Origin: Candidatus Dormiibacterota bacterium
GTDB taxonomy: Bacteria; Chloroflexota; Dormibacteria; Dormibacterales; Dormibacteraceae
NCBI GenBank assembly: GCA_036500885.1
Contig: DASYBH010000261.1
Location: 1-31,356 of the forward strand
Length of the DNA: 31,356 nucleotides
Direction of reading: 5' to 3'
Within the stretch, counting starts at the first letter, position 1, and each line of letters begins with the position of its first letter. Below the pieces are notes generated by a model that saw nothing but the letters and a program-made list of their open reading frames with translations, was not told the DNA's origin and did no database searches. A program made the translations under genes and the position numbers. This document shows positions 1 to 31,356 of the stretch, one piece after another.

Positions 1-1177
1 ATGCCGTCCAGCCCGCGGCGGCCACGGCCGAGATGACTCCGATTCCGGCCGCAACGACCACCGCCCAGGGGACGAGGCTGACGGCGCCCAGCCTCGGACC
101 GCCGACCGTGCTCGCCACGAGCGCACCCAACCCCGTGGCCACGGGCACCGACGCCCCCGCACCGATGGCCGAGGCGACAAGGCCGACCAGGAGTCCTTCG
201 CCCACCAGCACCGCATACACCTGGCGCTGGGTGAGCCCGACGGACCTCATCAGGCTGAGCTCCTCTCGGCGCTGCCTGAGACTGATGGCGAACGTGTTGA
301 ACACCGTCGCGATCGCCGCCAGCAGGGCACCGGCCGCCAGCAGGACGACCAAGAGATCGATAGCCTGGGAGCGCGAGGCGAGGGCGTCGACCTGCGCTTC
401 GATGTATTCGCGCCGCGTGATGGCGGCAGTCCCATCTGGAGGCAGCGCCGCCGTGACGCGGGCGCGGAGGGCATCGGCGCTGACGCCGGGGACCGCGGCG
501 ACCTCGAGCAGGTCCCAGCTGTCCCCGACGCCCACCATCTCCTGAGCCCAGCCAGCACTGACGACGACAGCCGCAGGAGCGCTGAGGTCGGCGGATTGGA
601 TCGGTGCGACCAGGCCGACGAGGGTCGCCGGGCGAGGTGACTGAGCGCCCAGCCCTGCCAGCACCGGCGAGCCCACACGAAGACCGGCCTCCCGCGCCGT
701 GGCCGCGTCCACGACCGCCTCGCCGGGGGCCAGGGGAGCCCGTCCGAAAGTGAGCCGGTACGCCGCGAGCGATGGATCGCCCGGCCATGAGTAGCCGTAG
801 AGGGGGCGGCCGGCAGCGTAGAAATTCCCCTGCGGAGAGGCCAGTTCAGCGAGGCGGACGACCTGGCCGGCAGCGACCCGAACGCCTGGCACCGCCTTCA
901 CCGTCGCGAGCGTCGAGTTGGCCACGGGTGCGAAGTCGCTGATGCCCTGGCGGCGGTCTGTCTCGGGTCCTCGTACGTAGACGTCGACGCCGTTGGTCCG
1001 CTGGGTGACTGCCAGCGCATAGGCCCGGCGCGTCCCGTCAGCGAGGAGTAGGGCGCCGCTCACGAGCGCGACTCCCGACGCCACCGCGAGCGCCGTAAGC
1101 AACAGGCGGCTGCCGCGGTGGACCGTGCCACGCACGGTGAGGACGAACACGCCACCAAGCCTTAACCCGTGCACCAT
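1..1177 (-). CDS. FtsX/MacB-type ABC transporter permease (runs off the left edge; absent from the ORF track)
   Basis: Manual translation from ATG at 1177 is open to the window edge: MVHGLRLGG...SRLLLTALAVASGVALVSGALLLADG (TM1), then a periplasmic domain (GRAPLAPGEAVVDAATAREAGLRVG), then the FtsX motif IATVFNTFAISLRQRREELSLMRSVGLTQRQVYAVLVGEGLLVG. Confidence 0.9.
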   Translation of the reverse strand, partial: MVHGLRLGGVFVLTVRGTVHRGSRLLLTALAVASGVALVSGALLLADGTRRAYALAVTQRTNGVDVYVRGPETDRRQGISDFAPVANSTLATVKAVPGVRVAAGQVVRLAELASPQGNFYAAGRPLYGYSWPGDPSLAAYRLTFGRAPLAPGEAVVDAATAREAGLRVGSPVLAGLGAQSPRPATLVGLVAPIQSADLSAPAAVVVSAGWAQEMVGVGDSWDLLEVAAVPGVSADALRARVTAALPPDGTAAITRREYIEAQVDALASRSQAIDLLVVLLAAGALLAAIATVFNTFAISLRQRREELSLMRSVGLTQRQVYAVLVGEGLLVGLVASAIGAGASVPVATGLGALVASTVGGPRLGAVSLVPWAVVVAAGIGVISAVAAAGWTA

Positions 1178-1203
1178 ATTCAGAATGCTAGCGTCTGGAG
1201 ATT
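1178..1203. promoter_or_regulatory. Candidate back-to-back bidirectional promoter
   Basis: Only 26 bp separate the divergent ATGs. Minus-strand TAGCAT (1190-1185) lies 7 nt before ATG 1177, and plus-strand TAGCGT (1189-1194) lies 9 nt before ATG 1204. The two hexamers overlap on the palindrome GCTAGC. Confidence 0.5.
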
Positions 1204-1599
1204 ATGACTCGATGTCAGGGGGTTGTAGTCTTCGTTCTCTTTCTGACCGCCGCCGCGGGTTGTGGGGGTTCGAGCGGCTCGAGCGACTCGAACGACGCTG
1301 GCCATCCCACCCCCGGCGCGAATGCAGTGGTGACAGCCGTCAAGTTGACCGATTCTGGCTGCGTTCCAGAGAACTTCAGCCTGCCCGCCGGCAGCCTCGT
1401 CTTCAGCGTGACCAACAGCGGCACGACCAAGGTCAAGGAGATGGAGATCCAGGACGCCGGAGGAGGCCGCGTGCGGGGCGACATCGAGGGCGTCGAGCCT
1501 GGACAGACGAAGTCCTTCGTCGTCGACCTGCCTGCCGGGACCTACAGTGTGAAGTGCCCACATGACGCGAGCCACACGGGCGCCCTCACCGTCAGGTGA
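1204..1599 (+). CDS. Cupredoxin-domain lipoprotein (EfeO N-terminal Cup-like, standalone)
   Basis: Signal peptide with lipobox AAGC (C20) and a Gly/Ser linker, followed by GCVP...GSLVFSVTN...KEMEI...IEGVEPGQTKSFVVDLPAGTYSVKC, which resembles the EfeO cupredoxin domain. No M75 domain follows. Confidence 0.8.
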   Translation: MTRCQGVVVFVLFLTAAAGCGGSSGSSDSNDAGHPTPGANAVVTAVKLTDSGCVPENFSLPAGSLVFSVTNSGTTKVKEMEIQDAGGGRVRGDIEGVEPGQTKSFVVDLPAGTYSVKCPHDASHTGALTVR

Positions 1600-2288
1600 C
1601 GGTCGCGACCGCCGCTGAAGCGCCAGCCGCGCGGCTGGACGAAGCCACGGTCCAGCACGTGAGCGAGGGCGAGGTCGTCACGGCGCTCGACAGTGTCACG
1701 GTTGCGATTCCGCGCCGATGCTTCACGGTCGTGACCGGGCGGTCGGGATCGGGCAAGTCGACACTGATCCGCGTGCTGGCGGGTCTGCAGCGACTCACCT
1801 CGGGCAGCGTGTACATCGGCGAGGTCTCAATCGGAGATCTCAACGAAGACCGGTTGACGGTGCTTCGACGCGAGCGCGTGGCAGTGATCTTCCAGGCATT
1901 CAACTTGCTGCCGCAGCTGAACGTGGAAGCCAATCTACGACTCCCTCTGGAGCTGGCGGGACGCGCCCTGGACCAGGCATGGATGGAGGAGGTGGTGACG
2001 CGCCTCAACCTCGCCGGACGATTGCGCCGGGCGCCAGCCCAGCTCTCGGGCGGTGAACGTCAGCGGGCGGCCGCAGCACGGGCGCTGATCAGCCGGCCTG
2101 AGCTGATCCTGGCCGATGAACCGACCGGGAACCTGGACCGACGACACGGAGCTGAGCTGATCGCGATCTTGCGTGAAGCGGTCACGGAGATGGGGCAGAC
2201 CGTGCTGATGGTCACCCACGACGAGCCAGCGGCAGCGGCGGCGGACCACCACATCCACATGACCGACGGCCGCGTGACCTCGCACTGA
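1596..2288 (+). CDS. ABC transporter ATP-binding protein (LolD/MacB-type)
   Basis: Walker A GRSGSGKS, Q-loop IFQAFNL, signature LSGGERQR, Walker B LILADEPTGNLD and H-loop VTHD. The GTG start overlaps the upstream TGA (GTGA). Confidence 0.95.
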   Translation: MTVATAAEAPAARLDEATVQHVSEGEVVTALDSVTVAIPRRCFTVVTGRSGSGKSTLIRVLAGLQRLTSGSVYIGEVSIGDLNEDRLTVLRRERVAVIFQAFNLLPQLNVEANLRLPLELAGRALDQAWMEEVVTRLNLAGRLRRAPAQLSGGERQRAAAARALISRPELILADEPTGNLDRRHGAELIAILREAVTEMGQTVLMVTHDEPAAAAADHHIHMTDGRVTSH

Positions 2289-2303
2289 CCCGGTCGCGCC
2301 CAT

Positions 2304-4427
2304 TCAAGCTGGCGGTCTTCGATCGAGCAGACGGTCGAGCCGGATGGGGAGGTCGCGGACCCGGACGCCGGTTGCGTGATGCACGGCGTTCGCGATCGCG
2401 GCGGCCGTACCCACGATCCCGATCTCGCCGAGGCCCTTGGCGCCCATCGGGTTGAGGTGTGGGTCCTCCTCCTCCACCCAGGCCACCTCGATCGCGCCGA
2501 CGTCCGCGTTGGCGGCGATGTGGTAGCTGGCGAAGTCGTGGTTCGCGTAATCGCCGAGGTTGGGGTCGAGGATGCTCTCCTCGTGCAGCGCCATCGAGAG
2601 GCCCATCGTCATGCCGCCGAGCAGCTGTGAGCGAGCCGTCTTCGCGTTCATGATGCGGCCGCCGGCGAAGACGCCGAGCAGCCTCGGGACGCGCACCTCG
2701 CCGGTGTCGACGTCCACGCGGACCTCCGCGAACTGGGCGCCGAAGGAGTGCATCGCGAACTGCTGCGCCGCCGGATTGGGCCCGGCCTCGCCGCCCGCCT
2801 CCAGGCCCCCGGCAGGGATGACGTCGTCGAGCTCGAGCAGGCGCGCTCGCAGCTTCTGGGCCGCGTCGACGATCGCGGACCCCCACGAGGCCGTCCCCAT
2901 CGAGCCGCCGGCCCCGCCCGCCACCGGCAGGGCGGTGTCGCCGATCTCCACCCGCACGCGCTCGACCGGCTGCCCGAGCGCGTCAGCGGCGATCTGCGTC
3001 AGCACCGTCCAGGCCCCGGTTCCCACGTCCGACGCGCCCACCAGCACCCGGAATGTGCCGTCGCGATCGACGCGTGCGATCGCGGTCGCCGGCGCCCGGC
3101 GGGCCGGGTAGGTCGCGGACGCGACGCCGGAGCCGAGCAGCCAGCGGCCCTCGCGCCGCACGCCCGGCTGCGGATCGCGCCGGTCCCAGCCGAAGCGCGC
3201 CGCGCCCTCCCGGAGACAGGCGACCAGTCCGTGGCTGCTGAAGGGCAGGCCGCTCTCGGGGTGGGCGGAGGGCACGTTCCGGATGCGGAGCTCGATCGGG
3301 TCGAGGCCGCAGGCGATCGCCATCTCGTCCATCGCCGACTCCAGCGCGAACATCCCGGGGCACTCCCCCGGCGCCCTCATGAACGTCGGGTGCGGTACGT
3401 GGAGCCGGGCCAGCCGGTGGGTGGTGCGGCGGTTCGCCGCCGCGTACATCAGCCGCGACGGCACCGCGGTCTGCTCGGCGAACCGGTGGGCCATCGAGCT
3501 CTGCTCGACGACGTCGTGGGAGATCGCCGTCAGCCGGCCGTCGCGGTCCGCACCGAGGCGGATGCGCTGGATCGTGGGCGTGCGATACCCGGCGATGGCG
3601 AACATCTGCTGGCGCGTGAGGGCCAGCTTGACGGGCCGGCCGGCCACCCGCGCCGCCATGATCGCCAGCGCCAGGTGGGGGTGCGGGAGCACCTTGGACC
3701 CGAAGCCGCCGCCGATGTAGGGAGAGATCACGCGGACACGCTCGGGCGGCAGGCCGAACACCCTGGCGACGTTCCCCCTGATCAGGTGCGGGCCCTGGTT
3801 CGAGTCGTAGAGCGTGACGCCGTCCTCGTTCCAGATGGCCACCGTCGAGTGCGGCTCCATCGGGTTGTTGTGGGTGGCCGGCGTCGTGTACGTCTGGTCG
3901 AGCGACACCGGCGCGGCCGCCAGGGCCGCCTCGACGTCGCCGGCCGCGGTGTCGGTCGGGTGACCGGCGTTGATGCGCGGAGGCGTCTCCAGGTCGTCGC
4001 GGCCGGCCCGCAGCTCGACGTCGTGCTGCCCCTCCTCGTACTTCACGGCGAGCAGTCCCGCGGCCTCGCGCGCCACCTCCGGCGTCTCGGCGACCACCGC
4101 CGCCACGACCTGGCCCCGGTAGGCGACGACGTCGGACTGCAGGGCCTCGGACTCGACGTCCTGGAACGTGGGCGGGGCGGGGACCAGCGGTTCGAGACGC
4201 GGGGCGTTCTCGTGCCAGATCACGGCCAGGACGCCGGGCAGCGCGTGCGCCGCCGTCGCGTCGACCGACGCGATCCTGCCGGCCGCGATCGTGCTCTGGA
4301 CCAGGGCCAGGTAGGCCGCCCCCTCGATCGCGTGCTCGTAGGCGTACGTCGCGGCGCCGGTGACCTTGTGGCGCCCGTCGATACGGTCGAGAGGCGCGCC
4401 GATCGCGCGCACGATGAGGTCGGTCAT
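2304..4427 (-). CDS. paoC: Xanthine dehydrogenase family molybdopterin-binding subunit (PaoC/YagR-like), 707 aa
   Basis: True start is MTDLIVRAIG at 4427 (ATGA overlap with the FAD subunit). Motifs: DGRHKVTGAATY, HNNPMEPH, GGGFGSK, MRAPGE, AGGSMG and AKGLGEIG (catalytic Glu). Confidence 0.92.
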   Translation of the reverse strand: MTDLIVRAIGAPLDRIDGRHKVTGAATYAYEHAIEGAAYLALVQSTIAAGRIASVDATAAHALPGVLAVIWHENAPRLEPLVPAPPTFQDVESEALQSDVVAYRGQVVAAVVAETPEVAREAAGLLAVKYEEGQHDVELRAGRDDLETPPRINAGHPTDTAAGDVEAALAAAPVSLDQTYTTPATHNNPMEPHSTVAIWNEDGVTLYDSNQGPHLIRGNVARVFGLPPERVRVISPYIGGGFGSKVLPHPHLALAIMAARVAGRPVKLALTRQQMFAIAGYRTPTIQRIRLGADRDGRLTAISHDVVEQSSMAHRFAEQTAVPSRLMYAAANRRTTHRLARLHVPHPTFMRAPGECPGMFALESAMDEMAIACGLDPIELRIRNVPSAHPESGLPFSSHGLVACLREGAARFGWDRRDPQPGVRREGRWLLGSGVASATYPARRAPATAIARVDRDGTFRVLVGASDVGTGAWTVLTQIAADALGQPVERVRVEIGDTALPVAGGAGGSMGTASWGSAIVDAAQKLRARLLELDDVIPAGGLEAGGEAGPNPAAQQFAMHSFGAQFAEVRVDVDTGEVRVPRLLGVFAGGRIMNAKTARSQLLGGMTMGLSMALHEESILDPNLGDYANHDFASYHIAANADVGAIEVAWVEEEDPHLNPMGAKGLGEIGIVGTAAAIANAVHHATGVRVRDLPIRLDRLLDRRPPA

Positions 4428-5416
4428 CGGTCTCGGGCCTCCGTCTCGTCGAGCAGGCTGCGCACCAGCAGGTTGCTGGCCAGCGGGACCTTGAACGCGT
4501 TGTCGCGGAGCGGGTTCGCCGAGGCGAGCTCGAGCTCGGCGGCGTGACGGAACGCCTCCTCGGTGGCGGGGCCGCCACGCAGGGCGGCCTCGGCCCTCCG
4601 GGCGCGCCACGGCGCGGGCGCGACGCCGCCGAACGCGATGCGGACGTCCCTGACCACGCCGCCGGCGACGTCGATCGCCGACGCCAGCGAGACCAGCGCG
4701 AACGCGTAGGACGCGCGGTCGCGGACCTTGCGATACCGGGATCGCGCCGCGAACGGCAGGGGCGGCAGGTCGACCGCGGTGATCAGCTCGCCGTGCTCTA
4801 GCACGGTGTCGCGGTGCGGCTCGTCGCCCGGCAGGCGGTGGAAGTCGCCGATGGGGATGACTCGCGCGCCTCCCGGCCCCTCGACGTGCACCGCGGCGTC
4901 CAGCGCCGCCAGCGCGACCGCCATGTCCGAGGGATGCACGGCGATGCACGCCTCGGACGCGCCGAGGATGGCGAGGTCGCGATGGTGACCGGTCCGGGCG
5001 GGGCATCCCGTGCCCGGCTCGCGCTTGTTGCACGGCTTGGTGACGTCCTGGAAGTACAGGCAGCGCGTCCGCTGCATCAGGTTGCCGCCGACCGTGGCCA
5101 TGTTGCGGAGCTGTCCCGAGGCCCCCGCGAGCAGCGCCTGCGAGAGGACGGGATAGCTCCTGCGGACCGCCCTGTCGGCGGCCAGGTCGCCGTTGCGCAC
5201 CGCCGCGCCGATCCGCAGCCCCCCACCGGGGAGGGGCTCGATCCGGTCGTGCGGCAGCCGCGACACGTCGACCAGCAGGTCCGGGTTGGCGACACCGAGC
5301 TTCATCAGGTCGACGAGGTTGGTGCCCCCGCCGAGGAAGACGGCGTCCGGCCTGCGGGCGAGGGTCGCGATGGCGGCCGCCTTGTCCGGTGCGCGCTCGT
5401 AGTCGAACGGCCTCAT
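4424..5416 (-). CDS. paoB: Xanthine dehydrogenase family FAD-binding subunit (PaoB/YagS-like)
   Basis: FAD motifs GGGTNLVDLMK and ATVGGNLMQRTRC, the Cys-rich insert C..C..C...C typical of PaoB, and RDRASYAFALVS. Confidence 0.93.
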   Translation of the reverse strand: MRPFDYERAPDKAAAIATLARRPDAVFLGGGTNLVDLMKLGVANPDLLVDVSRLPHDRIEPLPGGGLRIGAAVRNGDLAADRAVRRSYPVLSQALLAGASGQLRNMATVGGNLMQRTRCLYFQDVTKPCNKREPGTGCPARTGHHRDLAILGASEACIAVHPSDMAVALAALDAAVHVEGPGGARVIPIGDFHRLPGDEPHRDTVLEHGELITAVDLPPLPFAARSRYRKVRDRASYAFALVSLASAIDVAGGVVRDVRIAFGGVAPAPWRARRAEAALRGGPATEEAFRHAAELELASANPLRDNAFKVPLASNLLVRSLLDETEARDR

Positions 5417-5922
5417 CGCGCCGCCTCGCCGATCGCGGCGACGATGTTGACGTAGGCGCCGCAGCGGCAGAGGTTGCCGCTCATTCGCTCGCGGATCTCG
5501 TCGGGCGTGAGCTCGATGCCATCGGTGTCGAGGTCAGAGGTGACCACGCTCGGCCAGCCGGCCTCGACCTCTCGCAGCATCCCAACCGCCGAGCAGAGCT
5601 GACCGGGGGTGCAGTAGCCGCACTGGAACCCGTCGTGGGCGATGAACGACCGCTGCAGCGGGTGGAGGCCATCGCCGCCGGCGAGCCCCTCGATCGTGAC
5701 GACGTCCGCGCCCTGGTGCGCGACGGCCAGCGCGAGGCAGCTGTTCGCGCGGCGGCCGTCGAGCAGGACGGTGCAGGCGCCGCACTGCCCGTGATCGCAC
5801 CCCTTCTTGGGACCGGTGATCCCGAGGCGCTCTCGCAGTGCGTCGAGCAGGGTGGTACGGGTGTCGACGACGAGGTGGCGCTCCGAGCCGTTGACCCGAA
5901 GCGTGATCTCTGCATCAATCAT
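5413..5922 (-). CDS. paoA: Xanthine dehydrogenase family 2Fe-2S subunit (PaoA/YagT-like), no Tat leader
   Basis: KGCDHGQCGACT...C and QCGYC...NLCRC cluster motifs. GAGGA ribosome-binding site upstream, and ATGA overlap with paoB. Confidence 0.93.
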   Translation of the reverse strand: MIDAEITLRVNGSERHLVVDTRTTLLDALRERLGITGPKKGCDHGQCGACTVLLDGRRANSCLALAVAHQGADVVTIEGLAGGDGLHPLQRSFIAHDGFQCGYCTPGQLCSAVGMLREVEAGWPSVVTSDLDTDGIELTPDEIRERMSGNLCRCGAYVNIVAAIGEAAR

Positions 5923-6053
5923 CAGCAGTCCTCAAGGGTTGTCCGATCCGATTCCTCGAGAGAGCGCGCGCTCGTATCGAGCCGTCAACGTGCGCAGCCA
6001 GGATCGCGCCAGCCGTGCACAGTCTATCAAGGCGCGAGCTCGGTCCCGCCGGA

Positions 6054-6084
6054 CGACCCCCTCCCCGCACGCGGGGAGGGAGTC
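6054..6084. repeat. GC-rich REP-like hairpin or possible terminator between glgX and paoA
   Basis: Perfect inverted repeat CCCTCCCCGC (6059-6068) / GCGGGGAGGG (6071-6080). Related hairpins occur at 19489 and 25763. Confidence 0.55.
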
Positions 6085-6092
6085 GATGCGCC

Positions 6093-8210
6093 TCACTCGT
6101 CCCTGGAGATCAGAACGGCGATGCTGTGAGGCTCGACGTGGTACGTGCCGCCCTCGACCGGCACCTCCGTGCCGGCCTCGGCGATGTCGTTCGGTGGGTC
6201 GAGCGCGGTGTCGACCTGTCGATACCATCGCCTTCCCCTGAGGGCGGGGATCTCGAAGTCGAGGGGGTGCTCCTCCATGTTCAGCATGGAGTGCAGGTCG
6301 GGCCCGTCCGCCCTGGCGCCGAGCGTGAACGCGAGGACGCCCGAGGCGCCGTCCCCGAAGCTCGGACAGTGCAGCCGGCAGCCGTGCCACGAGACGTCGG
6401 CCAGGCCGCGGGCGTTGACCTCGCCCGTGAAGAAGCGAGCGCGATGGAGCTCCGCATGGTCGCGCCGGTTGGCGATCGTGCGGCTGAAGAACCGCAGCAG
6501 GCCCGCGTTCGACTCGGTCAGTCGCCAGTCGAACCAGCTCAGCGGGTCGTCGTGACAGTAGGCGTTGTTGTTGCCGAGCTGGGTCCGGCGGACCTCGTCG
6601 CCGGCGACGATCATGGGCACCCCCTGCGAGATCATCAGGATGGTGGCGAAGTTCTTGATCTGACGCACCCGCAGTCGCTCCACGGCCGGATCGGCGGTCT
6701 GTCCCTCGACTCCGCAGTTCCAGCTCAGGTTGTCGTCGACCCCGTCCCGGTTGCCCTCGCCGTTGGCGTCGTTGTGCTTGTGATCGTAGGAGACCAGGTC
6801 GTTGAGCGTGAACCCGTCGTGGGCGGTCACGAAGTTGATGCTGTTGATCGGCAGGCGCCCGCCCGCCTGGTAGATGTCGGAGCTGCCCGCGATGCGGGCC
6901 GCGACGACACCGGTCAGTCCGCGGTCGCCACGCACGAAGCGGCGGATGTCGTCACGGTAGCGCCCGTTCCACTGGGCCCACCGGTAGCCGGGGAAGTAGC
7001 CGACCTGGTACAGCCCCGCGGCGTCCCAGGCCTCGGCGATGATCTTGGTGTCGGCCAGCGTCTCGGTCAGCTCGATGTGCCAGAGGACCGGCGCGTAGGC
7101 CATCGGCGCGCCGTCCAGGCCGCGCGAGAGGATCGACCCCTCGTCGAAGCGGAACCCGTCGACGTGCATCTCGCGCACCCAGTACTCGAGGCACTCCACG
7201 ATCAGCTTCTCGGTGATGGGATGGTTGCAGTTGAGCGTGTTGCCGCAGCCCGAGTAGTCCATGTAGTACTGCTTGTCGTCCTGGACCAGGTGGTAGTAGA
7301 CGTTGTTGGCCAGGCCCTTGTAGTTCATCACCGGCCCCTGGTGGTTCCCCTCGCTCGTGTGGTTGAACACGACGTCCAGGATCACCTCTATACCGGCCCT
7401 GTGCAGGGCCTTGACCATGTCCCGGAACTCCCGCACGTGGGTGCCCTCGGCGGGGCTGACGCAGTAGCGGTCGTGCGGCGCGAAGACGGCCACCGGGCTG
7501 TAGCCCCAGTAGTTGGTCAGCCGCGAGCCGTCGGGGCCCACCCGGTCCAGCTCCATCTCGTCGAACATGAAGACCGGCATGAGCTCGACCGCCGTCACCC
7601 CCAGGCCCTTCAGGTGCGGGATCTTCTCGATCAGGCCCTGGAAGGTTCCCGGGTGCCGCACCCCGGAGGTGGGCGACTTCGTGAATCCCCCGAGGTGCAT
7701 CTCGTAGATCACGGTCTCGTGCATGGGACGGTTGATCGGCTGGTCGCCCTCCCAGTCGTAGTCCCGGATGTCGATCACCGTCGCGCGCATCGACGTCGCG
7801 AGGTTGTCGTCCGGACCGCACGCGTTCCCCCGGTGCCAGAGGTCCTTCGTCAGGCCCCTGGCGTAGGGGTCGACGAGGACCTTGGCCGGATTGAAGCGGT
7901 CGCCCCGGCCGTGCAGGTCGTGCGGGCCCGCGACGCGATAGGCATAGTGCGCGCCGGGCCTGAGGCCGCGGACGTACACGTGCCAGAAGTGGAACGTCTT
8001 GTTGACGTCGGCGTCCAGCTCGATGACCTGGATCGGCACGGGGCTGTCATGGGTGTCGAAGAGCAGCAGCGTCACGCCGCTGGCGCCCTCCGCGTAGATC
8101 GAGAAGTTGACGCCGTCGCTGTCGGGGACCGCCCCGAGCGGGTGGGCGCGGCCGGCGTCCACCGGGTACGTTCCGGCCGCCGGCGCCTGCGGCGCCTGTG
8201 TCTGGACCAT
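6093..8210 (-). CDS. glgX: Glycogen debranching enzyme / isoamylase (GH13)
   Basis: N-terminal HPLGA...GVNFSIYA, region I DVVFNHT, nucleophile DGFRFD, acid/base IAEAWD, and NFVTAHDGFTL. Start is ATG 8210 (alternative GTG 8231). Confidence 0.95.
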   Translation of the reverse strand: MVQTQAPQAPAAGTYPVDAGRAHPLGAVPDSDGVNFSIYAEGASGVTLLLFDTHDSPVPIQVIELDADVNKTFHFWHVYVRGLRPGAHYAYRVAGPHDLHGRGDRFNPAKVLVDPYARGLTKDLWHRGNACGPDDNLATSMRATVIDIRDYDWEGDQPINRPMHETVIYEMHLGGFTKSPTSGVRHPGTFQGLIEKIPHLKGLGVTAVELMPVFMFDEMELDRVGPDGSRLTNYWGYSPVAVFAPHDRYCVSPAEGTHVREFRDMVKALHRAGIEVILDVVFNHTSEGNHQGPVMNYKGLANNVYYHLVQDDKQYYMDYSGCGNTLNCNHPITEKLIVECLEYWVREMHVDGFRFDEGSILSRGLDGAPMAYAPVLWHIELTETLADTKIIAEAWDAAGLYQVGYFPGYRWAQWNGRYRDDIRRFVRGDRGLTGVVAARIAGSSDIYQAGGRLPINSINFVTAHDGFTLNDLVSYDHKHNDANGEGNRDGVDDNLSWNCGVEGQTADPAVERLRVRQIKNFATILMISQGVPMIVAGDEVRRTQLGNNNAYCHDDPLSWFDWRLTESNAGLLRFFSRTIANRRDHAELHRARFFTGEVNARGLADVSWHGCRLHCPSFGDGASGVLAFTLGARADGPDLHSMLNMEEHPLDFEIPALRGRRWYRQVDTALDPPNDIAEAGTEVPVEGGTYHVEPHSIAVLISRDE

Positions 8211-8234
8211 GCCGGCTATCCCAGCTCCCACCGC

Positions 8235-10484
8235 TCAGCTCCCGCCGCCGGTCGCGGTTGGGGTGGGCACCTGGACCTGGGACCGATCGTCGACGACCCT
8301 GACCTCCTCCAGGAAGCCGATGCCCCGAAGCGTGGCCTTGACGTCGTCCGATGCCCCGACCACGTAGATGTCGGTGTCGAGGCTGAGGTCCTGGCAGGTG
8401 AAGGCCAGCGCGCGCGCGCTGGTCCTCGAGATCGACTGGATGTCCTCCATGCGCAGGACGAGCTGCTTCGGCTGTGCCGTGACCACCCGACCGAGGTAGG
8501 TCTTCAACAGCTCCTCGGCGTCCTGCTCGATGGCGCCGTCGAACACCAGTTCGGCGACGCCGTCCGTCAGGTTGAGCAGCATGCCGTAGGTCAGCCCGGC
8601 CGGCGCCAGGCGGATCCTGACCCTGAGCGCCTCGTCCGGGCCCCCGCTCAACAGGCGCGGATTGCCGGCCCACGCCGGACGGTGGCCGCGGGCGGGCCCG
8701 TCGGCGTCGGATCCCGGCGGGAGCTTGATCGTCATGGCCTCCGCGTCGAAGTCGGTCCAGCGCTCGTCGTTGATCCACACCGCCTGCAGCCGCGCGCTGC
8801 CGGGCGGCAGGATGTCCGGCTGCACGCGCAGCACGTTGTCCTCGAAGGCGCCGGGCTTCGGTTTGAAGTAGAAGTCCATCGGCTCCTTCTTGACGAGGAG
8901 GTTGGTGTAGACCGAGGCCAGGTAGCAGAGCTCGAACGAGTGATAGCCGGACATCGAGTGGCTGCCCTTGAGCCGCTCGGTGCCGAGCAGGTAGGGGAGC
9001 CCGTTGGCCAGGACGTTGAAGTAGACGCCGCCCGAATCGTGGTCGGGGAACCAGGCGTTGTAAAAGGCGGCTGACTCGCGGGCCAGGCGCACGTACTCCT
9101 CGTCGCCGAGCGAGCCGGCGAGGATCAGGTAGGCGAGGATGGCCTGCTCCTGCTGCCACCACGCCTTCCGGTCGTGCCAGACCAGTCGATGGAACCGCTG
9201 GCCCTCGGCGCGCGTCCGCTCTATGACGTCGTACCATCCACCCCGCTGCCGGTCCATGCCGGTGTCAGGCATGAGCGCGGCGATCTTGCGGGCCAGCGCC
9301 GGGTACTTGTCGTTCGGCCGCACGTGATGGATGCGCATGAGGTTCCAGGCGATCTTCAGATTGTGGCCCACCACTGCCCGATCCTGCTGCCATCCCCACG
9401 TCCTGTCGGGGCTCCAATCCTCCTGGAACCGCTCCTGCACGTACGGGCTCCGCTCGTAGTCCGGGAAGTGCTCCACGATGGTGTCCGCCAGCGTGGCCAG
9501 GAAGTCGGCGTGACGCTCGTCACCGGTCGCCAGGTACAGGTTGATGAGGTAGGCCGGCGCATGGTCGCCGACCGAGTTCCAGTTCTTGCGGGCTCGATCG
9601 GCGGTGAGCGCCGGAGAGCGGGGATCGAAGTCGACCGGATCGACGTGCGAGAAGTAGCCGCCCCGCACGCGGTCCAGGAAGAACCGATCGAACAGGTTGA
9701 GCGTCATCTCGGCGTCGCTGAGGATCCGCGGGTCCCCCGTCACGCGGTAGGTCTGGATCGGCCCGGCCAGCGCGTAGATCTGCTCGTAGGCGGGGATCGC
9801 GTCGAAGTCGTCTCCGAACTGCGATGCCAGGACCTTGCGCTCGCGTCCTCCGCGGACGTCGACGGCGTGGTACCAGTAGGCGACGCCCTCCGGCTCCTGG
9901 ACCGCTCGCAGGTGGTCGCGCAGGTAGTCGGTGCCCTTCTCCGCGGCCTCCAGGTACCGGTCCTCACCGGTGAGCAGGTATGCCGTGGCGAATCCGTAGA
10001 CCATGCGCGAGATCGTGTCGGTCTCCTGGCGCGTGCTGTCCACCTTCTGGCCCTCGACCGTCAGGTGGGTTCGGTAGTTCCGGTAGTCGATGTCGCCATC
10101 CGGGAACTGCGCCTTCATGTAGAACTCGGCGAGCGCCCGGATCTGCTTGATCCACCAGTCCGGCTCCTCGAATCGGTACTCGCTCGGACCCTGCCCGACG
10201 AGGACGATGTGCTTGGCCTCGAACAGGAGGCCCCCGCCCTCCGGGTAGAAGATCCCGTGCGCGAACAGGTAGCGGCCCGCCACGAGGAGCTCCTCGAGCG
10301 GGCTCGACGGCGACTGGTACGGCTCGTCGAGGTTGCGCAGCACCTCCGCGTACGTGGACGACGTCAGCTGGACGCGGAACTGCCGGCCGTCAGTCGTCTT
10401 CAGCCCGAACGCGCGACTCGTGCGATCGAAGTCGAGTACGTAACCGGCGATGGTGTCCGAGAATGTGAAGTCCAGATCATCCAT
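8235..10484 (-). CDS. AGE/cellobiose-2-epimerase family (alpha/alpha)6 protein with N-terminal extra domain and C-terminal STAS domain
   Basis: AGE-fold motifs SRMVYGF (R160), NSVGDH (H308), GHNLKIAW (H374), WWQQEQ and GYH (H515). Residues about 633-733 (LVFDGAIE...LVLRMEDIQSIS...VKATLRGIGF) are STAS-like. Confidence 0.85.
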   Translation of the reverse strand: MDDLDFTFSDTIAGYVLDFDRTSRAFGLKTTDGRQFRVQLTSSTYAEVLRNLDEPYQSPSSPLEELLVAGRYLFAHGIFYPEGGGLLFEAKHIVLVGQGPSEYRFEEPDWWIKQIRALAEFYMKAQFPDGDIDYRNYRTHLTVEGQKVDSTRQETDTISRMVYGFATAYLLTGEDRYLEAAEKGTDYLRDHLRAVQEPEGVAYWYHAVDVRGGRERKVLASQFGDDFDAIPAYEQIYALAGPIQTYRVTGDPRILSDAEMTLNLFDRFFLDRVRGGYFSHVDPVDFDPRSPALTADRARKNWNSVGDHAPAYLINLYLATGDERHADFLATLADTIVEHFPDYERSPYVQERFQEDWSPDRTWGWQQDRAVVGHNLKIAWNLMRIHHVRPNDKYPALARKIAALMPDTGMDRQRGGWYDVIERTRAEGQRFHRLVWHDRKAWWQQEQAILAYLILAGSLGDEEYVRLARESAAFYNAWFPDHDSGGVYFNVLANGLPYLLGTERLKGSHSMSGYHSFELCYLASVYTNLLVKKEPMDFYFKPKPGAFEDNVLRVQPDILPPGSARLQAVWINDERWTDFDAEAMTIKLPPGSDADGPARGHRPAWAGNPRLLSGGPDEALRVRIRLAPAGLTYGMLLNLTDGVAELVFDGAIEQDAEELLKTYLGRVVTAQPKQLVLRMEDIQSISRTSARALAFTCQDLSLDTDIYVVGASDDVKATLRGIGFLEEVRVVDDRSQVQVPTPTATGGGS

Positions 10485-10638
10485 TGCTCACTCCACGTTT
10501 CCTGCTCACAGGAACATCGTCGATCCACATGCATCATCAGGCAAACCGCTCAGCTTCCCTCTGAGCATAGCTCACTGTCACGGCATGCTCAAGTCAGCCA
10601 ACGGCACACTGTGAAGAGGAACGGCCGTTGAAGTTGGG

Positions 10639-10792
10639 TGCAGCACGAAGTCACGAAGAGCACGAAGACGCACGAAGAGATTCGAGGTCAGCCTCAGCGC
10701 TCTGGCTGACCCAGACCCCTCCATTCCTTCGTGCGTCTTCGTGTCCTTCGTGGCTCCGTGCTGCAACTCATTCAGCTAATCGCCCGCCCGAA
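10639..10792. repeat. CACGAAG-unit long-hairpin repeat (REP/MITE-like), copy 1
   Basis: Imperfect 39-bp inverted repeat (10639-10677 / 10727-10765) built of four CACG(A/G)AG units around a 49-nt spacer. A homologous copy lies at 25840-25990. Confidence 0.9.
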
Positions 10793-10857
10793 AGCTCACA
10801 GCCTTTCGCCAGGGCACTCCACGTCATCGGAAGCACTCCTCGTTGGCGCTGGGTCCG

Positions 10858-11859
10858 TCAGGCGCCTACCGCGAGCTCCTCGTTCTCGTCGTTCTGTGCG
10901 AGGAGGTGGCGCAGCGCGTTGGCCTGCGAGCGACGTCGAACCTCTTCGGCGAAGTCGTTCAGCCACTGCAGCGCCGGCTCGAGCGCCGGCATGCCCGGTC
11001 CCGTTTCCACGGAAGCCTGGACCGCGGTCTCGGCCGCGTCTGGCATGCTCGCAAGGCACTCCAGAGCCGTGCGGAGGCGGTCCAGGTCGGGCCGGCGAAT
11101 GCTCAGCCCGGGGCCCTGGAGCGGCCGGCGCCTGGCGTCCCGCGACGCGCGGGCGCGGGTGCGGGCCTGTCTGACGACGTCCCCGACGATGTGGCGCGCG
11201 TGCGCTTCGGGATTGCTGCCGGCGCGATCGCGGATGCTCCTGGTGACCTCGCTCAGGTAGGGCTTGATCTGGCCTGCGACGTACGCGGATATGTCCGGAA
11301 TCTCGGACATGCCAGCCGCGAGCTGGAGCTCGGCGATCACGCGGCCCTGGTCGAGGAGCTCGTATGACCGGCTCCGGCTCAGGCCGAACTCCTGCTTGGC
11401 GTACCGCTCCCACGTCCGGTATCCGAGCGCCGACCATGCGCGCCCCTCGTGGGCCTCCATGAGGAGCAGGCAGACGTGCCGGGTCGCACTCCGGATTCGC
11501 TCGGTGAGGGCTCTCGCGCCAGCCTCGTTCAACGGCCGGCCGTTTCCCGCGCGGGATGCGGGCCGGACGGGCGCTCCCTGCGCCGGCGTCATGGACCGGG
11601 CCGCGTGGTCCCTGCGAGGCCGCGTCATCGGCAGGTCTGACCGCGCCGCTCCGAGGTACGGCGCCTGCTCGGTGAACACCGCTTCGATCGCATCGCAGAT
11701 CGACATGCCGGGTGTGACAGCCGCGACGTGCGGCCGGAGCTTCGCTGCCACAGGCGCCGGCACCGCAACCTCCCCCTGCTGGTGGTAGTCCTCCAGCACG
11801 TGGAGACAGCCGTCCAGCAAGCGCAGCTTCTCTCGGCGCTCGTTTCGGTCGTGATGCAC
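10858..11859 (-). CDS. Hypothetical DNA-binding protein with phage-like HTH (WSALGYRTWERYAKQEFGLSRSRSYELLD)
   Basis: GTG start with GGAG upstream and GC3-biased codons. The central helical segment resembles uncharacterised phage/prophage HTH proteins (recalled resemblance, not searched). The N-terminal ~70-aa domain is unknown. Confidence 0.7.
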   Translation of the reverse strand: MHHDRNERREKLRLLDGCLHVLEDYHQQGEVAVPAPVAAKLRPHVAAVTPGMSICDAIEAVFTEQAPYLGAARSDLPMTRPRRDHAARSMTPAQGAPVRPASRAGNGRPLNEAGARALTERIRSATRHVCLLLMEAHEGRAWSALGYRTWERYAKQEFGLSRSRSYELLDQGRVIAELQLAAGMSEIPDISAYVAGQIKPYLSEVTRSIRDRAGSNPEAHARHIVGDVVRQARTRARASRDARRRPLQGPGLSIRRPDLDRLRTALECLASMPDAAETAVQASVETGPGMPALEPALQWLNDFAEEVRRRSQANALRHLLAQNDENEELAVGA

Positions 11860-11983
11860 TCTTGGCCTTCTCCCAGATCAGTGCACGGTGGTTCACCAGT
11901 CCCCCGCCGCAGCGTTCCCCCGTGAGCCGTTACTCGCCGCGACAGCTCGAACGGCAGGCGGGGCCGCTCGGCCAGGGGGCGCC

Positions 11984-12223
11984 TCACCTCTCGTGCGCTC
12001 CCCCGCTCGTCCGCCGCCGCGTTATCGGGACATGAAGCGTTCGGTGCGCGGGACGCGGCACCAGGTCGGGACGCGAAGCGTCCCAATCGCTGCCGGCCGC
12101 CTCGACGCGCTGCGCCGCGCCCGGCTCGTCCGGCGCGACGGGCCACGGTCCGTACGGAGCCTCCGCCACCAGTCCCAGCCAGACTGCGTATCCTGTCGTC
12201 GCCGCCGCCTCCGTCTCGCTCAT
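11984..12223 (-). CDS. Small hypothetical protein, 79 aa (MSETEAAATTGYAVWLGLVAEAPYGPWPV...)
   Basis: Strong Shine-Dalgarno GAAAGGAGG 7 nt before ATG 12223, GC3-rich codons, and same strand directly upstream of the HTH gene. Confidence 0.55.
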   Translation of the reverse strand: MSETEAAATTGYAVWLGLVAEAPYGPWPVAPDEPGAAQRVEAAGSDWDASRPDLVPRPAHRTLHVPITRRRTSGGAHER

Positions 12224-12680
12224 CGGGGCGCCTCCTTTCTCGTGGTCCCGCGGCCCAGCTCGATTGGCCGAGCTCGAGCGGACGAGTGACATTGTCAGCG
12301 GACAGATGGGGGCGATGGTACTGGCGATAACTCCAGTTTTCTCCTAGGCGCTTCGCGCAGGTAATCGCCTACGCATTCGCATCGGATCGCGGGCGCCGGC
12401 ATCCATTGGCCCGTTCGCAGCGCACGGGAAACCGTGGCGCGGCATCGTCTCTGACCGCCAGGCCGAGCAGGATCGGGTTCCTCCGCAGACACTTTCTTTA
12501 CGATTGATTCTTAGTGTTGCTGGCTGCGGCAGCAGTGAATCTCGTTGACCATGCACCAATCTATCGCGGCGGTGACAGATCGGCGGCCTTGACGCTCGGT
12601 GATCGGCTCTGACAACGTTGTGGAGGTGTGGGTCGTGCGGACAGATCCTTTTCCGGAATGACGATGCAGGGCAGCGGGGC

Positions 12681-12696
12681 GTCCGGAATTCCGGAC
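12681..12696. promoter_or_regulatory. Perfect 16-bp palindrome GTCCGGAATTCCGGAC, candidate operator
   Basis: Self-complementary and 38 nt upstream of the LAL ATG. A half-site TCCGGAAT lies 30 bp upstream (12652), and there is a 16/18 match inside the HTH gene at 11293-11310. Confidence 0.6.
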
Positions 12697-12734
12697 ATCC
12701 GGCGGCGGTACGACAGGGGTCCTGAGACGCGGCG

Positions 12735-15404
12735 ATGATCGGGCAGAGCCCGGTCGCAACCACCGCGATGGACGTCGCGGCCCCGCCGGACACCGCGGAC
12801 TGGCGCCTGGTCGGACGGGACGCCGAGCTCGCCGGGATCCGGCGGGCGCTCGACGGCGGGCGGGCCGGGCTCGTCCTCGCCGGCGGAGCGGGCGTGGGCA
12901 AGACCCGCCTGGTGCGAGAGGCGATCGGCGAGATCGAGCAGCGAGACCACGTCGCGTACTGGTTGACGACGAACCGCGCCGCCACGACGATCCCGCTCGG
13001 CGCCTTCGCCCATCTGCTGCCCGCCGGCAGGGCCCCCGCCAACCCGCTCGCCCTGCTCGGCCGGGTGACCAGGTCGCTCGGCGCGCGGGCGCAGGGCCGC
13101 CGCCTCGTGCTGGCGATCGATGACGCCCACCTCATGGACGACGTGTCGGCCGCGCTCGTCCAGCAGCTCGCGGGCACCGGACAGGTCTTCGTCGTGGCCG
13201 CGCTGCGGACGGGCGAGCTGGCGCCGGAGGCGATCACCGCGCTCTGGAAGGAGGGTCTCGCCGACCGCCTGGAGGTTCGCGCCCTCGGCCAGCACCACGT
13301 CGAGGAGCTGGTCTCGTCGGCGCTGGGCGGACCGGTCAGCGTTCCCACGAGCCTGTTCCTCTGGAACATGACGCACGGCAACGTCCTGTTCCTGCGCGAG
13401 GTCATCATGGCCGGCCTGGAGAGCGGCGCCCTCACCGGTGCCGGCGGCACGTGGTGCTGGCAGGGCCCGCTCGAGGTGAGCGCCCGACTCGCCGACGTGG
13501 TCGAGTCCTGCCTGGGCCGGCTCGACCAGGACGAGACGGCGATGCTGGAGGTGCTGGCCGAGGGTGAGCCGCTCGAGGCTCGCGTCCTGGAGTCCTGGTT
13601 CCCCGCCGCCGCGCTGCACTCGGTGGAGCGTCGCGGCCTGCTGAGCTCCCAGTGGGACGGCAGCCGTCTGGCGCTGCGGCTGGCCAACCCGCTCTACGGG
13701 CACGTGCTGCGCGCGCGGACCCCGGTCCTGCGTGGGCGCGCCATCCGCCGCCAGCTCGGCGACGCCCTCGTCAGGACCGGCGCCAGGAGGCGCGACGACA
13801 CGCTGCGGATCGCGGTCTGGCACCTCGAGTCAGGCGGCGGGGGGGCGCCCGAGCTGATGCTGCGCGCGGCGCGGGACGCGCTGGCGGGGTTCGACCATCC
13901 GCTCGCCGAGCGCATGGCGCGAGCCGCCGGGGACGCCGGCTGCGGACCGGCGGCCGCCATCGCGCTCGCCCAGTCCCTCTACCTCCAGGGCCAGAGCCAG
14001 GAGGCGCTCGACGTCCTGTCCGGGCTCCGCCTCGCGGCCCTCAGCGAACCCGAGCGTGTCTGGGTCGCCGCGCTGAGGGCGCAGGCGCTGTGCTGGGGCG
14101 TGGGTCGAGCCTCCGAGGCGGAATCCGTCCTCGTGACCGCGGAGGCGGCGGCCCCGGAGGGCTCGCTCCGCGACCTGCTGACGGCCGTCCGGGCCGCCGT
14201 TCTCCTCTTCTCCGGCCGGCTGGAGGGCGCGCTTCAGGCGGCGACCAGCGTCCTCGACGGGCCGGGTGGAGACGAGCGCGCCTGCGTGCCCGCCGCCATG
14301 ACGGCGGCCTTCGCACTGGCCGCCTGCGGGCAGTCGGAGAGGGCGGTGGCGGCGGCCGAGCGCTGGATCCACGCCGCCGGGCAGATGGGCGGGGGCGTGC
14401 CGTTCGCGCCCGGCCGCCTGCTGGCCGCCCAGTGCTTCGCCTTCCGGATGGCCGGCTGGCTCGATGACGCCGCCGGGAAGTCGGAGCACGGGTACCGGAG
14501 CGCGCTGGACAGGGGCGACCATCACTCGGCGGTCGGCTGGGCGACGATGCTGGGCCGCACCGCCCTCGACCGAGGGCAGGTCGCTGACGCCCGGCGCTGG
14601 CTCAACGAGGCCCTCATGCTCTCGGGCGACTGCGGGCACGTCAGCTTCCTCCCTGGCTGCCTGGCGTGGCTGGCGGAGGCGGAGGCGCTGCACGGAAACG
14701 TCGCCGGCGCCGCGGCATCCATCGAGCGAGCCGAGGCGCTGCGCCCGCAGGCCGCCGCCCTGTTCGAGGCCGACATCGCGCTCTCTCGCGCGTGGCTCGC
14801 CGCTGCCCATGGCGACCTCTCGCGGGCCAGGGCGCTGGCGGCCGGCGCCGCCGGCGCGGCGGAGGAGCGCGGCCACCTGGCGGTCGCGATCACCGCCCTG
14901 CACACCGTCGTGCGGTTCGGCGGCGCGGCCGCGGTCGCCGCCCGGCTGGAGCGGCTGGCGGGCGTCGTGAACGGACCTCTGGCCCCCGCGTGCGCGTCGC
15001 ACGCCAACGCCCTGGCCGCCCGCGACGGCGCCGGCCTCGACCGGGTGGCGTCGGCGTTCGAGGCGATCGGCGCCCACCTGCTCGCGGCCGAGGCGGCGGC
15101 TGAGGCGGCGGCGGCGCACTGCGCGAGGGGGCGGCGGGGACGCTCGCTCTCGTCCAGCACGACCGCCCACTCCCTCCTGGACCGCTGTGGTGGCGCCCGC
15201 AGCCCCGCCCTCGTCGGCCTCAAGGCCCCCGCCCTGACCCAGCGTGAGCGACAGGTGGCCCTGCTGGCCGCACAGGGCCTCTCGAGCCGGGCCATCGCCC
15301 AGCGCCTGACGCTCTCCGTGCGGACCGTCGACAACCATCTCCAGGTCGCCTACGGAAAGCTGGGGATCACCGGCCGGCGAGCGCTCGCACAGGTGCTGGA
15401 CTGA
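12735..15404 (+). CDS. Large ATP-binding LuxR-family (LAL/MalT-like) transcriptional regulator
   Basis: Walker A GGAGVGKT, Walker B LVLAIDDAH, sensor GNVLFLRE, an Ala-rich TPR-like region, and C-terminal LuxR HTH LTQRERQVALLAAQGLSSRAIAQRLTLSVRTVDNHL. Confidence 0.95.
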   Translation: MIGQSPVATTAMDVAAPPDTADWRLVGRDAELAGIRRALDGGRAGLVLAGGAGVGKTRLVREAIGEIEQRDHVAYWLTTNRAATTIPLGAFAHLLPAGRAPANPLALLGRVTRSLGARAQGRRLVLAIDDAHLMDDVSAALVQQLAGTGQVFVVAALRTGELAPEAITALWKEGLADRLEVRALGQHHVEELVSSALGGPVSVPTSLFLWNMTHGNVLFLREVIMAGLESGALTGAGGTWCWQGPLEVSARLADVVESCLGRLDQDETAMLEVLAEGEPLEARVLESWFPAAALHSVERRGLLSSQWDGSRLALRLANPLYGHVLRARTPVLRGRAIRRQLGDALVRTGARRRDDTLRIAVWHLESGGGGAPELMLRAARDALAGFDHPLAERMARAAGDAGCGPAAAIALAQSLYLQGQSQEALDVLSGLRLAALSEPERVWVAALRAQALCWGVGRASEAESVLVTAEAAAPEGSLRDLLTAVRAAVLLFSGRLEGALQAATSVLDGPGGDERACVPAAMTAAFALAACGQSERAVAAAERWIHAAGQMGGGVPFAPGRLLAAQCFAFRMAGWLDDAAGKSEHGYRSALDRGDHHSAVGWATMLGRTALDRGQVADARRWLNEALMLSGDCGHVSFLPGCLAWLAEAEALHGNVAGAAASIERAEALRPQAAALFEADIALSRAWLAAAHGDLSRARALAAGAAGAAEERGHLAVAITALHTVVRFGGAAAVAARLERLAGVVNGPLAPACASHANALAARDGAGLDRVASAFEAIGAHLLAAEAAAEAAAAHCARGRRGRSLSSSTTAHSLLDRCGGARSPALVGLKAPALTQRERQVALLAAQGLSSRAIAQRLTLSVRTVDNHLQVAYGKLGITGRRALAQVLD

Positions 15405-15408
15405 CGGG

Positions 15409-15540
15409 CAAGGGGGGCGGCCACCCCTTCCGGAACCCCCCTCTTTGTCTGGGATGTTGGGGGGCCAGGACACAGTCTGCCGGTTTTGGGGTGCGGGGCT
15501 GTAGCATCGAGAGGCGGCCTCCCTCCGGTGGCCGCTGGAA
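15409..15540. repeat. Intergenic cluster of short GC-rich inverted repeats between convergent LuxR genes
   Basis: GGGGGGCGGCCACCCCTTCCGGAACCCCCC resembles 19548-19580 (GAGGGAGCAACCCCCTTCCC). Also contains the inverted repeat GCGGCC...GGCCGC. Confidence 0.4.
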
Positions 15541-15547
15541 GGAGGGT

Positions 15548-16180
15548 TCAGATTCCGAGCATGTCGGCGCGCTTGATGGCCTCGACCCGGTTGCGGGCTC
15601 CGAGCTTCTCGAGGACGTTCCGGATGTGGAAGTCGACGGTGCTGCCCGACACCACCAGCACCTGGGCGATCTCTCGGTTGCGACGCCCCAGACGCATCAG
15701 GTGCAGCACCTCGCGTTCGCGCTTCGTCAGACTCGCGACGGGCGGGATCTGGCGCATCTGCGAGGTGTCCTGGAAGCACTTGTCGACGACACAGACTGAG
15801 GTCTGTTGCGCGAACCTGAGGATGCTCATCACCCTGTCGATCGGGTTCTCGTCAGCGAGAAATGCCGAGCAGCCCCGGCGCAGCCAGCGCTCGGCCGTCG
15901 CGAGGTCGCCCTCGGGCCCGAGCACCGCCACCTTGAGCGTCGCGCATATCAGCCGCCCCGCCTGCACGAACGAGTCACGATCCTCGTCGTTCGGGCCCAC
16001 GCCGAGGATCAGCCATTCCGGATCGTAGGCGTTCATGGCGTGCTGAACGGCCCGGAGCCGTGGCTCGCACCTGATGATGGAGGTCTCGCCGAGTCGAATC
16101 GCCTGGCTGTTGGCCGGCATAGCCGACCAGTTCCCGATGAGCACCACCGTGTCGCACGGATCGTAATTATCGATAACCAC
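15548..16180 (-). CDS. NarL/LuxR-type regulator with atypical (Asp-less) receiver domain
   Basis: C-terminal HTH LTKREREVLHLMRLGRRNREIAQVLVVSGSTVDFHIRNVLEKLG. The N-terminus is receiver-like (DPEWLILG, KVAVLG, RRGCSAFL) but lacks the phosphoacceptor Asp and the conserved Lys. Confidence 0.85.
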   Translation of the reverse strand: MVIDNYDPCDTVVLIGNWSAMPANSQAIRLGETSIIRCEPRLRAVQHAMNAYDPEWLILGVGPNDEDRDSFVQAGRLICATLKVAVLGPEGDLATAERWLRRGCSAFLADENPIDRVMSILRFAQQTSVCVVDKCFQDTSQMRQIPPVASLTKREREVLHLMRLGRRNREIAQVLVVSGSTVDFHIRNVLEKLGARNRVEAIKRADMLGI

Positions 16181-16478
16181 CCTACAGGGTCCTGAAACCC
16201 AACACCGTCCCGCGGCTGCTTACTAGAACAACCTAGCAGATGCTCCAGGAGCCGGCATTCCACCAGTACGTTCGGCCCCTCCAGGGCGGTGCCCCGTGCG
16301 GGCGCGGCCGCACGAATGCCTCTCGAACTGGGAATCTCACAGATCGTCAGGTGTTGCGGTAGCGCGAGGGTGACCGCGGCAGCGCCTCCGGCGAGGCCGG
16401 CGTTGCGCACGATGGTTCGGGCCCCTCTTCTCCCAGGGTGGCCCGGGGCCGCCGTATCGGTAACCGGGGAGCGGGACA

Positions 16479-16555
16479 TGAGTAATCGGGCCGGCAACAC
16501 GGCGGTTGTGTGGGTAGAGCCTACTCAGGATCGTCGATCGGTCGCGGGCTAACGT
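16479..16555 (+). promoter_or_regulatory. Activator-dependent promoter candidate for the DJ-1/ABM-VOC/ferritin-like operon
   Basis: TGAGTAATC (16479), a 7-3-7 inverted repeat TGGGTAG-AGC-CTACTCA (16511-16527), then 22 nt to -10 TAACGT (16550-16555). The same layout recurs at 22613-22687. Confidence 0.7.
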
Positions 16556-16643
16556 GGCTCGTGCCGCACCGAGTCGTGACGCTCCGCAACGCCCGGTGTG
16601 AGCGGCGTGAAGGCAACAGACGACCCAGAGGAGGCGACGAGAA

Positions 16644-17390
16644 ATGGCAGAGATCAAGTCGATCGCGGTCGTGGGCTACAAGAACGCCAGCGAGCAGGAC
16701 ACCATCACCCCGCTGGAGATCTTCCGGGGTGCGAAGCTCGTGCTGGGTGACCAGATCGCTCCGTGGAAGCGCGCGGACGGCCCGCGGCAGCTGGACGTCA
16801 AGCTCGTCTCGATGGAGCCCGGCAACATCACGATGCAGACGGGTACGCAGGTGGTGCCAGACGCCGTGCTCGGCGACCACGACCTGTTCGACATCTTCTA
16901 CGTCCCGGGCGGCGTCGGATCCGGCGCGATGACGCAGAACCACAAGCTCATCAACGCGATCAAGCGACACCACTCCGCCGGCAAGGTGATCGGCGCCAAC
17001 TGCTCGGGCGTCGGCGTCCTGCACCGGGCGGGGATCCTGGGCAAGACGCAGGTGACGGCGGTCGCCGCGGTCGTGCGCGGAATGCGCGCGGAGGGGACCA
17101 ACGTTCCACAGCCGCGGCGGATGTGGGAGGGCGACCCGGAGCGGGGCATCTGGACGGCCACCGGCTCGTACGGCATCAACGGCGCCACCGTGGCGATGGT
17201 GGCCCATTACTTCGGTCGCGAGGTCGGGACGATCGTTTCGATGATGTTCGACACGTACGGTGGGGTCGGCGAGCACATCTACGAGCTGCGCGGGCCCGAG
17301 TTCTACTACCACCCGGACCTGGAGCCCAAGTTCCAGGACTACTTCGAGCCCATGCTGCTTCCCAAGCCGAAGCAGGAAGCGCACAGGTGA
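16644..17390 (+). CDS. DJ-1/PfpI family protein (isonitrile hydratase InhA-like subgroup)
   Basis: SEQDTITPLEIF, FDIFYVPGG, nucleophile elbow ANCSG (C120) and WTATGSYGING. GAGGAGG ribosome-binding site. Confidence 0.85.
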   Translation: MAEIKSIAVVGYKNASEQDTITPLEIFRGAKLVLGDQIAPWKRADGPRQLDVKLVSMEPGNITMQTGTQVVPDAVLGDHDLFDIFYVPGGVGSGAMTQNHKLINAIKRHHSAGKVIGANCSGVGVLHRAGILGKTQVTAVAAVVRGMRAEGTNVPQPRRMWEGDPERGIWTATGSYGINGATVAMVAHYFGREVGTIVSMMFDTYGGVGEHIYELRGPEFYYHPDLEPKFQDYFEPMLLPKPKQEAHR

Positions 17391-18163
17391 TCACGGTAAC
17401 GGCAGTACAGCACGTCAAGCCGGGCAAGGAAGGCGACGTCGAAACGCTGATGCGGGACCTCACGACCAGGGTCAGGGCCAACGAACCGGGCTGCGTGACC
17501 TTCGACTACGTTCGCTCGAACGACAACGAGCACACCTACCTGGTCATCGAGCAGTACGCCGACGAGGCGGCGTTCGGTCAGCACAGGACGACGCAGTACC
17601 TGCAGGACTTCATTCCGCACCTGCTGGAGTGCCTGCGGAAGCCGCCCGAGGTCGTGACGTATCGAGACGTGCTGCCGGCGCCGCCATCCGCTCAGTCCTA
17701 CTTCCACGCGGGAGTGGTGGTCCCGGACCTGGAACGAGCCGTGGCGTGCTACTCCGACGTGCTGGGCATCCGGTTCACCGAGCCGGCTACGTTCGACGTT
17801 CCGCGGCTCGAGGACCCCCATCCGCACCACTTCGAGCTGGTGTGCGCGTTCTCGATGACCGCGCCACCGTACTACGAACTGATCCAGGCCAATGGCGACG
17901 GGATCATCTCCGTCGCCAACGCCGGCAGGATCCTCTACTTCGGCATCTGGGAACCCGACATGGCCGGCCGGCTGGAGCGCCTGCGGCAGCGGGGCGTCGG
18001 CGTCGATGCCCTGTTCCGCATGGACGCCACCTCACCGCCCTTCGCGCTGATCACCGCGCCGGACCTGCTGGGCGCGCGGATCGAGTACGTCGACGTGAGC
18101 GACAGGGAACCGATCGAAGAGTGGGTTCGGACCGGCAAGTTTCCTGGCGGGATCGGGGGTTAG
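17387..18163 (+). CDS. ABM (quinol monooxygenase-like) - VOC/glyoxalase fusion protein, 258 aa
   Basis: GTG start overlaps the upstream TGA. N-terminus VKPGKEGD...EPGCVTFDY...YLVIEQYADEAAFGQHRTT is ABM-like. C-terminus YFHAGVVVPDLERAV...YYELIQ...RIEYV is VOC-like. Confidence 0.85.
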   Translation: MITVTAVQHVKPGKEGDVETLMRDLTTRVRANEPGCVTFDYVRSNDNEHTYLVIEQYADEAAFGQHRTTQYLQDFIPHLLECLRKPPEVVTYRDVLPAPPSAQSYFHAGVVVPDLERAVACYSDVLGIRFTEPATFDVPRLEDPHPHHFELVCAFSMTAPPYYELIQANGDGIISVANAGRILYFGIWEPDMAGRLERLRQRGVGVDALFRMDATSPPFALITAPDLLGARIEYVDVSDREPIEEWVRTGKFPGGIGG

Positions 18164-18302
18164 CGGGGCGGCGAGCGCGCCCTATCGCGGCGGTGCCGCA
18201 CATGCGCCAGGGAGCGTGGGCCAGTGAGGCGGCGGTGCGCCGCCTCGCCGGCCCGCTCCCGCCAGCGGCGACCCGCCGACTCTGGACGAAAAGGAGGTCG
18301 TC

Positions 18303-19466
18303 ATGTCCGTCGTCGTGGACCAGATCGCAACTGAACCCGCCAACCGGGACATCGCCTGGCTGCACGAGGCGCTCCAGTCGGCGATCGCCCTGGAACACTC
18401 GACGCTGCCGCTGTACCTCGCCGCGATGTTCTCGCTGGAGGTGCAGAACTACCCGACCTACAACGCCATCCGCAGCGTGGTCATGGAGGAGATGGTGCAC
18501 ATGGCCATCGCCGCCAACATGCTGGCGGCGATCGGGGGCTCGCCCCGCATCAAGGACCTCGATCCCGGCTACCCGTGTCACGGTCTGCCCGGCGGCGCCG
18601 AGCCGGACCTGCAGGCCGGCCTGGCCAGGCTCTCCCCGCGGCAGCTGCAGAACTTCATGCGCCTGGAGGCGCCCCTCTTCCTGCTGCCGGAGAAGCACCG
18701 CAAGGAGGGCTACCCGACGATCGGCCGGCTCTACACCGCGATCAAGGAGGCCATCGTCGCCAACGCGGACGCCGTGAGGGAGGCGTTCACGGCCGGTGGC
18801 ACTGCCAACCAGGTGGGGGACAACATCGGGTTCACCACGATCAGCCCAACGCCCGGCATCGATCCGGTCGACCTGCTCGACCGGGCCATCGACGAGATCC
18901 TCGCCCAGGGTGAGGGATCGACCTCGGGCACCATCCAGGCGGGACCCGAGTACGAGAACGAGGAGTCGCACTACGGCAAGTTCGCCGAGCTGTGGTACGG
19001 CGCGCGGTACCAGGAACCGAACCCGCCGGTGCCGCTGAACCGCAAGAACGAGGCGCAGTTCTTCAAGGGCACGAAGATCACCTGGCCGGTCGTCGTCAAC
19101 ACGCTCGCGGTGCCCGCCGACGGGTACGCGCGCATCCTGGCGCGCGATCCGAACGGCCAGGCGGTGTCCAGGGACCTCACGGCCTTCGACACCGTGTACA
19201 CGGGGATCATGGCCCAGCTGGACGCCATGTGGAACGGTCCGGTCGACACCCTGTGGCCGACGTTCGGCGAGGCCGTGAAGGGCATGACCGACCTTCGGGT
19301 CCTGTCCTGCTTCAACATCATGCGGTACCACGTGCCGGCCCCGGTGATCGCGGAGCTGCCACGTCTCTACCCTGACGAGTACCCGTTCCTGTCGACATAC
19401 ACCGATCTCGACAAGCCGGTCTTCTACGGCCCGCGCTTCCGCAATCTGGCGGCCGCGAGCCAGTAG
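18303..19466 (+). CDS. Ferritin-like domain protein (VioB/RebD-type Ferritin-like family, standalone)
   Basis: LQSAIALEHSTLPLYLAAMFSL, VVMEEMVHMAIAANMLAAIGGSP, QGEG and ESHYGKF motifs. AAAGGAGG ribosome-binding site. Confidence 0.85.
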   Translation: MSVVVDQIATEPANRDIAWLHEALQSAIALEHSTLPLYLAAMFSLEVQNYPTYNAIRSVVMEEMVHMAIAANMLAAIGGSPRIKDLDPGYPCHGLPGGAEPDLQAGLARLSPRQLQNFMRLEAPLFLLPEKHRKEGYPTIGRLYTAIKEAIVANADAVREAFTAGGTANQVGDNIGFTTISPTPGIDPVDLLDRAIDEILAQGEGSTSGTIQAGPEYENEESHYGKFAELWYGARYQEPNPPVPLNRKNEAQFFKGTKITWPVVVNTLAVPADGYARILARDPNGQAVSRDLTAFDTVYTGIMAQLDAMWNGPVDTLWPTFGEAVKGMTDLRVLSCFNIMRYHVPAPVIAELPRLYPDEYPFLSTYTDLDKPVFYGPRFRNLAAASQ

Positions 19467-19488
19467 GGGGCGCGGTCCGGTTTCTGGC

Positions 19489-19588
19489 AACCTCCCCCGT
19501 GTTCGGGGGAGGTTTGGGGTGGGGGATTGTTCGTCCAGCCGCGGCGCGAGAGGGAGCAACCCCCTTCCCTGCCCTCCCTGGACGAACA
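19489..19588. repeat. Composite REP-like hairpins
   Basis: AACCTCCCCCG-TGTT-CGGGGGAGGTT (19489-19514) with a TGGGGTGGGGG tail, and an 11-bp inverted repeat TGTTCGTCCAG / CTGGACGAACA (19528-19588). The tail matches 27300-27319 in reverse orientation. Confidence 0.6.
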
Positions 19589-19670
19589 CCTGACGGCGGT
19601 CCTGGGGTCCTGTGCGGACTATGCTGGGCCGGTGCATACGGGGTGAACCCGAGGTACTGGGGAGGAACCG

Positions 19671-20351
19671 ATGAGAAAGCGCGTCTACTATCACCATATC
19701 GCTGGGCACAGCATCGAGCGATTGGGCGCCCTGAGCGATGGCATCTTCGCAGTTGCCATGACGCTGCTCGTACTCGACGTCCACGTTCCCGCCGGCGAAG
19801 CGCTCCACTCGCTGGCGCGGGTCCAGGCGCTGTGGGCGGCTGGCTCGCTGGTGCCGGACCAGGCGCTCTGGAGCGCCCTTGGCGGACTGGCGCCGAACGT
19901 GCTCGCGTACCTGTTGAGCTTTCTGACCCTCGGCATGTTCTGGGTCGGCCATCAGACGCAGCTCAGCCACTTCAAGCGCAGCAATCGCTATCTCACCTGG
20001 ATCCACCTCGCGTTCCTGTTCGGGGTGTCGCTGATGCCGTTCTCGACGGGTCTGCTGGCCGCGTTCATCACGTTCCGGGTCGCCCTGGTGCTGTACTGGC
20101 TCAACCTCCTCTTCCTCGGGTTCACGCTCATCGCCAGCTGGCGGTACGCGGAGCGTGCGGGATTGGTCAACGAGGAGACGACCGACGACCTGCGCCATGC
20201 GCTGCAGCGGCGCATCGTGATCGCGCAGACCCTCTACGCGATCGCGGTGGCATTCTGTGTCATCAACACCTACGTCAGCATCACCATCCTCGTCCTGCTG
20301 CAGCTGAACTCCGCCATCGCGCCGCGGATATTCCCACTCGATCGCTTCTGA
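19671..20351 (+). CDS. TMEM175 family (DUF1211) membrane protein, putative K+ channel
   Basis: N-terminal signature ERLGALSDGIFAVAMTLLVLDV, FWVGHQ, LMPFSTGLL, and about six hydrophobic helices. Confidence 0.9.
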   Translation: MRKRVYYHHIAGHSIERLGALSDGIFAVAMTLLVLDVHVPAGEALHSLARVQALWAAGSLVPDQALWSALGGLAPNVLAYLLSFLTLGMFWVGHQTQLSHFKRSNRYLTWIHLAFLFGVSLMPFSTGLLAAFITFRVALVLYWLNLLFLGFTLIASWRYAERAGLVNEETTDDLRHALQRRIVIAQTLYAIAVAFCVINTYVSITILVLLQLNSAIAPRIFPLDRF

Positions 20352-20360
20352 CGGCGGTGA

Positions 20361-22376
20361 TCAGTCGCTGCTCGAGAGTCGGGCTCCCAGCTGCCGCAGG
20401 AAGCGGTCCCACTGCTCATGGAACTCTGGCGAGTCGGGCGCGTGGCCCGTGGTCATGCGTGTGATCTGGGGCAGCAGCTGCGGGCAGTGGGTGAGCGCGA
20501 AGGCCATCAGCCGCAGCGCGGCGGCGTCGAACTCGGGGTCGATGAGACGCTCCCGCTGCCGGTCCCGGACCTCCGCCACCTGGCGATCGATCACCGCGCG
20601 CCGCTCGGTCTCGTGCGGGATCGGACCGCCGGCGCCCACGACGAGCGCCTCCTCGAGCAGGTATCGGTGCCAGGTCGGGCTGTGTCCGGGGTGCTCGAAC
20701 TGGTGCACCAGGAACTCACCCGTCTCGCGCGGCGTCTCCTCGACCTGGAGCGCTCCGAGTGAGGCCTCGTGGTGCAGGGTCTCGGCCATGTGGTGCCGAA
20801 GGATGTGCTCCATCAGGTGATCGCCGGCGCGCCCGCCCGTCGCGAAGTAGAACGAGTGCACCAGGCCGTGGAGGTGGCTGGGCGCCCGCTCCAGGAAGAC
20901 GTTCGACCTCGCGACGGGAGCAGGGCGTGGCAGCAGGAAGACGAGGAGGAGCAACAGGATCGCGAGCCCGGCCAGCAGGGGCAGGGTGACCTGGTACGCG
21001 AACAGGTAGCGGGTCGCATGCGACGTGCCGGCCGGCTCGGCGCCCACGGCGAGGAAGAACACCATGCCCACCAGTGCGATGCCGAGCGTCTGCCCGAGCT
21101 GGAACGAGGTCGTCAGGGCTCCGGCCGCGGCTCCGGTGTCCTCCGGCCGGATCCCGGAGAGCACGGCGCCGATCAACGTCGAGACGGCGAGCCCCTGGCC
21201 GGTGCCGACGATGAGCAGGGCGGGCGCGAGCGTCCAGACGGTCAGGCCGGTGCCCGCGGCGTGCACGCTGGCGAGGATCGCCAGCATGCCGGCCAGCAGG
21301 ATGACGTATCCCAGGCTCAGGACGTGCCGTCCCAGTCCGGGGACCAGCCGCGGCGCCACGAGCGAGGCGAAGAAGAAGGCGACCCCTGAGGGCGCCGAGG
21401 CGAGGCCGGCCTGCAGCGCTGTGAAGCCCAGGCCGATCTGGAGGGTCACGGACGTGTAGACGAAGAAGCCGAGGGCGGTGACGAAGTACACCAGGCCGAT
21501 CGCGATCCCCGTGGCGAACGCCCTCTGTCGAAACAGCCCCAGCGTGAGCAGCGGATGCCCGCCCGTTCGCTCGACGCGCCCCTCGTACCAGACGAAGAGG
21601 GCGAAGACCGGGAACGAGGCCACCAGCATCGCCACCAGCCAGAGCGGCCAGCCGGCCTCGCGGCCGATGAGGAGCGGAAGGATCAGGAGCGCCAGCGCGG
21701 CGCCGAGGATGACGGTGCCGCCGTAGTCGAGCGTGGGCCGCCCCTCGGAGCGCGTGTCGCTCATGACGACGGCCGCGGCGACGAGGGCCGCCGTGCTGAC
21801 CGGCGCGAGGACCAGCATCGCCGGCCGCCACGCCAGTCCGCCGAGGTCGAGCTGGATGAGGACTCCCCCGATCAGCTGGCCGGCCACCAGCGCGACCCCG
21901 ATCGTCGCGCCGAACAGGCCGAGCGCGAGGCTGCGCTCCCCGCCCTCGAAGGTCTCCTCGATGATCGAGAGGATCTGCGGGTAGAGGAGAGCGGAGCCGA
22001 ATCCCTGGAGCACCCTCGCGCCGATCAGCGTCGTGGCGTTGGGAGCCAGGCCGCCCGCGACCAGCCCGATCGTGATGATGGCCAGGCCCGCCATCAGCAC
22101 GCGCTTTCGCCCCACGATGTCGCCCAGCCGCCCGCCGGCGATGAGGAAGATCGCGTAGACGAGCGTGTAGGCGGCGACGACCAGCTCGATCTCACCGAAG
22201 CTGGCGTTCAGCGTGCGCTGCATGGACGGCATGGCCAGGTTGACGATCGAGACGCCACCGATCACGAGGAACGTGCCGGTCAGAGCGACCGCGAGCACCA
22301 ACCAGCGCCGGTGGTCTGTCGCGTGGGCCGGTCTGGCCATCTGCGTGCGCTTCTCTCGGTCGGCGACCTGGATCAC
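20361..22376 (-). CDS. DHA2-type MFS exporter (14 TM) fused to a C-terminal TetR-like ligand-binding domain, 671 aa
   Basis: GTG 22376 follows GAGGAGG. Motif A GGRLGDIVGRKR, ARVLQGFGSA, motif C GQLIGG and LDYGG. The soluble tail (about 180 aa; LIDPEFDAAALRLMAFAL...PQITRMTTG...PEFHEQW) resembles a TetR C-terminal domain. Confidence 0.88.
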   Translation of the reverse strand: MIQVADREKRTQMARPAHATDHRRWLVLAVALTGTFLVIGGVSIVNLAMPSMQRTLNASFGEIELVVAAYTLVYAIFLIAGGRLGDIVGRKRVLMAGLAIITIGLVAGGLAPNATTLIGARVLQGFGSALLYPQILSIIEETFEGGERSLALGLFGATIGVALVAGQLIGGVLIQLDLGGLAWRPAMLVLAPVSTAALVAAAVVMSDTRSEGRPTLDYGGTVILGAALALLILPLLIGREAGWPLWLVAMLVASFPVFALFVWYEGRVERTGGHPLLTLGLFRQRAFATGIAIGLVYFVTALGFFVYTSVTLQIGLGFTALQAGLASAPSGVAFFFASLVAPRLVPGLGRHVLSLGYVILLAGMLAILASVHAAGTGLTVWTLAPALLIVGTGQGLAVSTLIGAVLSGIRPEDTGAAAGALTTSFQLGQTLGIALVGMVFFLAVGAEPAGTSHATRYLFAYQVTLPLLAGLAILLLLLVFLLPRPAPVARSNVFLERAPSHLHGLVHSFYFATGGRAGDHLMEHILRHHMAETLHHEASLGALQVEETPRETGEFLVHQFEHPGHSPTWHRYLLEEALVVGAGGPIPHETERRAVIDRQVAEVRDRQRERLIDPEFDAAALRLMAFALTHCPQLLPQITRMTTGHAPDSPEFHEQWDRFLRQLGARLSSSD

Positions 22377-22568
22377 GGACGTCCTCCTCAACCCCCCGGA
22401 TGACAGCGGGACCGTTCGAGCGTAACCACCTGAGCACGCGTCGACAGTTCTCCAGTCAACGCATCGCACCGCTGACGTGTCGAGCCGGACGCCCCGGCCG
22501 TGCCAGTGCGCCCAGGATACGATACGAGCCCCTTCCCCCGCCCCCCCGGGGACGTCACACCGGCGTTC

Positions 22569-22687
22569 TGAGTAGCGCGCTCCGGGCGCATCCGCAGCCA
22601 TCGGCCGAGATGTGAGTAATCCACCTGCCGATCCGGCTTTCCGCCGGCCAGCCTACTCAAGACGGTCGACCCCCGGACGGATACGTT
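22569..22687 (+). promoter_or_regulatory. Activator-dependent promoter candidate for the GMC/SnoaL/DJ-1/KSI operon (divergent from MFS)
   Basis: TGAGTAG (22569), TGAGTAATC (22613) and AGCCTACTCA (ends 22659), then 22 nt to -10 TACGTT (22682-22687). Confidence 0.7.
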
Positions 22688-22773
22688 GCGGATGCCGGAC
22701 GGACTCGCGACGCCCGGCGACGAACGCTCAGCTTCAGCAGTCGCGGCGATCGTCTTGAGTGGAGAGGAAACAC

Positions 22774-24282
22774 ATGAAGTACGACCACATCGTAGTTGGG
22801 GGCGGCTCGACCGGCGCGGTCCTTGCGACCCGGCTCTCTGAGGATCCGGGCTGCTCCGTCCTCCTGCTGGAGGCGGGCCCGGACTTTCCCGAGGTCGAAC
22901 AGCTCCCCGAGGACATCGCCAACGCGCGGACCGTCTCTGTGGAGAAGCACGACTGGGGCTACACCGCCGAGGCCGTGCCCGGGCGCACGATGGAGTATGC
23001 CCGCGGCAAGGTGACCGGCGGCTGCTCGGCCATCAACGGCGCGATCGCGCTGCGGGGGATCCCGGCCGACTTCGAGGAGTGGGCCGCGTGGGGGAACGAC
23101 GAGTGGGCGTGGGAGAAGGTCCTGCCCTACTTCATCAAGATCGAGGACGACCAGGACGAGGAGGGCCCGTACCACGGCAAGGGCGGTCCGACGCCGATCG
23201 TCCGCTGGCGCGACCACGAGCTCGTGCCTCTTCAGAAGGCGTACCTGGAGGCCTGCCTGGCACAGGGCTTCGCCTACGTCGCGGACCACAACGACCCCCG
23301 CAGCTCCGGCGTCGGGCCGATTCCCATGAACCGGTGCGGGAACCTGCGCGTCTCCTCGGCGGTCGCCTACCTGGGCCAGGCGCGGGAGCGCCTGAACCTG
23401 ACCATCCGGCCGGGTGCGCTCGTGAACCGCGTCCTCTTCGACGGGACGCGCGCGACCGGCGTCGAGGTGGAGGCCGGCGGACAGGTGCAGAGCATCTACG
23501 GCGAGAACATCACGCTGTCGCTCGGCGCGCTCAACACCCCGGCCGTGCTGCTGCGCTCGGGTGTGGGGCCGAGGGCCGAGCTCCGAAGGCTGGGAATCAA
23601 GCAGGTGCTCGACCAGCCCCACGTCGGGGCCAACCTGATCGAGCACCAGCAGATCACCGTCGGCATCGTGCCCAAGGCCAACGTCACGAGCCTCGACGAC
23701 CCGGACGTGCAGATCATCGTCCGGTACACCTCACCCGGCACGAACCAGGAAAACAACATGCAGATGTACTTCGTCAGCCGCTATGTGCCGATCACGCACC
23801 GGCCGATCAGCGTCATGAGCGTGCTGCAGAAGCCGAAGTGCCGGGGCAAGGTCTCCATCAAGACCGTGGACCCGCACAAGCAGCCGGACATCTTCCTGAA
23901 CTCCTACGGCGAGCCGGAGGACAGGCAGATCGCGCTGGAGGGCGTGCGGCTGTGCTGGGAGGTCGCCAGGTCGAAGCCGGTCCAGGACCTCGCCGCGGGG
24001 ATGGCGGACACGCTGACGCCGGAGCAGGTGAAGAACGACAAGGCGCTGCTCGAGTACGTCAAGGAGCACTCCGCGACCCTGTGGCACCCGGTCGGCACCT
24101 GCAAGATGGGCCCCAGCAGCGACTCCACGGCGGTGGTCGACCAGTACTGCCACGTGCACGGCCTGGACAACCTGCGGGTCGCCGACGCCTCCGTGATGCC
24201 CAACCACGTCAGCGGAAACCCGAACCTCACCTGCTTCGTGATCGGCGAGCGAGTGGCCGACTGGGCGAAGAAGGGCCTGTAG
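22774..24282 (+). CDS. GMC family FAD-dependent oxidoreductase (choline dehydrogenase/alcohol oxidase-like)
   Basis: MKYDHIVVGGGSTG, LLLEAGPD, ARGKVTGGCSAING, WHPVGTCKMG, LRVADASVMP and GNPN (His/Asn catalytic pair). GAGAGG ribosome-binding site. Confidence 0.95.
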   Translation: MKYDHIVVGGGSTGAVLATRLSEDPGCSVLLLEAGPDFPEVEQLPEDIANARTVSVEKHDWGYTAEAVPGRTMEYARGKVTGGCSAINGAIALRGIPADFEEWAAWGNDEWAWEKVLPYFIKIEDDQDEEGPYHGKGGPTPIVRWRDHELVPLQKAYLEACLAQGFAYVADHNDPRSSGVGPIPMNRCGNLRVSSAVAYLGQARERLNLTIRPGALVNRVLFDGTRATGVEVEAGGQVQSIYGENITLSLGALNTPAVLLRSGVGPRAELRRLGIKQVLDQPHVGANLIEHQQITVGIVPKANVTSLDDPDVQIIVRYTSPGTNQENNMQMYFVSRYVPITHRPISVMSVLQKPKCRGKVSIKTVDPHKQPDIFLNSYGEPEDRQIALEGVRLCWEVARSKPVQDLAAGMADTLTPEQVKNDKALLEYVKEHSATLWHPVGTCKMGPSSDSTAVVDQYCHVHGLDNLRVADASVMPNHVSGNPNLTCFVIGERVADWAKKGL

Positions 24283-24323
24283 GCGCGTTCGGGACGCCCG
24301 TTGACCCAAGGAGACCAAGAGCC

Positions 24324-24740
24324 ATGATTGGAGACGGAACCAGGCTGGTGCACCTGTACTACGAGAAGTTCCTCACGACCCCGGGAGACCTGGACGTGGC
24401 GGACCAGATCCTCGCGACGGACGTGGTCTTCCACAACCCGATCTCACCCGACGGCATCCATGGCATCGACCAGTACAAGCAGTTCGCGCTCCGCTGGTAT
24501 CGCGGCTTCCCGGATCGCAGGTTCAAGGTCGAGGACACGGTCGAGGAGGGGAGCAAGGTCGCCGCCCTGTTCACCATCACCGGCACGCACAACGGTGAGT
24601 TCGCGGGCGCGGCGCCGACCGGGCACCACATCCAGGTGCACGGCATGAACATCTTCCGCATCGAGAAGGGGAAGATCAAGGACGTCAAGGCGTTCTTCAA
24701 CCCGCTGGAGCTGTACCAGCCGATCGGTGTGAAGCTGTGA
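24324..24740 (+). CDS. SnoaL-like ester cyclase / NTF2-fold protein, 138 aa
   Basis: YRGFPDRRFKVEDTVEEGSKVAALFTITGTHNGEFAGAAPTG...FRIEKGKI matches the ester cyclase pattern. AAGGAG ribosome-binding site before ATG 24324. Confidence 0.9.
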   Translation: MIGDGTRLVHLYYEKFLTTPGDLDVADQILATDVVFHNPISPDGIHGIDQYKQFALRWYRGFPDRRFKVEDTVEEGSKVAALFTITGTHNGEFAGAAPTGHHIQVHGMNIFRIEKGKIKDVKAFFNPLELYQPIGVKL

Positions 24741-25366
24741 CGTCTCCGTCCCCGTTCAAGGGCAGGATCGGGGTGCTCGTCGAGGACCACTTCGACCAGA
24801 CCGAGTACCGGATGTTCAACGAGTACTTCCCGGAGCAGGGATACGAGGTGGAGTACCTCTCCCACCTGTGGGGCCAGAGGCAACTGACGTTCGGCGGCAA
24901 TCCCGACAGCGGCGTCGTCGAAGAGCACGTGACAGTCACGACCGAGGTGCAGGACCTCGATCCCGCGGACTACAAGGGCATCATCCTGATCGGCGCCTAC
25001 GCCATGGACCGGCTGCGCTACCAGGAGCACGTCCACAGGGGTGGGAAGAACACCGCTCCCGCGGTCGACTTCCTGCGCAGGGCGCTGAGCACCAACGGTG
25101 TCAAGATCGGTACGATCTGCCACTCCCTGTGGCTGCTGTGCGCCGACCCCGATCTCATTCGCGGCCGGCAGGTGACGTGCGCCCACAACATCGTGTGCGA
25201 TGTGGAGAACGCCGGCGGCGAGGTGATCTACTCCGGGGACGGGACCGCGGAGGTCGTGGTCGATGGCAACCTGGTCTCGGCCAAGCATCCCGCCGTGACG
25301 GACCGGTTCATGGCCCGCTTCGTGCAGGAGATCGAGCGGGCTCCGGTGGGAGTGCAAGGAGGGTAG
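24737..25366 (+). CDS. DJ-1/PfpI family protein (PfpI-like, Cys-His dyad)
   Basis: IGVLVEDHFDQTEY, YKGIILIG, AMDRLR, nucleophile TICHS and VVVDGNLVSAKHP. GTGA overlap with the upstream gene. Confidence 0.9.
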   Translation: MTSPSPFKGRIGVLVEDHFDQTEYRMFNEYFPEQGYEVEYLSHLWGQRQLTFGGNPDSGVVEEHVTVTTEVQDLDPADYKGIILIGAYAMDRLRYQEHVHRGGKNTAPAVDFLRRALSTNGVKIGTICHSLWLLCADPDLIRGRQVTCAHNIVCDVENAGGEVIYSGDGTAEVVVDGNLVSAKHPAVTDRFMARFVQEIERAPVGVQGG

Positions 25367-25368
25367 AC

Positions 25369-25752
25369 ATGCCTGAAGCCGCGCAGATTCGCAAGGCGGT
25401 CGAGACGTACGTCCAGAGCTTCAACACGAAGGACAAGCACGCGTTCCTGAGCGTGTTCGCGGAGGGCGTCCAGCAGATCGATCCCGTCGGCTCGAAGCCC
25501 AACGTGGGCAAGCACAAGCTGGCGGCGTTCTGGGACACCCTCTTCAGCCAGGTCGAGAAGATCGACTTTCGCGTCACCGACCTGTTCATCACCGGCGACG
25601 AGGCGGCCCTGCTGTTCCACATCACGCAGTCGAAGAAGGACGGGGACGTCGTGGTCGACGGGGTCGACGTCTTCCAGGTGAACGACGCGGGCCACATCAC
25701 GCTGATCAAGGGCTACTCGGACGCGAACCACGTCAGGTCGAACTCTCACTGA
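25369..25752 (+). CDS. Ketosteroid-isomerase-like NTF2/SnoaL protein, 127 aa
   Basis: Y14, D38 (DPVG) and D100 (VDVF) align with the KSI catalytic Tyr14/Asp38/Asp99. AAGGAGG ribosome-binding site. Confidence 0.85.
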   Translation: MPEAAQIRKAVETYVQSFNTKDKHAFLSVFAEGVQQIDPVGSKPNVGKHKLAAFWDTLFSQVEKIDFRVTDLFITGDEAALLFHITQSKKDGDVVVDGVDVFQVNDAGHITLIKGYSDANHVRSNSH

Positions 25753-25762
25753 CAGATGGAGC

Positions 25763-25790
25763 TCCCTCCCCCGCAGCCGCGGGGGATGGA
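25763..25790. repeat. REP-like hairpin or possible terminator after the KSI-like gene
   Basis: TCCCTCCCCCGC-AGCC-GCGGGGGATGGA, related to the 6059 and 19489 hairpins. Confidence 0.5.
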
Positions 25791-25830
25791 TGTCTCGCGC
25801 CCGCCACACCGCCAGATGATCGATTCCGAA

Positions 25831-25990
25831 TTGGTCTGAAGCACGAAGCCACGAAGAGCACGAAGACGCACGAAGGTTTTCGAGGTCAGTCCAAGCGCTC
25901 CAGCCGGTCGCCAGATCCAAATTCCTTCGTGCGTCTTCGTGCCCTTCGTGGCTCCGTGCTGCAACTCGTTCAGACAATCGGCCGCTCGAA
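25831..25990. repeat. CACGAAG-unit long-hairpin repeat, copy 2
   Basis: Same orientation as copy 1 and colinear with it (offset 15,198 bp), with the same 49-nt spacer length and near-identical arms. Confidence 0.9.
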
Positions 25991-26106
25991 CGGGCACCGC
26001 CCCATCCGCCCGGGAACCGCACCGGATTCGGAATCGTTCATCTCTGGACCGTGAGCTGACCTCCCGCCCCGCCGGAATCGACCCTCCGGTGTCGGAAGGC
26101 GTCTGG

Positions 26107-26120
26107 TAGGGTTCGGTCGG
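26107..26120 (+). promoter_or_regulatory. Candidate -10 element for a leaderless transcript
   Basis: TAGGGT 8 nt before ATG 26121, with no Shine-Dalgarno sequence. Confidence 0.4.
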
Positions 26121-27287
26121 ATGGACGCCGACGTGGCCGTCATCGGAGGTGGGCCCGTCGGCGCGACGCTGGCGCTGCTGCTGGCCCGCGCCGGGCGGCG
26201 CGTGACCGTCCTGGAGAAGGCGCAGCTTCCCCGTGACAAGCCATGCGGCGAGGGCCTGATGCCGAGCGGCGTCCGGGTGCTGGCCACCGCCGGCGTCGAC
26301 CTCGGCGCGGAGGGGTTTCCACGGGTGGGCGGCGTCCGGTACCGGCTGCTCGGCGGCGGTTCGGTGCGCGGCGAGCTGCGCTCCGGGCCCGGACGCGGGG
26401 TTCGCCGGACGCGCCTCGACGCGCTGCTGGCCGAGCGAGCCGCATCCGTGGCGGGCGTGACCTTCCTCGCCGGCTGCGCCGCGCGCGGCGTGAGCCTGGA
26501 CGGCGGCGGCGCGCGCGTCGATACGCAGGCGGGCGTGCTTCGGGCGCGCATCCTCGTGGGGGCGGACGGCCTGCGGTCGCCTGTCGCCCGCTGGCTCGGG
26601 TGGGCGCGGCCGCCGGCGGGGCATCCCAGGTACGCGCTGGTTGGCCACCTGGCGGCCGGCGGGGAGACGCTCCGAGACGAGATCGTGGTCACGCTCCTGG
26701 GGACCGTCGAGGTGTACGCGGCCCCGTCCGGTCCCGACGAGGTGCTGGTGGCGATCCTCGGCTCGAGGGGTGCGCTGCGCCGGCCGGGGCTGAGCGTGAC
26801 GGAGAGCTATCGGGAGGCCGCGGAGCGCGCTCATCCGGACCTGGCGGGTGCGCCGCTGGTGGGACGCGTGCACGGCGCGGGGCCGTTCCGGACGTGGCCG
26901 CGGACCGTCGCGGGCGGCTGCGCCTTCCTGGCCGGAGACGCTGCCGGGTTTCTCGATCCGCTGACGGGCGACGGCATCGCCGCCGGCCTGACGCAGGCGG
27001 CGGCGCTCGCCCGACTGCTGGCCGCACCGCTCGACCTCGCGGATGCCCGGCAGGTCGCGGAGGCCGCCGCCGCGTACCGCGCCGAGCGAGCGCGGCACTG
27101 GCGCCGGCGGCGGACGGTGACGGCCCTCGCGCTGGCGCTGACCGGCTCGACGGCGCTGGCGCGCCGGGCGATGGCAGGAGTGGGCCGCCGGCCGGGGGCG
27201 CTGCAGTCGCTGCTGGAGGTGAACGACGGCACGCGCGGCCTGGGCGGCATCGGCGCCCGCGACTGGGCTGCCCTGGCCGGATTCTGA
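26121..27287 (+). CDS. FAD-dependent oxidoreductase (geranylgeranyl-reductase/SrsC-like)
   Basis: DVAVIGGGPVG, RDKPCGEGL, VGADGLRS and LAGDAAGFLDPLTGDGI. Adjacent to the type III PKS. Confidence 0.9.
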   Translation: MDADVAVIGGGPVGATLALLLARAGRRVTVLEKAQLPRDKPCGEGLMPSGVRVLATAGVDLGAEGFPRVGGVRYRLLGGGSVRGELRSGPGRGVRRTRLDALLAERAASVAGVTFLAGCAARGVSLDGGGARVDTQAGVLRARILVGADGLRSPVARWLGWARPPAGHPRYALVGHLAAGGETLRDEIVVTLLGTVEVYAAPSGPDEVLVAILGSRGALRRPGLSVTESYREAAERAHPDLAGAPLVGRVHGAGPFRTWPRTVAGGCAFLAGDAAGFLDPLTGDGIAAGLTQAAALARLLAAPLDLADARQVAEAAAAYRAERARHWRRRRTVTALALALTGSTALARRAMAGVGRRPGALQSLLEVNDGTRGLGGIGARDWAALAGF

Positions 27288-27299
27288 GAGCGGTGCGCC

Positions 27300-27387
27300 A
27301 AACCCCCACCCCCAAGACCACCCCACCCGGGGGAGAACGGAGGCGCCCGCAGAGTACGGCCGGCACTCGGGTGGCGGCAACCCACCC
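27300..27387. repeat. Intergenic REP-like elements between the oxidoreductase and the PKS
   Basis: AAACCCCCACCCCCAAGACC matches the reverse complement of 19511-19528. Also contains the hairpin GGGTGG-CGGCAAC-CCACCC (27369-27387). Confidence 0.45.
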
Positions 27388-27418
27388 TGTTAATGACGGT
27401 GGGAGCAGGGCGCCCGGC

Positions 27419-28483
27419 GTGCCGGCCGCATTCCTCGGCTTCGGCACGGCGCTGCCCGAGCACACCATCGACGGGGAGGGCAGCAGGTCCCTGCTCGCCG
27501 CCATCTGGCCCCGTCTGCGCGCGGCCGCGCCGGCGCCGATCACCCGCCACCTGGTCGCCCCGGTGGACTGGCTCCTCCGCCCGCGCTCGCTGGGCGAGAC
27601 GATGCGCGTCTACGCCGAGCACGCCCCCCGTCTGGCGCAGCTGGCCAGCCGCGCCGCGCTGGAGGCGGCGGGCGTGGCGCCCGGCGAGATCGACCTGGTG
27701 ATCTCGGTCTCCTGCACCGGCTACATGGTCCCCTCGCTGGACGTCCGCCTGGCCGCCGAGATCGGCCTGCGGCCGGACGTCACGCGCCTGCCGCTGACCG
27801 TGCTGGGCTGCTCCGGCGGCGCGGCCGCCGTGGCCGCGGCGCACCGGCACCTGACGGCGTTCCCCCACGACCGCGTGCTCGTCGTCGCCGTCGAGGTCCC
27901 CTCACTGACGTTCCAGCGCGACGACCGCTCGCTGGACAACCTGGCCGCGTCGCTGGTCTTCGGCGACGGCGCCGCGGCGGCCGTCATGGGCGGCGCGGCG
28001 GAGCTGTCAGACGCCCTCCTGCAGGTGCGCGGCGCCGCATCCCGGCTGCTGCCCTCCAGCACGGACGCGCTCGGGTTCGACCTCCGGGACGGCGGCTTCC
28101 ACGTCGTGCTCGACCGGCGGCTGTCGAGCCTGATCGAGCGCAGCCTGGGCGAGGTGGTCGCCAGCTTCACCGCCCGGCAGGGCATCGTCGACCGCCCGCG
28201 GTTCTACGCCGTCCACGCCGGCGGCCCCCGTGTCTTCGACGCCGTGGAGGCCGCGCTGGGCCTCGGCCCGGACGAACTGGCGCTCTCCCGGCGCGTGCTG
28301 CGGGAGGTGGGAAACCTCTCGTCCGCCTCGATCCTGTTCAGCCTGGCCCAGCTGCCGGCCGTGGAGGGCGACGGCCTGGCGATCGCCTTCGGCCCCGGCG
28401 TCACGATCGAGCTGGCGCACCTGCACAGCGATCAGAACACGCGCGGGACCAGCCGGGCGCGGCCGCTGAACGCCTCCTCGTAG
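27419..28483 (+). CDS. Type III polyketide synthase (SrsA/BpsA-like)
   Basis: Catalytic triad LGCSGG (Cys), VHAGG (His) and GNLSS (Asn), plus SVSCTG, LVFGDGAAA and AFGPG. The start at GTG 27419 is approximate. Confidence 0.93.
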   Translation: MPAAFLGFGTALPEHTIDGEGSRSLLAAIWPRLRAAAPAPITRHLVAPVDWLLRPRSLGETMRVYAEHAPRLAQLASRAALEAAGVAPGEIDLVISVSCTGYMVPSLDVRLAAEIGLRPDVTRLPLTVLGCSGGAAAVAAAHRHLTAFPHDRVLVVAVEVPSLTFQRDDRSLDNLAASLVFGDGAAAAVMGGAAELSDALLQVRGAASRLLPSSTDALGFDLRDGGFHVVLDRRLSSLIERSLGEVVASFTARQGIVDRPRFYAVHAGGPRVFDAVEAALGLGPDELALSRRVLREVGNLSSASILFSLAQLPAVEGDGLAIAFGPGVTIELAHLHSDQNTRGTSRARPLNASS

Positions 28484-28992
28484 CCGGGGACGGCGGCCAG
28501 CAGCCGCTCCTCCTCGCGGATGCGGTCGGCCAGCACGAGCGCGTCCAGCAGCGAGAGCCCCACCGCGCTCCACGTCGCGCCACCGGCCATCGGCAGCGCG
28601 ACGAACTCCAGCGCCACCGCCAGGTAGTTCGGATGGCGGACGAATCGGTAGGGGCCGCTCGCCACGGGCCGAAGGTCGGCCGGAACGACCGCCCTGACGT
28701 TCCAGCTCGCTCCGAGGGTGCGGATGCTCCACCAGCGCAGCGCGGTCGCCGCGCCGAGGAGGCCCAGCCACAGCGCGGGCGCTCGCGGGCGCCGGCGCCG
28801 GCGCCGGAGCGCCACCTCCAGCAGCGGCAGCGTGCAGAGGCACGCGTGCGTGGCCACCATCAGCGGATACGTGCGCGCGGCGGCCCGCGAGCCGCGCACG
28901 CCGCGCTCGTTCCGGCGTGACAGCGCCAGCTCGCGCACCCGCTGGGCGCCCACCAGGGCGACCAGCCCGATGTACCACGCCGGCGGCCGCAA
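28432..28992 (-). CDS. Isoprenylcysteine carboxyl methyltransferase family protein (SrsB/BpsB-like)
   Basis: QRVRELALSRRN, LRWWSIRTLG, GPYRFVRHPNY and RIREEERLL. Probable TTG start at 28992 after GAGGAGG. Confidence 0.9.
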   Translation of the reverse strand: MRPPAWYIGLVALVGAQRVRELALSRRNERGVRGSRAAARTYPLMVATHACLCTLPLLEVALRRRRRRPRAPALWLGLLGAATALRWWSIRTLGASWNVRAVVPADLRPVASGPYRFVRHPNYLAVALEFVALPMAGGATWSAVGLSLLDALVLADRIREEERLLAAVPGYEEAFSGRARLVPRVF

Positions 28993-28994
28993 CG

Positions 28995-29972
28995 TCAGCG
29001 CGCCTCCTCGCGCACCGTCAGCACGACCTTGCCCAGCGCCTGACGGTCGCCGATCAGGCGCACCGCGTCCGCCGCCTGCTCCAGCGGCAGCTCGGCCCCG
29101 ACCAGCGGGTCGACGAAGCCCGACTCGACCATGCGCAGCAGGTCCTCGTGGGTGGGCGCCTTGATCCCGGGCTCCCGCTCCAGGAACGCGCCCCACGCGG
29201 CCCCGACGATGTCGATGTTGCGGAAGAGCACCCGGTTCATGGCCAGCGTCGGGATGGAGCCGCCCGCGAATCCGATGATGACCAGGCGGCCCTCGGGCGC
29301 CAGCGCGCGCACGCTGTCGTCGAAGCGGTCCCCGGCCACGGGGTCGAAGATCACGTCAACGCCGCCGCCGCTCGCCTCGCGCACGCGCCCGAGCCAGCCC
29401 TCGCCGGACCGCACGGTGGCGTCGGCGCCCAGCCTCGTCGCCGCCTCGGCCTTGCGCTCGTCCGACACGACCGCGATCACCCGCGCGCCGAGCGCCCTGC
29501 CGACCTGGATCGCCGCGCTGCCCACGCCGCCGGCGGCTCCGTGCACCAGCAGCGTCTCGCCCGCCCCCAGCCGGCCCCGCCGGACGAGGCCGAAGTGGGC
29601 GGTGTGGTAGTTCATCAGGAGGCCGGCGCCCTGGGCCATCGTCAGCCGGTCCGGCAGCGGGAAGACCTGGTCCGGCGGCGCCGCGACCCGCTCCGTCCAG
29701 CTCCCGAGCGCGCTCGCCACGACCCGCTGGCCGGGCCGCACGCCGGACGCGGCCGGCGCGTCGACGACCACCCCGGCGCTCTCCAGGCCCATCACGAAGG
29801 GCACCTCCGGCCGCAGCTGGTACAGCCCCTGCGACAGCAGCAGGTCCGGGAAGGAGACGCCGGCGGCGTGGACGTCGATCAGGACGCTGGCGCCGTCGGG
29901 ATGCGGCTCGGGCCGGTCGGCCAGCGCCATGCCGTCGGGCCCGGCCAGCCGCTCCAGGACGACGGCCTTCAC
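28995..29972 (-). CDS. NADPH:quinone oxidoreductase family (zeta-crystallin MDR)
   Basis: VKAVV...AGVSFPDLL..QGLYQ, LVHGAAGGVGSAAIQ, GGVDVIFDPVAG, GRLVIIGFAGG and GKVVL. Start is GTG 29972 (alternative ATG 30020). Confidence 0.92.
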   Translation of the reverse strand: MKAVVLERLAGPDGMALADRPEPHPDGASVLIDVHAAGVSFPDLLLSQGLYQLRPEVPFVMGLESAGVVVDAPAASGVRPGQRVVASALGSWTERVAAPPDQVFPLPDRLTMAQGAGLLMNYHTAHFGLVRRGRLGAGETLLVHGAAGGVGSAAIQVGRALGARVIAVVSDERKAEAATRLGADATVRSGEGWLGRVREASGGGVDVIFDPVAGDRFDDSVRALAPEGRLVIIGFAGGSIPTLAMNRVLFRNIDIVGAAWGAFLEREPGIKAPTHEDLLRMVESGFVDPLVGAELPLEQAADAVRLIGDRQALGKVVLTVREEAR

Positions 29973-30038
29973 CGGGCCGCCTCGGCGGGTTCGCTTCGCT
30001 GCGCGTTCATCGCCGCTCATGTTGCCGTTTTCGTCGAG

Positions 30039-30050
30039 TACAGTCAGCCT
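30039..30050 (+). promoter_or_regulatory. Candidate -10 element for a leaderless transcript
   Basis: TACAGT 6 nt before ATG 30051, with no Shine-Dalgarno sequence. Confidence 0.45.
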
Positions 30051-31205
30051 ATGGACTTCGATCTGACCCCCGCTGAGCGCGCCTTTCGCGACGAGGTGCG
30101 GGACTGGCTGCGTGCCAACCGGCCGGCGTGGGCCGACGGCGACACGGAGGACGCCGCCTCCGCCAGCTGGCTGGAGCAGCGGGTCGCCTGGCAGCGCCAG
30201 CTGCACGATGCCGGGTACATCGGCATGAACTGGCCGAAGGAGTACGGCGGCCGCGGCGCGACGCTGATGGAGCAGGTCATCCTGAGCCAGGAGATGGTCG
30301 AGGCTCGGGCGCCAGGGCCCATCAACGTGCTCGGCCTGGGCATGGGCGGTCCGGTCATCATCGCCCACGGCACCGAGGAGCAGAAGCGTCGCTACCTGGA
30401 GAAGATCCTCAGCGCCGAGGAGATCTGGTGCCAGGGGTTCAGCGAGCCCAACGCCGGCAGCGACCTGTCCGCCCTGCAGACGCGGGCCGTCGACATGGGT
30501 GATCACTACGTGGTGACCGGGCAGAAGGTCTGGACGACCCTGGCCCACGTGTCGCGGTGGTGCCTGCTGCTCACGCGCGAGCGCCAGGAGGCCAACCCGC
30601 GCCACGGCCTGACCTACCTGATCGTCGACATGAAGAGCCCCGGCGTCGAGGTCCGGCCGCTGGTCCAGATCACCGGTGAGGCGGAGTTCAACGAGGTCTT
30701 CTTCGACCAGGTCGCGGTGCCCAAGTCGCAGGTGCTGGGCAGGCCCGGCCAGGGCTGGGACGTCGCCATCACCACGCTCCTGCACGAGCGGGGCACCCTC
30801 GGCACGACGCTGGCGAACCAGGGTTCCGTGACGGTCCGCGAGCTGATCGACCATGCGCGCGGGAGCGGGCGCGGCGGCGAGCGGCTGATCCGGCAGGCGA
30901 TCGCGCGGCACTACGTGGAGGCGCGCACCCTGCAGCTCGTCGGTCAGCGGGCCGTGACCAGCGTCATGAAGACCGGCATCCCCGGGCCGGAGGGCTCGAT
31001 CATCAAGCTGTTCTACTCGGAGCTCAACCAGCGGATGCAGGAGACCGCGATCGACCTGATGGGCCCGGGCGGCCAGGTCGAGAACGGCAACCGCTGGCAG
31101 TACGGCTTCCTCCGCTCGCGGGCCAACACGATCGAGGCCGGCACCTCGGAGGTGCTGCGCAACATCCTGGCCGAGCGCGTCCTGGGTCTACCCCGCAGCC
31201 GGTAG
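30051..31205 (+). CDS. Acyl-CoA dehydrogenase family protein
   Basis: MDFDLTPAERAFRDEVRDWL, WPKEYGGRG, WCQGFSEPNAGSDL, GQKVWTT, EFNEVFFD, LLHER and TIEAGTSEVLRNILAERVLGLPR. Confidence 0.95.
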   Translation: MDFDLTPAERAFRDEVRDWLRANRPAWADGDTEDAASASWLEQRVAWQRQLHDAGYIGMNWPKEYGGRGATLMEQVILSQEMVEARAPGPINVLGLGMGGPVIIAHGTEEQKRRYLEKILSAEEIWCQGFSEPNAGSDLSALQTRAVDMGDHYVVTGQKVWTTLAHVSRWCLLLTRERQEANPRHGLTYLIVDMKSPGVEVRPLVQITGEAEFNEVFFDQVAVPKSQVLGRPGQGWDVAITTLLHERGTLGTTLANQGSVTVRELIDHARGSGRGGERLIRQAIARHYVEARTLQLVGQRAVTSVMKTGIPGPEGSIIKLFYSELNQRMQETAIDLMGPGGQVENGNRWQYGFLRSRANTIEAGTSEVLRNILAERVLGLPRSR

Positions 31206-31214
31206 CGGTCCGAA

Positions 31215-31249
31215 GAGCGGCCGGACCTCCGTGCGTGGGCCGGCCGCTC
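31215..31249 (+). terminator. Hairpin downstream of the acyl-CoA dehydrogenase
   Basis: 10-bp inverted repeat GAGCGGCCGG / CCGGCCGCTC, 9 nt after the stop codon. No U-tract. Confidence 0.45.
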
Positions 31250-31356
31250 TCCTCAGCCGCCGCGCACGCAGGTCCCCAGATGGGTGGGAGTCCGAACACC
31301 TGATGGCCTGCCGCTGACGGCTGGCGACGAGCTGGGCAAGCAACCGCTGTCTGGCC

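Follow-up and report, generated by a model that had tools for sequence, protein, structure and literature searches.

We propose that the genes at about 6.1-25.8 kb of the window (the whole stretch of DNA that was analysed, 31,356 nucleotides from a Candidatus Dormiibacterota bacterium) probably form one conserved, horizontally shared cluster. It would represent the icfG-type glycogen-linked cluster in an actinobacterial form that has no kinase and carries additional genes; a working model for it is given below. Its core consists of an AGE(-STAS) protein, a GlgX2-type isoamylase and a YhbO/PfpI-type DJ-1 protein and occurs in more than 10 phyla. The earlier note had presented the cluster as undescribed. 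This did not hold, since the core is that of the icfG-type cluster of Synechocystis (slr1852-1862; PMC8670252, PMC12329169).

Gene organization of the window

Gene calling relied on GC3 frame analysis, and families were assigned with Pfam, supplemented by NCBIfam models. The host MAG is 87% complete, with an assembly of 3.95 Mb. The features are listed below.

2304-5922, minus strand: Mo-hydroxylase operon of three subunits (Fer2, FAD-binding, MoCo; Pfam), outside 6093-25752
6059-6080: G+C-rich hairpin just 3' of the glgX stop codon (from the sequence)
6093-8231, minus strand: GlgX, CBM48 and GH13 (Pfam), TIGR02100 above cut-off
8235-10484, minus strand: AGE-STAS, PF07221 at 3e-21 and STAS at 7e-7 (Pfam)
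12735-15404, plus strand: LAL (MalT-type large ATP-binding LuxR) regulator, AAA_16, TPR and GerE (Pfam)
15548-16180, minus strand: small LuxR/GerE-type regulator, GerE at 4e-18 (Pfam), divergent from the DJ1a operon
16479-16527, plus strand: dyad copy 1, candidate operator TGAGTAATC-N30-AGCCTACTCA, upstream of the DJ1a operon
16644-17390, plus strand: DJ1a, DJ-1/PfpI superfamily (Pfam), weak PDB matches to InhA and DJ-1D
17387-18163, plus strand: ABM-VOC fusion (Pfam)
18303-19466, plus strand: PF12902 ferritin-like protein (Pfam)
19671-20351, plus strand: TMEM175-type channel protein (Pfam, 3.6e-24)
20361-22601, minus strand: DHA2-like MFS transporter with a weak TetR_C-like tail (Pfam)
22613-22659, plus strand: dyad copy 2, TGAGTAATC-N28-AGCCTACTCA, upstream of the GMC operon
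22759-24282, plus strand: GMC flavoprotein oxidoreductase (Pfam, PDB search)
24324-24740, plus strand: SnoaL, NTF2 fold (Pfam)
24737-25366, plus strand: DJ1b, YhbO/PfpI-type DJ-1 (Pfam, PDB search)
25369-25752, plus strand: SnoaL_2, NTF2 fold (Pfam)
26121-27287, just right of 6093-25752: FAD monooxygenase (Pfam)
27293-28483, just right of 6093-25752: type III PKS (Pfam), nearest Pks11 and THNS

All domains that the earlier note had named for 6093-25752 were found with Pfam. Translational coupling through GTGA, also claimed there, was observed at 17387-17390 and 24737-24740, where the junction sequences couple DJ1a to ABM-VOC and SnoaL to DJ1b, but not at the AGE/GlgX junction, where a 3-nt gap separates the genes. 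Two of the three supposed DNA-binding proteins were verified. The third candidate (10858-11859) had no match to any Pfam or NCBIfam model, HTH models included; with Atlas neighbours that were only hypothetical and phage/plasmid-like, it was rejected as a DNA-binding gene. It had no homologue in any of the 80 related loci. The genes of 6093-25752 fall into at least four transcription units on both strands, with two non-conserved genes in mid-cluster (10858-12292).

Conservation of the cluster

We compared 80 species-representative loci carrying an AGE homologue, and 573 AGE homologues were confirmed in GTDB representatives. AGE was accompanied by GlgX in 77/80 loci, by DJ1b in 57-58/80, by GMC in 21/80 and by SnoaL in 17-18/80, mostly on the same strand and in fixed orders. 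GMC oxidase and NTF2/SnoaL proteins are often joined to the core triad. The left (AGE-STAS, GlgX) and right (GMC, SnoaL, DJ-1, SnoaL_2) genes, which had been assigned to one cluster on the window sequence, indeed co-occur elsewhere: they form a single operon in a Pseudonocardia MAG (L014), where LAL and AGE-STAS-GlgX-GMC-SnoaL-DJ1b-SnoaL2 stand in one row, at about 70% identity. In Actinoplanes subtropicus, in Streptomyces sp. NBC_01304 and at locus L094, a single cluster comprised nearly the full gene set of the window. The AGE/DJ-1/GlgX/STAS neighbourhoods suggested earlier for cyanobacteria and actinobacteria were confirmed among the compared loci. The host MAG itself has three paralogous AGE-STAS/GlgX/DJ1b loci, which hold every DJ1b-type gene of the genome; one of them (contigs C92 and C66) has the kinase-less ThiJ-like/TPP operon form described below.

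The number and orientation of the transcription units, together with the two non-conserved genes in the middle, would fit unrelated operons lying side by side by chance. Cross-phylum synteny and the single-operon versions contradict this explanation, which we regard as hardly credible. The data support a conserved functional neighbourhood and not a chance row.

We then considered the right border. The absence of a PKS core holds within 6093-25752, but a type III PKS adjoins on the right, at 27293-28483. Polyketide clusters often contain SnoaL, ABM, MFS and LAL genes, and the PKS and the FAD monooxygenase sit only 0.4-1.5 kb away, so that GMC, SnoaL, DJ-1, SnoaL_2, ABM-VOC, MFS and LAL could be taken for tailoring, export and regulatory genes of this PKS. 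However, homologues of the PKS, the monooxygenase, Zn-ADH and ACAD were found in 0/80 related loci, and the PKS-side genes are absent from the Actinoplanes, Streptomyces, Pseudonocardia and L094 clusters; the type III PKS was accordingly rejected as a missing core. In addition, G+C rises from 0.64 to 0.77 at 26 kb and a genome-wide repeat element lies between the PKS unit and the cluster. A PKS-directed role for these genes is thus very unlikely. The 150-bp 'CACGAAG' hairpin elements (10630-10803 and 25828-26001) were also examined as brackets of a mobile block and discarded, being a genome-wide repeat of many tens of copies; many copies lie at contig ends and one lies beside the paralogous locus on C472.

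On the left, the Mo-hydroxylase operon (2304-5922) lies directly downstream of glgX and is the same neighbour in L011, L013, L018, L019 and L021. It is possibly an accessory unit, and since its family has at least 12 paralogues in the genome, the adjacency could also be due to chance.

Relation to icfG and to kinase-less operons

The icfG cluster of Synechocystis sp. PCC 6803 comprises slr1852-slr1862 (PMC8670252; PMC12329169, citing Beuf 1994, Shi 1999 and Gonzalez 2001) and is linked to carbon-status signalling (PMC12329169). The cyanobacterial order CMD-DJ1-AGE-STAS-GlgX-STAS-kinase/PP2C corresponds to slr1853-1861 (PMC8670252, PMC12329169). The window shares with it an AGE-like gene (Slr1855) next to an isoamylase-type GlgX2 (Slr1857), STAS module(s) and a DJ-1, upstream in icfG, and the same order was observed in at least 20 loci of the survey. 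In the window the AGE-like gene directly adjoins the GlgX2-type gene, the pair recurring as given above, and DJ1b is the DJ-1/PfpI partner. The proteins of the window share 54-66% identity with those encoded at cyanobacterial loci. For the Synechocystis proteins themselves, orthology is deduced from gene order and from the annotations in the two papers; among 14 named control genomes, PF07221 gave no Synechocystis match.

In contrast to icfG, no RsbW/SpoIIAB-type kinase (Slr1861) or PP2C phosphatase (IcfG) domain was detected in the window genes with Pfam, and six representatives of each gave no tblastn match in the 87%-complete MAG. The window has LAL/LuxR regulators, GMC/SnoaL genes and a DJ1a/ABM-VOC/ferritin-like/MFS add-on, and its STAS is fused to the enzyme. 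This STAS domain is homologous to free STAS proteins (6e-15); in the alignment it reads SISRTSAR versus YMSSAGLR in the free proteins, with Arg in place of the phosphorylatable serine acceptor. The fused STAS is thereby predicted to be one that cannot be phosphorylated, and we read it as a relic or a docking module of cyanobacterial-type partner-switch control.

A second, uncharacterised relative is the kinase-less operon carrying ThiJ-like, TPP enzyme, SnoaL2, GMC, DJ-1, VOC, GlgX and AGE-STAS genes in Chloroflexota, Chlorobiaceae, Planctomycetota, Proteobacteria and others. It shares the core triad, GMC and NTF2 proteins with the window. Absent from the window locus are its BFDC-like TPP enzyme, ThiJ-like protein and 149-aa protein; in their place stand a different second DJ-1, the ABM-VOC fusion and the ferritin-like/MFS pair. 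Neither DJ1a nor the VOC domain of ABM-VOC showed detectable orthology to the ThiJ-like or VOC genes that this widespread operon carries.

Regulators and candidate operator

A promoter motif common to two operons, as the sequence had first suggested, was borne out as TGAGTAATC-N28/30-AGCCTACTCA in the two copies listed above, with 0 matches expected by chance (100 shuffles). The cluster promoters are marked by a dyad TGAGTA-N35-TACTCA. In the 3.95-Mb assembly the dyad was found at the two window promoters only, and among 96 loci only in the Actinoplanes and L094 clusters; in L094 a GerE protein occupies the equivalent place beside it. LAL orthologues (46-54% identical) are divergent from AGE-STAS in Pseudonocardia and Actinoplanes, and a second LAL on contig C472 of the MAG is divergent from the paralogous glgX. 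An LAL divergent from an alpha-glucan enzyme operon is likewise the arrangement of the E. coli MalT maltodextrin system, the LAL prototype. We propose that LAL/LuxR regulators stand in for the kinase switch of icfG in this variant.

The hairpin at 6059-6080 is probably the end of the AGE-STAS/glgX transcription unit. A scan of the stretch for sigma-70 promoters and terminators gave matches at chance level. No RNA runs holding the stretch were found, the sole matching run being the source soil-metagenome DNA. A paper on the SigF regulon of M. smegmatis proved, in its terms, to have no relation to the cluster.

Core enzymes

GlgX scored 693.6 bits against the NCBIfam equivalog TIGR02100 (cut-off 640.9), its catalytic triad D363/E400/D472 is intact, and its best PDB matches were plant ISA1 and Sulfolobus TreX. 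The hydrolytic GH13 triad is preserved in all cluster-type GlgX proteins. They have the full triad in common with canonical GlgX/MalQ glycogen catabolism and form their own clade with the signature FRFDEGS and AEAWD, far from the canonical GlgX of the MAG (contig C522), a separate gene beside MalQ. MalP, MalQ and a maltodextrin transporter are lacking from the window cluster, which sets it apart from the MalT and GlgX-MalQ systems. The Synechocystis member of the cluster-type clade, GlgX2, did not debranch glycogen in vitro and its knockout was without phenotype (bioRxiv 10.1101/2022.11.21.517384), so the substrate of the cluster GlgX may not be ordinary glycogen.

The AGE-STAS protein consists of an N-terminal beta domain (about 10-95), an (alpha/alpha)6 barrel (about 110-531), a beta-sandwich and the C-terminal STAS (about 640-731). 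Its AF2 model (pLDDT 84, pTM 0.86) gave Runella glucose 2-epimerase and cellobiose 2-epimerases as top Foldseek matches (8H1N at 9e-18). The barrel is shared with the aldose 2-epimerases/isomerases of the AGE superfamily (Runella glucose 2-epimerase 8H1K, cellobiose 2-epimerase 3WKF, mannose isomerase, YihS; TM-score by target 0.70-0.81), and their conserved Arg, three His and Trp residues are retained. However, identity to these enzymes is only 13-22%, the N-terminal beta domain, beta-sandwich and STAS are additions, and the protein could not be placed in a characterised subfamily, the NCBIfam AGE and CE equivalogs scoring 27-30 bits against cut-offs of 600-800. Among 41 sequences R160, H308, H374, K377, H515 and E518 are invariant, H374/H515 being the catalytic His pair. 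K377 takes the place of a Glu of the known epimerases, and E518 that of what we take to be an Arg. Because of these family-specific changes, the chemistry may differ from that of known epimerases.

Oxidase, DJ-1 and add-on proteins

The nearest group of the GMC protein in the PDB search was that of HMF-oxidase/choline-oxidase, that is, alcohol, HMF and choline oxidases rather than known sugar oxidases. In DJ1b, C128-H129 are 100% conserved (58 sequences) and E16 96%. Its nearest relatives are the stress protein YhbO and PfpI deglycases (PDB, NCBIfam), and with 84.9 bits for TIGR01382, below the cut-off of 139, it would represent a divergent subfamily. DJ1b has orthologues (53-73% identical) in many cyanobacterial loci and in Competibacter, where the DJ-1 gene immediately precedes the AGE gene. 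SnoaL_2 orthologues were found in Pseudonocardia, Actinoplanes and Streptomyces.

The add-on (second DJ-1, ABM-VOC, diiron-motif ferritin-like protein, MFS, TMEM175 ion channel and LAL/LuxR) accompanies the core in a few Actinomycetota. DJ1a orthologues occur in the Actinoplanes and Streptomyces clusters, as does the same ABM-VOC fusion, which is split into two separate genes in L094. The ferritin-like protein carries a diiron-carboxylate motif of invariant residues (E31, E63xxH66, E204, E220xxH223); the sole structural relative of its AF2 model (pLDDT 85.5) in the fold search was the uncharacterised 3HL1, and the PDB and NCBIfam searches yielded no function. No orthologue was found in 150 further genomes from the order of Actinoplanes, and 400 genomes of the window's phylum gave no more than weak matches, which argues that the add-on is rare and travels with the cluster. 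In the Actinoplanes, Streptomyces and L094 clusters an MFS gene adjoins that of the ferritin-like protein; the MFS protein of the window matched TIGR00711 at 4e-36, under its cut-off. TMEM175 neighbours the core in Actinoplanes and in 6 of the 80 loci.

According to one of two models proposed earlier, glycogen oligosaccharides would be converted to an exported, sugar-derived specialised metabolite in the anhydrofructose/ascopyrone manner. The MFS neighbour of the ferritin-like gene in the actinobacterial variant, the typical tailoring folds (ABM, SnoaL, GMC, diiron-motif protein) and the patchy, transfer-like distribution of the add-on are consistent with it. The likeness to the fungal/algal pathway, from storage glucan to reactive keto-sugars, is conceptual only: its defining alpha-1,4-glucan lyase and dehydratase are missing, no window gene carries GH31 (Pfam) and GlgX retains hydrolytic GH13 residues. 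Moreover, most of the 80 loci have no exporter, which is conserved only in the actinobacterial variant, and the core is found in photoautotrophs together with signalling genes. The anhydrofructose-like route was therefore abandoned, and we consider an exported metabolite of this kind unlikely.

The other earlier model is a co-regulated stress kit, in which glycogen mobilisation (GlgX, AGE) and generic carbonyl/electrophile detoxification (DJ-1, VOC, ABM, NTF2, GMC) would share no pathway and stay linked solely because the same stress calls for both. The relatives of DJ1b point in this direction, as do the STAS/RsbW/PP2C partner-switch genes interleaved with the core in cyanobacteria and other phyla, the tie of icfG to carbon-status signalling (PMC12329169) and the ion channels (TMEM175, bestrophin-like, LtrA) that recur near the core. 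Fixed order and tight coupling of 8-10 enzymes over more than 10 phyla are, however, more typical of consecutive steps; Synechocystis GlgX2 is dispensable for bulk glycogen mobilisation (bioRxiv 10.1101/2022.11.21.517384) and the MAG has its separate canonical GlgX. This model appears to fit the distribution and the partner-switch link better than the export model and is a real possibility, though not a probable one.

Working model

For the enlarged icfG-type cluster that we favour, all enzyme steps are inferred from sequence. The LAL and/or LuxR regulator would turn the operons on. The GH13 enzyme would free malto-oligosaccharide chains, with free reducing ends, from alpha-glucan, and the AGE barrel, retaining the His pair for C2 proton transfer, would epimerise or isomerise the reducing-end glucose. 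The flavin oxidase (GMC) could take this product to a reactive (di)carbonyl sugar, which Cys-His DJ-1, VOC, ABM and NTF2 enzymes would transform; in the actinobacterial variant the MFS transporter may export a product. Elsewhere the core is often joined by a TPP enzyme that resembles benzoylformate decarboxylase, so non-sugar substrates are also possible.

More speculatively, and with low confidence, the cluster may encode a new route: the specialised isoamylase and AGE-fold enzyme would turn reducing ends of alpha-glucan oligosaccharides into keto- or osone-type sugars, to be processed further by the oxidase, DJ-1/VOC-type glyoxalases and NTF2/ABM proteins, joined in some lineages by the BFDC-like decarboxylase and in Actinomycetota by the diiron-motif protein, and ending in a defined acid, a shortened sugar or an exported product.

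Implications

For genome mining, SnoaL, ABM, GMC, MFS and LAL genes beside a type III PKS need not be its tailoring genes. The actinobacterial variant offers experimental handles (no kinase/phosphatase layer, its own LAL activator, a LuxR with a recognisable candidate operator and a possible exporter), and the culturable strains Actinoplanes subtropicus NRRL B-24665 and Streptomyces sp. NBC_01304 have equivalents of it.

Since the 1990s icfG has been regarded as a locus of carbon regulation; its switch proteins were studied, and GlgX2 is called 'elusive' in function and reported inactive on glycogen. As AGE/GlgX and DJ-1 recur together in more than 10 phyla, a widespread carbohydrate/carbonyl metabolism may be missing from current maps. 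If the new route is true, it would add a new branch to glycogen metabolism in hundreds of species and account for the orphan icfG proteins GlgX2 and Slr1855.

Gene content of the contig

The window corresponds to a complete contig, C261 (31,356 bp), from a soil-metagenome MAG of 537 contigs (3.95 Mb, 87% complete); G+C is about 70%. Genes were called from third-position G+C and frame plots and assigned with Pfam and NCBIfam, which recovered in window genes all the domains that the earlier note had named.

2304-5922: Mo-hydroxylase operon, three subunits, CoxSML/xanthine-dehydrogenase type
6093-8231, minus strand: GlgX
8235-10484, minus strand: AGE-STAS, an epimerase-like AGE-fold protein fused to STAS
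10630-10803 and 25828-26001: hairpin element of ~150 bp with 39-40-nt arms of CACGAAG repeats
10858-12292: two non-conserved ORFs (333 aa and 102 aa)
12682-12695: perfect 14-bp palindrome TCCGGAATTCCGGA
16644-17390: first DJ-1 protein (DJ1a)
20361-22601: MFS ORF, 746 aa
24737-25366, plus strand: second DJ-1 protein, YhbO/PfpI-type (DJ1b)
26121-28483: FAD-dependent monooxygenase and type III PKS, the latter nearest to M. tuberculosis Pks11 and S. coelicolor THNS

The AGE-STAS and glgX genes are separated by 3 nt, and two GTGA start/stop overlaps are genuine (17387-17390 and 24737-24740). Three DNA-binding proteins had been claimed; a MalT-type large ATP-binding LuxR regulator (LAL) and a small LuxR (15548-16180) could be verified, but not the third. 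The Mo-hydroxylase operon lies after glgX, left of the cluster range (6093-25752), and adjoins the AGE/GlgX core. It is also found beside the core in a close metagenomic relative, Dictyobacter, Ktedonobacteraceae and Chloroflexota loci (L011, L013, L018, L019, L021), and belongs to a heavily paralogous family with at least 12 copies in the MAG, so that the adjacency may be fortuitous. The two non-conserved ORFs stand between the AGE-STAS operon and LAL; the 333-aa product gave no family match, its ESM Atlas neighbours are phage/plasmid-like (DUF3102-type), and this ORF may have been inserted along with the adjoining repeat element.

Co-occurrence and distribution of the cluster

We examined whether the left (GlgX/AGE) and right (DJ-1/GMC/SnoaL) genes occur together in other genomes, and found joint clusters in Pseudonocardia, Actinoplanes, Streptomyces and a 44-kb metagenome contig. 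A Pseudonocardia MAG carries LAL divergent from a row of AGE-STAS, GlgX, GMC, SnoaL, DJ1b and a SnoaL_2 protein (SnoaL2), with 58-73% identity to the window proteins in each case. Within 22 kb, Actinoplanes subtropicus holds SnoaL2-DJ1b-SnoaL-GMC, a GlgC-like gene, LAL, AGE-STAS-GlgX, TMEM175, DJ1a-ABM-VOC-ferritin-like and MFS. Streptomyces sp. NBC_01304 presents one string (DJ1a, ABM-VOC, GMC, SnoaL, DJ1b, SnoaL2, LtrA, AGE, STAS, GlgX) with MFS and the ferritin-like gene divergent from it, and the 44-kb contig an equivalent set with ABM and VOC unfused. We consider it highly probable that this is a genuine conserved cluster of the icfG type; chance juxtaposition of its genes deserves next to no credence.

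A GlgC-like NTP-transferase gene (ADP-glucose pyrophosphorylase type), not found in the window, adjoins the cluster in Actinoplanes (L012, 5667-6992), the metagenomic relative (L011, 11217-12464) and Streptomyces (L095, 20291-21167). These neighbours are an extra tie of the cluster to alpha-glucan metabolism.

More than 4,500 AGE-STAS relatives were found in the database at E<1e-10, the best 120 being 62-85% identical, and when a single genome was scanned for each GTDB species, at least 573 loci were confirmed. The 80 best of them span Actinomycetota, Chloroflexota, Cyanobacteria, Planctomycetota, Chlorobiaceae, several classes of proteobacteria (the glycogen accumulator Competibacter among them), Acidobacteriota, Spirochaetia and further groups. 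Gene orders are stereotyped across loci.

Neighbours of the AGE gene (up to 9-10 kb away) in the best 80 of at least 573 loci
GlgX-type gene: 77 (median 62% identity)
DJ1b: 57-58
VOC: 28
BFDC-like TPP enzyme: 26
ThiJ-like protein: 25
GMC: 21
149-aa protein of unassigned family: 21
Free STAS, where the AGE protein is without STAS: 20
SnoaL: 17-18
GAF-PP2C phosphatase: 17
RsbW-type kinase: 15
TMEM175: 6

The absence of a PKS core, claimed earlier, holds inside the cluster range, but the type III PKS and FAD monooxygenase stand directly to its right, and automatic BGC calling would probably join this block to the glycogen-linked cluster. The right-hand genes could accordingly be read as tailoring genes of the adjacent PKS. 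Against this, no homologue of the window PKS, monooxygenase, Zn-ADH or ACAD was found near AGE in any of the 80 loci, so that PKS and monooxygenase are not conserved with the cluster; the G+C of the block is 0.77 vs 0.64. We regard such a tailoring role as very improbable.

Paralogous loci and add-on genes

By tblastn, the MAG contains two more core loci. One, on C472, carries LAL (minus strand), then GlgX, AGE-STAS, DJ1b and DUF6176. The other (ThiJ-like, BFDC-like TPP enzyme, DJ1b, GlgX, AGE-STAS, GMC, EthD, Nif11, GMC) is spread over C92 and C66, which abut within the AGE gene and look like a single locus split there. Every DJ1b-type gene of the assembly sits in one of the three core loci, which differ in architectural type and GlgX subclade, while a fourth, canonical GlgX (43% identical) adjoins MalQ on C522. 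In the GlgX tree the cluster-type enzymes form a clade distant from canonical GlgX; the three MAG copies fall into separate subclades, the window copy with Actinoplanes and Pseudonocardia, a pattern that suggests ancient paralogy or independent transfers rather than recent duplication.

The CACGAAG hairpin, which looks like a MITE/REP-like repeat family, is present in many tens of copies in the MAG, one of them directly after the paralogous cluster on C472 (11958-12127). As many copies lie at contig ends, they probably contribute to assembly fragmentation.

DJ1a, ABM-VOC, the PF12902 ferritin-like protein, MFS and TMEM175 form an add-on to the core. The ferritin-like protein carries invariant E31, E63xxH66, E204 and E220xxH223, a diiron-carboxylate pattern; its structure model is confident and has a sole structural likeness, the uncharacterised 3HL1. 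A search of 400 genomes of the phylum gave only four weak matches to it, neither 60 relatives nor 150 other genomes of the Actinoplanes order gave any, and a Burkholderia homologue lies in a context unrelated to the cluster. Since the protein is otherwise rare, the add-on moves together with the core in a small number of Actinomycetota. PDB 3FSE is a solved two-domain protein with DJ-1/PfpI fused to a ferritin-like domain; by analogy, this Rosetta-stone hint may indicate functional pairing of the two add-on genes. The ABM domain is weakly LsrG-like, under the curated cut-off. The MFS ORF (start codon provisional) has an extension of ~100 aa preceding the MFS domain and, at residues 640-721, a weak TetR_C_21-like region (E about 1e-3), a putative ligand-binding-like tail.

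Relation to the icfG operon and regulation

The Synechocystis operon slr1852-1862 holds Slr1855 ('N-acetylglucosamine 2-epimerase'), the STAS protein Slr1856, a GlgX and IcfG (PMC8670252), in the same order as the CMD, DJ-1, AGE, STAS, GlgX, STAS, PP2C/kinase of cyanobacterial and other loci. The cluster, put forward in the earlier note as undescribed, thus matches a known operon in gene order. As stated in one report, Slr1861 is a kinase for Slr1856 and Slr1859, IcfG dephosphorylates Slr1856, and the operon is proposed as a carbon-regulation hub (PMC12329169). GlgX2 (Slr1857) did not debranch glycogen in vitro, its knockout had no phenotype and its function was termed 'elusive' (2025 preprint, bioRxiv 10.1101/2022.11.21.517384); our literature search found no paper on the function of Slr1855.

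Unlike the Synechocystis cluster, the window lacks an RsbW-type kinase and GAF-PP2C; neither was found in it or in the 87%-complete MAG, and in the fused STAS an Arg takes the place of the phospho-serine. In the window clade and at C472 alike, LAL and the core are divergently oriented, and the small LuxR is the second regulator gene of the window. The promoter motif said to be shared by two operons was confirmed: a dyad, TGAGTAATC-N28/30-AGCCTACTCA, lies upstream of both the DJ1a and the GMC operons, with zero matches expected by shuffling. These are its only sites in the entire assembly. A looser pattern, searched in 96 loci, occurred only in the Actinoplanes LAL/AGE and the 44-kb contig LuxR/ferritin-like intergenic regions. 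This restriction to cluster promoters supports a single regulon, in which a cluster regulator would bind the dyad as candidate operator. A rival reading, a co-regulated stress kit whose genes share no pathway, we hold to be possible though doubtful. Some 40 nt ahead of the LAL start codon, the palindrome TCCGGAATTCCGGA may serve as a site of auto-regulation.

Enzymes and a possible reaction chain

All cluster-type GlgX sequences retain GH13 regions I-IV and the catalytic D/E/D, and their clade signatures FRFDEGS and AEAWD correspond to FRFDLA and AEPWD in the canonical GlgX. The AF2 model of AGE-STAS (pLDDT 84, pTM 0.86) comprises an N-terminal beta domain, an (alpha/alpha)6 barrel, a beta-sandwich and STAS. 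The invariant residues are R160, H308, H374, W380, W442/443 and H515, to which the unusual K377 and E518 must be added. For the barrel, the closest likenesses are Runella glucose 2-epimerase, cellobiose 2-epimerases, mannose isomerase and YihS, all of them enzymes that act on free reducing sugars by C2 proton transfer. Debranching enzymes generate free reducing ends, and by analogy we infer that those made by GlgX may be the substrate of the AGE barrel. GMC is nearest to HMF oxidase and choline oxidase, and DJ1b, with invariant Cys-His, to YhbO/PfpI.

A chemically coherent chain can be drawn from these likenesses, in which chains would be released from alpha-glucan, isomerised at the reducing end and oxidised to a (di)carbonyl, to be converted by the DJ-1/VOC/NTF2/ABM proteins, with optional export of the product. 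This specific sequence is tentative, possible rather than likely. That the product would be a specialised metabolite made for export is unlikely; the literal anhydrofructose analogy proposed for it fails, its lyase being absent. From the earlier interpretation, the conserved, co-occurring cluster thus stands, but neither its undescribed status nor that analogy. The window cluster is a new form of a cluster type already known, and its interest lies in its chemistry and in the experimental handles of the actinobacterial variant.

Follow-up and report, generated by a model that had tools for sequence, protein, structure and literature searches.

Genes at the locus

The window, a 31,356-nucleotide stretch of DNA from a Candidatus Dormiibacterota genome, contains on its minus strand (10858..11859) a gene for a predicted helical DNA-binding protein of 333 aa, here called P0001, with a GC3 of 0.85. 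Its neighbours are an epimerase-STAS fusion gene, a small ORF and a divergent gene for a LAL-type regulator. The LAL gene (12735..15404, plus strand) encodes 889 aa with Pfam matches to AAA_16 (5e-12), TPR and GerE (7e-13); an N-terminal AAA/STAND ATPase and a C-terminal GerE/LuxR HTH in a protein of ~900 aa are the features of the LAL class. Two GerE-domain genes flank the region, including one for a nearby 210-aa GerE/LuxR protein.

The small ORF (11984..12223, minus strand) lies directly upstream of the HTH gene and is probably co-transcribed with it. It is 79 aa long here and 58 aa in relatives, in three of which a gene of that size is called; from ATGAGCGAGA on, the coding alignment shows conservation, and the product carries the motif DSRPDLVPRPAHRTL. 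Upstream of it, the longest conserved non-coding block between the external dyad described below and the small ORF (12315..12361, minus strand; alignment A2 columns ~409-456) includes an inverted repeat with imperfect arms (CTGGWGWTATCGCCAG, as read on the minus strand) and may serve the small-ORF/HTH operon as promoter or operator. A sigma-70 scan of 11800-12800 returned no promoter-like site, and Rfam gave no match over 10700-12900. Two terminator-like matches were present in 11800-12800, both on the strand opposite the operon.

P0001 and its family

In the AF2 model of P0001 (mean pLDDT 84), a helical N-terminal domain (~residues 1-75), modelled as three helices, is followed by a low-confidence linker, a central HTH domain (~105-245) with a predicted recognition helix at 162-182, and a C-terminal helical domain (~256-330). 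P0001 had no match in Pfam or NCBIfam (E ≤ 0.1) or in PHROGs, and distant members of its family gave only weak, uninformative matches to family libraries. All of its >130 homologues are annotated ‘hypothetical’. A profile of the central domain, which no Pfam model covers, retrieved 4778 clusters at 50% identity, 2281 of them at E ≤ 1e-10. Against PDB sequences, a profile search with the family returned noise only, and our literature search found no description of the family or of the 16-bp site discussed below. P0001 represents a large, undescribed and uncatalogued HTH family. Its distribution is patchy, with a full-length homologue in just 2 of 40 relatives.

P0001 is predicted to be a dimer. 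The homodimer model scored 0.57 against 0.00 for the best control, a mark reached by 20 of 30 proteins solved as pairs of one chain and, among those solved as single chains, by 1 of 23; runs shared at least 55% of contacts, with partner pLDDT of at least 66. Foldseek against the PDB gave nothing at E ≤ 0.001. The sole match spanning the central domain was the SopB(155-272)-DNA structure (Foldseek probability 0.44; VIA-align Z 6.4, rmsd 4.7 Å over 109 aligned residues, model residues 123-241), which lies below the level separating true relatives from common helical arrangements. The central domain may therefore be said to resemble ParB/SopB only weakly in its predicted fold. The nearest predicted-structure neighbours were DUF222 (PF02720) and DUF3102 (PF11300), and one homologue at 38% identity is labelled DUF222 in AFDB. 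P0001 itself, however, has no Pfam match at E ≤ 0.1, and nine distant members match neither family at E ≤ 1. DUF222 is the N-terminal domain of actinobacterial HNH endonucleases; P0001 lacks an HNH domain.

Two copies of a 16-bp dyad

An earlier note on this DNA had pointed to a near-palindrome inside the HTH gene and a perfect copy near the LAL gene. Both are real. The in-gene copy (11293..11308, within ATGTCCGGAATCTCGGACAT at 11291-11310) reads GTCCGAG-AT-TCCGGAC on the coding strand, with one arm intact and two mismatches in the other, so that its core differs from the perfect 16-mer at two positions. On the minus strand the codons ATG TCC GAG ATT CCG GAC AT specify MSEIPDI, residues 184-190. 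The dyad proper encodes (M)SEIPD(I), in the loop directly after the predicted recognition helix. The external copy, GTCCGGAATTCCGGAC (12681..12696, GTCCGGA-AT-TCCGGAC; 12681-12698 with trailing bases, GTCCGGAATTCCGGAC(AT)), is perfect. It lies upstream of all three genes, at 38 nt from the LAL ATG (12735), 458 nt from the small ORF and 822 nt from the start codon of the HTH gene.

Shuffled versions of the window contained 0.16 matches at ≤3 mismatches, and two matches occurred in 0 of 100 shuffles. Across the 3.95-Mb assembly just three sites were found at ≤2 mismatches, two of them 1.39 kb apart at the HTH gene; a reversed control pattern gave one match. The third site, on contig C373 with one mismatch, appears by eye to lie inside an unrelated coding region, and a site of this quality is expected by chance genome-wide (~0.23 per 350 kb for control palindromes).

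In two syntenic relatives (L102 and L103; 64% protein identity) the same LAL gene, in the same orientation, adjoins the dyad. Both have conserved this LAL-proximal copy: its arms are kept 25-35 nt upstream of the LAL start, with the centre changed from AT to TT, while the flanks diverge. The in-gene dyad is identical in both relatives, including the rare Ile codon ATT. Among the three close relatives, synonymous conservation around the in-gene dyad was indistinguishable from that elsewhere in the gene. At this distance synonymous sites are unsaturated (of 180 codons for conserved residues, 95 are identical), which puts any selection still acting on the decayed copy beyond the reach of this comparison.

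The ‘extra half-site’ that the earlier note placed at 12652 does exist (TCCGGAAT, 12652..12659, plus strand) but is not conserved, since it sits in a 29-nt insertion absent from both relatives (A2 columns 116-144). This 8-mer has five exact copies in the window, three of them within the two dyads, and by rough estimate about one chance occurrence is expected for an exact 8-mer of its composition. The half-site is compatible with chance.

Selection on DNA within the coding sequence

The earlier note had proposed examining homologues for palindromic, co-varying codons after the HTH. The outcome was positive. Among 64 distinct homologous genes, 13 carried a perfect 16-bp loop palindrome, against 0.43 expected and a maximum of 3 in 1000 rounds of synonymous codon resampling. 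At ≤1 mismatch the count was 31 of 64, against 4.5 expected. Both observed counts exceeded all 1000 resamplings. Other windows in the same 64 genes gave 3 perfect palindromes in 1204. The codons chosen in the loop are rare ones: in loops of the form S-G-I-P-D/N, the Gly codon was GGA in 15 of 16 (background 17%) and the Ile codon ATT in 16 of 16 (background 11%). The arms differ by lineage, with matching changes in both arms (GTTCGGA/TCCGAAC, GTGCGGA/TCCGCAC, GTCCGGC/GCCGGAC, GTGACCC/GGGTCAC and TTCCACC/GGTGGAA, as well as GTCTCGC/GCGAGAC in Streptomyces plasmids). These data show that the dyad is under DNA-level selection inside the coding sequence across the family.

It might be argued that the in-gene near-palindrome is a by-product of conserved peptide codons and the upstream copy a chance match. 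The peptide is indeed conserved (P188 is nearly invariant and S191 invariant among homologues), and a GC-rich genome biases the codons for S-x-I-P-D toward TCC...CCGGAC. Synonymous resampling, the rare codons, the positional controls, genome-wide rarity and the excess of external sites described next all reject this explanation, which we regard as practically untenable.

One site per gene

A 7+2+7 dyad was found in or near nearly every family gene with enough flank. Among 48 loci carrying the SR[STR]RSY[ED] helix, 19 had their site in the loop alone, 14 outside it alone and none in both places; the other 15 had no site, many of these being on short contigs and some having a re-centred inverted repeat. 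Sites outside the loop were at the ORF 3′ end, just past the stop codon or within ~1.4 kb. In the 350 kb covered there were 5 perfect external matches and 6 with one mismatch, compared with 0 and 0.23, respectively, for permuted-arm control palindromes. External copies matched the variant of their own lineage (L053, L041), and in two complete plasmids the in-gene dyad was the sole copy at ≤3 mismatches. The dyad is therefore distributed one per gene, and the usual state in the family is a single site. The combination of in-gene and external copies, both of which the earlier note took to be bound by the protein, is not usual in the family.

Covariation between recognition helix and arms

The base at arm position 5 followed the residue at helix position 7, with E-G in 43 of 44, Q-A in 12 of 12 and R-C in 12 of 12 cases (mutual information 1.3 bits). 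Arm position 3 likewise followed helix position 3 (R-G 8/8, T-T 5/6, S or A with C; 0.8 bits). These correlations are inflated by phylogeny because the sequences are related; the R-G and Q-A pairings recur in separate clades. The pattern suggests a readable code, in which E, Q or R at helix position 7 would specify G, A or C at arm position 5, and S, T or R at helix position 3 would specify C, T or G at arm position 3. It also indicates that the protein very probably binds this palindrome as its own site, as the earlier note had supposed. Since the palindrome specifies loop residues (184-190) next to the recognition helix (162-182), site and protein are physically coupled.

Family members in prophages, plasmids and chromosomes

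Prophage and Devosia members follow a CI-like repressor and directly precede genes for an SF2 helicase and a Toprim primase, and one further member (L083) precedes an AAA_25 helicase. Helicase, loader or primase genes were found next to family genes only in these relatives, and none adjoins the gene in the window. Of 43 plasmid matches, 39 were in Streptomyces, many 1-4 kb from linear plasmid ends. Chromosomal members have housekeeping genes as neighbours. No conserved neighbour or ParA partner of the family gene was found in 72 loci. Around the dyad in prophage members there were neither iterons nor an AT-rich tract, and in L010, L110 and L112 the dyad was single, with no further half-sites and a flat GC profile. 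The members in prophages and plasmids fit the phage-like, domesticated origin that the earlier note had suggested for the gene.

Adjacency to a LAL gene is seen in this lineage only; elsewhere the neighbours are unrelated housekeeping genes. In locus L036 a GerE gene precedes the family gene. At this locus the gene on the divergent side of the external site has a PUA_2 domain and is not LAL-like.

Comparison with known systems

In ParB-type systems sopC of the F plasmid and chromosomal parS are 16-bp inverted repeats. The P0001 family resembles them in its predicted dimer, in a 16-bp dyad in or beside its own gene and in the SopB-DNA structure being the sole domain-wide fold match, if a weak one; a cognate palindromic site linked to the gene, as in ParB-type systems, was found for this family. 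We know of no description of parS at a fixed in-gene loop position like that of the P0001 family. P0001 differs from ParB and SopB in lacking the N-terminal ParB/Srx CTPase domain (no Pfam or NCBIfam match at E ≤ 0.1), and its family differs in having no ParA gene next to its members in the 72 loci. The family is also single-site, with mostly chromosomal, stand-alone members. A parS site inside a parB gene is on record for Bacillus subtilis (parS-359; PMC4442127). A 2026 preprint on parB 5′ mRNA structure (PMC13371061) was also considered, and concerns a different mechanism.

The P0001 family can also be set beside lambda O. Ori-lambda lies inside gene O, just after the DNA-binding domain, and comprises four iterons and an AT-rich tract. 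The P0001-family site is likewise inside its own coding sequence after the DNA-binding domain (the binding being suggested by covariation), and the prophage members come after a repressor and before helicase and primase genes. The family, however, has one dyad rather than four iterons and an AT-rich tract, replication genes are absent from the surroundings of the gene in the window, and homology to O was not detected.

Alternative explanations

The dyad could instead be a cis-site for a DNA transaction, an origin- or centromere-like landing pad kept beside its binder in the manner of ori-lambda in gene O or parS in parB, with the gene a relic or exapted mobile-element module and the position near the LAL gene incidental. 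This would accord with the prophage and Devosia members at the lambda O position, the member before the AAA_25 helicase, the concentration of plasmid matches in Streptomyces near linear plasmid ends, and the low frequency of full-length homologues among relatives. One site per replicon, at a position flexible with respect to the ORF and even past the stop codon, a ParB/SopB-like fold and the 7+2+7 layout point the same way. Yet the dyad is single, with neither iterons nor AT-rich tract, there is no ParA partner or other conserved neighbour, and chromosomal members adjoin housekeeping genes. In this lineage, moreover, the gene is syntenic in diverged relatives and the site is kept at a fixed distance from the LAL start, as an operator would be. 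We consider the landing-pad explanation unlikely, at a level still worth keeping in view. The external palindrome might alternatively be bound by the LAL protein or by the 210-aa GerE/LuxR protein, its likeness to the in-gene copy being coincidental. Palindromes are known targets of LuxR-type HTH dimers, the region is flanked by two GerE-domain genes, and in L036, too, the family gene comes after a GerE gene. The same arms nevertheless occur at or inside family genes with no LuxR neighbour, they co-vary with the family's own helix residues, and of just three such sites genome-wide two are at the HTH gene; binding by another regulator is accordingly improbable.

The palindrome might also act as an mRNA hairpin in stability, pausing or processing rather than as a protein-binding DNA site, for which complementarity-keeping arm changes would equally be expected. 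Complementarity, however, extends through arm position 7 and leaves just 2 free bases at the centre, whereas in RNA the innermost pairs would be free to vary because a hairpin loop cannot be as short as 2 bases. The arm sequence itself is shared by loop and external copies and tracks the helix residues; external copies are found upstream of the gene, downstream of the stop codon and between divergent genes, and Rfam gave no match. A role in RNA is thus very improbable.

Proposed role of the dyad

Our preferred explanation, to which we give a probability of about two in three, is that the gene encodes a dimeric HTH protein that recognises its linked 16-bp dyad, with the LAL-proximal copy serving as an operator. 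P0001 most likely binds the dyad, given the comparative evidence and the retention of the external arms upstream of the same LAL gene. The target of each family member would consist of two 7-bp arms separated by a dinucleotide of free sequence, which for this lineage gives (T)GTCCGGA-NN-TCCGGAC(A). A single copy would stay tightly linked to the gene, most often in the loop codons after the recognition helix, alternatively at the ORF 3′ end, immediately beyond the stop codon or as far as ~1.4 kb upstream. The loop copy in the lineage of the window has one decayed arm, in which GGA became GAG and Gly became Glu, and the intact copy stands 38 nt upstream of the divergent LAL start codon. The LAL gene is the probable regulatory target of this external dyad, and its control by P0001 is plausible. 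Bound at this position, a dimer would cover part of the LAL core promoter or early leader, making repression the most likely effect. The earlier note's further proposals, a top tier of a cascade and control of a cluster, are not supported by these results. The weakened in-gene copy may remain as an auxiliary site of low affinity. Because this copy is the decayed one, the looping or roadblock that the earlier note envisaged there is a bare possibility. For several homologues with sites just past the stop codon, autoregulation by occlusion or roadblock would not operate, so transcription control may not be the ancestral role of the family.

On balance we lean towards a broader view, in which these are ‘self-addressed’ genes that hold their protein's site in their own loop codons, one copy per gene, with protein and site co-evolving under a code and with repeated moves between phage or plasmid replication and chromosomal regulation, as at the LAL promoter here. 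If so, a function and a DNA target could be predicted for thousands of ‘hypothetical’ proteins, the target being readable from each one's own gene, and the natural matched protein-site pairs would suggest a one-residue-to-one-base specificity code. A cis-element and a protein loop would impose overlapping constraints on the same nucleotides, and recombination could therefore not part the site from its binder. For the Dormiibacterota genome studied here, the finding would nominate a regulator-operator pair upstream of the LAL gene.

A palindrome pair in the window

The minus-strand ORF at 10858-11859 has the codon-position GC pattern typical of a real gene (GC3 0.85, in a window of 63-78% GC) and encodes P0001, a predicted helix-turn-helix protein of 333 aa. 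On its coding strand, the 20-mer at 11291-11310 reads ATG TCC GAG ATT CCG GAC AT (M-S-E-I-P-D-I). Its core (11293-11308) differs at two positions from a perfect 16-mer, GTCCGGAATTCCGGAC, at 12681-12696, 38 nt upstream of the ATG of a divergent LAL-type regulator (12735-15404, plus strand; 889 aa; AAA_16, TPR and GerE domains). Shuffles of the window gave 0.16 matches at ≤3 mismatches and never two, and the assembly (3.95 Mb, 537 contigs, 87% complete) held three sites with ≤2 mismatches, two of them this pair, 1.39 kb apart. The in-gene near-palindrome and perfect external copy described in the earlier note are therefore real, and very unlikely to have arisen by chance.

The remaining site in the assembly, GTCCGGAATCCCGGAC, mismatched at one arm position, lies at 8769-8784 of contig C373 (locus L002, 1501-1516), apparently within an unrelated coding region and distant from all family genes. 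At genome scale, chance could account for such a site, though it may be a real secondary target.

P0001 belongs to a large family

P0001 had no match in Pfam, NCBIfam or PHROGs. Full-length homologues number more than 130, every one named 'hypothetical'; their main sources are soil metagenomes and MAGs with labels such as Dormibacterota, Chloroflexi and Bacillota. The gene is accessory, since only 2 of 40 relatives of the window's genome carry a full-length homologue. AF2 models the protein as all-helical (mean pLDDT 84) and in three parts: an N-terminal three-helix domain, a low-confidence linker, and a central domain in which helix 162-182, bearing a near-invariant LSRSRSYELLDQ motif, is followed by loop 183-191 (GMSEIPDIS) and more helices. 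Profile searches with the central domain retrieved 4778 clusters (50% identity) at E ≤1e-3 and 2281 at E ≤1e-10; by these sequence comparisons it is a large domain family without a library model. The sole solved structure matching the whole domain was the DNA-binding domain of SopB in complex with DNA (Z 6.4, rmsd 4.7 Å, 109 residues; Foldseek probability 0.44), a match that is suggestive and not decisive. Predicted-structure neighbours were proteins labelled DUF222 or DUF3102, phage Dam methylase N-termini and 'plasmid partition N-terminal' proteins. A homodimer model scored 0.57 against 0.00 for the best control, a mark that 20 of 30 proteins solved as same-chain pairs attained, as did 1 of 23 solved as single chains. 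Contact agreement between runs was at least 55% and partner pLDDT at least 66, with a modelled interface formed by helix 107-145 and the C-terminal domain. The model passes its controls and fits a dyad site.

The N-terminal domain (residues about 3-85) also occurs by itself, as ORFs of 107-117 aa in further genomes of this class (E 1e-8 to 1e-10; loci L015-L018, on G034:C27, G025:C24, G037:C37 and G031:C4), and appears to be an independent module. A family member at 2171-2851 of locus L087 is fused to a C-terminal ParB/Srx-like nuclease domain (DGHHR motif; PHROG ParB-like matches to 1e-8), a fusion that connects the HTH module with the ParB world.

The loop codons carry a dyad

DNA aligned to the loop GMSEIPDISA was extracted from 72 loci encoding P0001 relatives. 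In many homologues with the loop S-G-I-P-D, the codons were exactly TCC GGA ATT CCG GAC, giving (AT)GTCCGGAATTCCGGAC(AT), a perfect palindrome within the ORF. These genes use GGA and ATT rarely: outside the loop, 17% of Gly codons are GGA and 11% of Ile codons are ATT, against 15 of 16 and 16 of 16 in loops of this kind. Perfect 16-bp palindromes occupied the loop in 13 of 64 distinct genes, against 0.43 expected from synonymous-codon resampling (maximum 3 in 1000), and 31 genes had at most one mismatch (4.5 expected). Control windows elsewhere in the same genes contained 3 perfect palindromes in 1204. The best description of the site is a pair of 7-bp arms flanking two free bases, with perfect arms in 20 of the 64 genes and one mismatch in 19.

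The arms vary by lineage, and paired arm changes also alter the encoded residues. Thus GTTCGGA/TCCGAAC encodes F-G-I-P-N, GTGCGGA/TCCGCAC encodes C-G-I-P-H and GTCCGGC/GCCGGAC encodes S-G-M-P-D; other variants were GTCTACC/GGTAGAC, TTCCACC/GGTGGAA, GTGACCC/GGGTCAC (Devosia) and the full site GTCCAACGCGTTGGAC from a prophage. Streptomyces plasmid homologues, with 35-42% domain identity, carried GTCTCGC-AC-GCGAGAC, TGTCTCGCATGCGAGACA and GTCCCCCGCGGGGGAC. The expectation that codons following the HTH would be palindromic in homologues was clearly confirmed for many of them, with co-varying arms, and their placement beside the recognition helix was borne out across the family.

All eight Streptomyces plasmid homologues examined had a perfect or near-perfect dyad of 16-22 bp in the same loop; one plasmid homologue, for example, lies at 78.1-78.9 kb of NZ_CP109579. 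In L104 (NZ_CP109165, 910-1914), the annotated gene resembles a rearranged domain duplication, and the 22-bp perfect palindrome CGTGTCTCCCGCGGGAGACACG is present twice.

One site per gene

Family genes lacking the loop palindrome had (T)GTCCGGA-NN-TCCGGAC(A) at other positions: in the final ORF codons (L007, L008, L013, L089), 8-200 bp downstream of the stop codon (L077 and L080, perfect; L051, L076, L041, L063), a short distance upstream of the gene (L009, L065, L053), or some 1.4 kb upstream, as in L036 and in the window. There were five perfect and six one-mismatch external sites; for permuted-arm control palindromes, the same 350 kb gave 0 and 0.23. Of the 48 distinct loci whose helix reads SR[STR]RSY[ED], 19 bore the dyad solely in the loop and 14 solely at an external position; none had both, and 15 had neither, these last being chiefly short contigs or a clade with the re-centred repeat CCCGGAC-NN-GTCCGGG. 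External sites matched the variant of their own lineage: L053 had GTCCAGA arms both in the loop and upstream of the gene, and L041 (helix SRTRSY) had external GTTCGGA arms. The dyad within the gene was the sole copy at ≤3 mismatches in each of two complete Streptomyces plasmids. No conserved neighbouring gene was found across the loci.

The re-centred clade (L043, L046, L055, L058, L075; loop ...EIPD[IV]SG) has lost the canonical dyad. Its inverted repeat is shifted 9 nt downstream, with the P-D codons as left arm and the half-sites everted.

Probable binding factor

The P0001-family protein itself was the only factor always accompanying the dyad. Helix position 7 tracked arm position 5 (E-G 43/44, Q-A 12/12, R-C 12/12; mutual information 1.3 bits), and helix position 3 tracked arm position 3 (R-G 8/8, T-T 5/6, S or A with C; 0.8 bits), counts drawn from related and not independent sequences. 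Both the R-G and the Q-A pair recur, in distant groups as well as inside the GTCCGGA group; contacts of Gln with adenine and of Arg with guanine are classic in protein-DNA recognition. That another binder, such as a LuxR-type protein, occupies the window's dyad is improbable. Still less credible is an RNA hairpin, because complementarity extends to arm position 7, leaving only two central bases where a hairpin loop needs more, and because the sequence of the arms, beyond mere pairing, is kept between coding and non-coding copies.

A probable operator, possibly a replication site

The window's gene order (DJ-1, GerE, LAL (divergent), 58-aa ORF, HTH gene, epimerase-STAS fusion and isoamylase) recurs in L103 and in L102 (64% protein identity, 38-kb contig). 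Both carry the window's decayed in-gene copy, GTCCGAGATTCCGGAC, and in both GTCCGGA-TT-TCCGGAC stands 25-35 nt upstream of the LAL start, its arms intact, centre changed and flanks diverged. The rare ATT codon is present in the in-gene copy of all three relatives, but synonymous sites among these relatives are not saturated. The window thus fits the family rule, its loop copy having lost one arm (Gly to Glu) and the intact copy being external. The earlier note's proposal of a LAL operator gains from this fixed position at the LAL start, from which we infer the operator role, with a probability of about 0.68. Bound at -54 to -39 from the LAL ATG, a dimer would overlap a core promoter or early leader, so that repression is the likelier sign. 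The extra half-site reported at 12652 is not conserved; it falls within an insertion that only the window has.

A conserved small minus-strand ORF immediately upstream of the HTH gene (11984-12223; 79 aa here, 58 aa in three relatives; motif DSRPDLVPRPAHRTL) had no family match and is probably co-transcribed with it; a 102-aa reading from a start at 12292 was not conserved. Two non-coding blocks conserved with L102 and L103, one of about 47 nt at 12315-12361 with the imperfect inverted repeat CTGGWGWTATCGCCAG and GGCTCTGACAACGTTG at 12605-12620, containing the palindrome ACAACGTTGT, had no Rfam match and are candidate promoter or operator elements.

A less likely though possible reading is that the window's dyad is a relic or a cis-site. 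The phage lambda origin (ori-lambda) is situated within gene O, and family genes occupy the place of lambda O in three prophages, where they follow a CI-like repressor and directly precede an SF2 helicase and primase, in Devosia (SF2 helicase and Toprim primase) and in L083 (AAA_25 helicase). Many of the Streptomyces copies are near the termini of linear plasmid records, at a distance of 1-4 kb (e.g. NZ_CP070247, 3.2-4.0 kb), and dyads just past the stop codon suit replication or segregation better than autoregulation. However, neither iterons nor an AT-rich tract were found, ParA was absent, and chromosomal members adjoin housekeeping genes.

Sites within the binder's own gene are already known, as for ori-lambda and parS-359. 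The latter lies within B. subtilis parB (PMC4442127). Literature searches found no description of the P0001 family or its dyad, and every functional statement made here on either is computational. The new elements are an uncatalogued family with thousands of members, a dyad fixed at the loop adjoining the recognition helix, a strict bookkeeping of one dyad per gene, and a readable residue-base covariation between helix and arms. Given the lambda O-like placement and the location near linear plasmid ends, the ancestral role of the family may be that of a cis-acting site in replication or segregation, with the site in the window's lineage probably working as an operator of the LAL gene.

Follow-up and report, generated by a model that had tools for sequence, protein, structure and literature searches.

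A shared TGAGTA/TACTCA promoter code upstream of two enzyme operons as the putative operator of a cluster-situated LAL regulator

Gene content of the cluster

The window, which is the whole stretch of 31,356 nucleotides that was analysed, carries two LuxR-type regulatory genes, two enzyme operons and an MFS transporter gene (Table 1). The larger regulator is an LAL protein, whose N-terminal P-loop NTPase domain matches PF13191 above the cutoff (residues 24-150, E = 5e-12) and whose C-terminal LuxR/GerE HTH matches PF00196 (residues 833-887, E = 7e-13); its middle region gives a single TPR_2 match of 24 bits, below the 27-bit cutoff. The assembly contains no second LAL of this type. The small LuxR-type protein, with homologues of 210-226 aa, has PDB matches (DesR, NarL and FixJ) that reach into the alpha4-beta5 region only. 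As it has no Response_reg match in Pfam (E<=5) and has lost the acidic positions of beta1 and beta3, which read GN and G, respectively, it may reasonably be labelled a pseudo-receiver. The operon starting with the GMC oxidoreductase gene may extend further downstream, and the true start of the MFS gene is probably the GTG at 22376, as indicated by the GC3 frame plot and the ribosome-binding site GAGGAGGA.

Table 1. Features of the cluster and of the two spacers upstream of operon 1 (IGR1) and operon 2 (IGR2)
Feature	Position	Strand	Basis or remark
LAL regulator gene, 889 aa; AAA_16/STAND NTPase, weak TPR, C-terminal GerE HTH	12735..15404	+	Pfam
Small LuxR-type gene, 210 aa; degenerate receiver-like N-terminus	15548..16180	-	GerE domain only
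IGR1 promoter module	16438..16592	+	Paralogous to 22572-22722; local alignment z = 10.8
Degenerate candidate far box TCGGTAA, IGR1	16457..16463	+	22 bp upstream of distal box; sequence reading
Distal box TGAGTAATC, DJ-1 operon promoter (IGR1)	16479..16487	+	
IGR1 proximal operator TGgGTA-GAGCC-TACTCA, 6-5-6 near-palindrome	16511..16527	+	Contains AGCCTACTCA at 16518-16527
-10-like hexamer TAACGT	16550..16555	+	22 nt after TACTCA; predicted TSS ~16562
Conserved leader block CCGCAC-CGAGTC-GTGACGC	16562..16587	+	Kept in L014, L018, IGR2 and L023
Operon 1: DJ-1/PfpI, ABM-glyoxalase, ferritin-like (PF12902), TMEM175-like	16644..20351	+	Pfam
MFS transporter, TetR_C-like tail	20361..22376	-	Pfam
Third (far) box TGAGTAG, IGR2	22569..22575	+	44 bp upstream of distal box, same orientation
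Distal box TGAGTAATC, GMC operon promoter (IGR2)	22613..22621	+	
IGR2 proximal box AGCCTACTCA, without left half-site	22650..22659	+	
-10-like hexamer TACGTT	22682..22687	+	22 nt after TACTCA; predicted TSS ~22694
Operon 2: GMC oxidoreductase, small ORF, DJ-1/PfpI, SnoaL-like	22774..25752	+	Pfam

Boxes and promoter architecture of the two spacers

Of the window's six TGAGTA/TACTCA hexamers, five lie within the two spacers, where TGAGTAATC is followed by CTACTCA at a start-to-start distance of 42 bp (IGR1) or 40 bp (IGR2), and the start codons (16644 and 22774) follow the CTACTCA motif by 116 and 114 nt, respectively. The positions, spacings and hexamer count given in an earlier note on this DNA all hold on rechecking the sequence. 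The proximal TACTCA of IGR1 is the right half of a near-palindrome with one mismatch to TGAGTA-N5-TACTCA, the 6-5-6 form that is also the commonest site of the LAL family (see below). The proximal box of IGR2 is a lone half-site, so that dimer binding there would need cooperativity with the distant boxes. No consensus sigma-70 promoter is present in either spacer, as expected if an activator is required; only nGAC is read at 17 nt before the -10 hexamer, which amounts to a weak -35 element.

The boxes form a phased array resembling that of MalT boxes, with short direct and inverted boxes at multiples of the helical turn. Inter-box spacings in the window, the loci L014, L018 and L019, and Actinoplanes are 43; 44 and 41; 41; 21; 42 and 42; 43; 20; 21; and 21 and 20 bp, with outliers of 52 and 66 bp at GMC promoters; the helical phasing proposed earlier fits the spacings of 20-21 and 41-43 bp. 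The third box of IGR2 had been assigned to the exporter, which is not borne out: read on the minus strand it lies 44 nt from TATCGT (22524-22519), and no box-N22 arrangement points toward the MFS gene of the window. It looks like a third upstream box of the GMC-operon array, and arrays of two direct boxes plus one inverted box are also found in L019, L061, Dormibacteria loci and L092/L103. The degenerate TCGGTAA of IGR1 is a weak candidate for a far box; L014 (TCAGTAG), L018 and IGR2 (TCCGCAG) have counterparts at an equal offset of 22 bp.

Conservation of the promoter module

Local alignment of the two spacers extends over about 150 bp (16438-16592 against 22572-22722) and scores 30, compared with 12.4 +/- 1.6 for 500 dinucleotide shuffles; the likeness noted earlier is real, and its extent had been under-described. 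Within these paralogous modules the boxes and the -10 hexamer hold most of the identity, and the DNA between the boxes is near random. The patterns TGAGTAATC, TGAGTA-N30-40-TACTCA and CTACTCA-N22-TANNNT each occur at these two sites only in the 3.95-Mb assembly, which excludes chance at genome scale, and the full grammar still yields the same two sites when one mismatch is allowed. The regulon proposed in the earlier note thus comprises, in this assembly, no more than these two promoters.

The IGR1 module is conserved in the orthologous spacers of L014 and L018, where neighbouring genes are 72-75% identical and both boxes, the 22-nt gap and TAACGT are kept; the inter-box DNA has diverged and is reduced to 21 bp in L018. 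The distal box is kept in L014 (TGgGTAATC), L018, L019 and the Actinoplanes DJ-1 and GMC promoters, and the gene set of operon 1 also adjoins boxes in L014-L018 and Actinoplanes. The cultured Actinoplanes subtropicus possesses a syntenic cluster with four promoters of this grammar, one of them for an MFS gene; its genome contains six grammar matches, four of which fall inside 17 kb. In the MAG AC_7, six of eight matches lie inside the cluster, and GMC promoters with the same grammar are present in both genomes. The leader block is partly kept in the Actinoplanes DJ-1 promoter; it folds only weakly as a consensus (-7 kcal/mol) and shows little covariation.

Association of the boxes with the LAL family

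When 374 genomes of the class were scanned for the motif first, conserved matches appeared in G083, in G121 and in 15 of the 16 genomes of a single Dormibacteria genus; these matches directly adjoin full-length homologues of the window's LAL. Only three other genomes of the class were found to encode the small LuxR, none of them with conserved matches, and no boxes are present at those three loci. Motif-blind, protein-first scans covered 80 metagenome loci and 80 named genomes, all of which encode homologues of the window's LAL. TGAGTA/TACTCA occurs at 1.9/kb in the LAL flanks and 0.13/kb elsewhere in the metagenome set (88 flank matches, whereas 90 hexamers of equal composition average 7.2), and at 1.68/kb and 0.14/kb, respectively, in the named genomes, which is an enrichment of about 12-14-fold over the rest of the locus across both sets. 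The exact box is found in the flanks at only about 58% of LAL-homologue loci, and it is absent from the flanks of the window's own LAL gene, unlike most homologues. No other flanking gene family is common to more than 10 of the 52 box-carrying loci.

The commonest box form beside LAL homologues is the palindrome TGAGTA-N5-TACTCA, and 18 adjacent box pairs in the metagenome set, the first of the two, read TGAGTA-N5/6-TACTCA. The TACTCA-to-TANNNT offset shows a single peak at 22 nt (7 of 88 and 6 of 86 boxes in the two sets), while every other offset in the range of 8 to 39 accounts for at most two boxes. The recognition helix LSVRTVDNHLQ of the window's LAL is conserved among box-carrying homologues, and the family helix SVRTV(D/E)NH co-varies with box position 7: TGAGTAC is found at 5 of 57 D-type loci and 16 of 31 E-type loci (Fisher p = 1e-5, with phylogeny ignored).

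Proposed regulation and alternative readings

Because the boxes adjoin one LAL family across about 160 other genomes and metagenome contigs, they are very probably the binding site of that regulator family. They had been claimed earlier as the cis-element of a LuxR-type regulator, and they are indeed real, conserved and linked to a LuxR-type gene; of the two binders then considered, the evidence points strongly to the LAL and away from the pseudo-receiver protein, as the boxes follow the LAL. Both spacers are thus likely to be paralogous LAL-dependent promoters controlled by the cluster's own LAL. The best reading of the element is a cluster-situated LAL operator in class-II activator position, driving both enzyme operons, where the class-II position, also proposed earlier, would follow from the 22-nt spacing across the LAL family. 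We infer LAL binding, activation rather than repression and the TSS positions from comparative sequence data.

In the proposed mechanism, TGAGTA half-sites would constitute the cis-code, where the proximal one, read as TACTCA, ends 22 nt before the TANNNT -10 hexamer and would thus occupy about -41 to -36, adjoining the poor -35 (nGAC), while one to three more half-sites lie upstream in opposite orientation at about two or four helical turns (20-22 or 41-44 bp). The STAND/TPR part of the LAL may bind a signal and ATP, upon which the protein would oligomerise and its GerE-type HTH domains would occupy the phased boxes. The proximal subunit would then recruit RNA polymerase in class-II fashion, and the DJ-1/ABM-glyoxalase/ferritin-like and GMC-oxidoreductase operons would be switched on together.

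That the boxes are instead the operator of the small pseudo-receiver LuxR is improbable, although its gene is the divergent neighbour of IGR1 and the DJ-1 operon, its homologues at 72-75% identity keep the same divergent arrangement with boxes present, it is found in the Actinoplanes and AC_7 clusters, and its own recognition helix is conserved. In many genomes, among them those of the Dormibacteria genus, G083 and G375, boxes stand beside LAL homologues but no close homologue of the small LuxR was found, and small-LuxR loci that lack the target operons also lack boxes (L013, L062/63, L020-22 and L055-57); its helix VSGSTVDFHIRN is, moreover, unrelated to the helix that tracks the boxes. The small protein is encoded in all three closest syntenic clusters and may have a joint role with the LAL.

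A repressing or dual role of the box-bound LAL, which could for instance occlude the -35 region until released by an inducer, is unlikely, too. Activation is the rule for MalT and for most cluster-situated LALs, and the promoters considered here have no usable -35. The proximal box does overlap the -35 region, and SCO6993 offers a precedent of an LAL whose binding to palindromes in promoters is repressive (PMC9628970). Across phyla, however, the box keeps to a strict register of 22 nt from the -10 hexamer, which is the signature of polymerase contact rather than simple occlusion. It is very improbable that the likeness is no more than a remnant of local promoter duplication, or marks a site for an alternative sigma factor or some unrelated global factor. 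Paralogy of the modules is clear over about 150 bp, leader included, but their identity is restricted mainly to the boxes and -10 as described above, and the same code recurs at non-homologous promoters beside LAL genes of different phyla. A gap of 22 nt is the wrong length for a -35/-10 pair, and the grammar is nearly restricted to the cluster in complete genomes.

Comparison with known LuxR-family systems

MalT of the E. coli maltose regulon is the prototype of LAL/STAND LuxR-family activators. The window's LAL resembles it as a large regulator with a C-terminal GerE HTH and, by analogy, ATP dependence; both systems have short asymmetric boxes in helix-phased direct and inverted repeats and a proximal box that abuts a poor -35, and activation by oligomerisation is proposed here as for MalT. 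They differ in the box itself, which is GGGGA[T/G]GAGG for MalT and TGAGTA[A/G] for the window family, in that the commonest site of the latter is a true palindrome, in the rigid distance of the proximal half-site from the -10, and in the CRP-like co-activator, of which there is no sign here.

LuxR/TraR lux-box promoters are of class II, centred near -42.5, and their 20-bp site is read by an AHL receptor. The present promoters resemble them in lacking a good -35 and, at the near-palindrome of IGR1, in an inverted repeat that overlaps the -35 region and would take a GerE-family HTH dimer, whereas the sites here are 17 bp long or are half-sites split by two to four turns, and a STAND ATPase is their proposed reader. 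The phosphorylated response regulator NarL has heptamer sites in 7-2-7 and other arrangements; its heptamers are likewise GerE-family half-sites, palindromic or single and variably spaced within one promoter, but the site sequence differs, as does the type of regulator. Protein architecture and cluster-situated position are shared with actinomycete LALs such as PikD, RapH, NysRI and SCO6993, whose operators, unlike those described here by a consensus and promoter grammar from comparative data, are mostly undefined. A literature search found no paper with the TGAGTA/TACTCA motif.

Wider significance

LALs gate many actinomycete gene clusters, and their operators are mostly unknown; what is added here, all of it from comparative data, is the definition of a box, a strict rule that sets it 22 nt from the -10, and a candidate specificity residue. 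Tentatively, one LAL subfamily in Actinomycetota, Dormibacterota and Chloroflexota MAGs may read TGAGTA half-sites as a phylum-spanning code, the last of them always 22 nt from the -10. If so, the half-sites would form a 17-bp palindrome or be split by two or four helical turns, the oligomeric STAND assembly would wrap or loop the promoter DNA, and a single helix residue, D or E, would set box position 7. The split half-site architecture, if real, bears on how STAND oligomers read DNA. Target prediction for a widespread LAL subfamily would become possible, and silent clusters could be woken by engineering the LAL or its boxes.

In the branch to which the window belongs, the code would turn on a conserved, undescribed pathway of DJ-1, ABM-glyoxalase, ferritin-like and GMC proteins with glycogen-linked isoamylase and epimerase, and would link its enzymes into one co-regulated unit. 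It appears to have passed between Actinomycetota and Dormibacteria by horizontal transfer, and the cultured Actinoplanes subtropicus, with its four such promoters, offers a setting in which the box, the rule and the residue are open to test.

Shared promoter grammar of the two spacers

The gene order established by Pfam and GC3 analysis makes both spacers divergent, IGR1 preceding the DJ-1 operon and IGR2 the GMC operon. A common promoter grammar had been described for them in the earlier note, and all of its coordinates held on re-checking the window sequence: the motif is followed by the start codon after 116 nt in IGR1 and after 114 nt in IGR2, and 5 of the window's 6 TGAGTA/TACTCA hexamers are inside the two spacers. 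The likeness of the spacers extends beyond that description; their alignment over approximately 150 bp scores 30 (12.4 ± 1.6 in shuffles), with identity clustering in the boxes, the -10 hexamer and a leader block, and near-random DNA between the boxes. The proximal site of IGR1 is a 6-5-6 palindrome with one mismatch (16511–16527), while that of IGR2 has the right half alone. No Rfam family was found in the window.

Features of the box promoters and their gene setting (window positions unless a locus is named)
Feature	Sequence or content	Position	Strand	Remark
LAL	Large LuxR-type regulator	12735–15404	+	
Small LuxR	Pseudo-receiver regulator	15548–16180	-	
Operon 1	DJ-1/PfpI, ABM-glyoxalase, ferritin-like, TMEM175-like		+	After IGR1
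MFS gene	Transporter		-	Probable true start 22376
Operon 2	GMC oxidoreductase, DJ-1, SnoaL, further genes		+	After IGR2
Distal box	TGAGTAATC	Starts 16479; 22613		IGR1; IGR2
Proximal box	AGCCTACTCA	Starts 16518; 22650		IGR1; IGR2
-10-like hexamer	TAACGT; TACGTT	16550; 22682		Each 22 nt after proximal box
Third box		22569–22575		IGR2
Leader block	CCGCAC-(C)GAGTC-GTGACGC	16562–16587; 22696–22720		IGR1; IGR2
Leader block, L023		~9140–9165		Metagenome locus
Leader block, L230		~6935–6920	-	Actinoplanes subtropicus

The genome-wide scan for CTACTCA-N22-TANNNT proposed in the earlier note returned only these two sites in the window's assembly (3.95 Mb, 537 contigs, 87% complete), and TGAGTAATC and the arrangement TGAGTA-N30-40-TACTCA are each confined to them. 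Permitting one mismatch in the grammar added no sites in this assembly. An extra copy of AGCCTACTCA (C249:3697) has coding-like surroundings and no partner box, and is probably a chance match.

Conservation and architecture of the promoter

Metagenome contigs whose small-LuxR neighbours are 72–75% identical carry the same divergent DJ-1 operon. Two of these loci (L014 and L015) contain TGgGTAATC, 41 bp, AGTCTACTCA, N22 and TAACGT, and another (L018) contains TGAGTAATC, just 21 bp, TACTCA, N22 and TAACGT. The code also persists at other promoters of more distant loci, at L019 (small LuxR 61% identical), with three boxes in 42-bp steps followed by N22 and TAGCGT, and at L023 (42%), where TGAGTAG lies 43 bp before the one-mismatch box TGCTCA, followed by N22 and TACGGT. 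Orthologous spacers retain the boxes and their register and vary in sequence and length, the inter-box length changing by steps of about two helical turns. The Streptomyces DJ-1 homologues (L003–L008; 61–69% identity) have other repeats upstream, without TGAGTA boxes.

The site most often seen in the family is a compact palindrome, TGAGTA-N5-TACTCA, which is the shape expected for a GerE-type dimer. Both motif-blind locus sets described below show one sharp maximum in the distance between TACTCA and TANNNT, at exactly 22 nt (7/88 and 6/86 boxes; any other offset, at most 2), and the same offset is present in all Dormibacteria loci. The box is usually followed directly by nGAC, a weak -35 placed 17 nt from the -10, and neither spacer contains a consensus promoter. 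Given the N22 register and this weak -35, the proximal half-site would lie at about -41 to -36, the position of a class-II activator. Soil metatranscriptome contigs matching the DJ-1 region of Actinoplanes come from close relatives, are short and of low depth, and yield no transcription start site.

According to our comparison, the promoters would work like MalT boxes or lux-box class-II promoters, whereas this system has its own box sequence and its own strict 22-nt spacing. LAL operators are generally undefined (PMC9628970), and no description of this operator was found in the literature on the motif or on a matching LAL operator.

The regulator probably reading the boxes

The boxes had been proposed as the operator of either LAL or the pseudo-receiver small LuxR, acting on both operons and the exporter. 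Three independent lines of comparative evidence point to LAL. A motif-first scan of 374 genomes of the window's class gave about as many matches overall as a backwards-pattern control, so that raw counts are uninformative alone and only adjacency to LAL genes carries weight. The matches conserved between genomes, found in one genus (15 of its 16 genomes) and in two further genomes (G083 and G121), directly adjoin full-length homologues of the window's LAL (33–42% identity). For the small LuxR, homologues were found in just three further genomes of the class, at loci without boxes. None of these conclusions draws on the unpublished genome G246. Several class-wide matches (e.g. L060 and L058) are stop-codon coincidences, since TGAGTAG contains TGA and TAG.

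Protein-first scans blind to the motif covered 80 metagenome loci with LAL homologues and, as a replicate, 80 named genomes including Actinoplanes, Amycolatopsis, Nocardia, Micromonospora, Streptomyces, Acidimicrobiia, Thermoleophilia, Dormibacteria and Chloroflexota MAGs. In the metagenome loci, the hexamer density is 1.9/kb in the 300–360 bp flanks of LAL, 0.13/kb elsewhere and 0.03/kb within the LAL gene, and the hexamer has 88 matches, whereas the 90 hexamers of equal composition average 7.2; the replicate gave 1.68/kb versus 0.14/kb. No flanking gene family other than LAL is common to more than 10 of the 52 box-bearing loci. In LAL, the recognition helix SVRTV(D/E)NH is conserved at all loci with boxes, and its D/E position correlates with position 7 of the box, TGAGTAC being found at 5/57 D-type versus 16/31 E-type loci and TGAGTAA at 20/57 versus 2/31, in statistics which ignore kinship. 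The window's LAL, the only one of this type in its assembly, is D-type, and its boxes carry A or G at position 7, matching expectation. The original interpretation seems largely right, being decided in favour of LAL and unproven for the exporter.

Extent of the proposed regulon

In the window's assembly the grammar fits two promoters only. The third box, which had been taken as directed towards the exporter gene, has TATCGT 44 nt away on its minus strand, rather than 22 nt, and corresponds to the far box in the three-box arrays of other loci. No symmetric minus-strand N22 promoter formed by the distal or third boxes was found towards the small LuxR or MFS genes.

The cultured Actinoplanes subtropicus NRRL B-24665 (L230; G374:C3, ~100–120 kb) has a syntenic cluster with small LuxR, MFS, ferritin-like, ABM-glyoxalase, DJ-1, TMEM175, isoamylase, epimerase-STAS, LAL and GMC genes in common (52–78% identity). 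Four of these genes (MFS, DJ-1, epimerase and GMC) are preceded by a promoter with the grammar. In the 11.3-Mb genome, 4 of 6 TACTCA-N22-TANNNT matches are in this 17-kb stretch, and in MAG AC_7 (L231) 6 of 8 are in its cluster, a concentration which indicates that LAL is a cluster-situated regulator.

For the epimerase-isoamylase operon of the window, the upstream region yielded no canonical box promoter and has only TGAGC-type variants beside a repeat-element insertion. These are TGAGC-TAT-GCTCA and TGAGCA variants at 10562–10574 (-) and 10499–10511, and may be degenerate LAL boxes. TGAGCA/TGCTCA substitutes for one half-site in LAL loci L082, L089, L147, L149 and L212.

Other conserved elements near the boxes

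The leader block opens the predicted leaders in paralogous and orthologous promoters, and is only partly kept in Actinoplanes. As the leaders share only a weak consensus RNA fold (-7 kcal/mol, little covariation), this block could be a second operator, or possibly an RNA element. The 22-nt spacer contains a small palindrome, GATCGTCGATC in IGR1 (16529–16539) and GGTCGACC in IGR2 (~22664–22671), whose core, GAC-GTCGAT, recurs at the DJ-1 and GMC promoters of Actinoplanes; it may bind a second factor or belong to the contact between LAL and polymerase. The small LuxR could be the binder of the leader block or of the spacer palindrome.

LAL arrays of Dormibacteria

At L026–L040 and L059, from Dormibacteria genus g55, and at L046, the LAL stop codon is within a TGAGTA box. 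The array after LAL consists of boxes at 0, 20 and 63 bp, its proximal site being a 6-6-6 palindrome, and precedes the gene of a 64-aa sigma-70-region-4-like HTH protein, its putative target. The -10 is just 9–11 nt before the start codon, and the mRNA is thus probably leaderless. This gene was ruled out as a general LAL partner, being present at 3 of 80 loci and absent from the window's assembly.

Gene setting and possible origin of the cluster

The window's genome is of the same class as MAGs with records titled Candidatus Dormibacteria, while the best protein matches of the cluster are in Actinomycetota. Window positions 6093–25752 are syntenic throughout with L230 and L231 (52–78% protein identity). 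Among 60 relatives from the window's own class-level lineage, Dormibacteria, none was found to carry the enzyme/regulator cluster, and DNA and protein searches of these found no orthologues of IGR1 or the DJ-1 gene. The synteny with Actinomycetota and the absence from these relatives suggest horizontal transfer of the cluster. A GMC query against genome contigs gave no useful loci.

The MFS open frame (20361–22601, -) encodes 746 aa, and GC3 and the RBS point to a GTG start at the position listed in the table; its C-terminal ~100 aa weakly match TetR_C_21, which would mean that the transporter carries a fused TetR-like ligand domain. The public gene call of the small LuxR is 162 aa, but homologues have 210–226 aa, in favour of a GTG start at 16180. 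A ~170-bp CACGAAG-repeat element with a long hairpin has two copies (10630–10803 and 25828–26001; 84–88% identical) in direct orientation, 15,198 bp apart, which flank the block containing both regulator genes, LAL and small LuxR, as well as the MFS gene and the two box promoters. One of the copies is inside the promoter region of the epimerase-isoamylase operon.
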